Assembly: GCF_000698785.1 (NCBI RefSeq)
Contig: NZ_CP007536.1
Location: forward strand, 1,260,001-1,292,000
Source of the DNA: Nitrososphaera viennensis EN76
Lineage (GTDB): Archaea > Thermoproteota > Nitrososphaeria > Nitrososphaerales > Nitrososphaeraceae
Length of the DNA: 32,000 nt
Reading direction: 5' to 3'
Shown here: positions 1 to 32,000 of the stretch, piece after piece
How the letters are laid out: the number at the start of each line of letters is the position of its first letter
How positions within the stretch are numbered: the stretch's first letter is position 1
Program-made: the position numbers and the translations under genes
The notes under the pieces: model-generated
The model's database searches: none
Told to the model about the DNA's origin: nothing
The model's input: the letters and a program-made list of their open reading frames with translations, nothing else

Positions 1-273
1 TGCCGCATCGAACCTGATCACGATTTCTCGCAGCCGGTAGTCGGTTATCCCAACGAGTTTTGCTCCAGCCGGCAGGGACAGGTTGGACCCTTCTTTTCTT
101 GCCACAACCTGTACCTCCATTTCCCAGGTTCCCCTGCAGATCAGTATGTCAAAAGAAGAAGCAACGCCAAAGTAGTCGTAAATGACTTTGTTGGCATGCT
201 CTATCAAAAGGAAAACATTTTGCATTTCTTGCAACGAAGTTTCAGTTAGAAAAGTTACGACGGACCCGGACAT
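1..273 (-). CDS. hypothetical protein, partial (N-terminal 91 codons; gene continues past the window start)
   Basis: ATG at 273 on the complement is followed by 91 sense codons reaching base 1 with no stop. My translation is MSGSVVTFLTETSLQEMQNVFLLIEHANKV...RLREIVIRFDAA. It is missing from the supplied track, probably because it has no stop in the window. No family recognised. Confidence 0.4.
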   Translation of the reverse strand, partial: MSGSVVTFLTETSLQEMQNVFLLIEHANKVIYDYFGVASSFDILICRGTWEMEVQVVARKEGSNLSLPAGAKLVGITDYRLREIVIRFDAA

Positions 274-395
274 TGGAAGGCTATGTACGGCAAAGTATCC
301 CATTCATCACATAAAAGTCCTGCGTTGGTTACGAAATACCAGAGATTAGTTTGCCGAACAATTCCGGGGCTTGCACAAAGCAGGCTTTTGCAGCA

Positions 396-599
396 TCAGT
401 GGAGGTAAGACTCGCCGCTCTTCATGATGTGCTTTGCATCATTGAGTGAAAGCATGCCCTTTGCGACCATTATCCTCAAAAGCATGGGTACGACGTTTTC
501 CATGTTATACGGAAGCCGCGTGTCCATGAACAGCGATGGCGGGGGGAGCTTCTCATCTGAAATGATGGAATTGTTTTTCTCGGTTTCTCCTGACAACAT
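396..599 (-). CDS. small hypothetical protein (67 aa)
   Basis: Track ORF with an ATG start. An A/T-rich TATA-like stretch lies at about 620-640, just upstream on the coding strand. No recognisable domain. Confidence 0.4.
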   Translation of the reverse strand: MLSGETEKNNSIISDEKLPPPSLFMDTRLPYNMENVVPMLLRIMVAKGMLSLNDAKHIMKSGESYLH

Positions 600-687
600 A
601 TGACAATTACAAGATTGACGTATTTATATAATACTTTTTTATAAGTATACTACGTAATTTTATGAAAACAATCGAGGAATAGGCAAA

Positions 688-696
688 GTAGTTTAC
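688..696 (+). promoter_or_regulatory. GTAGWTTAC motif copy (GTAGTTTAC)
   Basis: Exact 9-mer in the intergenic region, about 93 nt upstream of the 396..599 start. Confidence 0.35.
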
Positions 697-786
697 GGAT
701 AATCGTCGATTGCCTGTGGCAAGCAGGGAATTAGCGGCTGTACAGGTGCGCGACAAGGCAAAATCGAGTGGATGAGGAGAAAGGGC

Positions 787-1263
787 CTAGCGCACCACAA
801 GAACGGGGCAGGGTGAGTGGTTTATCACGGCGTTTGTGACGCTTCCAACCAAGAGTTTCTTGAACGTGGACTGGCCCCTTGAGCCCATGACGATAAGATC
901 CACGTTATTTTTCTTGGCATATTCTGTTATCACGCCCACTTCGTGGGTACCGTCGTCAGGCAGTATTTCGGCTTTGGCGCTAACGTTCTGCTTGGCGGCA
1001 TCGTCTACTATATCAGACATCCACCGCTCAGCGGACTTTATCCTTGCTCTCCGAAAGCCCTCGACGAGCCGGACGTTGCCGTACCGGGCCTGGAGGCCTA
1101 TGGCGCCTCCCTGCTTGACATTTTCGACGACGTGCATGATGACCAGCTTGGCACCCTCCACCTTTGCAATGTGTACTGCATATTGCGCGGCCTTGCTGGA
1201 AACAGGCGATCCGTCAACAGGGACGAGGATCTTTTTCACCGAGACGTCTGCTGCGCCGGTCAT
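787..1263 (-). CDS. universal stress protein (UspA family)
   Basis: 158 aa. Typical USP layout: KKILVPVDGS near the N-terminus and a C-terminal ATP-binding region (LIVMGSRGQSTFKKLLVGSVTNAVINHSPCPVLVV). Confidence 0.9.
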   Translation of the reverse strand: MTGAADVSVKKILVPVDGSPVSSKAAQYAVHIAKVEGAKLVIMHVVENVKQGGAIGLQARYGNVRLVEGFRRARIKSAERWMSDIVDDAAKQNVSAKAEILPDDGTHEVGVITEYAKKNNVDLIVMGSRGQSTFKKLLVGSVTNAVINHSPCPVLVVR

Positions 1264-1317
1264 GATGATGACAATTGTTATTTCGAGATCGCCTAGAAAA
1301 GTCTTGCCTGTTTAGCT

Positions 1318-1326
1318 GTAGATTAC
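1318..1326 (+). promoter_or_regulatory. GTAGWTTAC motif copy (GTAGATTAC)
   Basis: Exact 9-mer, intergenic, centred about 59 nt upstream of the usp start (1263). GTAGATTACGCAT here matches GTAGTTTACGCAT upstream of ureA. Confidence 0.35.
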
Positions 1327-1350
1327 GCATCACAATTATCATTACCATCG

Positions 1351-1854
1351 TCAACCCCGCAGGAGCACATAGTCGCGCCCAAACACGAAACCGATCCACA
1401 TCAGCGCGCCCTTTTGGAACACGACTGCCATCTGCGATGCGATCTCGCCTGGCGCAACGTCGCTTTTGCCCTCCTTGCGCGCAAGGGCCATCTCGTCCGG
1501 CTGCACAAACAGCGGCATCTTGACCTCCGGCAGGCCTTTTTCCTTGCGCATGTGATTCAGCATATTCAGTATCAGATCAAGGTCATGCTTGACATCAGGG
1601 AGAAGCAGGTTTTCTCTGTATACGGCAACAATGTCGGTGGTGCCGCCGTTCTTGACCCTTGCGACCCGGAATAGCGCCGGGAGTTTTTTCCATTCGGGAT
1701 AAAATTCAGTCAGTGCCGAAACCAGCTCGTCGATTTCACCCCGGAAGGCCGACAGGTCGTCCTCGCTCCCGCGCTTTTGCCGCGCGATTATCTTTTCGAT
1801 CTCGGATTTTACCTGCAAAACGTCCTTGAGAGGCTTGACGTTAAAGAGCACCAC
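1351..1854 (-). CDS. hypothetical protein (167 aa)
   Basis: Track ORF with a GTG start at 1854. The composition looks protein-like and no competing ORF has better support. No family recognised. Confidence 0.6.
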   Translation of the reverse strand: MVLFNVKPLKDVLQVKSEIEKIIARQKRGSEDDLSAFRGEIDELVSALTEFYPEWKKLPALFRVARVKNGGTTDIVAVYRENLLLPDVKHDLDLILNMLNHMRKEKGLPEVKMPLFVQPDEMALARKEGKSDVAPGEIASQMAVVFQKGALMWIGFVFGRDYVLLRG

Positions 1855-1926
1855 AAAGATAGGCGGCTCTTGCTTTTCAATGTTGCCGTGAAAAATGAAA
1901 AACGCAAGAAAAAAAAATTTATGCTG

Positions 1927-2088
1927 CTACTTGTGCGTCTTGTGTCGTGATTCTGGCCTTTCGTACGTCGTGCTTTCGATCCTTTCAAGGTCGCGCTCTA
2001 TGCCCGGCTGGAACTTGTTCTTGGCGTACCAGACGGCGGCGGCGCTTCCCCCGATTATCGCTGCAACTGTGATCGCTTCCTCGAGCAT
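1927..2088 (-). CDS. candidate small membrane protein (53 aa)
   Basis: Below the track length cutoff and translated by hand: MLEEAITVAAIIGGSAAAVWYAKNKFQPGIERDLERIESTTYERPESRHKTHK*. It has one hydrophobic helix then a charged tail. A TATA-like GGTTTATATGC lies about 25-30 nt upstream. It looks more coding than the overlapping + strand ORF 1895..2140. Confidence 0.3.
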   Translation of the reverse strand: MLEEAITVAAIIGGSAAAVWYAKNKFQPGIERDLERIESTTYERPESRHKTHK

Positions 2089-2259
2089 ACGCTTTCAATG
2101 CGGCCTTTTGCATATAAACCCTGATTGTAGGATAATATGAGAAACCGCAAATATTATGCTACGGAAATTCTGTATTATTATTTGTAAAGTAGAAGAATTA
2201 TCACACCACAAGCTCATAAACAATATATTTATTACAACAAGGCGTACCAAGCGAGATTT

Positions 2260-2268
2260 GTAAACTAC
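2260..2268 (-). promoter_or_regulatory. GTAGWTTAC motif copy (reads GTAGTTTAC on the minus strand)
   Basis: Exact 9-mer (forward GTAAACTAC) in the AT-rich spacer 2089-2280. Confidence 0.3.
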
Positions 2269-2280
2269 GCACGCATACGA

Positions 2281-2802
2281 CTACAAGCTCAGGACCCGCT
2301 TGGCCTCGCTGACCCGGTCGAGCAGATCCTTCAGGAAAATGTCGGCAAACTGGTCAAACGTAAACACGGAATATTTCTGGCGGTATTCCTGCTTGCGCTT
2401 CTGGTACTCTTCCTCCAGCCACCGGAAATCCGATTCTTTCAGCTTGACGATGAAATTCTGCGACTTGGCTTTTGACTCGAACATGTTGAGCATAAAGTAG
2501 CTGGCAAACTGGGTAAAGCTGTTTGCGCGGTACCTGCGGTTGTACTCTTCCTTGTATTTTTCAAAGTTCTCGTCAAGCCATGCCTTGACGTCTGACCTGA
2601 TGGTAAGCGACGTATAGCGGCCGCCGAAATCCTCCTTTATGGCGCACGTGTCCACCGTGTAGTAGCCGCGCTTTATCTCGTTCATAAGGATGATGAGAGC
2701 GCTAGGGAGGAACATACCTGGATAGTACTCGTCCGTTATCTGTTGCAGCTTCGCCAAGATGGCTGGCTTTAGGCCTATCGTGGCATATCCTTGGCTAGGC
2801 AT
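2281..2802 (-). CDS. hypothetical protein with a possible ribbon-helix-helix N-terminus and an internal duplicated helical module
   Basis: 173 aa. The N-terminus (YATIGLKPAILAKLQQITDEY) looks like a strand-helix RHH start. Two approximately 34-aa repeats, W75-F108 and W128-L161, share WL-E---K-K-EY---Y----F-QFA--F. Confidence 0.65.
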   Translation of the reverse strand: MPSQGYATIGLKPAILAKLQQITDEYYPGMFLPSALIILMNEIKRGYYTVDTCAIKEDFGGRYTSLTIRSDVKAWLDENFEKYKEEYNRRYRANSFTQFASYFMLNMFESKAKSQNFIVKLKESDFRWLEEEYQKRKQEYRQKYSVFTFDQFADIFLKDLLDRVSEAKRVLSL

Positions 2803-2871
2803 ACAGAAGATTCAAGCCCTCTTGCATCTAAATAACCTTTTTATAAAAAAGAAGAGGTTTTGAACCCTGCC

Positions 2872-4395
2872 CTACCTCCCCACTGGCTCCATGTAGCCCT
2901 TCAGGTCCTCGCCCCTGACGACATCCTCTTCTGGTGGGACATATTCGATGACGCCGTGCCTCTGCTCCCCGGGGTATCTTTTCTGCGTCGCAAGCGCGAC
3001 TATGATAAACGCTGCAAACGATATGGGCGGAGGTATCATCGTGTCAAGGCCCGCGTACTCTGCAGGAATAGTCAGGAACAACAGGAGCCTGATGGCAGAG
3101 CCCACGATGAGCGACGTGATCGCAGCAGGCATGTTGGCCTTTTTCCAGAACAGCCCAAGTGTGAGCGGGGCCCAGGCGCCGGCAAACACGATGTCAAACG
3201 CAAGCACGAGGTAGATTCCCGGCTGCGGGAGCAGGTATCCGAGGATAAACGCCGCAACCATCATCGGTACCGTAAAGAGGCGCGTGGTCATGAGCAGTTT
3301 TTTGTCCTCCATGCCAGAACGTTTCAGCATCCTGCGCAGGATGTCGCGCTGGATGATGTTCCTTGACATGACCGATGATATCGCAAGGAGCCCGCCGTTG
3401 GCAGTAGACATCGACGCGCCAAGCACGCCCATCATGAGCGCGGCCCCTATCGGAAACGGCATGTGGTTTATCGCAAGCTCCGGGTAGGCCGTAAACGGAT
3501 CTGCGATGTTTGGAAGCACAAAGAGCGCGATTATGCCCATCATGCTGGTCGGGATGACCGTAAACAGGGTGAGGCCGGCGCCCATGAACGCGCCGCGCTG
3601 CGCCGTCCTGCCGTCCCTTGCCGCAAAAACCCGCTCCATAAAGTCCAGCGCCACGATGTCGCCGAGGCCAAGCGCCATTATGCTTGCCCAGTTGACGTAC
3701 GCGCCGTTTGCCGGGTCAGTGAGCCCTGACAAATCAAGGTACGCGGGCGGCGCGTTGCCAAGTATGGTGCCAAAGTCGACGCCGTAAAAACCGCCTGCAA
3801 AGAACAGGAACGCCGCCCAGAACGCGCCTATTGCAAGATATATCTGGAAAATGTCCGTATAGGCAGACGAAAAGAGGCCGCCTGCGTACGTGTAGACCAA
3901 GACTATTAGCGCGGCGATAAGCATGCCCCAGAAAAGGTCGATTCCAAAGACAGATTGCAGAATAAAGCCGCTTGCTGCAAAGTTGCCGGCGACAAGCACG
4001 ATGAAGCTTATCATCATGAGCACGCCTGAAATGCCTTCGGCGCCGTTGCCAAAGCGCCGGTAGTAAAAGTCAGGCAACGTCAAAAGAGCCATCTTGTTCA
4101 GCCTCTTGCCGTAAATGGTCCCTGTGAGTATGAGGCATATGCCCAAGCCTATCGGGATTGCGGCGCCGGCCCAGAATCCAAACTGGTACACCAAAGACAC
4201 GTTTCCAAGCGACGAGTTGCCATCGATTGACTGCGCGGCAAGCATCGTTCCCACAAAGAACAGAGGGAGACTTTTTCCGGCGACCATGTACCTCTTGCTA
4301 CTTTTCTTTACAAGCCTTGATGTCAGCGTGCCAACGACAAGCGACAGCACAAGGAATGCCGTAATAGCTATTCCAAACCCGTCCAGCCCAGCCAT
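2872..4395 (-). CDS. sodium:solute symporter (SSS/SSF) family transporter, putative urea transporter
   Basis: 507 aa, polytopic and very hydrophobic, with an SSF-like sequence. Thaumarchaeal urease loci are known to be accompanied by SSS-type (DUR3-like) urea transporters. The substrate is inferred from context only. Confidence 0.88.
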   Translation of the reverse strand: MAGLDGFGIAITAFLVLSLVVGTLTSRLVKKSSKRYMVAGKSLPLFFVGTMLAAQSIDGNSSLGNVSLVYQFGFWAGAAIPIGLGICLILTGTIYGKRLNKMALLTLPDFYYRRFGNGAEGISGVLMMISFIVLVAGNFAASGFILQSVFGIDLFWGMLIAALIVLVYTYAGGLFSSAYTDIFQIYLAIGAFWAAFLFFAGGFYGVDFGTILGNAPPAYLDLSGLTDPANGAYVNWASIMALGLGDIVALDFMERVFAARDGRTAQRGAFMGAGLTLFTVIPTSMMGIIALFVLPNIADPFTAYPELAINHMPFPIGAALMMGVLGASMSTANGGLLAISSVMSRNIIQRDILRRMLKRSGMEDKKLLMTTRLFTVPMMVAAFILGYLLPQPGIYLVLAFDIVFAGAWAPLTLGLFWKKANMPAAITSLIVGSAIRLLLFLTIPAEYAGLDTMIPPPISFAAFIIVALATQKRYPGEQRHGVIEYVPPEEDVVRGEDLKGYMEPVGR

Positions 4396-4404
4396 ACCCT
4401 TATC

Positions 4405-4427
4405 TTATATATTTAGTAAATATATAA
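4405..4427. promoter_or_regulatory. 23-bp perfect palindrome TTATATATTTA-G-TAAATATATAA, the presumptive TATA/operator of the SSS transporter gene
   Basis: Read directly. The distal arm is centred about 26 nt upstream of the ATG at 4395, which fits a leaderless transcript. It is 22/23 identical to 16599..16621. Confidence 0.5.
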
Positions 4428-4440
4428 AACTTGCTAAGAT

Positions 4441-4460
4441 AAAAAGTTCGACTGTCGAAC
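4441..4460 (-). terminator. hairpin plus oligo-T, a candidate terminator of the 4479..4751 gene
   Basis: Perfect 7-bp-arm palindrome GTTCGAC-T-GTCGAAC (4446..4460), 19 nt downstream of the stop. On the minus strand it is followed directly by TTTTT (4441..4445). Confidence 0.35.
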
Positions 4461-4478
4461 GCGCGCGTACGTCCACCA

Positions 4479-4751
4479 CTAGGCACTCTTGCAGATGCCC
4501 AGCATTTTCAGAACGTGGAAGGAAAAACTGATGTCTTCTTTGGCGATGTCTGGGATTGGCTCGCCTGCCTCGTGCTTCAGGTCCTGGAGAAAGTCATAGA
4601 TCTCGTCGACGGTCACAGGAGCGTTCTGGTAGCCAACCTTTTCGTTTACGGTGTTGTACATGGAGATATAATAGCTAAGGAAGGTAGTCTTCATCAAAGT
4701 CTTGTCCGCGCCGGCCGTTGCCCGGATGACTCGGGACGTGCTTCCTTTCAT
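4479..4751 (-). CDS. hypothetical protein (90 aa, or 71 aa from the internal Met)
   Basis: Track ORF with no recognised family. The antisense ORF 4515..4757 is less protein-like. Confidence 0.5.
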   Translation of the reverse strand: MKGSTSRVIRATAGADKTLMKTTFLSYYISMYNTVNEKVGYQNAPVTVDEIYDFLQDLKHEAGEPIPDIAKEDISFSFHVLKMLGICKSA

Positions 4752-4796
4752 GCTTGATGGGTGCCTGCGAATGATATAAGCATTGAGATAAAAACT

Positions 4797-4805
4797 GTAA
4801 ACTAC
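4797..4805 (-). promoter_or_regulatory. GTAGWTTAC motif copy (reads ACGTAGTTTAC on the minus strand)
   Basis: Exact 9-mer, centred about 50 nt upstream of the 4479..4751 start. A one-mismatch variant, GCGTAGACTAC, lies at 4828..4838. Confidence 0.35.
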
Positions 4806-4905
4806 GTATCTAGCCTTGCAGCATGATGCGTAGACTACAACTGGTAGGAAAAAGTATCCGGGATCTTCATTATTGAAGGCGTTTTGCAGGATAATTTATA
4901 AATAC

Positions 4906-4914
4906 GTAGATTAC
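4906..4914 (+). promoter_or_regulatory. GTAGWTTAC motif copy (ACGTAGATTAC)
   Basis: Exact 9-mer lying between the TATA-like TTTATAAATA (4893..4902) and the ParB-like ATG (4928). Confidence 0.4.
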
Positions 4915-4927
4915 TAATACTTTTGCG

Positions 4928-5677
4928 ATGCAGGTCAAGAACATCCCTGTCAACATGATAGACATAGCCGAGGAAAACGTCAGGAAGGACCACTCTTTCG
5001 GGGAGGACGACAAGGACAGGCTCATCAAGGAGCACTTGTCAAAGTTTGACCTGCTGCAGCCGGTCGTCGTGCGCTTTGACGACAAGAGCAGGCGCTACAA
5101 GCTGCTGATAGGGCGCAGGCGCTTTTTCGCGCTCAGCGCCAAGGGCGAGACCCAGATACCCGCCGTCGTCACTGAGCTGGAGGGCGCAGAGGCAGAAGCC
5201 GCGTCGCTCTTTGAGAACCTCATAAGAAAAGACCTGTCGCCGCTTGAAAAGGCAAGGATGGTCAAGAGGCTCGTCGACACCACAAAAGCAGGCATTACAG
5301 GTGTAGCGGCAAAGTACGGCCTGCCAAAGAGCACGGTGAGCGAGTGGCTCAGCATATTATCATTGCCGCAGGTGCTGCAGGACAACATCGACCAGGGCAG
5401 GATAACTTCGTACGAGGCCATCAGGATAGCAAGAAAGCCAAAGACTGTGCAAGAGAAACTGGTAGTCGCGGCGCAGGAGGGCAGGCTGCAGGAAGAGATG
5501 GCCGAAGCAGGGGTAAAGCGCGGGGCGCCAAAGGGCCTGCTGACTGTCCGCCTTGTGTTCGACCCGAGGAAAAAATCCGACAAGCAGCTGTGGGAAAAGC
5601 TCAACGCAAAGGCAGAGGAGAGCGGCCTTGACGTCACCGACTATGCGAGGAGCATCCTTTCAAGGCACGTGCAGTAA
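4928..5677 (+). CDS. ParB/Spo0J-like N-terminal domain protein with HTH (orphan, no ParA adjacent)
   Basis: 249 aa. The ParB-type N-domain carries the arginine patch (LLIGRRRFFAL, compare the GxxRxxA box). It is followed by an HTH resembling ParB (ITGVAAKYGLPKSTVSEWLSILSLPQVLQ). Confidence 0.8.
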   Translation: MQVKNIPVNMIDIAEENVRKDHSFGEDDKDRLIKEHLSKFDLLQPVVVRFDDKSRRYKLLIGRRRFFALSAKGETQIPAVVTELEGAEAEAASLFENLIRKDLSPLEKARMVKRLVDTTKAGITGVAAKYGLPKSTVSEWLSILSLPQVLQDNIDQGRITSYEAIRIARKPKTVQEKLVVAAQEGRLQEEMAEAGVKRGAPKGLLTVRLVFDPRKKSDKQLWEKLNAKAEESGLDVTDYARSILSRHVQ

Positions 5678-5688
5678 GACACACGCAC

Positions 5689-5697
5689 GTAGATTAC
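5689..5697 (+). promoter_or_regulatory. GTAGWTTAC motif copy (GCACGTAGATTAC, distal)
   Basis: First copy of a 13-bp direct repeat, GCACGTAGATTAC (5685..5697), repeated at 5728..5740. Confidence 0.4.
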
Positions 5698-5731
5698 GTT
5701 CTTTGGCGCGCTCGTGCGCAAAAAGTGGCAC

Positions 5732-5740
5732 GTAGATTAC
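5732..5740 (+). promoter_or_regulatory. GTAGWTTAC motif copy (GCACGTAGATTAC, proximal)
   Basis: Second copy of the 13-bp direct repeat. It is centred about 56 nt upstream of the ureohydrolase ATG (5792), just upstream of the TATA-like ATATTTAAGAAAT. Confidence 0.4.
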
Positions 5741-5791
5741 TTAGCAATATTTAAGAAATACTTACTAATTACTTACAGGTGCTGAAAAGGC

Positions 5792-6940
5792 ATGGGAATG
5801 GAATTTTACGGTGATTCGTACAAGGGAAATGACGAGCCGATTTTTGTAGGCATACCAACCTTCCTAAAGCTGCCCTGGCTAAGGAGCAAGGCAGAGCTGG
5901 AAAAAGTCAGGCCGGACGTGGCCATCATAGGAGAGCCGTTCGACTTTGGCACCACCATCCGCCCGGGAGCAAGGTACGGCCCAAGGGCAATCCGCGCGGC
6001 CTCGACCGTCCCGTCCCCGCCGTACGAGCACTTTAACATAGAGACAGGCGTCGACCCGTTTGGCGTGTTCAGGACAGTCGACTATGGCGACGTCAACATA
6101 TCGCCCGGCGACGTGGTAGAGTCGCACAGGCGCATGACAGAGAAGGTGAAGGAGGTGCTTGACATCGACGGCATCCCGGTGATGCTTGGCGGAGATCATT
6201 CAATTACGTTTGCCAACGTGCGCGCCTTTGCAAAAAAATACAAGAACATCGGCATGATCCACATCGACACCCATGCCGACTGCGCGCCGCAGGGCCTGAC
6301 AGGCTTCAAGTACGACCACGGCGCCCACATCCGCAGGATAATGGAGCTTGGGTGCCTCAAGGGCAAGAACTACACCCTCATCGGCCCGAGGGGCTACTGG
6401 CCGGGGCCGGACCTCTACAAGTGGATGGCCGACCAGGACTTTCAGTGGTTCACTATGCTCGACGTTGAAGAACTTGGAATCGACAAGATAGCAAAAGAGG
6501 CAGCAGACAGGGCAAACGACAACGTCGACGCAGTCTACATCAGCTGGGACATTGACACGTTTGACCCCGCGTATGCGCCGGGAACAGGCGAGCCGGAGCC
6601 AAACGGCCTGACTTCCAGAGAAGGCATGCGCCTCATGCGCCTGCTTTCGACGTCATTTGACCCGGACAGGTTTGCGTTTGACCTTGTCGAAGTCGCGCCA
6701 AACTATGACGTAAGCGACGGAAGCTCGTACAATGGTGGCATCACGTCCGGCCTTGCCAACAGGCTCATTGTCGAGTTGCTTGCCGGCCTGTCGCTGACAA
6801 AGAAGGGCAAGACGGAAGGGACCCCGGTGAGGCCAAACCTCTACCGCGGAAAAGGCCACACGTACGACTTTGGCAACGGACCCAAGGCCAAGGTGCCAAA
6901 GAGGCCGCCCCTGAACTACGGCCCAAAGGTAAAGAGGTAG
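5792..6940 (+). CDS. arginase-family ureohydrolase (agmatinase-like) with a roughly 50-aa basic C-terminal extension
   Basis: 382 aa. All arginase-family metal-binding motifs are present: GGDHSIT, IHIDTHADC (DxHxD) and SWDIDTFDPAYAPGTG (SxDxDxxDP). The substrate (agmatine or another guanidino compound) cannot be told from the sequence. Confidence 0.9.
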   Translation: MGMEFYGDSYKGNDEPIFVGIPTFLKLPWLRSKAELEKVRPDVAIIGEPFDFGTTIRPGARYGPRAIRAASTVPSPPYEHFNIETGVDPFGVFRTVDYGDVNISPGDVVESHRRMTEKVKEVLDIDGIPVMLGGDHSITFANVRAFAKKYKNIGMIHIDTHADCAPQGLTGFKYDHGAHIRRIMELGCLKGKNYTLIGPRGYWPGPDLYKWMADQDFQWFTMLDVEELGIDKIAKEAADRANDNVDAVYISWDIDTFDPAYAPGTGEPEPNGLTSREGMRLMRLLSTSFDPDRFAFDLVEVAPNYDVSDGSSYNGGITSGLANRLIVELLAGLSLTKKGKTEGTPVRPNLYRGKGHTYDFGNGPKAKVPKRPPLNYGPKVKR

Positions 6941-6943
6941 CAG

Positions 6944-7339
6944 ATGATCTACATCAAGGCAGTTGCAAAGGGCGAGCCTGACGCGGCCCCCCTTGCCAAA
7001 TTTTTTCAGTACATCGATTCTACGGACGAAGTCATCCTGCAGCATTCGATAGAGATGGTAAAGGACAAGATTGACAAAAACCTGAAGCTGAACGTAAACG
7101 AGGCATTTTTGCTGTACGCGTATTTTGTTGCAAACCAGATGCGCGCCAAGAAGAAGGCGGCCGAGATCGAAAAGGACGCCAAGTCGCTCCTTTCGCCAGG
7201 CCAAGTCATGATAGGCGTCCCGGAAACTTTGAGGATTGTCACGTTTGACGCCATAGTTGACGGGAAAAGGGAATGGGTGACTTTGCAAGAGCCCATGTCC
7301 GTGTCAAGCTACGTAATGGCAGCCAATCATCAAGGCTAA
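6944..7339 (+). CDS. urease gamma subunit (UreA)-like paralog with N- and C-terminal extensions
   Basis: 131 aa, with the ATG 3 nt after the ureohydrolase stop. A hand alignment to the ureA product in this window gives about 23 identities over about 71 positions. Examples are LKLN-EA, LLSPGQVMIGVPE against [13 protein letters not shown], and DG..VT..P. Confidence 0.75.
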   Translation: MIYIKAVAKGEPDAAPLAKFFQYIDSTDEVILQHSIEMVKDKIDKNLKLNVNEAFLLYAYFVANQMRAKKKAAEIEKDAKSLLSPGQVMIGVPETLRIVTFDAIVDGKREWVTLQEPMSVSSYVMAANHQG

Positions 7340-7348
7340 TAATAATTC

Positions 7349-8242
7349 TCAGTGCGCGTGCCTGTGATCCTTTTCATGCGCGTGTGCGTGTACGTGCACC
7401 ACCACCCCATGTGAGTGCATGTGGTACTTTTTGCGCAGAAACGAGTACAGCGCAGATATGCCAAATGCGGCCGCTCCAAACAGCACAATCGTAGCGCCTG
7501 ACGCTGAGTCGAGGAAAAAGCTGGAATACATGCCGGCAAAGGCAGTAGCCGCGCCTATCGCGGTAGAAAGTGCAAGCATCTTTTGAAAGTTGTTTGTCAG
7601 CATCCTTGCAGAGATGGCCGGCGCAACTATGGCGGCCGCAAGCAAGGTCACGCCTATTGCAGACATTGACGCGATCACGACCGTGGCAAGGATGAACGAA
7701 AACGCCAGCTCCACTGTTTCCACCCGGATTCCATAGACCCGGGCCGTGTCCTTATCAAAGAGCGTAAAGAGCAGGCGCTTGTGGAAGAACGTGATGAACA
7801 GCGCCGTTGCGGCAGTGGCTATTGCTATCATGGCCACATCCTGGCCGGTTATCCCAAGTATGTTGCCAAAGAGTATCGATTCAAAGTCGCGTGTAAAGCT
7901 CCGGGTGGTGCTTATCAAGAGCACGCCGACTGCAAAGCCGGCTGTGGTGACGACGCCTATCGCCGCGTCGGCCTTGATCTTGCTCCTGCGGCTTATCTCG
8001 TTTATCGCAAACGCCGAGAGGAACCCCCACAGGGCGGCCCCAATGTACATGTTAAAGCTCAGGATATAGCTCACGACGGCGCCGCCAAACACCGCGTGCG
8101 ACATGCCATGCCCGATGTAGCTCATGCCGCGCAGGATTATGTAGACCCCAAGGAGCCCGCAGGAGCCCCCGACCATTATGGCGACCAGTATCCCCCGCGT
8201 GAAAAACTCGTATTGGAACGGCTGCAGCAGAAGGTCCATCAT
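7349..8242 (-). CDS. metal ABC transporter permease (ABC-3, ZnuB/TroC/MntB-like) with a His-rich C-terminal tail
   Basis: The track ORF extends to 8362, but that part overlaps the ATPase gene. ATG at 8242 (MMDLLLQPF...) lies 2 nt after the ATPase stop. The protein is polytopic. Its last 24 residues, HMHSHGVVVHVHAHAHEKDHRHAH, contain 10 His. Confidence 0.85.
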   Translation of the reverse strand: MMDLLLQPFQYEFFTRGILVAIMVGGSCGLLGVYIILRGMSYIGHGMSHAVFGGAVVSYILSFNMYIGAALWGFLSAFAINEISRRSKIKADAAIGVVTTAGFAVGVLLISTTRSFTRDFESILFGNILGITGQDVAMIAIATAATALFITFFHKRLLFTLFDKDTARVYGIRVETVELAFSFILATVVIASMSAIGVTLLAAAIVAPAISARMLTNNFQKMLALSTAIGAATAFAGMYSSFFLDSASGATIVLFGAAAFGISALYSFLRKKYHMHSHGVVVHVHAHAHEKDHRHAH

Positions 8243-8244
8243 CG

Positions 8245-8976
8245 TCAGCGTCCCCCCTCCGTGTCCACCACCAGCCCGTAGGTTGCAAGCAGGTTTTCGT
8301 TGGTCAGTATGTCGGCGGGCCGCCCCTGCGATATTATGCGCCTGTTCATGCACACGACCCACGGGAGCCGGCGCGCCACGCCCGAAATGTCGTGCGTGGT
8401 GAGGATCACCGTGACGCCCTTTTGGTTCAGCTCGCCAAGCACGCCAAGTATCGCCTCCCGGGTGGCGTGGTCGACGCCGGAGGTCGGCTCGTCAAGCACG
8501 AGTACGTCAGGGGAGCGGATCATCGCCCTTGCAAGAAAGACGCGCTGCTGCTCGCCCCCGGAAAGCTCGCTTATCTGCCGCGACGCGTAATCGCCTATGC
8601 CGAGGCTTTCAAGTACGCGCATTATCGCCTCGCCGGCGGCGCTTCCTATCCACGGGCCCCTGCCCGAGCTATTCCACACGCCCATCGACACGACCTCCTT
8701 GACGGTGACCGGGAAATTCCAGTCAACGCTTTCCACCTGCGGCACGTACCCTATTTTGCGCCCCCTTTCTAGGTCCACAGAGCCGTGCCACGGCTTGACA
8801 AGGCCGGCTATCACCTTCAAAAGCGTAGTCTTGCCCGAGCCGCTTGGCCCCAGGATGCCGACAAAGCTCCCTGCGGCTATGCTCAGGTTGACGCCCTCTA
8901 TCACCGGCCGGTTGTAAGAGTAGCCGTAGGTTACTTCCCCGAGCGTGACTGCGCCGGCCGCCTTCATTCCTGTCAC
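8245..8976 (-). CDS. metal ABC transporter ATP-binding protein (ZnuC/TroB-like)
   Basis: Walker A GPSGSGKTT, ABC signature LSGGEQQR and Walker B VLVLDEPTSGVD. The start overlaps the upstream SBP stop (ATGA). Confidence 0.92.
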   Translation of the reverse strand: MTGMKAAGAVTLGEVTYGYSYNRPVIEGVNLSIAAGSFVGILGPSGSGKTTLLKVIAGLVKPWHGSVDLERGRKIGYVPQVESVDWNFPVTVKEVVSMGVWNSSGRGPWIGSAAGEAIMRVLESLGIGDYASRQISELSGGEQQRVFLARAMIRSPDVLVLDEPTSGVDHATREAILGVLGELNQKGVTVILTTHDISGVARRLPWVVCMNRRIISQGRPADILTNENLLATYGLVVDTEGGR

Positions 8977-9995
8977 AAATCCCCCGTATACGTATCAGCA
9001 GGATCTATGTCTGAAAGCGCGTCGACGTTTCCGCCAAGTGGGACTATCATGTTGCGCATGTTTTCAAGCATCATGCCAACGTAGGTGTGTCCGGGCTCGC
9101 CGGCGTTGCCCGGCAGCGCGTCGTCCCGCAGCGTTTCTACGACCTGGACGTTGGCTTCCTTTGCTATCTGGTCGACCACCTTGCTCTGGAACACCTCGGA
9201 AGCAAATATTGCCGGCACTTTTTCCTGGCGTATCTGGTCGATTATGCTTGCCACCTCCTGCGGAGTCGGCTCGCCAAAGTCTGACGGCTGCACTGCCCCT
9301 ATCACCTTCATGCCGTAGCGGGGCGCAAAATAGGCCCACGAGTCGTGGTACGTGAGAAGCTTGCGTTGCTCGGCAGGGATCGTCTGTACAGACGCCATGA
9401 TGCCCTGGTCAAGCCTCTGGAGCAGCGCAAGGTACCTGTCCGCGTTGGCCCTGTAATAGTCTGCATTGCCAGGGTCCATCTCCACCAGCTTGTCGCGCAC
9501 AAGCTGCGCGTACTTTATGGCGTGGGCGACGTTGAGCCACAGGTGCGGGTTAGGATCGCCGCCCTCTTCAGGGAAGCTAAAGTCAAAGACCCACTGGTCG
9601 CGGGTTATGGTGCTGTCCGCCAGCCTCAAAATCTGGAGGTCTGGCTTGCCGGCAGCTTGTGCCACCCTTTCGATGTCGGTCTCCAGATGGAGGCCGTTTA
9701 TGATGACGAGGTCGGCTTTTCCGACGGCGATCGAGTCTGAGGGCGCAAGCTCAAAAGTATGGGAATTCACGCCTTCCGGCACAAGGCCGGTGAGCTGTAT
9801 CCTGTCGCCTCCAACATTTCTGACGATGTTTGTTATCGGCGCCACAGACGTGACAACTGCCAGCTTTTCGCTCTCCACGCTGGCAGGGGTAGGGACAGGG
9901 TTTGCGCCCGCAGACATGGCGGCCACCCCAATTATCGCCGCCACGACCACAATGGCCGCAATTATCCCTATTGCTTTAGCGTTTGCCAACTGCAA
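8973..9995 (-). CDS. metal-binding ABC substrate-binding protein (cluster A-I, TroA/ZnuA/PsaA family), membrane-anchored
   Basis: 340 aa with a TTG start and an N-terminal hydrophobic anchor. Family-typical ligand contexts are NSHTFE, NPHLWL, YHDSWAYF and LRDDALP. Metal specificity cannot be determined from the sequence. Confidence 0.88.
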   Translation of the reverse strand: MQLANAKAIGIIAAIVVVAAIIGVAAMSAGANPVPTPASVESEKLAVVTSVAPITNIVRNVGGDRIQLTGLVPEGVNSHTFELAPSDSIAVGKADLVIINGLHLETDIERVAQAAGKPDLQILRLADSTITRDQWVFDFSFPEEGGDPNPHLWLNVAHAIKYAQLVRDKLVEMDPGNADYYRANADRYLALLQRLDQGIMASVQTIPAEQRKLLTYHDSWAYFAPRYGMKVIGAVQPSDFGEPTPQEVASIIDQIRQEKVPAIFASEVFQSKVVDQIAKEANVQVVETLRDDALPGNAGEPGHTYVGMMLENMRNMIVPLGGNVDALSDIDPADTYTGDL

Positions 9996-10013
9996 ACGCC
10001 TCCACAGAAACTA

Positions 10014-10041
10014 GTATTACTGTATTGTATTTGCGTAATAC
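10014..10041. promoter_or_regulatory. NikR-operator-like palindrome GTATTAC-N14-GTAATAC (site A)
   Basis: Perfect 7-bp inverted repeat read directly. It is centred 32.5 nt upstream of the ABC operon start (9995). Confidence 0.5.
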
Positions 10042-10095
10042 CATATTCATCCCAACTGTTGCGCGAGGTAAGATAAAAAGTTTCTACAATTATCA

Positions 10096-10104
10096 GTAAA
10101 CTAC
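10096..10104 (-). promoter_or_regulatory. GTAGWTTAC motif copy (reads GTAGTTTAC on the minus strand)
   Basis: Exact 9-mer, about 105 nt upstream of the ABC operon start and in the same orientation as the operon. Confidence 0.3.
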
Positions 10105-10246
10105 CCAAGTTCACTTGGAAACGAATGTGTAGAATACACAACAGGATTCTGCCGACATCGGCTAAATACTCGCACTGAAAAACAGACGATTTGTGTGGAA
10201 GGGCGGCAAGCACGATATGGATTCTGGAAACAATAATGCAAAAAAC

Positions 10247-10403
10247 TACACTGTTAAGTTGGCTGCGCATTTTGCCCTTTTTATTCGGATGTTAAGTTAC
10301 GGATGGTTTTTTGGCATGGTGAACACCTGTACGTCGCACAATATCACCCGCAAGTTAACGCCTGGCAGAAAAGATGGAAATCAGCAGCCAACTTAACAGT
10401 GTA
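10247..10403. mobile_element. MITE-like non-autonomous element (157 bp) with 20-bp perfect terminal inverted repeats and an 8-bp flanking duplication
   Basis: TIR TACACTGTTAAGTTGGCTGC at 10247..10266 has its exact reverse complement at 10384..10403. CAAAAAAC lies immediately outside both ends (10239..10246 and 10404..10411). There is no ORF inside. Confidence 0.55.
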
Positions 10404-10525
10404 CAAAAAACGGTACTGTTAACTTATCGTTGGCTACACTTCCACTTCATAATTTTATTAGTAGATGATAAGTTAACGTACCAATTACCGACATATTTTT
10501 TAGGAACGCAAGCCTATGTCAACTA

Positions 10526-10553
10526 GTATTACTTTACTTGAAATAAGTAATAC
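10526..10553. promoter_or_regulatory. NikR-operator-like palindrome GTATTAC-N14-GTAATAC (site B)
   Basis: Perfect 7-bp inverted repeat. It shares the 13-mer AACTAGTATTACT with site A and is centred 37.5 nt upstream of ATG 10577. Confidence 0.5.
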
Positions 10554-10576
10554 GAAAAGAGAATGTATGGAAATTG

Positions 10577-10789
10577 ATGCTCGACAAAAGCAAAAAGGCT
10601 ATCCGTGTCCTGATAATAATCATCGCGTCGATCACGCTGATTGTAATGGTATTTGGATATATTTCTACACAACATAACGTCTTGATAAGAGGTACCAATT
10701 CGCCAACAAGTGCTCCTACTAAACTCTGTGATAGCATACTATCTCTTCCATGCTTCGACAACCAGTCTCGTCAACAGTATAGAAGATGA
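10577..10789 (+). CDS. candidate small membrane protein (70 aa)
   Basis: Track ORF (TTG 10574 or ATG 10577) with one clear hydrophobic helix (AIRVLIIIIASITLIVMVFGYI). Support comes mainly from operator-like site B lying at the same distance as in the other sites. The region is AT-rich, so it could be spurious. Confidence 0.3.
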   Translation: MLDKSKKAIRVLIIIIASITLIVMVFGYISTQHNVLIRGTNSPTSAPTKLCDSILSLPCFDNQSRQQYRR

Positions 10790-10959
10790 CCTTCAACTCA
10801 TTTTCTTGCCTTCAGACGAACCTAGGTGTACGGTAGAGCCTGTGCGTGTCCATGTGTGTATTATATGCGATCATCCGGAAGATAGAAAAATCGAAAACGA
10901 ATAGTATGCTACTCTATGCTACAACACATTATCACACGTATCTAACAATACATGTGTCT

Positions 10960-11370
10960 CTACTTATCTTGGAAGGAGCGGCGAAATCCATTCATCGTGG
11001 AACTTCTTGTAGTCTTTGTATAGGCAGGCGAATGAAACGAAGGATCTTTCAGAGAACTAAAATCATATACTTCGTAGGATTGAATAATATCTCCAAACAG
11101 GTTTCTGCAGATGTCACTCTCTTCATCGGCTATTTCCTCTGATTCAAACGACTGAATAGATATCCAATCATATCTACCTTTTGTGCGCCCAGAAAACAAC
11201 ACAAAAGGAGCATCAACAAGGTATTTTTTCAAACTTTCGATCCTCATCGGAAGATGTTGCGATGTTCTAAATATTATAAGAACAACCCGTATTACGTGTT
11301 TTCGAATTTCCTTTCTCCTTTTTGCGGGCTCCGCCACCATATCGACAAAAATGTCTTTGCTGTCTCCCAT
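10960..11370 (-). CDS. hypothetical protein (136 aa)
   Basis: Longest ORF in the AT-rich islet, with an ATG start. Operator-like site C is centred 37.5 nt upstream. No family recognised. Confidence 0.45.
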   Translation of the reverse strand: MGDSKDIFVDMVAEPAKRRKEIRKHVIRVVLIIFRTSQHLPMRIESLKKYLVDAPFVLFSGRTKGRYDWISIQSFESEEIADEESDICRNLFGDIIQSYEVYDFSSLKDPSFHSPAYTKTTRSSTMNGFRRSFQDK

Positions 11371-11391
11371 TATGACAAGAAGGATTATTTG

Positions 11392-11423
11392 TAGTAATAA
11401 GTTTTACCATAAAAGTATTACTA
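11392..11423. promoter_or_regulatory. NikR-operator-like palindrome TAGTAATA-N16-TATTACTA (site C)
   Basis: Perfect 8-bp inverted repeat. It has the same 28-bp core geometry as sites A, B and D (GTAATAa-N14-GTATTAC at 11394..11421). Confidence 0.45.
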
Positions 11424-11558
11424 GATATAAAGTGTAAAAAGATCAGAGGATCACCCGAGCATATCTATGCCAGCAAGTAGCATTTCACAATGCATCAATC
11501 AACATAAAATGTCAAAATGTGAAGCCTTATCGGTGCCCAAACCATGTGTTTTGTCGTT

Positions 11559-12005
11559 TCAGACAACCGAGACAAAATGCACTTTCAGGCTTTTTATCCC
11601 GCGGTTTTCAGACAGCTTTTTGGCAAGCTCCTTTATCCGCCTTATTTCTCCCTTCACCATCACCGTCTCGAGGCAGTTGTCGTGGTCAAGGTGCAGATGG
11701 GTCGAGGCGCTGATGATATCGCTGTAGTGGTGCTGTACGTGCGTAGACTCTGAATCGTGGTTGTACGCATGGTTGTCGTACAGCATCATTATCGCGCCTG
11801 CGCCGTTGCGGCTGTCTTCGCCCTTGTCCCAGTCATACTGGGCTATAAACGAGTGCAGAGCAGTCTGTATGGCCTTGGACCTGTCTGAAAAACCGGCGCT
11901 CTTCATAGACTTGTCAAATTCCGACAGCAGGTCTGGCGAGAGGGACATGCTGATGCGCTCGACTGGCTCTTTTTTCCGGTGCTTGTGCGAATGGCGCTTT
12001 GACAA
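11559..12005 (-). CDS. nikR: nickel-responsive transcriptional regulator NikR
   Basis: 148 aa. The RHH N-domain (ERISMSLSPDLLSEFDK...RSKAIQTAL) is followed by a C-terminal metal-binding domain, HVQHHYSDIISASTHLHLDHDNCLE. That matches the E. coli NikR His/His/His/Cys ligand region (QHHHH...LHVHINHDDCLE). TTG at 12005 is the only start that keeps the RHH strand, and it adds a His-rich N-terminus (KRHSHKHRKK). Confidence 0.9.
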   Translation of the reverse strand: MSKRHSHKHRKKEPVERISMSLSPDLLSEFDKSMKSAGFSDRSKAIQTALHSFIAQYDWDKGEDSRNGAGAIMMLYDNHAYNHDSESTHVQHHYSDIISASTHLHLDHDNCLETVMVKGEIRRIKELAKKLSENRGIKSLKVHFVSVV

Positions 12006-12047
12006 GTGCTTTTAATATAGTGGCAAGCAATTTAAAAGTTTAAAAAG

Positions 12048-12077
12048 AGTAATACTTTTTAGCTAAAATTTATTACT
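12048..12077. promoter_or_regulatory. NikR-operator-like palindrome AGTAATA-N16-TATTACT (site D)
   Basis: Perfect 7-bp inverted repeat in the nikR upstream region. It is centred 57.5 nt from the nikR TTG and 36.5 nt from the divergent ATG at 12099. Confidence 0.5.
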
Positions 12078-12098
12078 AAGCTGTGCATCTACAATTGC

Positions 12099-12266
12099 AT
12101 GACACTTGAACCGGTTATTGTCAAGCTTGCCAGAAGAAGAAAAGAGATCGCACGGATGGGCATGTATAGAGACGAAAAGTACGTGTTTTCCAAGGCGCCC
12201 GACTCTGATCCTGTAGGGCTTCTTCTGAAAGAGGCTAGAAAGAATATTCTTCCTTCTTCTTCCTAA
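12099..12266 (+). CDS. candidate small protein (55 aa), divergent from nikR
   Basis: Below the track cutoff and translated by hand: MTLEPVIVKLARRRKEIARMGMYRDEKYVFSKAPDSDPVGLLLKEARKNILPSSSS*. GC rises at its start. Site D sits at the same distance from its ATG as sites B and C do from theirs. The 3' end overlaps the thermosome stop by 4 nt. Confidence 0.3.
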   Translation: MTLEPVIVKLARRRKEIARMGMYRDEKYVFSKAPDSDPVGLLLKEARKNILPSSS

Positions 12267-13978
12267 TAGTAGTGGTGCATGGGGCGCTGCTGCTTGCCCA
12301 GCTTGTCAAAGTGGTCGTGCACCTGCTTGCCGCCGCGGTGCGAATGAGTCGTGCCGTCAGAGTGAGTGTGGGTATAGTAGGCAGGCTTGGCCATCACCAC
12401 ATCATCGACGCGCAAGAGCAGGTCGGCAACTTCGGCTGCTGCAGTCATCACCTGCTCCTTGACTGCAAGTGGCTCTATGACGCCAAGCGCAAGCATGTCC
12501 TGCACCCTGCGCTCCAGCGCGTTTATGCCGCACCAGCCGCCTCCCTTTCCTTTTTCCTTGGTGCCGGCAGCGCGCAGCTGCGCCTGCACGTCAATGACAT
12601 CCATGCCGGCGTTTGCCGCAATTGTCAGCGGGATCTCTTCAAGCGCGTCTGCAAACTTTAGGATCGCAAGCTGCTCCCTGCCCTCCACTGTCAGGGCGCT
12701 TTCCCTCACTGCCCTTGCGGCAAGGGCCTCTGCGGCGCCTCCACCTGCAACCACGGACGGGCTTGCGACAAAGTCGCGCAGAACGTTCAGTGCGTCAAGG
12801 ATGGAGCGGTGGAACTCGTCAAGAACCTTGGCAGAGCCGGCGCGCAGGAGTATTGTGACAGAGCGCGGGTTTCTGCATTCTTCCACAAAGACCATCCTGT
12901 CATCGCCCACAAACCTTTCGCAGACTCTGCCAGCGTAGCCAAGGTCAGACTGTGAAATGCTGTCAAGGTCTCTTGTTATTTTTGCGCCCGTGGCTTTTTC
13001 CAGCCACCACAGGTCGTTTTCCTTTACCCTGCGCACAGACATGATGCCGGCATGCGCAAGCATGGTCTGCGCAAGCGTGTTGATGCCTCCGCGCGATATC
13101 ACGACGTTTGCGCCCGAGTCGATTATGGTCTGCACCTTTCGTCGCAGCTCAAAGGCCTGCTCGTCAAGGTACGCCCTGATCTGCGCAGGGAGCGTGATCC
13201 CGATCTCCGCGTCGGCGCGCGTGTTCTTTTTGCTGTCAAGGTCATAGTCGATGAGCAGGATTTTTGCATTGTCAATTGACTTGGGCATCGACGAGCTGTC
13301 GACAGTCTTGTCGATGACGATGCCGGCGACAAGCTGCGTGTCTTGTACGCTGCCGGGCTTTTGCTCCATCTTGACGTCGTCGATTTCCAGCCTGCCGGAT
13401 GCAGGATCGGAAACAACTGCCATTACTGCGTCAACCACCAGCCTTGCGATGCGCTCCTTTTCCATGCAGGACGAAATCGCCTTTGACTCCAGGCACGTCG
13501 TGGCGAGGCGCTCCATCGTCTTTCTGTCAGAATTATTTGCGTGCTTTATCGCGTGCGACAAGAGGGCGTCCATCGCGGTGGCAAGGGCCCGGCGGTAGCC
13601 GTCAGAGATGGTTGCAGGGAGAACGCCAAGCTCGAGAAGCTCCTCTGCCCTTGCCACAAGGGCGCCCGCAAGGACAACCACAGAAGTGGTGCCGTCGCCC
13701 ACCGCGTTGTCGACTGCGGTTGAAGCCTCGATGAGCACCTTTGCCGCCGGGTGCTCGACGTCAATCTTGCGCAGGAGCGTCGCGCCGTCCTTTGTCAGCG
13801 TCACCTCTCCCATGATGTCGACGAACACCTTGTCCATGCCCCGGGGACCAAGCAGCCCCTTGACCATCTCTGAGATGAGCCTGGCCGCAAGCATGTTGTA
13901 CCTGCGCGCTTCGCCCCCGCTCGTCCTTTTTACTCCTTCGCCAAACAGCTCTTGGCCTTTTGGCTGCGCGGCCATCAT
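12263..13978 (-). CDS. ths: thermosome subunit (group II chaperonin, Cpn60/TCP-1 family) with an atypical His-rich C-terminal tail
   Basis: 571 aa. Hallmark motifs are LGPRGMDK, GDGTTS, VAGGGAAE and IDVEHPAAK. The last 38 aa, YYTHTHSDGTTHSHRGGKQVHDHFDKLGKQQRPMHHYY, contain 8 His in place of the usual Gly/Met-rich tail. Confidence 0.95.
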   Translation of the reverse strand: MMAAQPKGQELFGEGVKRTSGGEARRYNMLAARLISEMVKGLLGPRGMDKVFVDIMGEVTLTKDGATLLRKIDVEHPAAKVLIEASTAVDNAVGDGTTSVVVLAGALVARAEELLELGVLPATISDGYRRALATAMDALLSHAIKHANNSDRKTMERLATTCLESKAISSCMEKERIARLVVDAVMAVVSDPASGRLEIDDVKMEQKPGSVQDTQLVAGIVIDKTVDSSSMPKSIDNAKILLIDYDLDSKKNTRADAEIGITLPAQIRAYLDEQAFELRRKVQTIIDSGANVVISRGGINTLAQTMLAHAGIMSVRRVKENDLWWLEKATGAKITRDLDSISQSDLGYAGRVCERFVGDDRMVFVEECRNPRSVTILLRAGSAKVLDEFHRSILDALNVLRDFVASPSVVAGGGAAEALAARAVRESALTVEGREQLAILKFADALEEIPLTIAANAGMDVIDVQAQLRAAGTKEKGKGGGWCGINALERRVQDMLALGVIEPLAVKEQVMTAAAEVADLLLRVDDVVMAKPAYYTHTHSDGTTHSHRGGKQVHDHFDKLGKQQRPMHHYY

Positions 13979-14124
13979 CTAACGCACAAGCCTCCTTCGC
14001 AGTCACTTGATCGGGCGGCAAAACCAAGTGATGACGGCATATATGCCTAGGATGTGGCTCTCCTTTGTATTTATGCAGTTCTCGCCGGTCTGTATAATAC
14101 GAAACCGTGTGCGCAAACGCGCAA

Positions 14125-14133
14125 GTAGTTTAC
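14125..14133 (+). promoter_or_regulatory. GTAGWTTAC motif copy (GTAGTTTACGCAT)
   Basis: Exact 9-mer centred about 55 nt upstream of the ureA ATG, just upstream of the TATA-like CATAAATAC. Confidence 0.4.
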
Positions 14134-14183
14134 GCATAGCATGGCACCAATCATAAATACAGGGCCCATAATTTGTAAATGAA

Positions 14184-14486
14184 ATGATGCTTGCTCCACG
14201 GGAGATAGACAAGCTGTACATTTTCATGGCCGCAGAGGTGGCGCGAAAAAGGCGTGCAAGGGGACTAAAGCTGAACTACCCAGAGGCGGTGGCGCTCATT
14301 TGCGACCACATTGTAGAAGGGGCACGCGACGGCAGGTCGGTGCCAGAGCTTATGAGCTCCGGCAGGCAGGTGCTTTCAAGGAGCGACGTCCTCCCCGGAG
14401 TGCCAGAGCTTGTCAAACAGGTGCAGGTAGAAGCGACGTTTGAGGATGGCACGAAACTTGTGACAGTGCACAACCCCATAGTGTGA
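14184..14486 (+). CDS. ureA: urease subunit gamma
   Basis: 100 aa with a canonical UreA sequence ([12 protein letters not shown]...[12 protein letters not shown]). Confidence 0.97.
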
Positions 14487-14495
14487 TCCCTCGAC

Positions 14496-14861
14496 ATGAT
14501 ACCGGGCGAGTATTTCATTGCTTCAGACAAGCCGGTGACGGCAAATTCCGGCAGGAAAACGACGGGAATCAAGGTGACCAACACGGGCAACAGGCCGGTG
14601 CAGGTAGGCTCGCATACGCACTTTTTTGAGGTCAATAAGGCGCTTTTGTTCCCGCGGGAAAAGGCGTACGGCTTTCACCTGAACATCCCGTCGGGAACTT
14701 CGCTGCGCTTTGAGCCCGGCGACACGCGGCAAGTCGAGCTGGTAGAGTACGGCGGCAGGAAAACAGTGTACGGATTTTCCGGCCTTGTTAACGGCAAGCT
14801 GTCAATGAAAAAGAGGCAAGCGCTTGCAAAGGCAAAGGCAAGGGGGTTTGCGGGCGCTTGA
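14496..14861 (+). CDS. ureB: urease subunit beta
   Basis: 121 aa with a canonical UreB N-terminus (MIPGEY...[19 protein letters not shown]). Confidence 0.97.
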
Positions 14862-16573
14862 CGCTTGAAATCCCGCGCAGGCAGTACGTCGACCTCTACG
14901 GCCCGACCAAGGGCGATAGGGTGAGGCTAGCAGACACTGACCTGATAATAGAGGTAGAAAAGGATCTGCTTTCGCATGGCGACGAGCTGGTGTTTGGAGG
15001 CGGCAAGAGCGTCCGCGACGGAGCAGGCCAGACAGGCGGCGTGACAAGCAGCAGGCAGGCACTTGACCTTGTCATAACAAACGCGATAGTGATGGACCCG
15101 GTGCTAGGGATAGTCAAGGCCGACATCGGGATAAAGGACGGCAGGATAGCTGGAATTGGCAAGGCTGGAAACCCGGATGTCATGGACAAGGTCGACATGA
15201 TAGTGTCATCAAGCACAGAGGTCATAGCCGGCGAGCATACGATATGCACGCCCGGGACCATTGACACGCACATCCACTTCATCTCGCCCCAGCAGGCGGT
15301 AGAGGCGATATGCACCGGCACGACCACAATGATAGGAGGTGGGACGGGCCCGACTGATGGCACGAACGCGACGACGTGCACGCCGGGGCCCTGGAACATC
15401 CACAGGATGCTTGAAGCCCTTGACGAGCTCCCGCTGAACTTTGGGCTGCTCGGCAAGGGAAACGACTCGCGCGAGCCGGCCCTCATCGAGCAGATTGCGG
15501 CAGGCGCCTGCGGGCTGAAGCTCCACGAAGACTGGGGCTCCACGCCGGCTGCGATAGACGCCGCGCTCAGAGTAGCAGACAAGACCGACACGCAAGTGGC
15601 GATACATACGGACACGCTCAACGAGTGCGGCTTTGTCGATGACACGATTGAAGCGATAGCAGGGCGTACCATCCACACGTACCACACGGAAGGTGCCGGT
15701 GGGGGACACGCGCCGGACATTTTAAAGATCGCCGGCGAGAACAACATCCTGCCGTCTTCGACAAATCCTACGAAGCCGTTTACTGTAAACACGCTGGAGG
15801 AGCACCTTGACATGATGATGGTGTGCCACCACCTGAGCCCCTCCATCCCGGAGGACGTGGCGTTTGCCGAATCGCGAATACGCGCAGAAACGATTGCTGC
15901 GGAGGACGTGCTGCACGACATTGGCGCGCTTTCCATGTACTCGTCAGACAGCCAGGCGATGGGAAGGGTGGGCGAAGTGACCACGAGGGCGTGGCAGACT
16001 GCAGACAAGATGAAAAAGATGGCCGGCAGGCTAAAGGGCGAAAAGGGCGACAACGACAACCTGCGCGCAAAGAGATACCTGGCAAAGCTCACGATAAACC
16101 CGGCCATCACGCACGGCATCTCTGCCTACGTCGGCTCGCTTGAAAAAGGCAAGATAGCGGACATTGTCATCTGGACGCCGCAGTTCTTTGGAGTCAAGCC
16201 AAAGATGGTGGTAAAGGGAGGGTTCATAGCGTACTCGCTGATGGGCGACCCAAACGCGTCCATACCGACGCCCGAGCCGGTGTACTACAGGCCGATGTTC
16301 GGGTCGATGGGCGCTGCAAAATACTCTACGTCGTTCACGTTCACGTCAAAGCTTGCAGTCAGAAACGGCGTCGGGAAAAAGCTGGGACTAAGGAAAAAGC
16401 TGCTGCCCGTGAAAAACTGCCGCAGGATTGGCAAGCGGAACATGCTGTACAACGACCTTGCGCCAAAGATAGACGTCGACCCGGAGACGTACGAGGTCAA
16501 GGTGGACGGCAAGGTGGCGACAAGCGAGCCGGCAAAGAGCCTCTCGATGGCTAGGCTCTACAACCTGTTCTAG
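14858..16573 (+). CDS. ureC: urease subunit alpha
   Basis: 571 aa. The TTG start overlaps the ureB stop (TTGA). Active-site motifs are [17 protein letters not shown] (carbamylated Lys), [27 protein letters not shown] and SSDSQAMGR. Confidence 0.97.
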
Positions 16574-16598
16574 CAGTTCGGCAGCCGAATGTGAATAT

Positions 16599-16621
16599 TT
16601 ATATATTTAGTAAATAGATAA
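16599..16621. promoter_or_regulatory. AT-rich near-palindrome TTATATATTTAGTAAATAGATAA, the presumptive TATA/operator of the 84-aa gene
   Basis: 22/23 identical to the palindrome at 4405..4427, with the first 18 nt identical. The distal arm is centred about 25 nt upstream of ATG 16629. Confidence 0.45.
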
Positions 16622-16628
16622 GAGAACC

Positions 16629-16883
16629 ATGACTCCTGTAAGGAATCAAAAAGACGTCGAAAAAGCAGCAAGCCGCGCTATCGAGGCCCTCTACGGGCCG
16701 GAGATCAAGGACCTGAGGATAAGGGTGCTATTGCCGTTCCCAAACGAGCATAAACAGGAGGGCTGGGACGCAAACGTCACTTTCCTGCTGAAAGGCAAGC
16801 AGTACACGGTCGACCTCCTGATAAACCAGGACGACGGCCAGATAACAAACGCAAGGCTCATCGACACGATGACGCCTCTCTAA
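16629..16883 (+). CDS. small hypothetical protein (84 aa) downstream of ureC
   Basis: Track ORF with an ATG start, its own promoter-like element and an oligo-T after the stop. No family recognised. Confidence 0.6.
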   Translation: MTPVRNQKDVEKAASRAIEALYGPEIKDLRIRVLLPFPNEHKQEGWDANVTFLLKGKQYTVDLLINQDDGQITNARLIDTMTPL

Positions 16884-16885
16884 AC

Positions 16886-16891
16886 TTTTTT
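16886..16891 (+). terminator. oligo-T tract (T6), an archaeal-type terminator candidate
   Basis: TTTTTT begins 3 nt after the stop codon of the 84-aa gene. Confidence 0.3.
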
Positions 16892-16991
16892 GGCTGCAGC
16901 ATATTATTATTCTTCAAGTTGCACGTTTGTTATTCAAAGAGATAGGGAAACCCTAAGTTTAATATAGAAAAGTTGCGAGAGCTCATCCGTA

Positions 16992-18170
16992 TTGGACGCA
17001 CGAAATATCGGCCTGCGCAACATCGAGGTCGCCGACACCAAGATCTGCTCGATTGACGGCGAGAACGGGAAGCTGATCTACCGAGGATTTGACATACTCG
17101 ACCTTGTAAACCATTCCACTTTTGAAGAGACGTCTTACCTCCTCCTTTTTGGCGAGCTCCCAAGCCCGGAGCAGCTGGCAGACTTTGGCCGCAGGCTGCG
17201 CGAGGCGCGTGGAATCCCAGAGCCGATGATAAAGAACATGAAAAACCGTCCAAAGAGGGCGCAGCCGATGGACGTGCTGCAATCGTGCGTGGCCGAGCTT
17301 GCAGACTATGACCTCAACATTGATGATTTCTCAAAAGAAGCGCACACAAGGCGCGCTATTACGCTAATTGCAAAGATCCCCTCCATCGTCGCGGCGTGGA
17401 ACCGCATCCGGACCGGCCAGCACGTGGTCGACCCGATGGAAGAGGGCTCCCACGCAGCCAATTTCCTCTACATGCTGAGGGGAGTAGAGCCATCGGCCGA
17501 GGAGGCCAAGGTGATGGACATATGCTTCATCCTCCACGCAGAGCACAGCTTTAACGCCTCCACGTTTGCGGCTCGCGAGATATCTTCCACCAGGGCCAGC
17601 ATGTACGCGGCGATAAGCGGCGCGGTGGGCGCGCTGTCCGGCGAGCTGCACGGCGGCGCAAACGTGCAGGTCATGAAGATGCTGCTAGAGATAGGCGACC
17701 CGGCAAACGTGGAAAAATGGGTCGCAGGCCGCCTCTCGTCGGGGGGCAGGATAATGGGCATGGGCCACGCCGTCTATCGCACGACTGACCCTCGCGCCGA
17801 CATCCTCTCAAGGCTCTCAAAGGCAATTTCAAAGGAAAAGAACAACAAGTGGTTCGAGATAACCGAGCGCGTAGAAAAGGCGACCAAGAAATGGATGCTT
17901 GAGCACAAGGGCCAAGCGATATATCCAAACGTCGACCTCTACAGCGCCTCGATATACTACAGCATGGGAATCCCCATGGACCTCAACACGCCGATATTTG
18001 CGATATCCAGGATATCGGGGTGGGCCTCACACGTCATTGAGGAAAAGTTTGCAGAAGCAGCGCCCAAGCCGGCGCTCTACCGGCCAAAAGCAGTCTATAT
18101 TGGCAGGTACTGCGGCCCAATGGGCTGCGAGTATGTCCCGCTTTCAGAGCGCAAGCAGCAGGTCGCCTAG
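16992..18170 (+). CDS. gltA: citrate synthase
   Basis: 392 aa. Motifs are LHAEHSFNASTF, GELHGGAN and MGMGHAVYRTTDPRA. TTG at 16992 is the only canonical start between the in-frame stop at 16965 and the conserved N-terminus. Confidence 0.95.
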   Translation: MDARNIGLRNIEVADTKICSIDGENGKLIYRGFDILDLVNHSTFEETSYLLLFGELPSPEQLADFGRRLREARGIPEPMIKNMKNRPKRAQPMDVLQSCVAELADYDLNIDDFSKEAHTRRAITLIAKIPSIVAAWNRIRTGQHVVDPMEEGSHAANFLYMLRGVEPSAEEAKVMDICFILHAEHSFNASTFAAREISSTRASMYAAISGAVGALSGELHGGANVQVMKMLLEIGDPANVEKWVAGRLSSGGRIMGMGHAVYRTTDPRADILSRLSKAISKEKNNKWFEITERVEKATKKWMLEHKGQAIYPNVDLYSASIYYSMGIPMDLNTPIFAISRISGWASHVIEEKFAEAAPKPALYRPKAVYIGRYCGPMGCEYVPLSERKQQVA

Positions 18171-18397
18171 TTGATGGCGGCAGCAGACTTTGCCCTCATC
18201 CACTCTTTTGCCCTGCGCTCTGCCATGTGCTTTTTCAGGATGAGGAGCGCCATCTCGTAGAACGTGACGCCGTTTTTGCGCGACTGCATGTCTATCCATT
18301 TCAGGCCTTCTGCAAGCTCGGGATCTCCCTCGGCGCTGACCACGAGGTCGTCAACAATTTTCATAAAGTTCTCGTCGTCGGCTTCGCTTGCAATCAT
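18167..18397 (-). CDS. small hypothetical protein (76 aa from ATG 18397; the track ORF extends to 18565)
   Basis: The part downstream of M57 (MIASEADDENFMKIVDDLVV...) is GC-normal and protein-like. The 5' extension is AT-rich, looks like promoter sequence, and is shared with the divergent LLM gene. Confidence 0.45.
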   Translation of the reverse strand: MIASEADDENFMKIVDDLVVSAEGDPELAEGLKWIDMQSRKNGVTFYEMALLILKKHMAERRAKEWMRAKSAAAIN

Positions 18398-18649
18398 GAT
18401 GGTAACAGCAACGTCGCCGGATAGCGTTTTGACGCCGCAGTTCAAGCGGTGTTGACACACTGCACATATTATTTTGACAAACCGAAAAGAGGAATAATCC
18501 GAGTAAATGTTCGCAGAATACCGAAAATCATGCTTGATTTTGAAAATTTCGCATCGTGCCTTCAAATACTTAAATAAGCCCCCGGTTTGATTTGTATGTC
18601 AAATGGTTTCTGGGAATGAGGCGAGGAGCCCATCGGAGGCTCTTGCTAA

Positions 18650-19732
18650 TTGAGAATCAAGTTTGGTTTTACGCAGGGTCTCAACGTTGCAAGGCTTGGC
18701 CTTGACGAGACCCAGATCCTCACGGCAGCGCAGATGGCAGACAGGCTGGACTATGACTCGGTGTGGGCGATGGACCACTCTAACGTGCCGCAGTGGAAGA
18801 ACGCGGTCGTAAACGACGCGTGGCTCATGCTGGCGGCAATCGGCGCGGTTACAAGAAACGTTGAGCTTGGCACGTGCGTCACGGACGCTATCCGCAGGCA
18901 CCCGTCAGCAATCGCGCTTTCGACCATCACGCTTGACAGGATAACAAATGGCAGGGGCGTGCTAGGCATCGGCGCCGGCGAGGCCCAGAACGTCGTCGAC
19001 TTTGGGATCGAGTTTTCCAAGCCGGTCACGAAATTCAAGGAGCAGCTTGAAGTCATTGAAAAGCTCTTCGAGTCGGACCCGGACAACCGCGTCAACTACG
19101 AGGGCCAGTACTACAAGCTGGTAAACGCCTGCCTGCAGGCGGCAAGCGTCAGAAAGCCAAGGCCGCCCGTGTACATTGCCGCAGGCGCGCCAAAGACGCT
19201 CGAGTTGTGTGCCACGTACGGCGACGGCTGGATACCGATCGGCTACACGCCAGAACTGTTCAAGGCGCACGCCAACATCATCAAGGACCACGCAAAGAAG
19301 CTCGGCCGCGACCTCTCTGGCTTCCAGTTTGCAAACGACGTCGACATCTACTTCTCTGAAGACGGCGAGGAGGCGTGGAACAAGATGAAAAACGCTGTAA
19401 AGGTCAGCCTCTACAAGCCGGAGCTGCTAAAGGTGCACAACATCCCGCAGTCGTCCGAGTTTGACTTTCGCAAGTACTTCACCGAATACACGATGGACAA
19501 GCCGGAGCTGATGGAGGCGATGAAGAAAGCAGCATTGCAGATCCCGGACAGCGTCGCCCGCACCGCGATAGGCGTAGGCTCGCCCGACGACGTGATTGAG
19601 ATGCTGGAGCGCTTTATCAAGGCAGGCACGAACCACTTTATCATCCGGTTCTGGGGAGACGGCTACTTCAAGAACATCGAGATGTTCGGCAAGAAGGTCA
19701 TCCCATACTTCCGTGACCAGCAAAAGAAGTAA
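18650..19732 (+). CDS. luciferase-like (LLM class) flavin/F420-dependent oxidoreductase
   Basis: 360 aa with a TTG start. LLM family features are MRIKFGF..., DYDSVWAMDH and ITNGRGVLGIGAG. Confidence 0.88.
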   Translation: MRIKFGFTQGLNVARLGLDETQILTAAQMADRLDYDSVWAMDHSNVPQWKNAVVNDAWLMLAAIGAVTRNVELGTCVTDAIRRHPSAIALSTITLDRITNGRGVLGIGAGEAQNVVDFGIEFSKPVTKFKEQLEVIEKLFESDPDNRVNYEGQYYKLVNACLQAASVRKPRPPVYIAAGAPKTLELCATYGDGWIPIGYTPELFKAHANIIKDHAKKLGRDLSGFQFANDVDIYFSEDGEEAWNKMKNAVKVSLYKPELLKVHNIPQSSEFDFRKYFTEYTMDKPELMEAMKKAALQIPDSVARTAIGVGSPDDVIEMLERFIKAGTNHFIIRFWGDGYFKNIEMFGKKVIPYFRDQQKK

Positions 19733-19735
19733 AAA

Positions 19736-20782
19736 TCAAGAAAAAGAGTCGAGCGATACTGTAGTCGCTCCCTTCTTTTCTTTTTTATTGTCATCATCAT
19801 TATTTTCTACGGATTCTGCGTCAAAGCCCATCTTTTTCAGCGACGCGGCAAACTCTTCCGCAAAGCCGTGGAAGGTATAGACCTTGTCAGGGGCGCATGC
19901 TTTGACGGCCTCGACAAGCTCGGAGTAGTCGCAGTGGTCGCTCATCGGAAACGCATAGTCAAGGCCCATCCTGTAGCGGTAGCCCGCCTCAAGGGCCCAC
20001 CCGGAAAAGCCGACCGTGACTGCACCGTACTTGCGCTTCATTTCCTGCACAAAGGCGCTCCTTCCTGACATCAACGGAGCGACCATTATCCACGGCTTGC
20101 TCTTTGACAGGAGGCCGCGCTCTTCTGCCTCGGTGTGCGAGATCGCGCTTTTCAGATCGACTCCAAGGTCCAGGTACACAGAGTTCATCTTTGCAACGGA
20201 ATCGTGGACGTACACGGGATCCCAGTGGCCAAACAGCTTGGTCAGCAATTGTGCCTTGCCAAGCGCGTAGCCCATCAGGATAACCGGGATCCCCATATCA
20301 TACATTTCAGAAATAACCTTGTTGGTCCTGTGCGTGATCTCTTGTACCGCGGGGAATTTGTAGCCGGGCCGGCCAAACGTCGACTCGATTATCAACGTGC
20401 TTGCATGCGGCATCTTGGCCGGCTTCATGAATGCCCGCTCGCGAATCGAAAGGTCGCCGGTGTAATAGACGTCTTTGTCGCCTATCAAAAGCCCGCGCGA
20501 GCCGAGTATGTGGCCCGTGTCGACAAGCGTAAAGCCGTCGTGCTCCTCTTCGCCCTCGATGCTGTAGCCTCTTGCCTCTGCAAGGAGCGACGTCTCTTTT
20601 GACACAATAAGGCGGGACTTGCTGCCTTTGCCCTTTCTGTGCATGTGGTCAATGTGGGCGTGGGAGACAAACGCATAGTCGCAGTTTGAAGAACGCGACG
20701 GGTCAAGCGCGATTGTGGTGCCGTCCTTCTGGCGCACGGTTATCCCCGGCTTGTCATGAAATACTGCTGACGACGGCTTCAT
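19736..20782 (-). CDS. metallo-beta-lactamase fold, beta-CASP family nuclease (COG1236-like)
   Basis: 348 aa. It carries the HxHxDH motif (SHAHIDHMH), TGD (YYTGDLS) and a C-terminal SDHCD motif typical of beta-CASP enzymes. The tail is acidic and Lys-rich. Confidence 0.8.
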   Translation of the reverse strand: MKPSSAVFHDKPGITVRQKDGTTIALDPSRSSNCDYAFVSHAHIDHMHRKGKGSKSRLIVSKETSLLAEARGYSIEGEEEHDGFTLVDTGHILGSRGLLIGDKDVYYTGDLSIRERAFMKPAKMPHASTLIIESTFGRPGYKFPAVQEITHRTNKVISEMYDMGIPVILMGYALGKAQLLTKLFGHWDPVYVHDSVAKMNSVYLDLGVDLKSAISHTEAEERGLLSKSKPWIMVAPLMSGRSAFVQEMKRKYGAVTVGFSGWALEAGYRYRMGLDYAFPMSDHCDYSELVEAVKACAPDKVYTFHGFAEEFAASLKKMGFDAESVENNDDDNKKEKKGATTVSLDSFS

Positions 20783-20931
20783 CCCGAGCTGTCATGCCTA
20801 GAGTGAATTGCTATTTTAACATTTAGCTAGAGGAGGCTTGTTTAAAAAGTGACTTAGCCACGCTCAATCAGTATCATAAGTTCAAGATTCCCACGCTCAA
20901 CTTCTGACTTTTTACACAAGTCGCTGAGGAG

Positions 20932-20943
20932 ACGTTTAAGAAT
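20932..20943 (+). promoter_or_regulatory. promoter core ACGTTTAAGAAT (BRE/TATA-like) of purN
   Basis: Ends 23 nt before the purN TTG. The identical 12-mer occurs upstream of the topoisomerase IB gene. Confidence 0.4.
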
Positions 20944-20966
20944 GGGCCGCGCCGACGCATAATTGC

Positions 20967-21584
20967 TTGACGAACCTCGGCATACTAATCTCTGGCAGGG
21001 GAAGCAACATGGACGCCATCCTGGCTGCGATAAAGGCAGGCAGGATACCAGGTGCCAGGCCGCGAATCGTAATTTCAAACAAGCCCGACGCCGCAGGATT
21101 AAAGACGGCGTCAGAAAAGTACGGCATCCCAACAAGGGTCGTGCCGCCAGAAGGGCTGAAAGGATGGGACTATGACAAAAAACTGGTCGCCGCCCTTGAA
21201 GAGGCAGGCGTCACGCCAGAGGACGGCCTCGTGTGCCTTGCCGGCTTTATGCGCATAATCAGCCCCGAGTTTGTCAGGCACTTCAAGATGCGGATACTGA
21301 ACATCCACCCCGCGCTCCTCCCGTCGTTTCCCGGCCTGCATGCGCAAAAACAGTCAATCGAATATGGAGTAAAAGTATCAGGGTGCACCGTGCATTTCGT
21401 AGACGACGGCGTCGACTCGGGCCCCGTCATACTGCAGAGGACGGTCCCGGTTATGGAAGGCGACACGGAAGAGACGCTGAGCGCAAGGATACTGGAGCAA
21501 GAGCACCAGGCATATCCGGAGGCAGTCAGGCTGTTTACCGAGGGGCGCCTGAAGGTCGAGGGCCGCAAGGTCCGTATTCTATAA
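20967..21584 (+). CDS. purN: phosphoribosylglycinamide formyltransferase
   Basis: 205 aa with a TTG start. Motifs are ILISGRGSNM, CLAGFMRII, NIHPALLPSFPG and GCTVHFVDDGVDSGPVILQ. Confidence 0.93.
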   Translation: MTNLGILISGRGSNMDAILAAIKAGRIPGARPRIVISNKPDAAGLKTASEKYGIPTRVVPPEGLKGWDYDKKLVAALEEAGVTPEDGLVCLAGFMRIISPEFVRHFKMRILNIHPALLPSFPGLHAQKQSIEYGVKVSGCTVHFVDDGVDSGPVILQRTVPVMEGDTEETLSARILEQEHQAYPEAVRLFTEGRLKVEGRKVRIL

Positions 21585-22730
21585 CTTGTTGTTTTTCCTC
21601 ACGGTTGTTATTATCGCGCCTGCCAGGGCTGCGCCTATCGCAGAAAATGCAAGGTACGGGCTTGCAGGGCCAAACGCGTCTGACGACAGGCCGACTCCCA
21701 CCGGCCCCACGGTCCAGCCGGCGCCAAAGAGCGCCTCGTAGATCCCAAGCTTGGTCCCCATCTTTTCCACCGGCGCGTTTTTAGTCACAAAGTTGAACGT
21801 GACGGGGTAGAATATGCTGGTTGCAACGCCGGCAAGCACGAGAGCGGCTGCAAACGACCACACCGATGTAAAGGCAAACGAGATCGCCATGCCGGCGGCC
21901 ATGACCAGAACGGCTGCGGCAAGCGCGGCCCTACCCCTGCCGGCTATGCGATGTACGAACGGAAGAGTCGCAAACCTTGCCATTCCAAACACGAAAAACA
22001 GCAGCTCGATGTTCTGGTCCGCGATGGACGCGGCCTTCATGTACGCAGGGTAGATCGCAATCAGGACGCCAAACGTCACTGCATAATAAAGCACGACCGC
22101 GCTTACCGCCGGCATCGACGTCACCTCGCGTTTCAAGTCGGCAAGCCGGAGTTTGTGCCTCTCGATTTTTACAGGCCGTCCGTGCCTTAGCAGAAGAAAC
22201 GACGGCACAAGTGCAAGCGAAATTGCCAATGCGGACAGCTCAAACAGTACGCGGTAGTCGAAATAGTCAAGGATCACCTTTCCAATAAGTGGCCCTGTCA
22301 TAAAGCCGCCGACCCACGCGGCTGTAAAGAGCGCTATCCACTTGACCCTCTTTTCGGCAAGCGCCGTGGTCGATATTATCACCTCTGCTGACGGCCAGAA
22401 AAACGCGTGGGCGATGCCGGAGAGGCCACGGAACGCGGTCGCGCCAGCGACAGAGCTTACCTCGGACAGCATGAATATCGCAAAGACGTTTAGCGAGACG
22501 CCAAGGATGAGCAGATACGCCTTGTTGGTCCTGTCAAGGAGCATGCCCCCAAAGAGCGGCACCACCATGTACGGCAAATAGTTGGCAAGGCCGATGACTC
22601 CCACCTCTGAAAAGTTGGCACCAAGCTCCTCCTTGGCAAACACCGGCACGATTGGCGAGTGCATGCCGTACGCGATGCCTACGATGGCTGCGCAGGATGC
22701 AACAAGGAGGATCGGCTTCTTCATTTGCAA
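21579..22730 (-). CDS. MFS transporter
   Basis: 383 aa with about 12 hydrophobic segments and an MFS-type loop motif (GGMLLDRTNK). It overlaps purN convergently by 6 nt. Confidence 0.85.
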   Translation of the reverse strand: MQMKKPILLVASCAAIVGIAYGMHSPIVPVFAKEELGANFSEVGVIGLANYLPYMVVPLFGGMLLDRTNKAYLLILGVSLNVFAIFMLSEVSSVAGATAFRGLSGIAHAFFWPSAEVIISTTALAEKRVKWIALFTAAWVGGFMTGPLIGKVILDYFDYRVLFELSALAISLALVPSFLLLRHGRPVKIERHKLRLADLKREVTSMPAVSAVVLYYAVTFGVLIAIYPAYMKAASIADQNIELLFFVFGMARFATLPFVHRIAGRGRAALAAAVLVMAAGMAISFAFTSVWSFAAALVLAGVATSIFYPVTFNFVTKNAPVEKMGTKLGIYEALFGAGWTVGPVGVGLSSDAFGPASPYLAFSAIGAALAGAIITTVRKNNKL

Positions 22731-22767
22731 TCATCATCTCGCGATGTTGTTGTTATCATCATCATCG

Positions 22768-23472
22768 TTATTTGTAAGCGGCAACCATGATGGCGCCCTC
22801 CAGCATGCCCTTGTCAAAAACCACCTTTGAAAATTTCTCGGCAAGCATTGCCTCCAGTTCCGAGTTCTTGGGCCAGCGCAGAAACGTGCCGTACAGCGTA
22901 GTGAATTTCAGCCCCGGCTTGCCGGCGGCTATGTACGCAAAAATCCCGAGGAAATGCTTCAGGTATGTAGCCACCATCCAGCGTTTGAATGTGCCGTCCG
23001 GCTTGCCAAGGTCGACAATGATGAGCCGGCCTCCCGGCACAAGCACCCGGTGCATCTCGGCTATCGCCTTTTTCAGATCGATTGCGTCCCGAAGCGAATA
23101 GCCGCACAGGACCGCGTCAAAAGTGTTGTCCTTGAACGGCATGTGCTCAAATATGCCCGACGAGAGCGATAGTTGCTGGTGGGCTCCGGCAAAAAAGCTG
23201 CGCGTGTTTGCAAGCATCTCGGGCAGCGGGTCGTACATCACCACCCTTGCGTTCCCGCCCGCCTCTGCCAGAGCGACCCTCGACATGTTGCCAAAGCCCG
23301 AGCCGGCGTCAAGCACGAGGTTTCCCGGCATCACCCTCTCCTTTATCGCGTGCTTTCTGTATTCTTCGTCCTTGCCAAGCGAAATCACGCGGTTGACCTT
23401 GTTGTACACCGGGACTACGGAGCGTAGCACTTCAATGACTTCAGGCCAGTACTGGCTCCCAAGCCCCGACAA
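22768..23472 (-). CDS. class I SAM-dependent methyltransferase (UbiE/MenG family)
   Basis: SAM motif VLDAGSGFGNMS. The UbiE-like N-terminal region is VVPVYNKVNRVISLGKDEEYR. The track ORF runs to 23586, but that extension overlaps the divergent helicase ORF and is not protein-like. An in-frame TTG at 23472 gives 234 aa. Confidence 0.85.
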   Translation of the reverse strand: MSGLGSQYWPEVIEVLRSVVPVYNKVNRVISLGKDEEYRKHAIKERVMPGNLVLDAGSGFGNMSRVALAEAGGNARVVMYDPLPEMLANTRSFFAGAHQQLSLSSGIFEHMPFKDNTFDAVLCGYSLRDAIDLKKAIAEMHRVLVPGGRLIIVDLGKPDGTFKRWMVATYLKHFLGIFAYIAAGKPGLKFTTLYGTFLRWPKNSELEAMLAEKFSKVVFDKGMLEGAIMVAAYK

Positions 23473-23484
23473 ATTAGAGCAGAA

Positions 23485-26130
23485 ATGCCCGCCGCCATTA
23501 TTGTATATAGCGGAAGGCAATTTAGCCCGGAGGGACAAGACGCAGGCGTGACAAGCTATCGCTGCCCGAAATGCAGTTCTCCCCATTCGGTGGGCGCAGA
23601 CAGGATATTTGACGGGCGGCTGATGTTCCGGTGCGCAAGGTGCAAGGTCTGCGCGATTGTGCAGTCATCGTCTGCGAGCATCGACGAGTCGTACCTGGAG
23701 TTCCTTGACAAGTGCGAGGACGGAGGAGCCGCCACAGCCGACGACCTGCGGCTCTTGATGGAGCAGGAGAGGATCATCAGGCCAAAGAAGGAGGTGGATG
23801 CGATGCTTGCTGGGCTGGGCGGCAAGGATCCGCTTTTGGAAGAGGTGCTGCGCTCTGACCGCGACTATATCGTTGATTTCCGCTCGCTTGAGGAGCCGCC
23901 GCCAGAGTACGGCAGTGATATCAATGGTCTGCCGGTTGACGAAGGCATAACCAGCGTCCTGAAGGCAAAGGGCATTGGAAAATTGTATAAATTCCAGGAA
24001 GAGGCCGTGAAAAAGATCCTGCAGGGAAAAGACGTCGTCATCACGGCTCCGACTGCATCCGGCAAGACGGAGGCGTTTTGCATACCTATCCTGCAAAAGA
24101 TAGCAGAAGAGGTTTCGCGCTTTGGCTCGCTTCGCGCCGGAGACGAGCGCGGAAAAATAATGGCGATTTTCGTGTACCCGACAAAGGCCCTTGCGCGCGA
24201 CCAGATGCCAAAGATAACCGAGCTTGCCAAGCCCCTTGGCGTGCGCGCGGCGGTCCTTGACGGCGATACGCCGGACACAGAACGTGCAAAGATCCTTGAG
24301 TCCCTGCCAGACATCATCGTCACCAACTTTGACGTCATACACTACCACATGATGCACCGGACGAGGCTCTCCAGAGCATTAAGGACTGCAAAGTTCCTTG
24401 TAGTCGACGAGGCGCACGTCTATACCGGCGTCTTTGGGGCAAACGTGCACCACATCATCGCGCGGCTGGAGCGGCTTGCCGGCGGCGGGAAGATGCAGAT
24501 AGCCGCGGCGTCTGCGACGCTTCCAAACGCGGCCGACTTTTGCAAGGCGCTCTTTGGCAGGGAGATGCAGGTCGTAAAAGGAAGGGGAAGGCGCGGCAGG
24601 GTCAACCTTGCAATAATATTCCCGTCATTGCGGTCGCACCGCTCCCTTGCCCTTGACATTGTAAAAGAAGCGGCAGCAAAGGGCAGGCACAGGACGATTG
24701 CGTTTTCAAACTCGCACCTTGGCTCTGAGCTGCTGGCGTTTTACGCGGCAAGGCAGGGCGTGTCGATAAGGGTGCACAGGGCCGGCCTGACGGCATCTGC
24801 AAGGGCAGGCGTGGAGGAGATGTTCAAGTCCGGCAAGCTGTCTGCAATATCTGCCACCCCGACGCTTGAGCTTGGCATCGACATTGGCGACGTGGACGCC
24901 ATCGTCTCAAACATCGTCCCTGTCAACCGCCTCGTGCAGAGGATAGGAAGGGCCGCGCGCAGAGGCCAGCAGGGGTACGCGTTTTTGGCGCTTGGCAACG
25001 ACCCCATAAGCCAGTACTACAAGTCGCATCCCGACGATTACCTGTCAGACCAGGAATTTGCATACACTGACCCGGAGAACCCGTTTGTCAAAGAGTTCCA
25101 GATATTGGCCATGGCGTGTGACAGGCCGGTATCGATGGCCGAGTCGAAAGGCGCGTGGGACGCGGTGCAGAAACTTGTCTCAAGGGGGCTTTTGAGCCTC
25201 GAAAAGGAGCGCTTTGTGCCCGACTTCAAAAAGGCGATGGCAGTTCTAAACAATTACAGCATACGCGGAATAGGAAGCAGGGTCGACATCAAGCTTGCAG
25301 GCAAAATAGCCGGGGACAGGTCGCTTCCGCAGGCACTGGAAGAGCTGCACCAGGACGCCATATACTTTCTTGCCGGCAGGCGCTACCGCGTAAAGGCGCT
25401 GCACTTTGAGCGCGACAGGCAACAGCCGTATGCCGAACTAGAAGCAATACCGTACGACTATCCATACTACACCAAGGCGCTCACCGACGAGTGGCCGTCG
25501 ATACTTGAAGTGCACGAGCGAAAGAAGGTGTTCGGCATTGAAGTCGCGTACTGCTCGCTGAAGATACAGAAAAGGGTGCTTGGCTACGCCAACATCGAGA
25601 TAGGCCAGGAAGTGGCGCAGGGCAAGACGAAGGTGATGTTTGACCAGCCCCTTGAATTCGAGTTTGCGACCAAGGGGTTCGTGTTCCGTGCGCCAAGGCC
25701 GGAGGAAACGATGTCAAAGGCAGACGACGAAGAGTACATCGGGATGAGCGCGTTCCACGCGTCAGAGCACGTCATAATAGAGGGAAGCGCCATGATAACG
25801 GGAGGCGCGTCGCAGGACCTTGGCGGAATCTCGCTTGGGTCGTCGGGGCTCATATTCGTGTACGACGGGAGCGTGGGTGGAAACGGCGCAAGCAAAGTAT
25901 TGTACGACCGCCTGGACAGGGCGCTTGGCAGGGCGCTTCGCATACTGTCTGAATGCCCGTGCACGAGCGAGAGCGGCTGCCCCAGATGCACCTACTCGTA
26001 CAGGTGCGGCAACAATAACGAATACCTGCACAAGGCAGCAGCCATCGAGGTCATGAACCGCGCAGTGGAGGGCGAGGCGACCGAGATAGGAGATGACGAG
26101 GAAATACAGGGCGACCGTGCCCTAGTTTAG
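23485..26130 (+). CDS. DEAD/DEAH-box helicase of the COG1205 (MrfA/YprA/Hrq1-like) type, with an N-terminal zinc ribbon and a C-terminal DUF1998 Cys cluster
   Basis: Helicase motifs are APTASGKTEAF (I), VVDEAHVY (II), AASATL (III) and QRIGRAARRGQ (VI). The N-terminal ribbon is CPKC-N19-CARC. The C-terminal cluster is CPCTSESGCPRCTYSYRCGNNN. The true start may be GTG 23548, downstream of the TATA-like TTGTATATAG at 23501-23510. Confidence 0.9.
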   Translation: MPAAIIVYSGRQFSPEGQDAGVTSYRCPKCSSPHSVGADRIFDGRLMFRCARCKVCAIVQSSSASIDESYLEFLDKCEDGGAATADDLRLLMEQERIIRPKKEVDAMLAGLGGKDPLLEEVLRSDRDYIVDFRSLEEPPPEYGSDINGLPVDEGITSVLKAKGIGKLYKFQEEAVKKILQGKDVVITAPTASGKTEAFCIPILQKIAEEVSRFGSLRAGDERGKIMAIFVYPTKALARDQMPKITELAKPLGVRAAVLDGDTPDTERAKILESLPDIIVTNFDVIHYHMMHRTRLSRALRTAKFLVVDEAHVYTGVFGANVHHIIARLERLAGGGKMQIAAASATLPNAADFCKALFGREMQVVKGRGRRGRVNLAIIFPSLRSHRSLALDIVKEAAAKGRHRTIAFSNSHLGSELLAFYAARQGVSIRVHRAGLTASARAGVEEMFKSGKLSAISATPTLELGIDIGDVDAIVSNIVPVNRLVQRIGRAARRGQQGYAFLALGNDPISQYYKSHPDDYLSDQEFAYTDPENPFVKEFQILAMACDRPVSMAESKGAWDAVQKLVSRGLLSLEKERFVPDFKKAMAVLNNYSIRGIGSRVDIKLAGKIAGDRSLPQALEELHQDAIYFLAGRRYRVKALHFERDRQQPYAELEAIPYDYPYYTKALTDEWPSILEVHERKKVFGIEVAYCSLKIQKRVLGYANIEIGQEVAQGKTKVMFDQPLEFEFATKGFVFRAPRPEETMSKADDEEYIGMSAFHASEHVIIEGSAMITGGASQDLGGISLGSSGLIFVYDGSVGGNGASKVLYDRLDRALGRALRILSECPCTSESGCPRCTYSYRCGNNNEYLHKAAAIEVMNRAVEGEATEIGDDEEIQGDRALV

Positions 26131-26134
26131 GTAA

Positions 26135-26146
26135 ACGTTTAAGAAT
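26135..26146 (+). promoter_or_regulatory. promoter core ACGTTTAAGAAT (BRE/TATA-like) of the topoisomerase IB gene
   Basis: Ends 28 nt before ATG 26175. Identical to the 12-mer at 20932..20943. Confidence 0.4.
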
Positions 26147-26174
26147 AGAGAAGCGCGCTTCTCCAATAAATTAC

Positions 26175-27860
26175 ATGGAAGAGGTCGCTGCAGCACCACA
26201 GCCGCAGGCGCGCATAAGGTGGAGTTCGCTTGTCCACAGGGGCGTCGCCTTCCCGCCCGAGCACCAGCCAAGGGGCATCACCATTTCGATAAAGGGAGAA
26301 AAGGTCGCGCTCAACGCAGACCAGGAAGAGCTCGTGTACGCGTGGGCGAAGAAGAAGGACACCCACTATGTGCAGGACCCCGTGTTCCAGTCCAACTTTT
26401 TGCTCGACCTAAAGCCGCTGCTTCCAGAAAAATTCAGAAAAGCAGACCTAAAGATTTCCGACTTTGATTTCTCTCAGGCGTTCCGGCTTGCCGACGAGGA
26501 GAAGATGATGAAAGAGCGAGAAAAGGAGCGCATAAAGAACCTTCCAAGGGAAGAAAAGAAAAAGATGGCAGAGGCAAAAAAGGCAGAGCGCGAGCGGCTA
26601 AAGGCGCTGTACGGCAAGGCAGTGGTTGATGGTCAGGAAGTAGACATCGCCAACTGGCTTGTCGAGCCGCCGGGCCTGTTCATGGGCAGGGGCCAGCACC
26701 CGCTGCGTGGCCGCTGGAAGCCCCGCGTCAGACCGCAGGACGTTACGCTAAACCTTGGCGAGGACGCGCCAGTGCCAGAAGGCGAGTGGAAGGAAATCGT
26801 CCACGACCACACATCGACCTGGCTTGCGACGTGGATGGAGAACCTGACTGAAAAGCGCAAGTACGTCTGGCTCCATGATTCCTCGGAACTGCGGCAGGGC
26901 AATGATAAAGCCAAGTACGACAAGGCGCTGAACCTGGCGCAGCAGCTGGGCAAGGTCGAAAAGGAGATCATGCGCAAGATGAAGGGCTCTAACGACAAAG
27001 CCGCAACCGCCGCGTATCTCATATTCAAGCTTGCCATGAGGGTCGGAGACGAAAAGGACCCCGACGAGGCCGACACGGTGGGCGCAAGCACGCTTCGCGT
27101 CGAGCACATAAAGTTCCCGCAACAAAACGGCAAACAATACATCGAGTTCAACTTCCTCGGCAAGGACAGCGTGCCGTGGCAAAAGACGCTTGAGGTCAAT
27201 TCTGAGGACACGAGGGCGCTCTACGACAACCTGCGCAATTTCATGAAGGGCAAGAAACCCGACCAGCAGATATTTGACGACATCAACTCGCGCAAGGTAA
27301 ACGCGTTCTTCCAGACGGTGATGCCGGGCCTGACAGCCAAGGTGTTCAGGACGTGCATCGCCACAAAGGTGGTGCAGCAGGCGCTCGTCAACCCGCCCAT
27401 CAAGGTGGACAGGAACTCGCAAGAGTCAGACAAGGTGTATGTGGCGAAGTCTGCAAACCTGAAAGCGGCAATAGAGTGCAACCACAAAAAGGGCGTGGAC
27501 CCCAAGAACCCGGCGGCAAAAAAAGCCGCGGAAAAGTTTGAAGAAGCTGTTGCCAAGAGGAATCAGGCCATAGCCGAGCTTGAAAAGCAGGTGGCGGCAG
27601 GAAACTGGAAGACAGAGACCCAGGAAAAGCGGCTGAAAGAGCGGCTTGCCAAGTTGAAAATGCAGTTGAAGCTGCAGCAGGAAACCCGCGACTATAATCT
27701 GGGGACATCGCTTCGCAACTACATCGACCCCCGCGTCATGAAGGCGTGGCTCAACTATGTTGACCTTGACTGGACCAAAGTGTACACCGCGACCCTACAG
27801 CGCAAGTTCAAGTGGGTAGAAGGGTACAAGGAAAAGAATTACTCCAGATTCTATCCCTGA
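26175..27860 (+). CDS. DNA topoisomerase IB (eukaryote-like)
   Basis: 561 aa. The N-terminal Topo I DNA-binding signature is WSSLVHRGVAFPPEH. The C-terminal catalytic tyrosine context is LGTSLRNYIDPRV (compare eukaryotic SKxNYxDPR). Topo IB is a known thaumarchaeal hallmark. Confidence 0.93.
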   Translation: MEEVAAAPQPQARIRWSSLVHRGVAFPPEHQPRGITISIKGEKVALNADQEELVYAWAKKKDTHYVQDPVFQSNFLLDLKPLLPEKFRKADLKISDFDFSQAFRLADEEKMMKEREKERIKNLPREEKKKMAEAKKAERERLKALYGKAVVDGQEVDIANWLVEPPGLFMGRGQHPLRGRWKPRVRPQDVTLNLGEDAPVPEGEWKEIVHDHTSTWLATWMENLTEKRKYVWLHDSSELRQGNDKAKYDKALNLAQQLGKVEKEIMRKMKGSNDKAATAAYLIFKLAMRVGDEKDPDEADTVGASTLRVEHIKFPQQNGKQYIEFNFLGKDSVPWQKTLEVNSEDTRALYDNLRNFMKGKKPDQQIFDDINSRKVNAFFQTVMPGLTAKVFRTCIATKVVQQALVNPPIKVDRNSQESDKVYVAKSANLKAAIECNHKKGVDPKNPAAKKAAEKFEEAVAKRNQAIAELEKQVAAGNWKTETQEKRLKERLAKLKMQLKLQQETRDYNLGTSLRNYIDPRVMKAWLNYVDLDWTKVYTATLQRKFKWVEGYKEKNYSRFYP

Positions 27861-27920
27861 GCGGTGGTCAGAAGACTTATATCGTTACATCATGCTTTTT
27901 TAAGCCGGACAATTGTTATA

Positions 27921-29459
27921 ATGAGAGATTCTTGTCCTTGGAGACCATCTGCAGGATTTTCCATTCCAAGGATATTCGCGATCCTGATGGTCGCGGCCAT
28001 CCTTGCTAGCGCAAGCACGGCCGCGGCCAGCGCGCAGGCGCCACCACCACAAACGCCGCCGGCTTATACTCCTGACTCGATATTCATGGCGCTGTTTGCA
28101 AACGGCGACGCGCTTGTCGAGTACGACGTCCTGATGTCAAACTCCACCACTACCACCACCGCTGCCAGCAAGGTAAAAGTCAAGCTCTTTGGCACCAACA
28201 TCAGCGAGCTCATTGTCACAGACCTTGACGACAAGATCCTCCCGTTCAAGATGGGGCCGCCCGGCGAGATAGAGATAACGCCGGGGAACGCGACTGGAGC
28301 CAGGATAAGCTACCTGACACCGGACCTAGTCAACAAGACCAAGAACACCTGGACGTTTACCCTCGAAGCTCCAATAGATGTGGCGATAAAGATGCCTGCA
28401 GACAGCGTTTCCATTGACTATGGCAGCAACGTGCCGTTGCTCAGCCAGATCGGGAGCCAGACACTGCTCACCTTCAAGGCAGGAAGCATTCGCTTCAGCT
28501 ACATCATTGGCACCCTTGGGACAGAAGACCAGGCAGACATTACAACCAAGTTTGCCGACGCGTCCATCAAGCAGGCAAAGGCAAGTTACCAGGGCATAGT
28601 GCTTTCCGAGGAGGAGACCCTCCTTGCCAACGCGATGGCGGCAAAGAGCGCCGGCAAGTTTGGAGATGCCATCAAGCTGGCAACGCAGGCAAGCGATCAG
28701 GTCCAGCGCGTAATAGGCGAGTATACGGCGGCGCAATCAGAGATTTCACGCGCCAGCTCGCAGATATCGCAGGCCTCAAGCCAGGGGCGCGACACCTCTC
28801 GCGCAGCGTCGCTCCTTGACCAGGCAAGGGCCGAGTTTTCGCAGGGCAAGTATTCTCAGGCAAGGTCTACCACTGCCCAGGCCGTCGCGGCGATAACCGA
28901 CGCGATGCAATTCCCGACAATGTGGGTTGCAATAATAGGGGCCGTAGTTGCAGGAGGCGGCGCCGGCGCGTACCTGTTCTTCTTCAAGAAAAGGGCCGGC
29001 AAGCAGGCGGCCGCTACTACTACCGCGACGACATTTCGCGATCCAGAGCCCAATGGCTCTGACGCGCAGCCGGCGCTGGAGCCGCAAGAGGAAGATGAAC
29101 GAGAGCCAGAAGAAGCCGGCGCGGCGGCGACAACAAGCACACCGCCTCCACCAGTCGAGTCTGCAAGGGCGCTTGCGGAGATATCCGAGTCGCAGATAGA
29201 CACCAGCCTGCTTGCAAGGATAGTCTCAAGGATAATCGAGGAAAAGCCGCATTTGAGGCCCGAAGACCGCGACGTGCTCGGGTTCCTTGCGGAAAAGGAA
29301 GGAGCCGCATTTGAAAGCGAGGTGCGCACCAGGTTCAGCCTGCCCAAGACGACTGTCTGGAGGCTGGTAAAGAGGCTGGAGCGCGAGGAGCTTGTCGAGA
29401 TAAGGAAGGCCGGCGGCCAGAACCTCATAAAGCTTAGGTTCGAGGGAAGGCAGGCATGA
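27921..29459 (+). CDS. membrane-anchored protein with an extracellular beta-rich domain, one internal TM helix and a cytoplasmic C-terminal winged-helix (MarR/ArsR-like) DNA-binding domain
   Basis: The track ORF starts at GTG 27864. ATG 27921 follows a TATA-like CTTATATCG about 30 nt upstream. The features in order are a signal or anchor (IFAILMVAAILASASTAAASA), a TM helix (MWVAIIGAVVAGGGAGAYLFFF), an acidic/Pro linker and a wHTH (DRDVLGFLAEKEGAAFESEVRTRFSLPKTTVWRLVKRLEREELVEIRK). Confidence 0.75.
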   Translation: MRDSCPWRPSAGFSIPRIFAILMVAAILASASTAAASAQAPPPQTPPAYTPDSIFMALFANGDALVEYDVLMSNSTTTTTAASKVKVKLFGTNISELIVTDLDDKILPFKMGPPGEIEITPGNATGARISYLTPDLVNKTKNTWTFTLEAPIDVAIKMPADSVSIDYGSNVPLLSQIGSQTLLTFKAGSIRFSYIIGTLGTEDQADITTKFADASIKQAKASYQGIVLSEEETLLANAMAAKSAGKFGDAIKLATQASDQVQRVIGEYTAAQSEISRASSQISQASSQGRDTSRAASLLDQARAEFSQGKYSQARSTTAQAVAAITDAMQFPTMWVAIIGAVVAGGGAGAYLFFFKKRAGKQAAATTTATTFRDPEPNGSDAQPALEPQEEDEREPEEAGAAATTSTPPPPVESARALAEISESQIDTSLLARIVSRIIEEKPHLRPEDRDVLGFLAEKEGAAFESEVRTRFSLPKTTVWRLVKRLEREELVEIRKAGGQNLIKLRFEGRQA

Positions 29460-29526
29460 AGATACTATCGCGGTTTTCAAAAAATTTCCACGCCACGCTT
29501 AAATAAAACAGGGCAGACAACTACCT

Positions 29527-30150
29527 ATGAGTTCAGGTCCTGACATCACGTCGCTTCTTTCCCTGCCCATAGAGAATTTTATCAACATGAACGTGGCCAT
29601 CATGGAAGGCGACAGGTACGTGGACCAGGCCCTTGAAAAGATGAAGGAAAAGGGCGTGCGAAGCGTCCTTGTTTCCCACCAGGGCGAGGTCGTCGGCATC
29701 GTCAGCAAGACGGACATACTATTCAAGGTCATGTCGCAGGGCCGGAACCCCGGCAAGGTGAAACTGAGAGAGATAATGACAAGCCCGGTGCTTGCAGTGG
29801 GCCCGCACAGCACGGTGCAGGAGACGCTTGCCATGATGGACAAGCACGTCGTCCGGCAGCTGATCGTCACCGCACAGTCGGCGGTGCTAGGCATGGTGTA
29901 CCGCGACGATATTTTCGAGCGCATACACCTGTCGACGGTATCGACCGCGGACGCGGCGCTGAAGGGGACGCCAGTGTGCATCATAAACCCAAAGGCTATT
30001 GCGTACATCAAGGACCTGAGCGCCGCGGCAGTAGTGTGCCCATACTGCGAGTTGCCTTTCGACTCCAAGGAAGCATTGTCAAAGCACATCGACAGGCTGC
30101 ACACAGGATCGGGCGTACTTGAAGGCGACGTCCGCAGGACATTTGAATAG
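29527..30150 (+). CDS. CBS-domain pair protein with a C-terminal C2H2 zinc finger
   Basis: 207 aa. Two CBS repeats (...VRSVLVSHQGEVVGIVSKTDIL... and ...VRQLIVTAQSAVLGMVYRDDIF...) are followed by CPYC-X12-H-X4-H (CPYCELPFDSKEALSKHIDRLH). Confidence 0.85.
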   Translation: MSSGPDITSLLSLPIENFINMNVAIMEGDRYVDQALEKMKEKGVRSVLVSHQGEVVGIVSKTDILFKVMSQGRNPGKVKLREIMTSPVLAVGPHSTVQETLAMMDKHVVRQLIVTAQSAVLGMVYRDDIFERIHLSTVSTADAALKGTPVCIINPKAIAYIKDLSAAAVVCPYCELPFDSKEALSKHIDRLHTGSGVLEGDVRRTFE

Positions 30151-30200
30151 TTAATATAAGCAGGGCGAAAATATCGCAACAGTACGCTTGCTGAGCGCGT

Positions 30201-30275
30201 GCCGGGGTAGCTCAGCTTGGTTAGAGCGTACGACTCATAATCGTAAGGTCGCGGGCTCAAATCCCGCCTCCGGCA
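30201..30275 (+). tRNA. tRNA with anticodon CAT (elongator Met, or Ile2 if C34 is modified)
   Basis: Folded by hand into a 75-nt cloverleaf. It has a 7-bp acceptor stem (GCCGGGG/CTCCGGC, one G-U), D arm GCTC/GAGC, anticodon stem TACGA/TCGTA with loop CTCATAA, a 5-nt variable loop, T arm GCGGG-CTCAAAT-CCCGC and discriminator A. No CCA is encoded. It lacks the initiator-type G-C rich anticodon stem. Confidence 0.9.
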
Positions 30276-30362
30276 CTACTACCTTATTTATCACATACAC
30301 ATTCGCGTCTCATTTCAGCACGGAAATTAAATGCAACAAAGCAACAAGGCCAACAAGAAAAA

Positions 30363-30602
30363 ATGTTTTTATCTCTTTTGCATACCATTAGAGTATTGAC
30401 CGCTCCGTTGCCAAAAGAATACAAATGCAAGATTTGTGGGACAGTTCTGGTAGACAGAGAACACCTGAACAGGCACAAGCAAGTACACAAGGGCAAGTTA
30501 GTGGAATTTGGCGATCCCTACGCTATCCAAGTTGTTGGGGCGCCGCAGGACACTACTATCGTTCGCGCAGTGAGTAACCTTTTAGGAAAAGGGGAGAAAT
30601 AA
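30363..30602 (+). CDS. small C2H2 zinc-finger protein (79 aa)
   Basis: Contains YKCKICGTVLVDREHLNRHKQVH, an exact fit to the classical C-X2-C-X12-H-X3-H spacing. Confidence 0.6.
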   Translation: MFLSLLHTIRVLTAPLPKEYKCKICGTVLVDREHLNRHKQVHKGKLVEFGDPYAIQVVGAPQDTTIVRAVSNLLGKGEK

Positions 30603-31014
30603 TTAATTCATTGTTAAAAGATCTTTTGCACGCTTGTTATGCAACAAAAGCATTGCATAACTTGTTGCATAGTCAGTGATCTTGCAAAAAGTCATCAACA
30701 CTAAATTTTATGAAGCAAACAATCAAGTATGACTATAAAATTTTCCGACTTTGTTATTTTTAATATGGTATATCTATCCCCCTACCACGTCAACGCTTTA
30801 TTCCTGACAAGATATAGAAGCTTCTGACATTTGGCAGAGGACTTGAACGATCACGGCTACTTCTGAGCCTTTGGATATTAATGAGACAGTCAGACGACAA
30901 TGATCTTTGTAATATTCGTTAAACAGATCGGACCTGTCGCAACAATTGAGAGCCATCCTATTATGATGTCGGCTATGGTACCAGCGACTGCTAGTATCAG
31001 CTTATATCTTGATA

Positions 31015-32000
31015 TTAGCAATTCGGCCTTGATAGGCTAAAGCGCTTGTATTTCGCTGCAACTAAGAGTGATCCTATTGTTAGCGCTGCGATTGCTGTAG
31101 CGATGGATGAACCAAATTCTGGAGTCACTGTAGTCCCTACGATTTCAATTAATACAGCTGAACGATGATCTGTTGTATCGTCTGTGATGTTGACGATTGA
31201 CCATCCTTCAATTTTGTCAATGTCAGCCTTTATCTTGCTACAAAACTCCTCGGTCTGTGTTGTGAGACAGTCTTTGGATTCTTCGGTAGGGTACAACTGT
31301 GTTCCATTGATAAAAATAGCCATGTCTCCGTCTATGAGACTGCTTGGAAGGTACAGCATCACGTCTCTTTCTCCAATTCTGTCCCCGGCCCTCGGTCCTT
31401 GAAGGGTCATAGAAAGCGTCTTTGTATTCTCGTCGATTTTGGGTCCGTCAGTTATTGCCTCGTACCCAACGCTCAAGAATAAGTTATACTGAGGATTTCC
31501 GTACTGGCTGATAGGCTGCGCAACTCCACTCACGGGCCCTTCCACTATTGGTATCGTATTGGAAGGAATGGTACAAGGCTTGCTGTTGCAGATTTCAGTA
31601 AAAGTTAGATAGAGACCAGAATTTATTGGGTTGAAGTCGATGCCAGATGCCTGAATGCCACTGTTTATGACGTGAGCCATAATAGTTCCATCCCTATTTA
31701 GGACGCCTCCTCTCTCGTAACAGGCACCATTCACATGACCTTCATTTGTTGAAGAAAGGAGGGTTTGATTCCTTGTTCCATCAGGCGATATTGCAACCAA
31801 TGGTCCTCCACATCGATAGTAGCCCACCGAATAAACTATTGCTGAATCATTCATGACCCATCGTGGGAATGCAATAGAGTAAGCTTGCTTCCATATTACC
31901 TTTGAAGAAATGACGTAAGGATTATTGTCAGCCTGTACACCAGCCGAGTCAGTCGAATTATCACGATTGTTCTGGCCAAGCTTCAGGGTAACAATCTCAT
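31015..32000 (-). CDS. secreted/surface protein with a PEFG-CTERM-type archaeosortase sorting signal, partial (5' end beyond the window)
   Basis: The track lists 31015..31854 from an internal Met. My translation of the same frame stays open to base 31998 (…EIVTLKLGQNNRDNSTDSAGVQADNNPYVISSKVIWKQAYSIAFPRWVMNDS…). The listed N-terminus also has no signal peptide. The C-terminus is PEFG (31111..31122), then a TM helix (SSIATAIAALTIGSLLVAA), then a basic patch (KYKR). Confidence 0.75.
   Translation of the reverse strand, partial: EIVTLKLGQNNRDNSTDSAGVQADNNPYVISSKVIWKQAYSIAFPRWVMNDSAIVYSVGYYRCGGPLVAISPDGTRNQTLLSSTNEGHVNGACYERGGVLNRDGTIMAHVINSGIQASGIDFNPINSGLYLTFTEICNSKPCTIPSNTIPIVEGPVSGVAQPISQYGNPQYNLFLSVGYEAITDGPKIDENTKTLSMTLQGPRAGDRIGERDVMLYLPSSLIDGDMAIFINGTQLYPTEESKDCLTTQTEEFCSKIKADIDKIEGWSIVNITDDTTDHRSAVLIEIVGTTVTPEFGSSIATAIAALTIGSLLVAAKYKRFSLSRPNC

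Follow-up and report, generated by a model that had tools for sequence, protein, structure and literature searches.

Ammonia-oxidising archaea drive nitrification in soil and ocean, and to our knowledge almost no regulator-operator pairs are known in these organisms, for which genetic tools are lacking. We analysed a 32,000-nucleotide stretch of the Nitrososphaera viennensis EN76 genome (hereafter the window) in which a 9-mer, GTAGWTTAC, recurs among the genes of a urea and nitrogen cluster. An initial annotation had read this word as a candidate cis-element of that cluster, which raises two questions: is the 9-mer an operator of these genes and, if so, which protein reads it?

The box is local to one gene cluster

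The cluster, conserved among ammonia-oxidising archaea, comprises an arginase-family ureohydrolase, a UreA-like protein, an SSF transporter and a thermosome paralog; in N. viennensis it additionally holds urease, usp, a metal ABC importer, a ParB-like gene and small genes. All nine exact copies of the 9-mer given in the initial annotation were recovered with their coordinates and strands, as were the one-mismatch variant at 4830, the (A/G)CGTAG flank at 4797, 4830, 4906, 5689 and 5732, the TACGCAT end at 1318 and 14125, and the distances to start codons (59, 50, 56 and 55 nt in a nearer group; 99, 94, 105 and 93 nt in a farther one). The boxes and their weaker partners are as follows.

645 to 653, minus strand: weak partner, GTAGTATAC, of the 688 box at a spacing of 43 bp, adjoining the TATA box of the 67-aa gene and centred 50 nt ahead of that gene's ATG
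688 to 696, plus strand: box, GTAGTTTAC, distal at the 67-aa gene (396-599, minus strand) and centred 93 nt ahead of its ATG; ortholog kept in L033
1318 to 1326, plus strand: box, GTAGATTAC, single copy at usp (787-1263, minus strand), 59 nt ahead of the start; conserved in L033
2260 to 2268, minus strand: box, GTAGTTTAC, 12 nt past the stop of the 173-aa gene, with a TATA-like sequence next and the 53-aa gene 176 nt downstream
4797 to 4805, minus strand: box, GTAGTTTAC, proximal at the 90-aa gene, centred 50 nt ahead of the ATG, with the TATA box about 22 nt downstream
4830 to 4838, no strand assigned: fully palindromic box, GTAGACTAC, spaced 33 bp from the box at 4797 and 76 bp from that at 4906
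4906 to 4914, plus strand: box, GTAGATTAC, at the ParB-like gene, where it lies past the TATA box but ahead of the ATG; conserved in seven relatives
5689 to 5697, plus strand: distal copy in the ureohydrolase promoter, preceding the ATG by 99 nt
5732 to 5740, plus strand: most conserved copy, proximal in the ureohydrolase promoter; it precedes the TATA region by 6 nt and the ATG by 56 nt
10096 to 10104, minus strand: box, GTAGTTTAC, in front of the metal ABC-transporter operon (7349-9995, minus strand), with a TATA-like sequence about 20 nt downstream
10129 to 10137, plus strand: weak partner, GTAGAATAC, 33 bp from the 10096 box
14092 to 14100, no strand assigned: weak partner, GTATAATAC, spaced 33 bp from the box at 14125; the TATA box of the thermosome paralog lies about 22 nt downstream of it
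14125 to 14133, plus strand: box, GTAGTTTAC, in the divergent spacer between the thermosome paralog and ureA, 55 nt before the ureA ATG

Nine exact copies compare with 0.16 expected in the window (shuffles: sd 0.39, maximum 2). The whole genome of 2,527,938 bp contains 25 copies, nine of them within these 13.4 kb, and the broader palindromic class GTARWYTAC has 41 genome copies with ten inside one 20-kb bin, as against 39 copies and at most 3 per bin for a composition-matched control word. The intergenic placement reported earlier was confirmed: none of the ten GTARWYTAC copies in the window falls within a real ORF, while long ORFs contain 21 of the 31 found in the rest of the genome. The absence from housekeeping promoters likewise held up, GTAGWTTAC being missing from the stretch of the window that carries housekeeping genes (14134-32000). 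Since the box occurs outside the cluster at background level and mostly in coding sequence, it behaves as a local operator and not as a general promoter word; the genome-wide count that had been proposed thus bears out specificity for the urea and nitrogen cluster and enrichment there, but not a wider role at promoters.

The 9-mer itself proved real but too narrow a definition. Orthologous promoters yield the consensus (A)CGTA-N3-TAC, of which GTARWYTAC is the Nitrososphaera form; judged by these promoters, the conserved core is CGTA-N3-TAC and the 9-mer its strong form. Boxes of this core number 13 in 15 kb against 0.80 expected (P = 4e-12), and the weak partners at 645, 10129 and 14092 had gone unlisted. 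Nine of the ten GTARWYTAC boxes in the window are asymmetric hybrids. The copy at 2260 had been placed in a convergent spacer, a reading that did not hold: the 81-aa plus-strand ORF there is spurious, and the box lies upstream of a conserved 53-aa membrane-protein gene on the minus strand (1927-2088), a position kept in L032, L033, L034, L042, L056 and L057. On this sequence evidence, we take the box to be a regulatory DNA element nearly confined to the promoters of one urea/guanidino-nitrogen gene cluster.

Box positions are conserved and phased

Orthologous promoters keep the box at equivalent positions in two archaeal families. At the ureohydrolase promoter its centre lies 49-59 nt before the ATG in 31 of the 33 genomes with the 173-aa gene, and weak boxes orthologous to that at 14092 are found in relatives. 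Among the eight loci lacking the ParB-like gene that were first examined, a box is present at all eight ureohydrolase promoters and at seven of the eight SSF promoters, and 27 of 55 box positions are concentrated in 1.9% of the sequence. The usual arrangement is a strong and a weak box with 33, 43, 63 or 73 bp between them; spacings in relatives form a ladder of 33-34, 43, 62-63, 72-73 and 82 bp, that is, a phasing of about 10 bp, and all pairs in the N. viennensis genome spaced 33, 43 or 76 bp lie within the cluster. For the proximal box, the distance to the TATA box downstream is about 20-24 bp and that to the ATG about 50-59 nt. The proposed location, just upstream of the TATA box and some helical turns further, is therefore one that both families preserve.

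Some boxes also stand 33-124 bp ahead of the TATA box, and others follow it. This scatter, the absence from 14134-32000 and the background frequency genome-wide exclude the box as a core promoter element (BRE/TATA). The 4906 box, between TATA box and start codon, appears from its placement to occupy a repressor-type position at the ParB-like gene.

The 13-bp direct repeat GCACGTAGATTAC at 5685 and 5728 might suggest that the copies arose by chance or stem from a dispersed repeat or mobile element; a dispersed repeat is an alternative that the initial annotation had itself raised. However, shuffles never reach nine copies, information content is near zero and similarity absent past about 4 nt on either side of the core, the copies are not scattered over the genome, and box position is conserved across families despite diverged flanks. 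Chance, a dispersed repeat and a MITE are ruled out on these grounds, and we regard explanations of this kind as scarcely credible.

Candidate binders of the box

The following genes and sites bear on the identity of the binder.

2281 to 2802, minus strand: gene for a 173-aa orphan protein, with its own TATA box; best candidate box binder
4928 to 5677, plus strand: ParB/Noc/KorB-family gene; its product is an unlikely box binder and the probable binder of a second palindrome
4446 to 4460, no strand assigned: second palindrome, GTTCGACTGTCGAAC, ahead of the SSF transporter gene, whose TATA box lies about 25 nt downstream
16576 to 16590, no strand assigned: second palindrome, GTTCGGCAGCCGAAT, ahead of the 84-aa gene next after ureC, at a distance of about 46 nt

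Because a nikR gene lies inside the cluster (11559-12005), urease is a nickel enzyme, and related guanidinases likewise use nickel (PMC11410670), the box could be a nickel-responsive NikR operator of the urease/nickel cluster; NikR is a ribbon-helix-helix (RHH) protein, and its half-sites here, GTAWTAC, resemble GTA...TAC. Four perfect GTAWTA-N16-TAWTAC palindromes (10014, 10526, 11394 and 12049; 0.00 expected), however, form a separate set with the classical NikR architecture, while the boxes have no N16 partner and are paired at 33 or 43 bp. At the ABC operon, box and NikR-type palindrome stand side by side, the palindrome (10014-10041) being located between the TATA-like sequence and the start codon. 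Since NikR has these four palindromes of its own, it is very improbable as the box binder.

The ParB-like protein is a more conspicuous candidate, which might bind the box as KorB binds its RK2 operators. Its gene is bracketed by five box copies, one of them between its own TATA box and ATG, and was lost along with the boxes in the clade of G041, G043 and G064. The protein has a genuine ParB fold with an HTH domain (Pfam ParB_N and HTH_ParB; matches to Noc and ParB in the PDB at about 1e-18 and to KorB at 7e-6; Foldseek E-values of about 1e-11) and possibly an RHH-like C-terminus. Its GERR motif reads GRRR and its ENLQRE motif ENLIRK, invariantly in 18 orthologs; the arginines are kept and both glutamates replaced, which makes CTPase activity uncertain. 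Against its binding the box, ten genomes of another family, complete or 99% complete, lack an ortholog and carry only paralogs of at most 30% identity at other locations, and nonetheless keep the box at the same distance to the ureohydrolase start and wherever SSF promoters were examined; conversely, G040 has the ortholog but no box cluster. The asymmetry of nine of the ten window boxes is also a poor fit to a symmetric homodimer. What the ParB-like protein tracks instead is the second palindrome, GTTCGRCNGYCGAAC, whose single whole-genome copy in G040 lies at the ParB-like promoter and which is missing from G041 and G043, both without the ortholog. Box binding by the ParB-like protein is thus quite unlikely; judging from this distribution it probably binds GTTCGRCNGYCGAAC, so that this conspicuous gene would serve a different site.

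The 173-aa gene, in contrast, is inherited together with the box. In an ORF-family clustering of 16 loci, its family alone occurred in every one of the 15 loci with boxes and not in the one locus without. In the high-quality set, the box is present in 22 of 24 genomes that encode the protein, compared to 1 of 11 that do not (Fisher P = 3.7e-6, a value uncorrected for phylogeny that overstates the support, as the genomes are related). Box and gene are jointly absent from at least five separate clades, counted on the ureohydrolase gene tree and not on a species tree, and the cluster has been transferred between families (G158). In one clade the gene is pseudogenised, with 4 stop codons, and the boxes have decayed. 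The exceptions are G236, with the gene and the second palindrome in place of the box at its ureohydrolase promoter; G006, with the gene and a one-mismatch box; G227, with an AT-only box and no 173-aa gene; and six MAGs (73-90% completeness) with the box, in which the gene was undetected.

The 173-aa sequence has no match in Pfam, NCBIfam or PDB sequences and represents an unannotated family, found in Nitrososphaeraceae and in a second family of small-genome ammonia oxidisers. Its AF2 model (pLDDT 85.6) consists of two beta-alpha-alpha units, the sole strands being residues 6-11 and 64-69, each followed by two helices, and the strand residues are conserved across families. The best Foldseek matches were RHH chains of the F relaxosome (probability 0.97 with a weak E-value of 0.048; member protein unnamed), and VirC2 ranked 10th, among E-values that are weak at 0.05 or higher. 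The model predicts a single-chain, pseudo-dimeric tandem RHH protein.

The link between the 173-aa protein and DNA is one that we infer, and the binder could instead be a regulator encoded elsewhere or a specialised TFB/TBP paralog with which the 173-aa protein merely co-travels. Thaumarchaeal genomes carry many TFB paralogs, and the proximal box abuts the BRE/TATA region. An outside factor fails, however, to explain why boxes decayed exactly where the 173-aa gene was lost and the targets stayed (at least five clades), and boxes 33-124 bp upstream of the TATA box or downstream of it are unlike a core-promoter element; we therefore consider an outside binder unlikely. The 173-aa protein could also have another role, for example in enzyme maturation, and travel with the target genes of the true regulator. 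Taken together, it is reasonably probable that the box is the operator of the cluster and that the cluster-encoded 173-aa protein, its most likely binder, would read it.

Proposed mechanism and comparison with known systems

Under this reading, one 173-aa molecule would read one box via its two-stranded ribbon, and boxes on the same face of the DNA (33, 43, 63 or 73 bp apart) would be bound cooperatively, perhaps through the C-terminal helical hairpin. As the proximal box abuts the BRE/TATA region, occupancy could control access of TBP and TFB; at the ParB-like gene, a protein on the box between TATA box and start codon would block polymerase recruitment. The initial annotation had favoured an activator or co-regulator site, of which the cis-regulatory position is borne out. 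Box-less clades have the same TATA region and intact genes 91-95% identical, and since they lost box and candidate regulator yet keep core promoter and genes, the balance tips slightly toward a repressor or non-essential modulator. We lean toward repression relieved by a signal, and infer both the sign and the signal.

These results provide a precise conserved candidate operator (phased pairs of CGTA-N3-TAC, about 50 nt ahead of the ATG), a putative local regulon of defined extent (guanidino-type ureohydrolase, SSF transporter, thermosome paralog, urease and metal importer) and a named candidate regulator from an unannotated family. The pair is testable in vitro with recombinant protein and short DNA, and offers a handle on how ammonia-oxidising archaea choose urea or guanidino compounds.

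The closest structural likeness is to the single-chain tandem RHH proteins TraY (F plasmid) and VirC2 (Ti plasmid): in structure, relaxosome RHH chains and VirC2 come closest to the 173-aa model, whose two beta-alpha-alpha units likewise have strands predicted to pair into one ribbon, and such a pseudo-dimer would fit the mostly asymmetric box GTAG-W-TTAC. The 173-aa protein differs in showing no sequence similarity to them and in its extra C-terminal helical hairpin, and TraY and VirC2 are plasmid-transfer accessory factors at oriT and not chromosomal transcription regulators. RHH repressors of the MetJ/Arc/CopG type share with the present system short (pseudo)palindromic ACGT-containing boxes (the MetJ box is AGACGTCT), several per promoter and probably cooperative, and a regulator, here a candidate, encoded beside its targets; unlike theirs, the boxes here do not abut but stand 33-82 bp apart in helical phase, at archaeal BRE/TATA promoters. 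NikR is comparable as an RHH reader of GTA..TAC half-sites in the same cluster, with nickel-enzyme genes, but its 16-bp-spacer dyads are a separate set to which the box does not belong. In archaeal regulators such as SurR and TrmBL1, site position sets the effect, and here too sites lie mostly just upstream of BRE/TATA and downstream of it at the ParB-like gene; these regulators belong to winged helix or TrmB fold families, as opposed to a predicted RHH.

KorA and KorB of RK2, with their operators OA and OB, offer a parallel at the level of the whole gene set: a ParB-family protein and a small second DNA-binding protein, each with its own palindromic operator, the operators being interleaved at many promoters, and KorB is among the structural matches of the ParB-like protein. 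The differences are that the targets here are chromosomal, archaeal and catabolic and that the box is independent of the ParB-family partner. A comparable two-protein, two-operator module may, rather doubtfully, run the Nitrososphaeraceae cluster, with the ParB-family protein (possibly CTP-binding) loading at the parS-like GTTCGRCNGYCGAAC, the tandem RHH protein on phased CGTA-N3-TAC boxes, and the two cooperating, for instance by clamp capture or looping, to switch organic-nitrogen catabolism. If true, ParB-type clamps would become part of archaeal gene regulation.

A local, phased box at the promoters of the nitrogen cluster

All nine copies of GTAGWTTAC reported for the window in the initial annotation were recovered at the same coordinates and on the same strands, against an average of 0.16 and a maximum of 2 expected from dinucleotide-preserving shuffles, and its one-mismatch copy at 4830, flank extensions and all eight start-codon distances were likewise correct on re-check. 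Across the single 2,527,938-bp contig (52.7% G+C), of which the window covers 1,260,001-1,292,000, this 9-mer occurs 25 times in total, and nine of these copies fall inside 13.4 kb of the window; it is therefore a strictly local word, so that the genome-wide count sustains its proposed role as an element of this cluster and speaks against a general promoter word. The palindromic class GTARWYTAC has 41 genome copies, of which a single 20-kb bin contains ten, compared with at most three per bin for a composition-matched control word (39 copies). The first 15 kb of the window contain 13 occurrences of the wider form CGTA-N3-TAC versus 0.80 expected (P = 4e-12).

The intergenic location originally proposed also held, as all ten GTARWYTAC copies in the window lie outside real genes. 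Further regulon members elsewhere in the genome were considered and rejected, since the 31 outside copies are mostly coding (21 lie inside long open reading frames). The intergenic ones (e.g. at 796901, 1347046 and 1210290) have no partner box, neighbor unrelated membrane genes and are treated as chance occurrences. An Rfam search at the boxes returned no RNA family.

The consensus was derived from aligned promoters of orthologous genes in about 50 related genomes, where the box recurs at the same position, giving a positive outcome to the conservation check suggested at the outset. The forms found at the matching promoter position are GTAGATTAC, GTAAATTAC, GTAATTTAC or GTAAACTAC in Nitrososphaera, and GTAGTTTAC, GTACTTTAC, GTATATTAC, GTACTATAC and similar sequences in a second, small-genome family (31-57% G+C). 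The invariant part is (A)CGTA-N3-TAC, which flank preferences extend to a loose 13-17-bp palindrome. An origin as a fragment of a repeat element is excluded because similarity ends about 4 nt to either side. The majority of the strong boxes are paired with a weaker partner.

Box pairs in the window and their spacing
645 and 688: 43 bp
4797 and 4830: 33 bp
4830 and 4906: 76 bp
5689 and 5732: 43 bp
10096 and 10129: 33 bp
14092 and 14125: 33 bp

Genome-wide, every GTA-N3-TAC pair with a spacing of 33, 43 or 76 bp belongs to the cluster. When every locus is counted, the spacings rise in steps of about 10 bp, through 33-34, 43, 62-63, 72-73 and 82 bp; since orthologs do not provide independent sites, this ladder serves as a description only. 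Of the ten boxes in the window, nine are hybrids of asymmetric form (GTAG...TTAC); the rest of the genome has hybrids and true palindromes in equal measure (16 versus 15). The box is a local, conserved and phased element at defined promoter positions.

Measured from its center, the proximal box precedes the ATG by 50-59 nt at the 67-aa gene, usp, the 90-aa gene, the ureohydrolase gene and ureA. Its distance upstream of a TATA-like sequence is about 22-24 nt at the 90-aa gene, ureA and the thermosome paralog (which has a long leader) and about 20 nt at the ABC operon, and is shorter at the ureohydrolase gene (about 11 nt) and the 67-aa gene (about 5-18 nt); no clear TATA-like sequence was found in the usp promoter. 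The thermosome paralog and ureA have divergent promoters that share one box pair, and at the ParB-like gene (4928-5677) a box sits between the TATA box and the ATG. The box at 2260 is upstream of a conserved minus-strand gene (1927-2088) for a 53-aa membrane protein that contains a single hydrophobic helix and the motif AKxKFQPEIER and also occurs in a sister genus; an 81-aa plus-strand reading frame there (1895-2140) was rejected as spurious, being interrupted by stop codons in relatives. In Nitrososphaeraceae, a further conserved element, ATACTTACTAATTA / TATTTACTAAAT (5757-5772 and 4407-4420; related loci L070-L073), immediately follows the TATA box at the ureohydrolase, SSF and ParB-like genes; it could be an initiator region or another site.

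The target genes suggest a role in organic-nitrogen use. The arginase-family ureohydrolase (5792-6940) is closest to guanidinobutyrase and to nickel-dependent guanidinases (PMC11410670); its conservation greatly exceeds that of its neighbors (92-98% identity inside the genus, 75-83% between families), and a divergent UreA-like gene always comes next. Urease and urea-transporter genes were co-upregulated in a copper-limitation study of N. viennensis, in which the reported motifs differ from the box (PMC7785015). Antisense within the urease large-subunit gene lies an Rfam match to 5_ureB_sRNA (15013-15299, minus strand, 62.7 bits), which may merely reflect conserved coding sequence.

Co-inheritance of the box with an orphan gene

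The box is co-inherited with the gene for an orphan 173-aa protein (2281-2802, minus strand), homologs of which occur in several genera and in the second family. Unbiased clustering of the reading frames of 16 loci singled out this family alone: each of the 15 loci with boxes contains it, and the one locus without boxes does not. When the comparison is limited to high-quality genomes, 22 of the 24 with the gene have the box, as does 1 of the 11 without it (Fisher P = 3.7e-6, uncorrected for relatedness). The ureohydrolase cluster occurs without the 173-aa gene in the whole of a sister genus (seven genomes), in G111, in three genomes of a third family, in G197 and in G041, G043 and G064; genomes of this kind have no box and an unchanged TATA region. 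Decay is visible in G064, where four in-frame stop codons interrupt the 173-aa gene, now a pseudogene (locus L052, G064:C140 4155-4558), and the ParB-like gene and both operator types have also been lost, and in G043, where only a one-mismatch remnant of the box is left at the 90-aa gene promoter.

Gene and box are jointly absent at no fewer than five separate places on the ureohydrolase tree; the genomes are related, and this gene tree is not the species tree because the cluster appears to have been transferred between families (G158). The locus in question, L072 (G158:C11), belongs to the small-genome family and holds a Nitrososphaera-like version of the whole cluster, with a 97% identical ureohydrolase and with the ParB-like gene, both operators and urease all present, which suggests such a transfer. 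Exceptions to co-inheritance are G236, which has the 173-aa gene and, at the ureohydrolase promoter, the second palindrome GTTCGRCNGYCGAAC and no box; G006, with a one-mismatch box; and six metagenome-assembled genomes (73-90% completeness) with boxes, in which the gene was not detected and in which absences are uncertain.

Other candidate binders and a second palindrome

The leading alternative at first was that the box is bound by the ParB/Noc/KorB-family protein of the cluster, whose gene has boxes on either side and disappeared along with every box in the G041/G043/G064 clade, itself nested among box-bearing genomes. However, complete genomes lacking an ortholog of this protein keep the box. 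In ten complete or 99%-complete second-family genomes of this kind, the box stands 49-52 nt before the ureohydrolase ATG in 10/10, and in the eight loci examined in full it is present in 7/8 SSF-transporter promoters, often as 33-bp pairs, with 27 of 55 box positions falling within 1.9% of the sequence. What tracks the ParB-like protein is instead the second palindrome, GTTCGRCNGYCGAAC, so this protein was dropped as the box binder. A genome of another genus, G040, has a distant ortholog (56% identity) and no box cluster, and carries its only copy of GTTCGRCNGYCGAAC directly upstream of the TATA box of its own ParB-like gene, while G041 and G043, without the protein, have no copy.

GTTCGRCNGYCGAAC, whose half-site resembles parS, has three copies in the whole genome, two of them in the cluster. 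One (4446-4460) is about 25 nt upstream of the TATA box of the SSF gene, a place taken in ParB-less genomes by the box, and the other (16576-16590) is about 46 nt before the 84-aa gene that follows ureC. Both placements are kept in relatives, some of which also have the palindrome between the two ureohydrolase-promoter boxes or flanking the ParB-like gene. The ParB-like protein is probably a second regulatory layer, specific to Nitrososphaeraceae and acting through GTTCGRCNGYCGAAC. Its arginine patch is retained, but two glutamates are gone from the GERR and ENLQRE motifs, which read GRRR and ENLIRK invariantly in 18 orthologs; its last 45 residues have a strand-helix-helix look and a weak NikA-like match (E = 0.005).

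NikR (11559-12005) was rejected as the box binder because a separate set of four perfect palindromes in the classical NikR-operator layout, GTAWTA-N16-TAWTAC, exists in the vicinity of nikR and upstream of the ABC importer (0.00 expected).

NikR-type palindromes in the window
10014-10041
10526-10553
11394-11421
12049-12076

At the ABC operon one such palindrome separates the TATA-like sequence from the start codon, and the box pair is upstream. The other small proteins of the cluster (90, 167 and 67 aa, UreA-like, usp) were also discarded, being encoded in box-less loci or not universal.

Predicted fold, proposed mode of action and comparison with known systems

Searches of Pfam, NCBIfam and PDB sequences found no match to the 173-aa family, which is unnamed or misnamed in public records; a profile search against PDB sequences also returned nothing. 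An AlphaFold2 model built with 16 homologs (pLDDT 85.6) contains strand 6-11, two helices, strand 64-69, two more helices and a helical hairpin. With these as its sole strands, the modeled topology is that of a single-chain, pseudo-dimeric ribbon-helix-helix (RHH) protein. The top Foldseek matches, with weak scores, are F-plasmid relaxosome chains (E = 0.05, probability 0.97), with VirC2 tenth; these are RHH-type proteins. The parts most conserved across families are both strands and the first helix pair.

Such a protein would bind the box through the ribbon, and the asymmetry of nine of the ten window boxes would be accounted for by its pseudo-dimeric form. Binding would be cooperative for two boxes sharing a helical face, the proximal box adjoining the BRE/TATA region would control initiation, and the box downstream of the TATA box would repress the ParB-like gene. 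The 173-aa gene has its own TATA box and no copy of the box, as expected for a steadily expressed regulator. Most RHH regulators are repressors. We lean slightly toward repression here, because lineages that have lost the regulator along with the boxes retain an unchanged core promoter and target genes that are intact and highly conserved. By analogy, a KorA/KorB-like cooperation between the 173-aa and ParB-like proteins is possible.

Tests of class membership rejected the box as a NikR operator, a parS/OB site, a core-promoter element or a repeat element. Since neither the motif nor the protein family was found described in the searchable literature, they are filed as a putative new regulator family and its operator, predicted from sequence and model to control a conserved nitrogen-catabolic cluster in ammonia-oxidizing archaea. 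By sequence and predicted fold, the system would work like the RHH repressors that use repeated operator boxes (MetJ, Arc, CopG), with a candidate reader whose modeled architecture resembles that of TraY and VirC2, RHH proteins of the single-chain type.

Follow-up and report, generated by a model that had tools for sequence, protein, structure and literature searches.

A urease gamma-like protein encoded behind an arginase-family ureohydrolase in Nitrososphaeria: a conserved gene pair and a possible accessory function

Ammonia-oxidizing archaea (AOA) drive nitrification in most soils, and the substrates that they are known to use are few: ammonia, urea and, in some of them, cyanate. In Nitrososphaera viennensis, the source organism of both genes considered here, an arginase-family ureohydrolase (NVIE_014910) is encoded immediately upstream of a small protein (NVIE_014920) resembling UreA, the gamma subunit of urease, which raises the question of what a relative of a urease subunit does beside a different hydrolase. 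The window analysed is the whole stretch of 32 000 nucleotides that contains the pair, and its relevant features are collected in Table 1. A sequence-only reading had placed the 131-aa open reading frame (ORF) 3 nt past the ureohydrolase stop codon, in agreement with the ORF coordinates and with the TAG-CAG-ATG junction; the two ORFs have a common reading frame.

Table 1. Features of the window that bear on the gene pair (positions counted from the first nucleotide of the window)
Feature	Position	Strand	Remarks
SSF-family transporter NVIE_014880	2872..4395	-	Pfam SSF; universal companion of the ureohydrolase
ParB_N + HTH_ParB protein NVIE_014900	4928..5677	+	Pfam; frequent neighbour (synteny), just upstream of the pair
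Arginase-family ureohydrolase NVIE_014910	5792..6940	+	382 aa, ATG start; Pfam Arginase
Ureohydrolase C-terminal tail, residues 345-382	6824..6937	+	Basic (net +9), predicted disordered
Tail motif YRGKGHTYDFG	6842..6874	+	Restricted to partner-bearing enzymes
Gene junction TAG-CAG-ATG	6938..6946	+	From sequence; stop codon TAG at 6938-6940
UreA-like protein NVIE_014920	6944..7339	+	131 aa, ATG start; Pfam Urease_gamma
N-terminal beta-hairpin of NVIE_014920, residues 2-23	6947..7012	+	Addition to the UreA core
T6 tract	7001..7006	+	In the 5' portion of the small ORF; candidate archaeal termination signal
Urease-gamma core of NVIE_014920, residues 27-117	7022..7294	+	Variable C-terminal tail beyond
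T5 tract	7106..7110	+	Within the UreA-like ORF
ABC-3 / ATPase / ZnuA-type metal importer mntCBA, NVIE_014930-50	7349..9995	-	Pfam, NCBIfam
NikR nickel-responsive regulator NVIE_014970	11559..12005	-	Pfam NikR_C, E = 1.1e-25
Thermosome subunit ths1, NVIE_014990	12263..13978	-	Pfam, NCBIfam; recurring neighbour of the pair
ureA2-ureB2-ureC2	14184..16573	+	Pfam; second, weakly expressed N. viennensis urease operon

NVIE_014920 gave a significant match to the Pfam family Urease_gamma (43.3 bits, gathering score 23.9, E = 4.9e-11), its residues 27-117 aligning with profile positions 8-98, and failed the cutoffs of the NCBIfam UreA equivalogs (TIGR00193, 40.9 versus 82.3; NF009712, 39.2 versus 123). 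When an AF2 model computed from the family alignment (pLDDT 90.2) was compared with the PDB using Foldseek, the top 18 matches were urease gamma chains or domains, the best of them, all gamma chains, superposing with a TM score of 0.78-0.80 normalised to the target (E ~5e-6); as modelled, the protein has a genuine urease-gamma fold. A BLASTP comparison with the UreA of the window yielded no alignment at E <= 100, so that the homology rests on profiles and fold. The distant kinship with UreA claimed in the sequence-only reading is thus confirmed by these two lines of evidence but is not visible pairwise, and the identity in a MAFFT alignment is 26%. The UreA some 7 kb away that had served for the comparison is genuine, but it belongs to the second urease operon (ureA2) and not to the primary one.

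With UreA the protein shares, besides the fold (TM ~0.8) and a score above the Pfam threshold, the core motifs KLN..E and GVPE and the C-terminal Pro. UreA comprises ~100 residues, whereas the 131-aa UreA-like protein carries an extra N-terminal beta-hairpin and a C-terminal tail; of the additions to the core that had been proposed, the C-terminal ~14 residues hold, while the N-terminal addition amounts to ~19-26 residues and not to ~30. Within the UreA-like family, conservation is strongest in the hairpin and in the GVPE loop, and no conserved His or Cys suggestive of metal binding was seen. While UreA is encoded together with ureB and ureC, members of the UreA-like family never lie beside ureB and always follow a ureohydrolase gene; the window and at least 25 related loci also contain a genuine ureA. 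NVIE_014920 is thus probably not a urease subunit, and the 131-aa family should not carry the name 'urease subunit gamma' in annotation.

The ureohydrolase gene was found directly upstream of a hairpin-type UreA-like gene at 86 of 86 loci, which span Nitrososphaera, other Nitrososphaeraceae, Nitrosotalea/Nitrosopumilaceae and divergent high-GC archaeal lineages. The adjacency is conserved among relatives, and within Nitrososphaeria the pair forms a conserved module. At L094, which lacks the ureohydrolase, nothing but a truncated remnant of the UreA-like gene is left, in keeping with a dedicated partnership. All 79 of the 79 core-only UreA matches were ordinary ureA genes, located beside ureB/ureC or at contig edges. 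Of 61 loci compared, nearly all have the two genes separated by -4 to +22 nt. The start positions of their UreA-like ORFs are occupied by ATG (24), CTG (17), TTG (16) or GTG (1), the last three together making up 34 of the 61 anchored positions. Loss of the hairpin from the 'short' UreA-like ORFs of a low-GC subclade, which follow gaps of 115-160 nt, was considered and rejected: the hairpin is encoded in frame, with a conserved CTG at the start position and a stop codon just upstream. Fusions of ureohydrolase and UreA-like protein (Rosetta-stone evidence) were sought among the orthologues and none was found; the over-long ureohydrolases have His-rich tails, which are a feature of one subclade, or mis-called starts, and the over-long UreA-like proteins have low-complexity tails. 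A literature search by accession and by 'UreA-like' terms returned nothing relevant and no mention of a UreA-derived partner. A metagenome scan with the divergent alignment retrieved mostly ordinary ureA genes through the common GVPEM motif and served as a negative control.

The UreA-like gene is real and under purifying selection (dN/dS 0.08-0.15, about 0.1), and its product evolves ~10 times faster than the ureohydrolase. At distances such as that between Nitrososphaera and Nitrosotalea, over which the enzymes remain 81-95% identical, the UreA-like proteins are only 35-45% identical; over equal distances, identity is 40-65% for the UreA-like protein versus 72-90% for UreA. The ureohydrolase, which is more conserved than urease itself, reaches 95% identity between Nitrososphaera and Nitrosotalea with synonymous sites saturated (dN/dS 0.011-0.028). 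A recent horizontal transfer as the source of this inter-order identity was rejected because nucleotide identity is 75%, GC3 differs widely (0.74 versus 0.32) and only ~34% of the identical residues are encoded by the same codon.

NVIE_014910 matches Pfam Arginase with an E value of 1.9e-80. The arginase-family metal ligands that it had been said to retain are indeed all present (H136, D159, H161, D163, D253 and D255), and all six are invariant across its clade, a distinct one with the hallmarks GTGEPEP, FKYDHGA and an SDxSSYNGGIT insertion. The best PDB sequence matches of the enzyme were the guanidinobutyrase GbuA, the guanidine hydrolase GdmH, the N. inopinata guanidinase, proclavaminate amidinohydrolase (PAH) and the guanidinopropionase GpuA, and by structure comparison the guanidinase, GbuA, GpuA, PAH and metformin hydrolase were indistinguishable as nearest neighbour. 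The best-scoring of the solved relatives, GbuA (3nio), GpuA (3nip) and PAH (1gq6), with 181, 158 and 162 bits, respectively, superpose with target-normalised TM scores of 0.85-0.89, act on guanidino compounds with the release of urea and are 31-35% identical to NVIE_014910; they differ from it in being homo-oligomers with no small partner and in lacking GTGEPEP, the SSYNGG insertion and the tail motif described below.

GdmH from Synechocystis (7esr/7oi1) and the N. inopinata guanidinase (9fek) resemble NVIE_014910 in their arginase fold, in their identical metal ligands and in being accompanied by dedicated accessory and metal-related genes, but the identity is only 31-32%. Moreover, the nickel chaperones of GdmH, GhaA and GhaB, have the HypA/HypB fold, whereas the accessory candidate of NVIE_014910 has that of UreA, and no HypA/HypB-like ORF was seen among the annotated neighbours in the window. 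The specificity residues of GdmH are Thr97 and Trp305 in Synechocystis numbering (PMC11410670); the equivalent of the former is kept in NVIE_014910 (T55 in GTTIRPG), while the position of the latter is taken by Glu267 (in PGTGEPEP), which is invariant in the clade. The NVIE_014910 locus also differs from that of GdmH in having no guanidine riboswitch, one having been sought without success in the window and at loci L004, L005, L006, L087 and L089, and in published surveys the guanidinase clade contains no enzyme from AOA. By its sequence, NVIE_014910 is neither a canonical SpeB agmatinase nor a GdmH-type guanidinase.

The extension of ~50 aa previously noticed in the enzyme is composite: up to PVRP it is common to all members of the clade, and the remainder holds a motif specific to the partner-bearing enzymes. 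This motif, YRGxGxTYxFG or a one-residue variant of it, lies in the C-terminal tail (pLDDT 46-59 in the monomer model), occurs at all partner-bearing loci and is absent from L004, L005, L006, L087/88 and L089. Since the partner-bearing enzymes form a single clade, the correlation between motif and partner represents one evolutionary event and is phylogenetically confounded. Terminal extensions have a bearing on the quaternary structure of GdmH and of the N. inopinata guanidinase.

Published RNA data show that NVIE_014910 and NVIE_014920 co-vary, the UreA-like gene being expressed and changing in the same direction as the gene upstream. Per unit length its mRNA is 3-35 times less abundant than that of NVIE_014910, as estimated from two datasets that are about ten-fold apart in magnitude, and mRNA ratios are not protein ratios. 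The T6 tract within the UreA-like ORF could account for this drop across the pair. Under inhibitor treatments that also induce ureABC1 and a urea transporter, NVIE_014910 rises ~4-fold; NVIE_014900 is induced strongly together with the pair (log2FC +3.8 and +4.1 under DMPP and ATU), and the NikR gene NVIE_014970 is induced as well (log2FC +1.3 and +1.4). Both proteins of the pair are absent from the proteome table of a 2026 preprint.

The SSF transporter, NikR, ABC metal importer and ureABC genes that the sequence-only reading had recognized around the pair were all confirmed by Pfam. All 42 loci that extend over 12 kb or more contain the SSF transporter, which is not one of the annotated urea transporters (NVIE_014780 and NVIE_014790) and which also accompanies partner-less ureohydrolase orthologues in haloarchaea and at L005. 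A thermosome gene occurs in 33 of these 42 long loci, and a TPR protein is a further recurring neighbour. In the window, the mntCBA importer, which scores best against Zn and Mn systems, occupies the slot in which relatives encode a NicO-like transporter. The notion that nickel is involved, raised earlier, gains support from this context, namely from a distant NicO-like nickel transporter gene directly 3' of the UreA-like gene at 20 of 68 loci (L008-L011 included), from the His-rich tails and from NikR. The nearest solved relatives of NVIE_014910 include Ni-dependent guanidinases and metformin hydrolase; GbuA, GpuA and PAH, which are Mn enzymes, are equally close, and the nearby nickel genes could just serve urease.

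The reading that we prefer, with a probability of roughly 0.42, is that the UreA-like protein is a dedicated, probably sub-stoichiometric accessory of a catabolic, probably nickel-linked ureohydrolase that feeds urease. It draws on the fold, the family placement, the strict synteny, selection, transcript co-variation and gene context. A catabolic, urease-linked enzyme is proposed because of its urease-operon context, its induction under inhibitor treatments and the two other agmatinase candidates of N. viennensis, and an accessory rather than a 1:1 subunit because the mRNA of the partner is 3-35 times lower per unit length and yet co-varies. A small guanidino compound would be imported, guanidine or a close relative being the leading guess, and the ureohydrolase would most likely release urea from it, which would then pass through urease to ammonia oxidation. 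A urease gamma paralogue would have left urease, gained the N-terminal hairpin and become dedicated to the ureohydrolase. This protein would be translated in a coupled manner, at a lower level than the enzyme, and would bind it physically, probably docking via the clade-specific tail motif, and would probably act in maturation rather than as a structural component, assisting oligomer assembly and/or the loading of metal, most likely nickel; it is probably not part of the active site.

The alternative that fares best, although unlikely, is a stoichiometric two-component enzyme in which UreA-like trimers permanently cap or clamp the threefold axis of a ureohydrolase trimer or hexamer. Strict adjacency and translational coupling would suit such an assembly, as would the role of the UreA fold in urease, where it bridges neighbouring alpha subunits, and the extreme conservation of the enzyme, which would be in keeping with many protein-protein contacts. 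In addition, the sequence-invariant loops formed by ureohydrolase residues 50-80 and 300-320 are modelled with low pLDDT in the monomer, as is the conserved tail, as if they became ordered in a complex. Heteromeric arginase-family enzymes do exist: the metformin hydrolase MfmAB (8snf, 8ryi) is Ni-dependent and needs a second, non-identical polypeptide, but in that case the second subunit is an arginase-family paralogue rather than a urease-gamma-fold protein, and the identity is 25-28%. The 1:1 two-component ureohydrolase envisaged by the sequence-only reading is nevertheless disfavoured by the low mRNA level of the UreA-like gene, by a start codon that is weak or non-canonical in over half of the species (34/61) and by the ~10-fold faster evolution of its product; a subunit that is permanently part of an ultra-conserved enzyme would not usually diverge to this degree (35-45% identity versus 81-95%). 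Furthermore, close relatives, 54-60% identical to the enzyme, function without such a partner.

A direct bridge to urease is a less probable arrangement, in which the UreA-like protein would replace the gamma subunit or bind UreC, with the result that urea is channelled or that the UreDFG maturation machinery is borrowed for nickel loading of the ureohydrolase. The ureohydrolase clade is found within or beside urease operons in unrelated organisms, and at L005 an enzyme without a UreA-like partner has ureA-ureB-ureC immediately 3', which is probably the ancestral arrangement. This order, the retained KLN..E and GVPE motifs, the presence of ureABC within a few kb of the pair at 25 of the 42 long loci, its co-directional placement with ureABCEFGD at L173/L174 and the lack of HypA/HypB-type nickel chaperone genes seen beside it are all compatible with a bridge. 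On the other hand, the UreA-like family tracks the ureohydrolase at 86 of 86 loci and urease at only 25 of 42, and the added hairpin and fast divergence argue against a fit to the urease gamma site. A device coupling urea release to urease, as had been suggested earlier, is in fact not required: three divergent lineages (L090-L092) have no urease within 8 kb and yet retain the pair, the SSF transporter, the thermosome gene and the NicO-like gene, and close relatives of the enzyme that lack the partner already reside in urease operons.

It is very unlikely that NVIE_014910 is a housekeeping SpeB agmatinase of polyamine/hypusine synthesis and that the UreA-like ORF is a leftover of urease rearrangement with little or no function. 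The public annotation of the enzyme is agmatinase, and it has been treated as SpeB in the literature (PMC11131427); the L005 layout shows a route by which a ureA copy could be stranded, the UreA-like gene is expressed at a low level, one copy is frameshifted (L047), another is a truncated remnant at a locus from which the ureohydrolase is absent (L094), and a deoxyhypusine synthase gene lies ~4 kb from the pair at L173. Nevertheless, the enzyme falls short of both agmatinase cutoffs in NCBIfam (TIGR01230, 156.6 versus 174.3; NF002564, 197.1 versus 302) and is closer to GbuA, GdmH and PAH, solved agmatinases reaching at most 128 bits against the 181 bits of GbuA. N. viennensis has two further 'putative agmatinases', both detected in its proteome, and the transcript of NVIE_014910 rises under the inhibitor treatments that induce urease. 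Purifying selection on the UreA-like gene, maintained at 86 loci and over deep divergences together with the conserved added hairpin, also speaks against a leftover.

The UreA-like protein might instead be scarce and control the ureohydrolase as an inhibitor or sensor, for instance according to urea or urease status. This would accord with the sub-stoichiometric expression of its gene, its fast evolution with a few invariant motifs and a translational coupling by which its production follows that of the enzyme, but is highly improbable, given that to our knowledge the urease gamma fold has no ligand-binding or regulatory role, that no conserved pocket-like set of residues is evident in the family and that a sub-stoichiometric inhibitor could not silence a more abundant enzyme.

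Whatever the role of its partner, an enzyme routinely labelled 'agmatinase' fails the agmatinase cutoffs, sits in a urea-utilisation island and has its own transporter, and the pairing may broaden the nitrogen compounds usable by soil ammonia-oxidizing archaea. Taken further than the accessory function preferred here, the data could be read as a nickel guanidinase that evolved a second time, independently, or as the hydrolase of a closely related small guanidino compound, with an SSF-imported substrate and a urease gamma-fold protein needed for assembly or nickel loading, which we regard as rather unlikely. If it were true, most soil AOA could gain ammonia, and hence energy, from guanidine-type compounds, in contradiction to current genome surveys, in which AOA are without guanidine-degrading genes (PMC11410670; PMC12625717), and the fold of a urease structural component would have found a new use as the maturation factor for an unrelated hydrolase.

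The pair would offer a clean example of a metalloenzyme that re-uses a structural subunit taken from a different one. A conceptual analogue of the proposed accessory is the activator of nitrile hydratase, a 'self-subunit swapping chaperone': a small homologue of a structural subunit, encoded next to the enzyme gene and made in low amounts, that acts in metal insertion. This activator derives from the enzyme's own beta subunit, whereas the UreA-like partner derives from a different enzyme, urease, and the data imply no swapping mechanism for it. At L089, a 114-aa ORF with a Pfam NHase_beta_N match is of the nitrile hydratase activator type.

The 131-residue product of the gene directly downstream of the ureohydrolase had been recognized from the sequence as a distant homologue of UreA, and this homology is borne out: the protein scores 43.3 bits against Pfam Urease_gamma, where the threshold is 23.9, and, in a structure model built from 45 family members (pLDDT 90.2), its closest PDB matches are without exception urease gamma chains (TM-score of about 0.8, normalized to the target). 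It falls far below the NCBI curated cutoffs for naming UreA, BLASTP detected no similarity between it and the UreA encoded in the same window, and databases name it 'urease subunit gamma' or not at all. Ureohydrolase and UreA-like protein each match an N. viennensis record exactly, the latter at 100% identity. In the predicted model, an N-terminal β-hairpin (residues 2–23) leads into a helical core, and the C-terminus forms a second hairpin; the N-terminal addition measures about 20–25 residues, and not the 30 or so of the sequence-only reading. In an exhaustive profile search for divergent members (E ≤ 1e-10), 88 representative clusters align from the hairpin onward, genuine UreAs aligning only at profile positions 26–122, and within the protein, conservation is highest in the GVPE loop and the added hairpin.

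A scan of one genome per species, using an alignment of the enzyme as query, returned 333 relatives, the best 80 of which all belong to ammonia-oxidizing archaea (AOA) and are 92–98% identical to the N. viennensis enzyme; a UreA-like ORF adjoins the enzyme at every locus with room downstream. Among the 78 such loci, a single copy, in a metagenome-assembled genome (L047), is interrupted by a frameshift, the sign of a pseudogene or of an assembly error. The divergent members lie on high-GC archaeal contigs and overlap a preceding 371-residue ureohydrolase gene by 1–4 nt. Over all of the DNA fetched, the ureohydrolase is found directly upstream of 86/86 hairpin-type genes, confirming the conserved adjacency, while the 79 hairpin-less hits are ordinary ureA genes, lying next to ureB/ureC or at the end of a contig. 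In a single case, at locus L094, a hairpin-less family member was found without the enzyme; this truncated 96-residue ORF, which lacks the hairpin and helix 1, comes straight after ureC, is followed by a NicO-like fragment and is probably the remnant of a lost pair. We regard an ancient, dedicated partnership between a ureohydrolase and a neofunctionalized urease gamma paralogue as established.

Both ORFs lie where they had been placed, with TAG, CAG and ATG in series at their junction (6938..6946) and a shared reading frame, which is probably a coincidence, because most relatives have the two genes in different frames, with an overlap of 4 nt; readthrough of the TAG would yield a fusion protein. 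At nearly all loci the stop-to-start gap is −4 to +22 nt. At the position of the N. viennensis ATG, the 61 anchored loci include 24 with ATG, 17 with CTG, 16 with TTG and one with GTG. The CTG loci (L015, L017, L018, L020, L021, L023, L025, L027, L029, L032–L035, L037, L043, L053 and L054) stem from 17 Nitrososphaeraceae species that belong to a low-GC subclade. In most of these, a stop codon precedes the CTG in frame by 1–3 codons and neither ATG, GTG nor TTG is usable, so that, judged from the sequence, translation of the conserved hairpin could plausibly begin only at CTG; this would imply non-canonical CTG initiation or termination–reinitiation. Start codons that are weak and lie so near the enzyme stop fit a translation of the UreA-like gene that depends on ribosomes completing the enzyme gene.

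The two proteins evolve at very different rates. Between N. viennensis and Nitrosotalea-type genomes (L001 and L003), which belong to two archaeal orders, the ureohydrolase is 95% identical, exceeding UreC (85%), genuine UreA (72–90%), the ParB-like neighbour (70%), NikR (67%), the SSF transporter (57%) and the UreA-like partner (37–45%). Recent transfer as the source of this identity is ruled out by saturated synonymous sites, the GC3 gap (0.74 versus 0.32) and a nucleotide identity of 75%; the conservation reflects purifying selection, and within Nitrosotalea the enzyme dN/dS is 0.011–0.028. The partner evolves about ten times faster, with a dN/dS of 0.08–0.15 that nevertheless marks a functional gene.

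The UreA-like gene is expressed and follows the enzyme gene. In the supplement of a 2026 preprint, NVIE_014910 (baseMean 2866) shows a log2FC of +2.07 under both nitrification inhibitors, DMPP and ATU, and NVIE_014920 (baseMean 28) of +1.54 and +1.58, respectively; neither appears in the proteome table of that preprint. In another data set (PMC7785015 supplement, apparently log2 RPKM), the values are 5.38 and 5.57 for the enzyme gene and 3.11 and 3.93 for its partner, both up at Cu limitation (p ~0.014). Per unit length, the mRNA of the small gene is thus below that of the enzyme by about 3–5-fold (Cu-limitation data) or 35-fold (preprint data), a drop that could be caused by T-tracts just inside the UreA-like ORF acting as archaeal terminators. 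In the preprint, the strongest induction of the neighbourhood is that of the ParB-like gene NVIE_014900 (log2FC +3.8 and +4.1), NikR rises by +1.3 and +1.4, and DMPP also induces ureABC1, the primary urease operon, and a gene for a urea transporter.

The sequence of the enzyme up to P(V/I)RP is common to all clade members, and its continuation, YRGxGxTYxFG...PKR, is confined to partner-bearing enzymes. Since these form one clade, the co-occurrence of motif and partner counts as one event. This tail, conserved yet predicted to be disordered (pLDDT 46–59 in the monomer model, in which several invariant loops are also of low confidence), looks like a docking motif. The UreA-like protein may act as an accessory, for instance in assembling the ureohydrolase or loading its metal. 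The evidence being indirect, a permanent 1:1 structural subunit, as in the two-component enzyme first envisaged, retains a sizeable share of the probability but is less likely, because the mRNA of the small gene is lower and variable, its start codons are weak in over half of the species and the protein evolves fast. The coupling to urease suggested earlier, with the UreA-like protein as a bridge, is possible in AOA, although the distribution of the family is explicable without it. A functionless relic is excluded by the selection on the gene and its retention. Metallohydrolases served by an accessory protein of their own are a known type; we rate as new the urease-subunit origin of this accessory and the enzyme clade itself. 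An 'agmatinase' clustered with an SSS transporter has been described in one AOA clade (PMC11131427), and no mention of the partner was found in the searchable literature.

The enzyme matches Pfam Arginase (E = 1.9e-80) with all six metal ligands invariant, and carries a clade-conserved insertion, SDxSSYNGGIT. It scores below both agmatinase cutoffs and is closest in sequence to guanidinobutyrase (181 bits), followed by two Ni-dependent guanidinases (164 bits each), with proclavaminate amidinohydrolase (PAH) and guanidinopropionase also near and solved agmatinases at 128 bits or less; structure comparison does not separate guanidinobutyrase, guanidinase, PAH and guanidinopropionase. N. viennensis has two further 'putative agmatinases', both detected in its proteome, and AOA reportedly carry 2–3 speB copies, making a catabolic role plausible for this copy; its scores, paralogues and context make it unlikely to be a plain housekeeping agmatinase. 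Relatives at 54–60% identity without any UreA-like partner occur directly upstream of ureABCFGD (L005), directly downstream of ureABCEFGD with an SsuA-family ABC transporter alongside (L087), next to an SSF transporter (haloarchaea) and, on a haloarchaeal-type contig (L089), with nitrile hydratase α and β, a small activator, a BiuH-like cysteine hydrolase, urea ABC transporters and adjoining urease, a cluster consistent with a degradation route of the cyanoguanidine or guanylurea type. What these contexts share is urea production from a nitrogen-rich small compound that is imported. Of the two residues conferring guanidine specificity on GdmH, Thr and Trp (PMC11410670), the Thr is kept, whereas the Trp position holds a clade-invariant Glu (GTGEPEP). 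For the substrate, guanidine is the leading guess, in part because an extra carboxylate at the Thr/Trp position could form a hydrogen bond with a free amino group. Published surveys describe AOA as lacking guanidine-degradation genes (PMC11410670, PMC12625717), and no guanidine riboswitch was found in the window or in the related loci L004, L005, L006, L087 and L089.

In the 42 loci that span 12 kb or more, the pair is accompanied by an SSF transporter in 42, a thermosome gene in 33, UreC in 25, the ParB-like gene in 20 and a TPR protein in 19; the thermosome and TPR recurrence hints at a dedicated system for folding or assembly. Immediately downstream of the UreA-like gene, 20 of 68 loci with room, including those of the window's closest relatives within Nitrososphaera, encode a NicO-like membrane protein of about 250 residues with an H-X4-D-H motif, a His-rich loop and full-length consistent but sub-threshold matches to Pfam NicO (E ~1e-4), HoxN/NixA, NicT and RcnA. 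In N. viennensis this slot holds an ABC metal importer on the opposite strand, then NikR. Enzyme, UreA-like, NicO-like and ureABCEFGD genes follow on one strand in L173/L174, while L090–L092 have the pair, SSF and thermosome genes and no urease within 8 kb of the pair; the NicO-like gene is the next one downstream in L091 and L092, and in L090 it lies on the opposite strand, about 3 kb off. A His-rich stretch (e.g. HSHSHGNHGHSH) of the kind found in nickel-handling proteins follows the tail motif in one ureohydrolase subclade (P0063, P0064 and P0066). These gene orders, together with the His-rich tails and the NicO-like, NikR and importer genes, speak for a link between the module and nickel; the nickel genes may instead serve a urease encoded elsewhere.

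Features of the window and of related loci
Feature	Locus	Position	Strand	Remarks
Ureohydrolase, NVIE_014910	window	5792..6940	+	382 aa; 'putative arginase family protein'; tag from gene order in published tables
UreA-like, NVIE_014920, UniProt A0A060HGJ1	window	6944..7339	+	131 aa; 'conserved protein of unknown function'; tag from published gene order
T6; T5 tracts	window	7001-7006; 7106-7110
Ureohydrolase	L001; L003	6889..8004; 6868..7986
Ureohydrolase P0066	L173	6562..7878		His-rich tail
Interrupted UreA-like gene	L047	9055..9579
Truncated UreA-like ORF	L094	6028..6318
Nitrile hydratase–ureohydrolase cluster	L089	4598..8077
NicO-like	L010; L072; L173; L091; L092	9544..10332; 9500..10276; 8239..8976; 8378..9154; 8476..9210
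Thermosome subunit	window	12263..13978	-	recurs as pair neighbour, also in lineages with no urease nearby
Thermosome subunit	L090; L091; L092	1760..3427; 2302..3984; 9242..10933
TPR protein	L001; L090; L091; L173	5919..6434; 8386..9615; 5516..6748; 4710..5222
ParB_N + HTH_ParB, NVIE_014900	window	4928..5677	+
ORFs without Pfam match	window	1351..1854; 2281..2802	-	167 aa; 173 aa
ORF without Pfam match	window	10960..11370	-
ureA2B2C2, NVIE_015000-20	window	14184..16573
'5_ureB_sRNA' match	window; L005; L087	15013..15299; 3582..3865; 2726..3021	-

NVIE_014900, just upstream of the enzyme in conserved synteny, may be a regulator of the module. Of the three window ORFs without a Pfam match, those of 167 and 173 residues remain syntenic with the SSF transporter gene throughout the AOA. 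The window urease is a second, weakly expressed operon with no accessory genes alongside, the inducible ureABC1 and ureDGFE lying outside the window (NVIE_014680-760). Matches to Rfam '5_ureB_sRNA' above the gathering score run antisense to a conserved stretch, the 5' portion of ureC, and most likely reflect coding-sequence conservation rather than an archaeal sRNA.

Follow-up and report, generated by a model that had tools for sequence, protein, structure and literature searches.

Nitrososphaera-type archaea drive soil nitrification, and many of them use urea by means of the nickel enzyme urease. We know of no description of nickel sensing and import in these archaea, nor of an operator defined for any thaumarchaeal NikR; our literature search likewise retrieved neither a described thaumarchaeal NikR operator nor useful published transcription-start data for Nitrososphaera. 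The window analyzed here (the whole 32-kb stretch of Nitrososphaera viennensis DNA) contains a nikR gene with four similar palindromes packed within 2.1 kb around it, raising the question of whether these palindromes are operators of NikR and which genes they would control.

Four palindromes surround nikR

The pattern GTAWTA-N16-TAWTAC, which the original prediction had assigned to all four sites, matches exactly four times (at 10014, 10526, 11394, and 12049) and nowhere else in the window, and the predicted coordinates and sequences are correct on direct reading. The motif is better described as GTAWTAC-N14-GTAWTAC. Site A (10014..10041) and site B (10526..10553) are class-1 boxes with the arms GTATTAC-N14-GTAATAC and match this form perfectly, and the class-2 boxes of site C (11394..11421, GTAATAa-N14-GTATTAC) and site D (12049..12076, GTAATAC-N14-tTATTAC) miss one inner base each, their central W having the opposite ("everted") sense to that of the transporter boxes described below. 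All four are inverted repeats of 7-N14-7 geometry with a total length of 28 bp. Sites A and B have the sequence AACTAGTATTACT in common (repeat family D1), as had been noted before, site C extends to TAGTAATA-N16-TATTACTA (11392-11423), and the wider form of site D (12048-12077, AGTAATA-N16-TATTACT) is a 30-bp near-perfect palindrome.

The expected count of GTAWTA-N16-TAWTAC is 0.00 in whole-window shuffles and 0.0016 when only the AT-rich segment 10000-12100 is simulated with a first-order Markov model; the local simulations thus rule out a chance origin of the four palindromes in AT-rich DNA. A position weight matrix (PWM) built from the orthologous sites of related loci returned only these four sites in the window at 12 bits or more, with scores of 21.3 bits for site A, 26.5 bits for site B (the highest in the window), 15.2 bits for site C, and 16.7 bits for site D. 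The scan gave no further regulon member anywhere else in the window, be it at the urease, thermosome, or arginase-family genes or in the ureA-thermosome intergenic region, which had already been described as free of sites. The visible regulon, with no box before the urease, thermosome, or arginase-family genes of the window, is small.

The regulator and its published boxes

The gene between sites C and D (nikR, 11559..12005, minus strand) encodes a nickel-responsive ribbon-helix-helix (RHH) regulator and is indeed the bona fide nikR with a His/His/His/Cys ligand set that had been proposed. Its product matches NikR_C in Pfam (E = 1.1e-25) and scores above the cut-offs of NCBIfam NF002169 (125 bits, cut-off 111) and NF002815 (90.5 bits, cut-off 83). 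The PDB matches are 2bj1, 2ca9, and 1q5v, the best being the P. horikoshii NikR (2bj1, E = 1.1e-22), with which residues 17-143 align. These matches agree with the NikR family layout of an N-terminal RHH domain and a C-terminal NikR_C domain for tetramerization and nickel binding. The TTG start is needed to include the conserved beta-strand RISMSL, which a start at the internal ATG would leave out. The nickel ligand positions H92, H103, H105, and C111 show no variation among 21 homologues and coincide, in the alignment with the P. horikoshii and H. pylori proteins, with the motif QH...HxH...NCLE; we take them to be equivalent to E. coli H76', H87, H89, and C95. The recognition strand of the regulator reads R-x-S-x-S.

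Published NikR boxes are 27-28-bp inverted repeats of the forms GTATGAT-N13/14-ATCATAC and GTGTTAC-N13/14-GTAACAC, the latter being the predicted delta-proteobacterial box (Rodionov et al. 2004, PMC545781), and the same work gives a reversed box form as well as the half-site GTaTTAC, listed in its Table 4 of predicted sites. The window sites resemble the proteobacterial boxes in their dyad of 7-bp half-sites, their length of 28 bp, the two helical turns between half-site centers, and their place at the promoter of a nickel-uptake gene adjoining nikR. The half-site GTATTAC has six of seven bases in common with GTGTTAC and five of seven with GTATGAT, and the proteobacterial reversed half-sites resemble sites C and D. 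A distance of one base per half-site from the E. coli GTATGA, as originally stated, holds for GTATTA, but GTAATA differs by two bases. Unlike the proteobacterial systems, in which the targets are NikABCDE or NikMNQO, the boxes described here have their own consensus (see below), occur four times in 2.1 kb, and precede a NiCoT permease gene or a ZnuA/TroA-type ABC system.

Boxes beside nikR in related loci

We searched 66 related genome loci (840 kb) for the motif with at most one mismatch and found 27 occurrences, where 0.55 were expected. All but two of them lie within 600 bp past the nikR stop codon, a region making up 4.4% of the DNA, and the remaining two are also situated just upstream of an ABC substrate-binding-protein gene. 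Every one of the 27 copies is directly upstream of either a nickel permease gene (NiCoT, Pfam NicO) or a ZnuA/TroA-type ABC operon. The order nikR, site, transporter gene holds at 34 sites that we gathered near transporter genes of these loci and that have the 7-N14-7 geometry of the window sites, with the box center 35.5-41.5 nt from the ABC gene start or 36.5-57.5 nt from the likeliest NiCoT start. Across 35 sites there is little or no change at the arm positions TA-W-TAC and TAATAC while the 14-nt spacer varies, giving the operator consensus [G/T/A]TAWTAC-N14-[G/T]TAATAC; in low-GC relatives the spacer itself is TATAAAA-like. In the 840 kb, all PWM matches of at least 14 bits adjoin nikR, the matrix coming from the same loci and so not being independent of them.

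No such box is found near the nikR paralogues of a second clade (about 24 loci), and a search for a different palindrome near these genes gave nothing convincing. A recurrent GTAATAGATCATTCAACAAAATATTA element is found 1.2-1.6 kb upstream in the second-clade nikR loci, where it sits among unrelated small genes.

A metagenome scan with GTATTAC-N14-GTAATAC yielded 120 loci among the matches listed, which are a sample. Thirteen of these listed loci carry a nikR homologue, and in 11 of the 13 the box lies 40-95 nt upstream of it. These 11 contigs are mostly GC-rich (0.45-0.71) and non-thaumarchaeal, suggesting that the same box may be used by NikR in distant bacteria. Two of them have a divergent gene whose N-terminus is NikM/CbiM-like by eye (not family-tested), and the GC-rich box-nikR contigs contain no homologue of the tested window neighbor genes, orf136 included.

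These distant contigs also bear on whether a regulator other than NikR, for instance an Lrp-like protein or another metal sensor, could bind the palindromes, the proximity of nikR then reflecting a shared neighborhood. A conserved Lrp-like gene does occur in the neighborhood of locus L062, its counterpart in the window being a pseudogene, and ABC systems of the ZnuA/TroA type are normally under the control of Zur-, MntR-, or TroR-type regulators. However, the box travels with nikR and not with one transporter type, being always beside nikR whether a NiCoT or an ABC gene follows, the identical motif lies upstream of nikR in unrelated GC-rich contigs devoid of an orf136 homologue, and geometry and half-site fit the published NikR boxes. 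We regard another regulator as very unlikely. The palindromes are very probably NikR operators, as suggested by the statistics, the association with nikR and nickel transporters, the conserved arms, the published box geometry, and the distant nikR contigs together.

Site A and the ABC importer operon

The original prediction saw a regulon of four genes, defined by a fixed distance between site centers and start codons. The distances of 32.5, 37.5, 37.5, and 36.5 nt are arithmetically right, but three of the four starts (10577, 11370, and 12099) belong to no credible gene. Only sites A and D appear to precede genuine genes, namely a metal ABC importer operon and nikR, at whose promoters they are placed; sites B and C have no such position. 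Conservation at orthologous positions is seen for site A and, in the closest lineage only, for site D, but not for sites B and C, which lie in an insert absent from the closest relative (L001).

Site A lies 18 nt upstream of the TTG start of the first gene of an operon on the minus strand (7349..9995), composed of genes for a ZnuA/TroA-family substrate-binding protein (8973-9995, Pfam ZnuA), an ABC ATPase (8245-8976, Pfam ABC_tran), and an ABC-3 permease with a His-rich tail (7349-8362, Pfam ABC-3), all in minus orientation. In the L001 ortholog of site A the arms are identical and the spacer has diverged, and site A is very probably the conserved operator of this importer operon. Orthologous ABC operons follow nikR and a box in many related loci (L002-L007, L009, L010, L013, L014, L016, and L020, and also L023-L028, L035, L038, and L042). 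The gene behind the orthologous operator varies in close relatives, being the ABC operon in the window and a NiCoT gene in L001 and L188, which points to recombination at or near the box.

The ZnuA/TroA-type ABC family is known for zinc and manganese, not nickel. The proteins of the operon score below every NCBIfam zinc or manganese equivalog cut-off; the substrate-binding protein and the permease match the ZnuA, AztC, MntC, and ABC-3 models, all under cut-off, and none of the proteins matches a nickel-transporter family in Pfam or NCBIfam. The operon is predicted to be a NikR-repressed nickel importer, its specificity being deduced only from the NikR box, the adjacency of nikR, the interchange with NiCoT genes, and the His-rich permease tail.

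Two models of the site A promoter fit the evidence equally. The TATA box might lie inside the spacer of the site, or it might be the TTTTTAT element (10072..10079, minus strand), which precedes site A by 30 nt when read toward the ABC operon and is kept in the window, L001, L002, and L006. Should TTTTTAT serve as the TATA box, site A would occupy about +8 to +35 of the transcript.

Site D and the nikR promoter

Site D precedes nikR, with 43 nt between the site and the TTG start (57.5 nt from the site center), and it is kept there in L001, L062, and L188. Its dyad is preserved by symmetric double substitutions (GTGATAA..GTATCAC in L188 and ATAATAA..GTATTAT in L001), and the spacer of the equivalents is 13, 14, or 15 nt among close relatives, more play than a rigid two-turn operator would lead one to expect. 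More distant loci outside the closest lineage have no box upstream of nikR.

Directly downstream of site D in the direction of nikR is the T/A-rich element CTCTTTTTAAACTTTWAAATTGCT (12029..12047, minus strand), presumably the BRE/TATA of the nikR promoter, which hardly varies between the window, L001, L062, and L188 while its flanks have diverged. The TATA-like elements of well-defined window genes are found about 20-50 nt upstream of the starts, most of them at 22-40 nt. Site D abuts this conserved TATA-like element and does not cover it, and the autoregulation originally proposed from the position of the site upstream of nikR is plausible.

On the plus strand, site D is followed by orf55 (12099..12266), a non-conserved open reading frame that is probably not a gene. 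About 110 nt of it are missing from the thermosome-nikR spacer of L001 and L062, and in L001 the equivalent of its ATG is immediately followed by a stop codon. Site D is probably a lineage-specific operator with nikR, and not orf55, as its real target.

The strain-specific insert around sites B and C

Sites B and C are located in an AT-rich insert of about 1.4 kb (10169..11556, GC 0.37-0.40) between the operator region and nikR, together with orf71, the orf136 pseudogene, and a long hairpin. The insert has no counterpart in L001, although both flanks align, and our search for independent copies found only an identical one (L187, one sequencing run).

Site B is followed by no conserved gene. 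The open reading frame downstream of it, orf71 (10574..10789, plus strand, ATG at 10577), has no real homologue among 1.84 billion representative proteins and no Pfam match, is absent from the related loci, and is probably not a gene. Site C, 138 nt beyond the nikR stop codon, forms together with its flank a diverged inverted copy of site D (11392-11439 against 12031-12078, 77% complementary). Next to it, orf136 (10967..11370, minus strand, ATG at 11370) is a pseudogene of a conserved 179-residue Lrp-like regulator that lacks the first 62 residues (HTH) and has a frameshift near 11017-11044; a full-length copy of this gene adjoins the thermosome gene in L062.

All four sites might still be working operators, with B and C, and D on the plus strand, controlling real but unannotated products: orf71 as a small membrane protein, orf136 as a stand-alone ligand-binding domain, orf55, or a small or antisense RNA running from beside site C into the nikR 3' end. 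The arms of B and C are kept (14/14 and 13/14) despite diverged flanks and spacers, for which chance gives about 0.002, their centers are 36.5-37.5 nt from an ATG as at many genuine transporter genes, and site C with its flank copies the nikR promoter, box and TATA-like run included, and faces nikR on the plus strand. Class-2 boxes resembling site C also occur 122 and 142 nt past the nikR stop in L002 and L003, respectively. The candidate products nonetheless speak against four controlled promoters, orf71 being an orphan, orf136 truncated and frameshifted with respect to its family, and orf55 missing in L001 and L062, with the whole insert missing in the closest relative and no Rfam family matching the region. 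We therefore give this reading a rather low probability.

The same insert could suggest that the palindromes are structural or mobile-DNA features, that is, element termini, target sites, or terminator hairpins. Consistent with this, B and C are confined to DNA absent from relatives, A and B as well as C and D form repeat pairs, and the gene behind the operator has been exchanged. The box is, however, single-copy at the orthologous promoter position in 30-odd genomes and not dispersed, and we found no transposase gene and no longer terminal repeats. Folded as RNA, the sites form only weak A-U stems (-5 to -8 kcal/mol) without a T-tract, and with no Rfam match the terminator or RNA-structure reading was rejected. 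A structural or mobile-DNA origin is extremely improbable.

Proposed mechanism and comparison with known regulators

The explanation we favor, and consider likely as a whole, is that the four palindromes are operators bound by the tetramer of the NikR whose gene lies between sites C and D, with site A serving uptake repression and site D autoregulation, and with sites B and C as by-products or auxiliary sites. Several of the observations given above weigh against it: no credible gene follows B or C, the spacing at the site D equivalents varies, C and D have the everted W and one arm mismatch each, the second nikR clade has no box nearby, the ABC family is one for zinc and manganese, and the visible regulon is small. 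We infer the NikR binding, its nickel dependence, the repression, and the promoter positions from sequence comparison. Nickel-loaded NikR would place two RHH dimers on two GTAWTAC half-sites 21 bp, or two helical turns, apart and would block assembly of the archaeal pre-initiation complex. This differs from the E. coli nik operator (GTATGA-N16-TCATAC) in that the host is a thaumarchaeon with TBP/TFB promoters and not sigma-70 promoters, so that the blocked step would be pre-initiation-complex assembly instead of sigma-70 binding. As site A probably overlaps the core promoter or early transcribed region of the ABC operon, uptake would be shut off through it when nickel is sufficient. Site D, abutting the nikR TATA/BRE, would mediate negative autoregulation specific to the lineage in which nikR follows the thermosome gene. 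Sites B and C, extra boxes in a rearranged strain-specific spacer without a conserved gene target, are most likely by-products of the duplication or recombination of operator-bearing promoter DNA and would be auxiliary or titrating sites at most.

Archaeal metal-responsive repressors such as MDR1 of Archaeoglobus occupy sites that cover the TATA box or follow it closely, with the metal as co-repressor. The window system would resemble MDR1 in this co-repression and in placing a dyad operator in the core promoter, or in the stretch transcribed first, of an ABC operon for metal uptake, but MDR1 belongs to the DtxR family and the window regulator to the NikR family. H. pylori NikR recognizes the consensus TATWATT-N11-AATWATA and has multiple operators, autoregulation, and both repression and activation. 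The R-x-S-x-S strand, the AT-rich TAWTA-like half-sites, and the presence of several operators with one at nikR are common to both systems, whereas the half-site centers are 21 bp apart here and 18 bp apart in H. pylori, and ureA, a direct NikR target in H. pylori, has no counterpart among the boxed genes of the window.

NikR could also be an activator or dual regulator at some sites, as H. pylori NikR is at ureA, with site D as the main candidate, being upstream of the nikR TATA-like run and not over it. In H. pylori, NikR is an established dual regulator (PMC5385501). Against such a role, the transporter boxes cover the presumed core promoter or come directly after it, which is a repressor position, the proximal half-site of D directly abuts the presumed place of the BRE, and uptake genes are NikR-repressed in all studied cases (PMC545781). 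The window gives no evidence for activation, and we judge it unlikely.

Implications

A further-reaching reading, possible but doubtful in our estimation, is that soil ammonia oxidizers have one conserved NikR operator behind which NiCoT and ABC modules are swapped by recombination, serving urease and possibly a nickel-dependent arginase-family enzyme encoded nearby. The ZnuA/TroA-family ABC system would then be a nickel importer unrecognized before in a zinc/manganese family, and boxes B and C would be active and adjust the occupancy of NikR, be it through titration, through looping, through antisense transcription into nikR, or in some other way.

The favored explanation describes a known type of switch, of which the locus is a well-supported new example, and introduces no new regulatory principle. 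It provides the operator consensus given above and would make nickel uptake the function of the NiCoT genes and ZnuA-type ABC operons next to the box. Its greatest use lies in what it predicts for the ABC transporter: should the prediction be true, dozens of Nitrososphaeraceae genomes probably have this system wrongly annotated as a "zinc/manganese ABC transporter."

Gene context and motif of sites A to D

The gene and family calls place an arginase-family gene (5792-6940, plus strand) and a 131-aa urease-gamma-like ORF (6944-7339, plus) ahead of an ABC operon on the minus strand, which encodes an ABC-3 permease (7349-8362), an ATPase (8245-8976), and a ZnuA/TroA-family binding protein (8973-9995). 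Site A is separated from nikR (11559-12005, minus, TTG start) by a 1.5-kb AT-rich spacer containing sites B and C, and beyond site D lie a thermosome paralogue (12263-13978, minus) and ureABC (14184-16573, plus).

Searching the 32-kb window for GTAWTA-N16-TAWTAC yields four matches and no others (10014, 10526, 11394, and 12049), compared to 0.00 in whole-window shuffles. Since positions 10000-11500 are far more AT-rich (GC 0.37-0.40) than the rest of the window (0.55-0.60), the segment 10000-12100 was tested separately with first-order Markov simulations, which gave 0.0016 expected matches against the four observed, and at most 1 match in 5000 simulations. Pattern search, direct reading of 9700-12500, and simulations agree that the four palindromes exist as originally described, including the extended arms, the AACTAGTATTACT common to sites A and B, and the values of the four center-to-ATG distances. 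A better form of the motif is GTAWTAC-N14-GTAWTAC. Sites A and B fit GTATTAC-N14-GTAATAC perfectly and are termed class-1 boxes; in the class-2 boxes, site C (GTAATAa-N14-GTATTAC) and site D (GTAATAC-N14-tTATTAC), the central W is swapped and one inner base is mismatched in each. Reading the sites as mobile-element or terminator features fails, being contradicted by copy number, flanks, and folding energy.

The NikR protein

The nikR product matches Pfam NikR_C with an E-value of 1.1e-25 and exceeds the score cut-off of NCBIfam NF002169, its best solved relative is Pyrococcus horikoshii NikR, and all 21 homologues compared keep the residues H92, H103, H105, and C111, confirming a bona fide nikR. 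The DNA-contacting strand RISMSL is encoded upstream of an internal ATG, which makes TTG 12005, or a nearby codon, the true start.

A second clade of nikR paralogues, about 58 to 66% identical, has neither the GTAWTAC box nor a transporter gene nearby (loci L015, L017, L018, L021, L022, L025, L027, L032-L034, L036, L040, L041, L044-L048, L050, and L055-L061 of the related loci fetched for comparison). Several genomes carry both kinds of nikR together.

Conservation of the box in related genomes

With a NikR-homologue profile, we retrieved 66 loci from species-representative genomes, nearly all of them Nitrososphaerales. If no more than one mismatch is allowed, these 840 kb contain 27 copies of GTAWTAC-N14-GTAWTAC, where 0.55 would be expected. 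Twenty-five boxes lie no more than 600 bp past the nikR stop, in a zone making up 4.4% of the DNA, and the other two (L004 and L005) are just upstream of the same type of downstream gene. This gene is either an orthologue of the ZnuA-type ABC operon of the window (L002-L007, L009, L010, L013, L014, L016, L020, L023-L028, L035, L038, and L042) or a permease of about 270 aa with the signature RHA-x-D-x-DH, which scores as Pfam NicO, a high-affinity nickel transporter family. The distance between site center and gene start is 35.5 to 41.5 nt for the ABC binding protein (41.5 nt in each of six GC-rich Nitrososphaera) and 36.5 to 57.5 nt for the NiCoT, taking its likeliest start.

The consensus of 35 oriented sites is [G/T/A]TAWTAC-N14-[G/T]TAATAC, with little or no variation at the TA-W-TAC and TAATAC positions and a variable spacer. 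For a position-weight matrix (PWM) built from these oriented boxes, sites A to D are the only window matches scoring at least 12 bits. With the cut-off set to 14 bits, every match in the 840 kb adjoins nikR; because the PWM was trained on these same loci, the positional enrichment near nikR is the independent statistic.

In a Nitrosopolaris MAG (L019), a second NikR-type box, ATAATAC-N14-ATAATAC (5957-5984), precedes a truncated NiCoT paralogue (6001-6363). As with sites B and C, an operator has been duplicated here along with a piece of a gene.

Boxes outside the archaea and published NikR boxes

The exact class-1 pattern was found at no fewer than 120 loci, at least, of public metagenome contigs, and 13 among the 120 matches listed encode a NikR homologue. 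One of these 13 is a thaumarchaeal nikR-box-NiCoT locus. In 11 of them, the box is located 40 to 95 nt upstream of nikR on contigs with a GC content of 0.45 to 0.71, and their NikR proteins are only 28 to 44% identical to the query proteins, indicating that these contigs are not thaumarchaeal; two carry a divergent gene whose N-terminus, read by eye, is NikM/CbiM-like. The window NikR and the NikR proteins beside the metagenome boxes have the recognition strand R-x-S-x-S in common; Escherichia coli NikR, which binds GTATGA, has R-x-T-x-T.

Published NikR boxes are defined as 27- to 28-bp inverted repeats, being GTATGAT-N13/14-ATCATAC in enterobacteria and GTGTTAC-N13/14-GTAACAC in delta-proteobacteria, and a version with reversed half-sites and a GTaTTAC variant are also listed (PMC545781). 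Together with the nikR-linked metagenome boxes, this definition makes NikR a well-supported prediction for the binding protein. Another regulator binding the sites is unlikely, given that the box follows nikR across transporter types and domains of life. The window sites resemble published NikR operators in geometry, half-site similarity, location at nickel-uptake promoters, conservation, and the presence of a bona fide NikR, and they qualify as a predicted NikR operator set. In the literature searched we found no earlier operator consensus for thaumarchaeal NikR; the consensus described here is the first, as far as we found, and its half-site is widespread.

Sites A and D as credible regulatory sites

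The window derives from a Nitrososphaera genome, and the MAG DASZTR01 (L001, DASZTR010000114) is the closest relative at species level, with a NikR identity of 92% and a nucleotide identity of 82 to 86%. Site A is orthologous to the conserved transporter operator; in the alignment with L001, its arms are identical, the spacer has diverged, and the upstream DNA is conserved. The gene behind this operator is the ABC operon in the window and a NiCoT in L001 and L188, indicating that uptake modules have been exchanged at or near the operator.

Compared with window positions 7294-10090 and 14369-16025, L001 lacks the ABC operon, has the NiCoT behind the orthologous operator, and retains only fragments of ureC, which points to nickel-uptake modules and urease being gained and lost within one species-level lineage. 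Between nikR and the transporter operator, TAGCCGATGTCGGC (10149-10164, read on the minus strand), which includes the small palindrome GCCGA-NN-TCGGC, is conserved in four Nitrososphaera genomes while adjacent DNA diverges (L001 7014-7027, L002 10705-10718, and L006 10583-10596); it could be a nikR terminator stem or the site of another protein.

Conservation of site D upstream of nikR is restricted to the lineage with nikR behind the thermosome gene (window, L001, L062, and L188), and more distant loci have no such box upstream of nikR. The spacing is loose (14, 13, 15, and 14 nt). The arms are kept, and the symmetric double substitutions in L188 (GTGATAA..GTATCAC) and L001 (ATAATAA..GTATTAT) argue for selection on the dyad. 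Directly downstream, the almost invariant CTCTTTTTAAACTTTWAAATTGCT is the putative BRE/TATA of nikR. NikR on box D would clash with TFB/TBP binding, leading to nikR autoregulation; activation by NikR at this site is a possible alternative.

Sites B and C lie in a strain-specific insert

Sites B and C are located within 10169-11556, a stretch that L001 lacks although both flanks align. The original prediction was a regulon with a fixed distance to the start codons, a distance that rests largely on non-genes. A full four-gene regulon is not borne out, given what three of its four ORFs turn out to be. A search of 1.84 billion representative proteins gave no homologue of the ORF after site B (orf71). 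The ORF after site C (orf136) matches positions 63-161 of a conserved Lrp-like protein of 179 aa; positions 154-179 are encoded in a different frame and the HTH domain is lost, identifying orf136 as a pseudogene; the full-length gene is found in L062 beside the thermosome gene. The ORF after site D (orf55) is not conserved. The reading of the sites as NikR operators is partly supported, with A and D credible as regulatory sites and B and C being, judged on sequence, real NikR-type boxes without credible gene targets. Taken with 18 nt of flank, site C repeats site D and its TATA-like flank in inverted orientation at 77%. L002 and L003 also have class-2 boxes past the nikR stop, at distances of 122 and 142 nt. 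The simplest origin of B and C is duplication or recombination of operator-bearing promoter DNA; titration, looping, or an antisense transcript are possible roles.

The insert also contains, between sites A and B, a long imperfect hairpin (10247-10403) whose 67-nt arms contain a perfect 18-bp repeat, CACTGTTAAGTTGGCTGC, lengthened to a 20-bp stem in the fold. The hairpin has a folding energy of -63 kcal/mol (z = -4.9), is absent from all fetched loci, has no Rfam match, and may be the remnant of a small mobile element.

Promoter position and mechanism

TATA-like elements of well-defined window genes are found about 20 to 50 nt upstream of the start codons, most at 22 to 40 nt, consistent with transcripts that have a short leader or none. 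The 14-nt box spacer of low-GC relatives is itself TATAAAA-like, with the start codon at 35.5 to 37.5 nt, and NikR would straddle the TATA box there. In the GC-rich clade, to which the window belongs, the spacer resembles a TATA box less, TTTTTAT is conserved 30 nt upstream of the box (window 10072-10078), and GGAGG precedes the start codon; here, the box may cover about +8 to +35 of the transcript. Both placements are repressor positions in archaea, and we therefore chose nickel-dependent repression as the reading. NikR would repress the uptake operon and nikR in response to nickel, where we infer the binding, its nickel dependence, and the sign of the effect.

Neighboring genes and the predicted nickel importer

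The arginase/agmatinase-family protein is 93 to 98% identical across genomes whose NikR proteins are only 68 to 92% identical (window 5792-7339, plus; L001, L011, L012, and L031). Its gene is always followed by the 131-aa urease-gamma-like ORF and adjoins nikR and a nickel transporter gene. It scores under the agmatinase equivalog cut-off and may be a nickel-dependent hydrolase, of the guanidine or agmatine type, with its own accessory subunit. Three copies of the motif ACGTAGATTAC[T/G] (4904-4915, 5687-5698, and 5730-5741, plus) are present in the window against 0.07 expected, preceding a ParB_N+HTH_ParB gene (4928-5677) and the arginase-family gene (5792-6940). It is also found before arginase-family orthologues in four other loci and before the ParB-like gene in L011 (L001 9704; L011 3778/8037/8111; L012 5568/5642/9782; L031 3534/7767), being a candidate operator of the ParB-like protein that is unrelated to the NikR box.

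The thermosome paralogue (12263-13978, minus), which separates ureABC from nikR, carries a terminal His-rich tail, ...YYTHTHSDGTTHSHRGGKQVHDHFDKLGKQQRPMHHYY, and the order thermosome-nikR is also found in L001, L062, and L188. The ABC permease (7349-8362, minus) has a C-terminal His-rich tail, HMHSHGVVVHVHAHAHEKDHRHAH. These tails suggest nickel handling, and the thermosome paralogue is perhaps a urease-dedicated chaperonin.

The ZnuA/TroA-type ABC system fits no zinc or manganese equivalog and does not score as a nickel transporter at the family level. From its context, namely, the His-rich permease tail and the interchangeability with NiCoT behind the same operator, it is predicted to import nickel, and this prediction is the more interesting by-product of the operator analysis.

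Follow-up and report, generated by a model that had tools for sequence, protein, structure and literature searches.

The window, a stretch of 32,000 nt from Nitrososphaera viennensis EN76, encodes a group II chaperonin (thermosome) whose C-terminus is a conserved histidine-rich module. This feature is real, and the way in which a sequence-only reading had interpreted it, as a nickel-binding chaperonin dedicated to urease, is partly supported by our analysis. Judged from sequence, the His-tailed thermosome is a good candidate for a metal-handling chaperonin.

The chaperonin and its histidine tail

The gene and the parts of its C-terminus are located as follows:
12263..13978 (-): His-tailed group II chaperonin (thermosome) paralog, 571 aa, Pfam Cpn60_TCP1
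12266..12391 (-): conserved C-terminal module AKP..THTHxDGTxHSHxGGxKxHDHFDxLGKxQRPxHHYY, residues 530-571
12338..12370 (-): four-histidine unit HTHSDGTTHSH (HxHxDGxxHxH), residues 537-547

The gene had been read as coding for a full-length chaperonin with intact ATPase, and this was confirmed. Its translation on the minus strand is free of internal stops and gives a product of 571 aa, in which residues 35-532 match profile positions 1-490 of 490 of Cpn60_TCP1 (E 1.5e-150). Both expected ATPase motifs were found (GDGTTS at residues 94-99, VAGGGAAE at 410-417). The residues for ATP binding and hydrolysis, the catalytic Asp of the DE..R segment included, align with those of the canonical thermosome, and G94, D95, G96, T97, D387, E388, G412-G414 and E417 are invariant across 28 family members. 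The segment corresponding to the built-in lid (apical helical protrusion) can be aligned to the canonical thermosome with no more than a one-residue gap; AlphaFold predicts a helix at 264-287 for this segment and gives a pLDDT below 50 at 252-258. The product scores 568 bits with the NCBIfam model thermosome_alpha (NF041082), above the cutoff of 450, and 561.7 bits with TIGR02339, below the cutoff of 671.1, while GroEL models reach merely 80-102 bits, far under their cutoffs. With TIGR02339 the canonical thermosomes of Nitrososphaeraceae obtain 758-770 bits, whereas the scores of ten His-tailed members lie at 460-562 bits.

The final 38 residues of the chaperonin (12266..12379) are YYTHTHSDGTTHSHRGGKQVHDHFDKLGKQQRPMHHYY and contain 8 His, as had been reported. 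Given the overall His frequency of the protein, the probability of at least 8 His in 38 residues is about 1.5e-6. The Gly/Met-rich (GGM) tail that is usual in thermosomes is absent. Because canonical thermosomes of Nitrososphaeraceae end in Gly/Met (C-terminus ...ILRIDDVIAASKSGGPPGGGMPPGGMGGMGEM; canonical relatives finish ...GGMPPGGMGGMGEM), the His tail stands in place of the Gly/Met tail, in agreement with the earlier claim.

Across homologues the module comprises 42-46 residues (AKP..THTHxDGTxHSHxGGxKxHDH(Y)FDxLGKxQRPxHHYY-COOH). It is near-invariant in every complete sequence among the best 120 homologues, all from ammonia-oxidising archaea, and likewise in 110 anchored tails, for which the minimum and the median of His per tail are both 8. 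The ending HHY[YF]-COOH occurs in 110/110 of these tails and the four-histidine unit in 107/110; invariant positions are H537, H539, D541, G542, T543, H545, H547, H554, D555, H556, H568, Y570 and Y571. The amino-acid identity of the tails is 88%, while codons for identical residues are alike in only 44%, over a range of 30-59% GC. Chance low complexity as an explanation of the tail was dropped because its residues are conserved position by position with scrambled codons.

For the tail AlphaFold gives a pLDDT below 50, with two short low-confidence strands at 534-538 and 544-548, and searches of Pfam and PDB with the tail returned zero matches. A phmmer search with the tail only (1.84 billion representatives) gave thermosome C-terminal fragments and one animal repeat protein, so that the tail shows no mobility onto other prokaryotic proteins. 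As a side observation, P0126, an unrelated animal-type protein, contains some 20 repeats of the HxHxDGxxHxH unit. Sister paralogs of the window chaperonin carry an extra apical insertion rich in His/Asp (25-58 residues, 11-23 His).

The His-tailed family is monophyletic with a long stem and shares 38-49% identity with canonical thermosomes; the N. evergladensis orthologue is 90% identical to the window product and conserves the synteny. A search of the genome collection with the back-translated tail pattern matched at least 120 species genomes, all Nitrososphaeria among the matches listed, and a second homologue search (query P0075) returned only soil-type sequences. These comparisons characterise the family as a fast-evolving paralog clade restricted to ammonia-oxidising archaea among the matches listed. 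The idea that all thermosomes of ammonia-oxidising archaea carry the tail was abandoned once GGM-tailed thermosomes turned up in Nitrososphaeraceae. One of them lies on contig_39884 (Nitrososphaerales, 403,978 bp), which encodes a His-tailed copy as well; the 123 loci fetched contained no second thermosome gene. The objection that the His-tailed protein might be the sole housekeeping thermosome thus probably fails. The window chaperonin appears to be a specialised paralog, co-existence with a GGM-tailed copy being known from this contig of a relative.

Strict conservation of the tail could equally mark a protein-protein contact. The protein might be an auxiliary or stress thermosome with general clients, its tail a lineage-specific GGM replacement, e.g. 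an assembly or partner-binding motif, and its synteny with urease inherited. We judge this unlikely. The conservation does resemble an interaction motif more than a storage stretch, and an N. viennensis thermosome transcript is up under general energy stress; however, housekeeping is covered by the canonical GGM thermosome that shares the relative's contig, and the second His/Asp-rich insertion of the sister paralogs suggests selection for metal-binding residues.

Urease genes and other neighbours

On the side of the urease genes, and beyond nikR on the other side, the locus contains:
13979..14183: divergent spacer between the chaperonin gene and ureA, 205 bp
14184..14486 (+): ureA (urease gamma), Pfam Urease_gamma E 2e-46
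14496..14861 (+): ureB (urease beta), Pfam Urease_beta E 2e-41
14858..16573 (+): ureC (urease alpha), Pfam Urease_alpha and Amidohydro_1
16629..16883 (+): orf84, 84 aa, after ureC
5792..7339 (+): arginase-family gene (5792-6940) and 131-aa UreA-like gene (6944-7339), from Pfam

The described adjacency to ureABC holds, since Pfam confirms the identities of all three genes, and with ureA starting at 14184 the shared divergent region has the 205 bp that had been given for it. Stretches longer than 40 bp within this spacer are identical in N. evergladensis, Nitrososphaera sp. FF02 and the window; in the two relatives, too, the chaperonin gene is divergent from ureABC. As previously stated, UreD/E/F/G are absent from the 32,000-nt window, where tblastn with archaeal queries gave nothing. 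The window copy is the youngest among three Nitrososphaera paralogs; it goes with a second ureABC set that lacks the accessory genes, and with an insertion of nikR and a metal transporter.

Neighbourhoods were counted over informative loci only, keeping the species-genome and metagenome sets apart. Urease genes lie directly upstream of the His-tailed thermosome in 81/148 informative loci among the matches listed, i.e. in 41/80 species-genome loci (among the matches listed) and 40/68 metagenome loci. In all informative loci labelled Nitrosopumilaceae/Nitrosotalea (10/10 among the matches listed) the thermosome closes a ureE-F-G-D operon, as it also does in one Nitrososphaera clade. It starts 75-90 bp past ureD in the same direction in every informative Nitrosopumilaceae locus among the matches listed, a spacing that is hard to reconcile with chance synteny and argues against the auxiliary thermosome with general clients.

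Other loci favour general clients. In about a third of all informative loci orf84, which otherwise follows ureC, replaces urease upstream of the thermosome (50 loci: 29/80 species-genome loci among the matches listed and 21/68 metagenome loci), and close orthologues of the window gene without adjacent ureABC exist (3/5 informative: L006, L008, L114). Downstream, pdaD, dhs and the arginase family resemble polyamine/hypusine housekeeping genes. The proposal of a chaperonin dedicated to urease therefore stands in that the family is tied to urease genes, but with these orf84 loci and close orthologues "dedicated" is too strong.

At loci without ureABC, orf84 is directly divergent from the thermosome gene. 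Its product has 22 residues invariant over 30 homologues, and a homologue search returned 133 hypothetical proteins of Nitrososphaeraceae type and none from marine loci. AlphaFold predicts one helix and four strands (pLDDT 88) in a cystatin/PepSY-like arrangement; a fold search against the PDB gave nothing significant (E >0.04), the topology being merely generic cystatin/PepSY-like.

The most constant neighbour is not urease but the arginase-family/UreA-like pair (in the window Pfam Arginase E 2e-80 and Urease_gamma E 5e-11). It is found downstream of the His-tailed thermosome in 134/162 loci among the matches listed (80/101 species-genome loci among the matches listed, 54/61 metagenome loci), in 71/72 Nitrososphaeraceae-labelled species-genome loci among the matches listed, and in all three Nitrososphaera paralog contexts. 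Instead of urease, the main client could hence be the arginase-family enzyme, a binuclear metallohydrolase that produces urea, together with its UreA-like partner. We regard this as quite unlikely: the pair is convergent with the thermosome gene and not co-transcribed, and is parted from it in the window by the nikR/transporter insertion, while Nitrosopumilaceae usually have pdaD/dhs downstream instead and the link to the ure operon stays.

Metal context and proposed function

Between the arginase pair and the chaperonin gene the window contains:
7349..9995 (-): ZnuABC-type metal ABC transporter, Pfam ZnuA, ABC_tran and ABC-3
10015..10040: TATTAC-N14-GTAATA site immediately before the ZnuA-like gene, from motif search
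11394..11421: second GTAATA-N16-TATTAC site, upstream of orf136, from motif search
11559..12005 (-): nikR (nickel-responsive regulator), NikR_C E 1e-25; NF002169 125 bits, cutoff 111
12049..12076: candidate NikR operator GTAATA-N16-TATTAC upstream of nikR, from motif search

The neighbouring nikR gene was correctly recognised: it lies downstream of the chaperonin gene, and Pfam and NCBIfam agree on it. GTAATA-N16-TATTAC matches twice in the window against 0.01 expected and likewise occurs upstream of the N. evergladensis nikR, from which we infer a candidate NikR operator. The form TATTAC-N14-GTAATA also precedes NicO in N. evergladensis and nicO in two further loci (L044, L056). The transporter, made up of a binding protein (8973-9995), an ATPase (8245-8976) and a permease with a His-rich C-terminus (7349-8362), stands where the N. 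evergladensis locus has NicO. The window locus does have a nickel context, made up of NikR, the candidate operators and, in the orthologous locus of N. evergladensis, NicO. To this extent the nickel setting described earlier is upheld, but neither GTAATA-N16-TATTAC nor its inverse form is present in the ths-ureA spacer (13979-14183). NikR control of the chaperonin gene was dropped, its upstream region being devoid of a candidate operator.

Clusters of the HxH type bind not only Ni2+ but also Cu2+ and Zn2+. As this general chemistry is not Ni2+-specific and the window transporter is of ZnuABC type, the tail may buffer or sense another metal, e.g. copper or zinc, independently of urease, as proposed for mycobacterial GroEL1, for whose His-rich tails metal roles have been suggested (PMC5904260). 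This we consider very unlikely, since the flanking regulator is NikR, the orthologous locus contains NicO, the family is linked to a nickel enzyme, and no copper or zinc enzyme is consistently close by.

Our preferred reading is a specialised His-tailed chaperonin that binds metal and folds or assembles apo-urease, to which the sequence data lead us to give an even chance; metal binding by the tail and a urease-specific role are both inferred. The family has branched off from the canonical thermosome, evolves faster and has swapped the Gly/Met tail for the His module. The C-termini of group II chaperonins face the central cavity at the equator, as seen in thermosome structures, such that in a 16-subunit complex the floor of the chamber would be lined with about 128 His. 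Such a layer would bind divalent metal, most likely Ni2+. Apo-urease, whose UreC subunit is a TIM-barrel protein of 60 kDa, would fold or assemble inside the metal-loaded or metal-buffered cage, with the neighbouring arginase-type hydrolase as a possible second client. The more specific version, in which the HxHxDGTxHxH...HDH...HHYY module makes a metal-loaded folding cage that delivers nickel to, or withholds it from, folding urease and perhaps the arginase-type hydrolase, is a possibility to which we give less than an even chance. In either version the chaperonin would work beside UreDEFG and not replace them. The urease operons of ammonia-oxidising archaea already encode UreE (UreE_N and UreE_C), so that the thermosome would be an addition to UreE and not a substitute for it.

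Ureolysis feeds nitrification in fertilised soils, in which Nitrososphaera-type archaea are major players. If the family aids urease maturation or nickel handling, it is a component so far missing from the picture of archaeal urease activation, and it could be a reason why these ureases are poorly expressed in heterologous hosts. Should the metal-loaded cage hold true, it would be the first thermosome with a metallochaperone function, and soil ammonia oxidisers would have a urease accessory factor that has gone unrecognised. A short, sharply delimited motif and a natural control, the GGM paralog of the same cell, make the question directly testable.

Relation to known systems

A thermosome-like Hsp60 homolog in or beside urease loci of ammonia-oxidising archaea was described by Abby et al. 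2018 (PMC5797428), and an extra thermosome linked to urease in the MAG MTA1 by Zhong et al. 2020 (PMC7265257). Found in Nitrososphaerales and phylogenetically apart from the conserved thermosome, this Hsp60 is the family of the window chaperonin. The window gene differs from the published cases in that it sits with an extra accessory-less ureABC set and nikR. Both papers propose urease stabilisation or pressure adaptation only (PMC5797428, PMC7265257), nickel being unmentioned by Abby et al. According to the same authors the family is absent from Nitrosopumilales, and marine ureolytic members have urease loci without such a chaperonin (PMC5797428), which speaks against a role dedicated to urease. 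In our data, by contrast, MAGs labelled Nitrosopumilaceae/Nitrosotalea do carry it in their ure operons. The urease-locus Hsp60 as such is thus already published; in the literature on it we did not find the conserved His module or a nickel link described.

UreE, HypB and SlyD likewise carry His-rich C-terminal or internal stretches and are encoded beside nickel-enzyme genes, and the His/Asp-rich apical insertion found in sister paralogs is similar to these stretches in composition. They have no homology to the His-tailed thermosome, whose tail is strictly conserved, whereas the His stretches of UreE, HypB and HspA vary.

Helicobacter pylori HspA is a GroES with a Ni-binding His/Cys C-terminus, and HspB is urease-associated. 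Like the H. pylori system, the His-tailed thermosome would combine a metal-binding extension of a chaperonin with a tie to urease. In HspA the extension is on the co-chaperonin lid, whereas the thermosome tail is on the cage subunit, and the sequences are unrelated; to our knowledge group II chaperonins have no GroES. The analogy to the H. pylori chaperonin was already invoked by Abby et al. (PMC5797428).

Actinobacterial GroEL1 (Cpn60.1) also has a His-rich tail in place of GGM, beside a more conserved GGM-tailed paralog, and its His-rich group shows longer branches like the His-tailed thermosomes; metal-related roles have been proposed for these tails (PMC11978752, PMC5904260). If our reading holds, the window family would be the first case of a group II tail exchanged for a defined metal-binding motif, in parallel to the debated GroEL1 tails. 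GroEL1 is, however, a bacterial group I chaperonin with a short and variable His run, whereas the His-tailed thermosome belongs to group II, has a long motif conserved position by position and is linked to urease genes.

The chaperonin and its C-terminal tail

The sequence-only reading had described the chaperonin as full length with intact ATPase motifs. This was confirmed, as Cpn60_TCP1 spans residues 35-532 (Pfam, E 1.5e-150) and both GDGTTS and VAGGGAAE are found.

12263..13978, minus strand: His-tailed thermosome gene, 571 residues, Pfam Cpn60_TCP1

The last 38 residues, YYTHTHSDGTTHSHRGGKQVHDHFDKLGKQQRPMHHYY, indeed contain the 8 histidines counted before, a number with a likelihood of about 1.5e-6 given the chaperonin's own histidine frequency. 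On the opposite strand ureA starts at a distance of 205 bp and is followed by ureB, ureC and an 84-codon ORF (orf84). The downstream neighbour is nikR, and none of ureD, ureE, ureF and ureG was found within the window. Except for orf84, this arrangement, too, is as previously described. The window also encodes a eukaryote-type topoisomerase IB.

A near-identical C-terminus was present in every complete sequence of the best 120 homologues, down to 56% overall identity. When the last 15 tail residues were back-translated into a DNA pattern, it matched at least 120 species genomes. Among the matches listed all were Nitrososphaeria, comprising Nitrososphaera, Nitrosocosmicus, other Nitrososphaeraceae, Nitrosotalea and Nitrosopumilaceae; a marine genus label was absent from the 120 loci among the matches listed, which is suggestive only. 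The 110 anchored tails among these matches were 42-46 residues long with one exception of 51, had the consensus AKPVMYTHTHADGTTHSHAGGDKKHDHYFDRLGKQQRPMHHYY and contained at least 8 histidines (median 8). The elements H[DEKQ]H, GKxQR and HHY[YF]-COOH each occurred in 110/110 of them and HxHxDGxxHxH in 107/110. Over the last 15 codons, again among the matches listed, genomes of 30-59% GC shared 88% amino-acid identity, while only 44% of the same-residue codons were identical. Since the residues are kept while the codons differ, the tail protein sequence is under purifying selection. Judged by this conservation, the tail is a conserved module and not a loose histidine-rich stretch.

Comparing the tail with Pfam and PDB gave no match, and when the tail alone was searched against 1.84 billion representatives, nothing came up but thermosome fragments and one animal-type protein. 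The latter (P0126 of the representative library, 2392 residues, fn3 and TIL domains) carries about 20 tandem FTHTHEDGTTHSHPGGHLPHTHDD repeats corresponding to the HxHxDGTxHxH unit of the archaeal tail, a likeness that is presumably convergent. In the AlphaFold prediction the chaperonin core was well modelled; residues 543-571 stayed under pLDDT 50, and the HxH...HxH unit showed no more than a weak hairpin of two strands. At locus L090, from a Nitrosopumilaceae MAG, a 33-codon ORF (about 6640-6742) directly after a frameshifted ureC encodes the tail end only (MPDGTTHTHAEDQKKHDHFDNLGKQQRPSHHYY), being either what is left of a thermosome gene lost by deletion or an artefact of assembly.

Relation to canonical thermosomes

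Scanning metagenomes with a tail-less profile provided 80 loci, of which 71 have a complete His tail and 4 leave their contig before the gene end. The other 5 encode canonical tails such as ...ILRIDDVIAASKSGGPPGGGMPPGGMGGMGEM at 48-49% identity; an exact look-up gave one of these proteins as a Nitrososphaeraceae thermosome subunit beta. Canonical relatives thus keep GGM-type ends, in agreement with the earlier view that the His tail stands in place of a Gly/Met tail. That the His-tailed gene might be the only housekeeping thermosome, a concern of the same reading, is answered by a relative: its contig_39884 (403,978 bp) carries a His-tailed thermosome (L024) at 311 kb and a canonical one, another of the 5, at 371 kb, amid genes for ribosomal protein S19e, EMG1, IMPDH and SMC.

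Against TIGR02339 (cutoff 671) canonical proteins scored 758-770 bits versus 460-562 bits for ten His-tailed members drawn from the whole family. When the canonical proteins served as root of neighbour-joining trees (472 columns), the His-tailed sequences fell into one clade on a long stem. Identity between both groups was 38-49%; within the His-tailed proteins it averaged 58%, and within the canonical ones it ranged over 71-86%. Seven thermosome-like genes are listed for N. evergladensis, and marine ammonia-oxidising archaea have two typical thermosomes, to which the MAG MTA1 adds a distinct one beside urease (Zhong et al. 2020, PMC7265257). These comparisons argue that the His-tailed family consists of separate paralogs and is not the housekeeping thermosome. 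For the window's own genome we infer a GGM paralog from the relatives.

Urease, arginase and nickel neighbourhood

The counterpart in Ca. Nitrososphaera evergladensis SR1 is 90% identical to the window chaperonin, and the gene order is as in the window: orf84-ureCBA, divergent chaperonin, nikR, NicO, UreA-like, arginase. By this likeness the window comes from a Nitrososphaera near that species yet distinct from it. N. evergladensis and N. viennensis possess an extra ureABC set beyond the main urease cluster (Abby et al., PMC5797428), which the window ureABC matches. Within the thermosome-ureA spacer (13979-14183) identical blocks of more than 40 bases, e.g. GTTTCGTATTATAC...GAGAACTGCATAAATAC, are found in three Nitrososphaera species, which would agree with a divergent promoter or regulatory region used by both genes. 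A sodium:solute symporter family gene near the urease genes (2872-4395, synteny kept in N. evergladensis) is possibly the SSS-type urea transporter of the literature.

Neighbours were classified at 120 species-genome loci, among the matches listed, and at 75 metagenome loci.

Table. Neighbours of His-tailed thermosomes (species-genome loci, among the matches listed; metagenome loci)
Upstream, informative loci: 80; 68
Upstream, urease genes: 41/80; 40/68
Upstream, orf84: 29/80; 21/68
Upstream, other gene: 10/80; 7/68
Downstream, informative loci: 101; 61
Downstream, arginase-family/UreA-like pair, convergent: 80/101; 54/61

Linkage to urease takes two forms. Either the thermosome gene is divergent from ureA, as it is in the window, or it closes ureE-F-G-D at a distance of 75-90 bp from ureD, and ureABC-orf84 is then divergent. 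The latter operon type was found in 10/10 informative loci labelled Nitrosopumilaceae or Nitrosotalea (among the matches listed) as well as in loci of that clade labelled only Thaumarchaeota. Downstream, the arginase-family/UreA-like pair follows in 71/72 Nitrososphaeraceae-labelled loci (among the matches listed); Nitrosopumilaceae loci usually have pdaD/dhs instead. His-tailed thermosomes are thus lastingly linked to urease and an arginase-type hydrolase. The real client could also be the arginase-family/UreA-like enzyme, which we consider quite unlikely. In the window (5792-7339) the arginase-family gene is followed at once by a 131-residue urease-gamma-like gene, and the pair was duplicated jointly with the His-tailed thermosomes. 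The product of orf84 (16629-16883; 84 residues, 22 invariant) is highly conserved, has no family match and is confidently modelled by AlphaFold as one helix plus four strands, cystatin/PepSY-like; the gene always lies after ureC or directly divergent from the thermosome gene.

The genus Nitrososphaera holds three sister paralog clades, namely the operon, orf84 and window types. Two of five informative window-type members (among the matches listed), the window itself and FF02, have ureABC. At L006 (91% identical), L008 and L114 paralogous copies of the window gene orf136 stand upstream of the thermosome, with no ureABC. Operon and orf84 paralogs of the genus (L030, L035, L047, L072, L082 and others) have an apical-domain loop, aligned to window residues 333-350, into which 25-58 His/Asp-rich residues (11-23 His) are inserted; the window paralog is without this insertion. 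The His-tailed protein could also be an auxiliary chaperonin, its tail serving as an interaction motif and its gene position being inherited synteny, an explanation that we regard as rather unlikely.

GTAATA-N16-TATTAC, whose spacing we take to equal that of the E. coli NikR operator, has two matches in the window versus 0.01 expected.

12049-12076: candidate NikR operator before nikR, GTAATA-N16-TATTAC
11394-11421: candidate NikR operator before orf136, GTAATA-N16-TATTAC
10015-10040: candidate NikR operator, inverse form, just before the ZnuA-like gene, TATTAC-N14-GTAATA
10527-10552: further candidate NikR operator

In N. evergladensis the two motif types stand before nikR and NicO, and the inverse motif precedes nicO in two Nitrosopumilaceae-type loci (L044 and L056). 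Neither form is present in the thermosome-ureA spacer of the window. Motifs at nikR, NicO and the transporter therefore point to a nickel-homeostasis neighbourhood, but the chaperonin, with none in this spacer, seems to stand outside the putative NikR regulon. The ZnuABC-type metal ABC transporter (7349-9995; permease C-terminus HMHSHGVVVHVHAHAHEKDHRHAH) may be nickel-regulated. It lies where N. evergladensis has NicO, and an AT-rich stretch (GC 0.39-0.44, 10000-11500) adjoins it, which together suggest transporter replacement or insertion. The product of orf136 (10960-11370), behind a candidate operator, has 136 residues and no family match.

Possible role and known systems

The C-termini of group II chaperonins reach into the cavity at the equator. 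By its motifs the subunit is catalytically intact, with a His module in place of the GGM tail and a co-existing canonical paralog. The tails would line the chamber floor with histidines, a layer that could bind divalent metal, most plausibly nickel, and the complex might help urease, perhaps the arginase-type enzyme too, to fold or assemble next to UreDEFG. We consider the arguments for and against this joint reading, a metal-binding histidine floor together with an aid to urease folding or assembly, to be evenly balanced.

Urease loci of Nitrososphaerales and Nitrosocaldus share a conserved Hsp60 homolog, previously proposed to stabilise urease, with nickel not mentioned (Abby et al. 2018, PMC5797428), and an extra, distinct thermosome lies beside urease in a hadal MAG (Zhong et al. 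2020, PMC7265257). No description of a His-rich or nickel-linked thermosome tail was found in the literature searched. The nearest functional analogues are H. pylori HspA and actinobacterial GroEL1. The latter has a His-rich C-terminal segment and, like the His-tailed thermosomes, is non-canonical with longer branches than its GGM paralogs (PMC11978752, PMC5904260). Buffering of another metal by the tail, as proposed for GroEL1, seems improbable to us. The gene-level urease association, the family and His-tailed chaperonins as an idea are already known; what is new is that a group II chaperonin bears such a sharply conserved motif and has a nickel enzyme in its neighbourhood.
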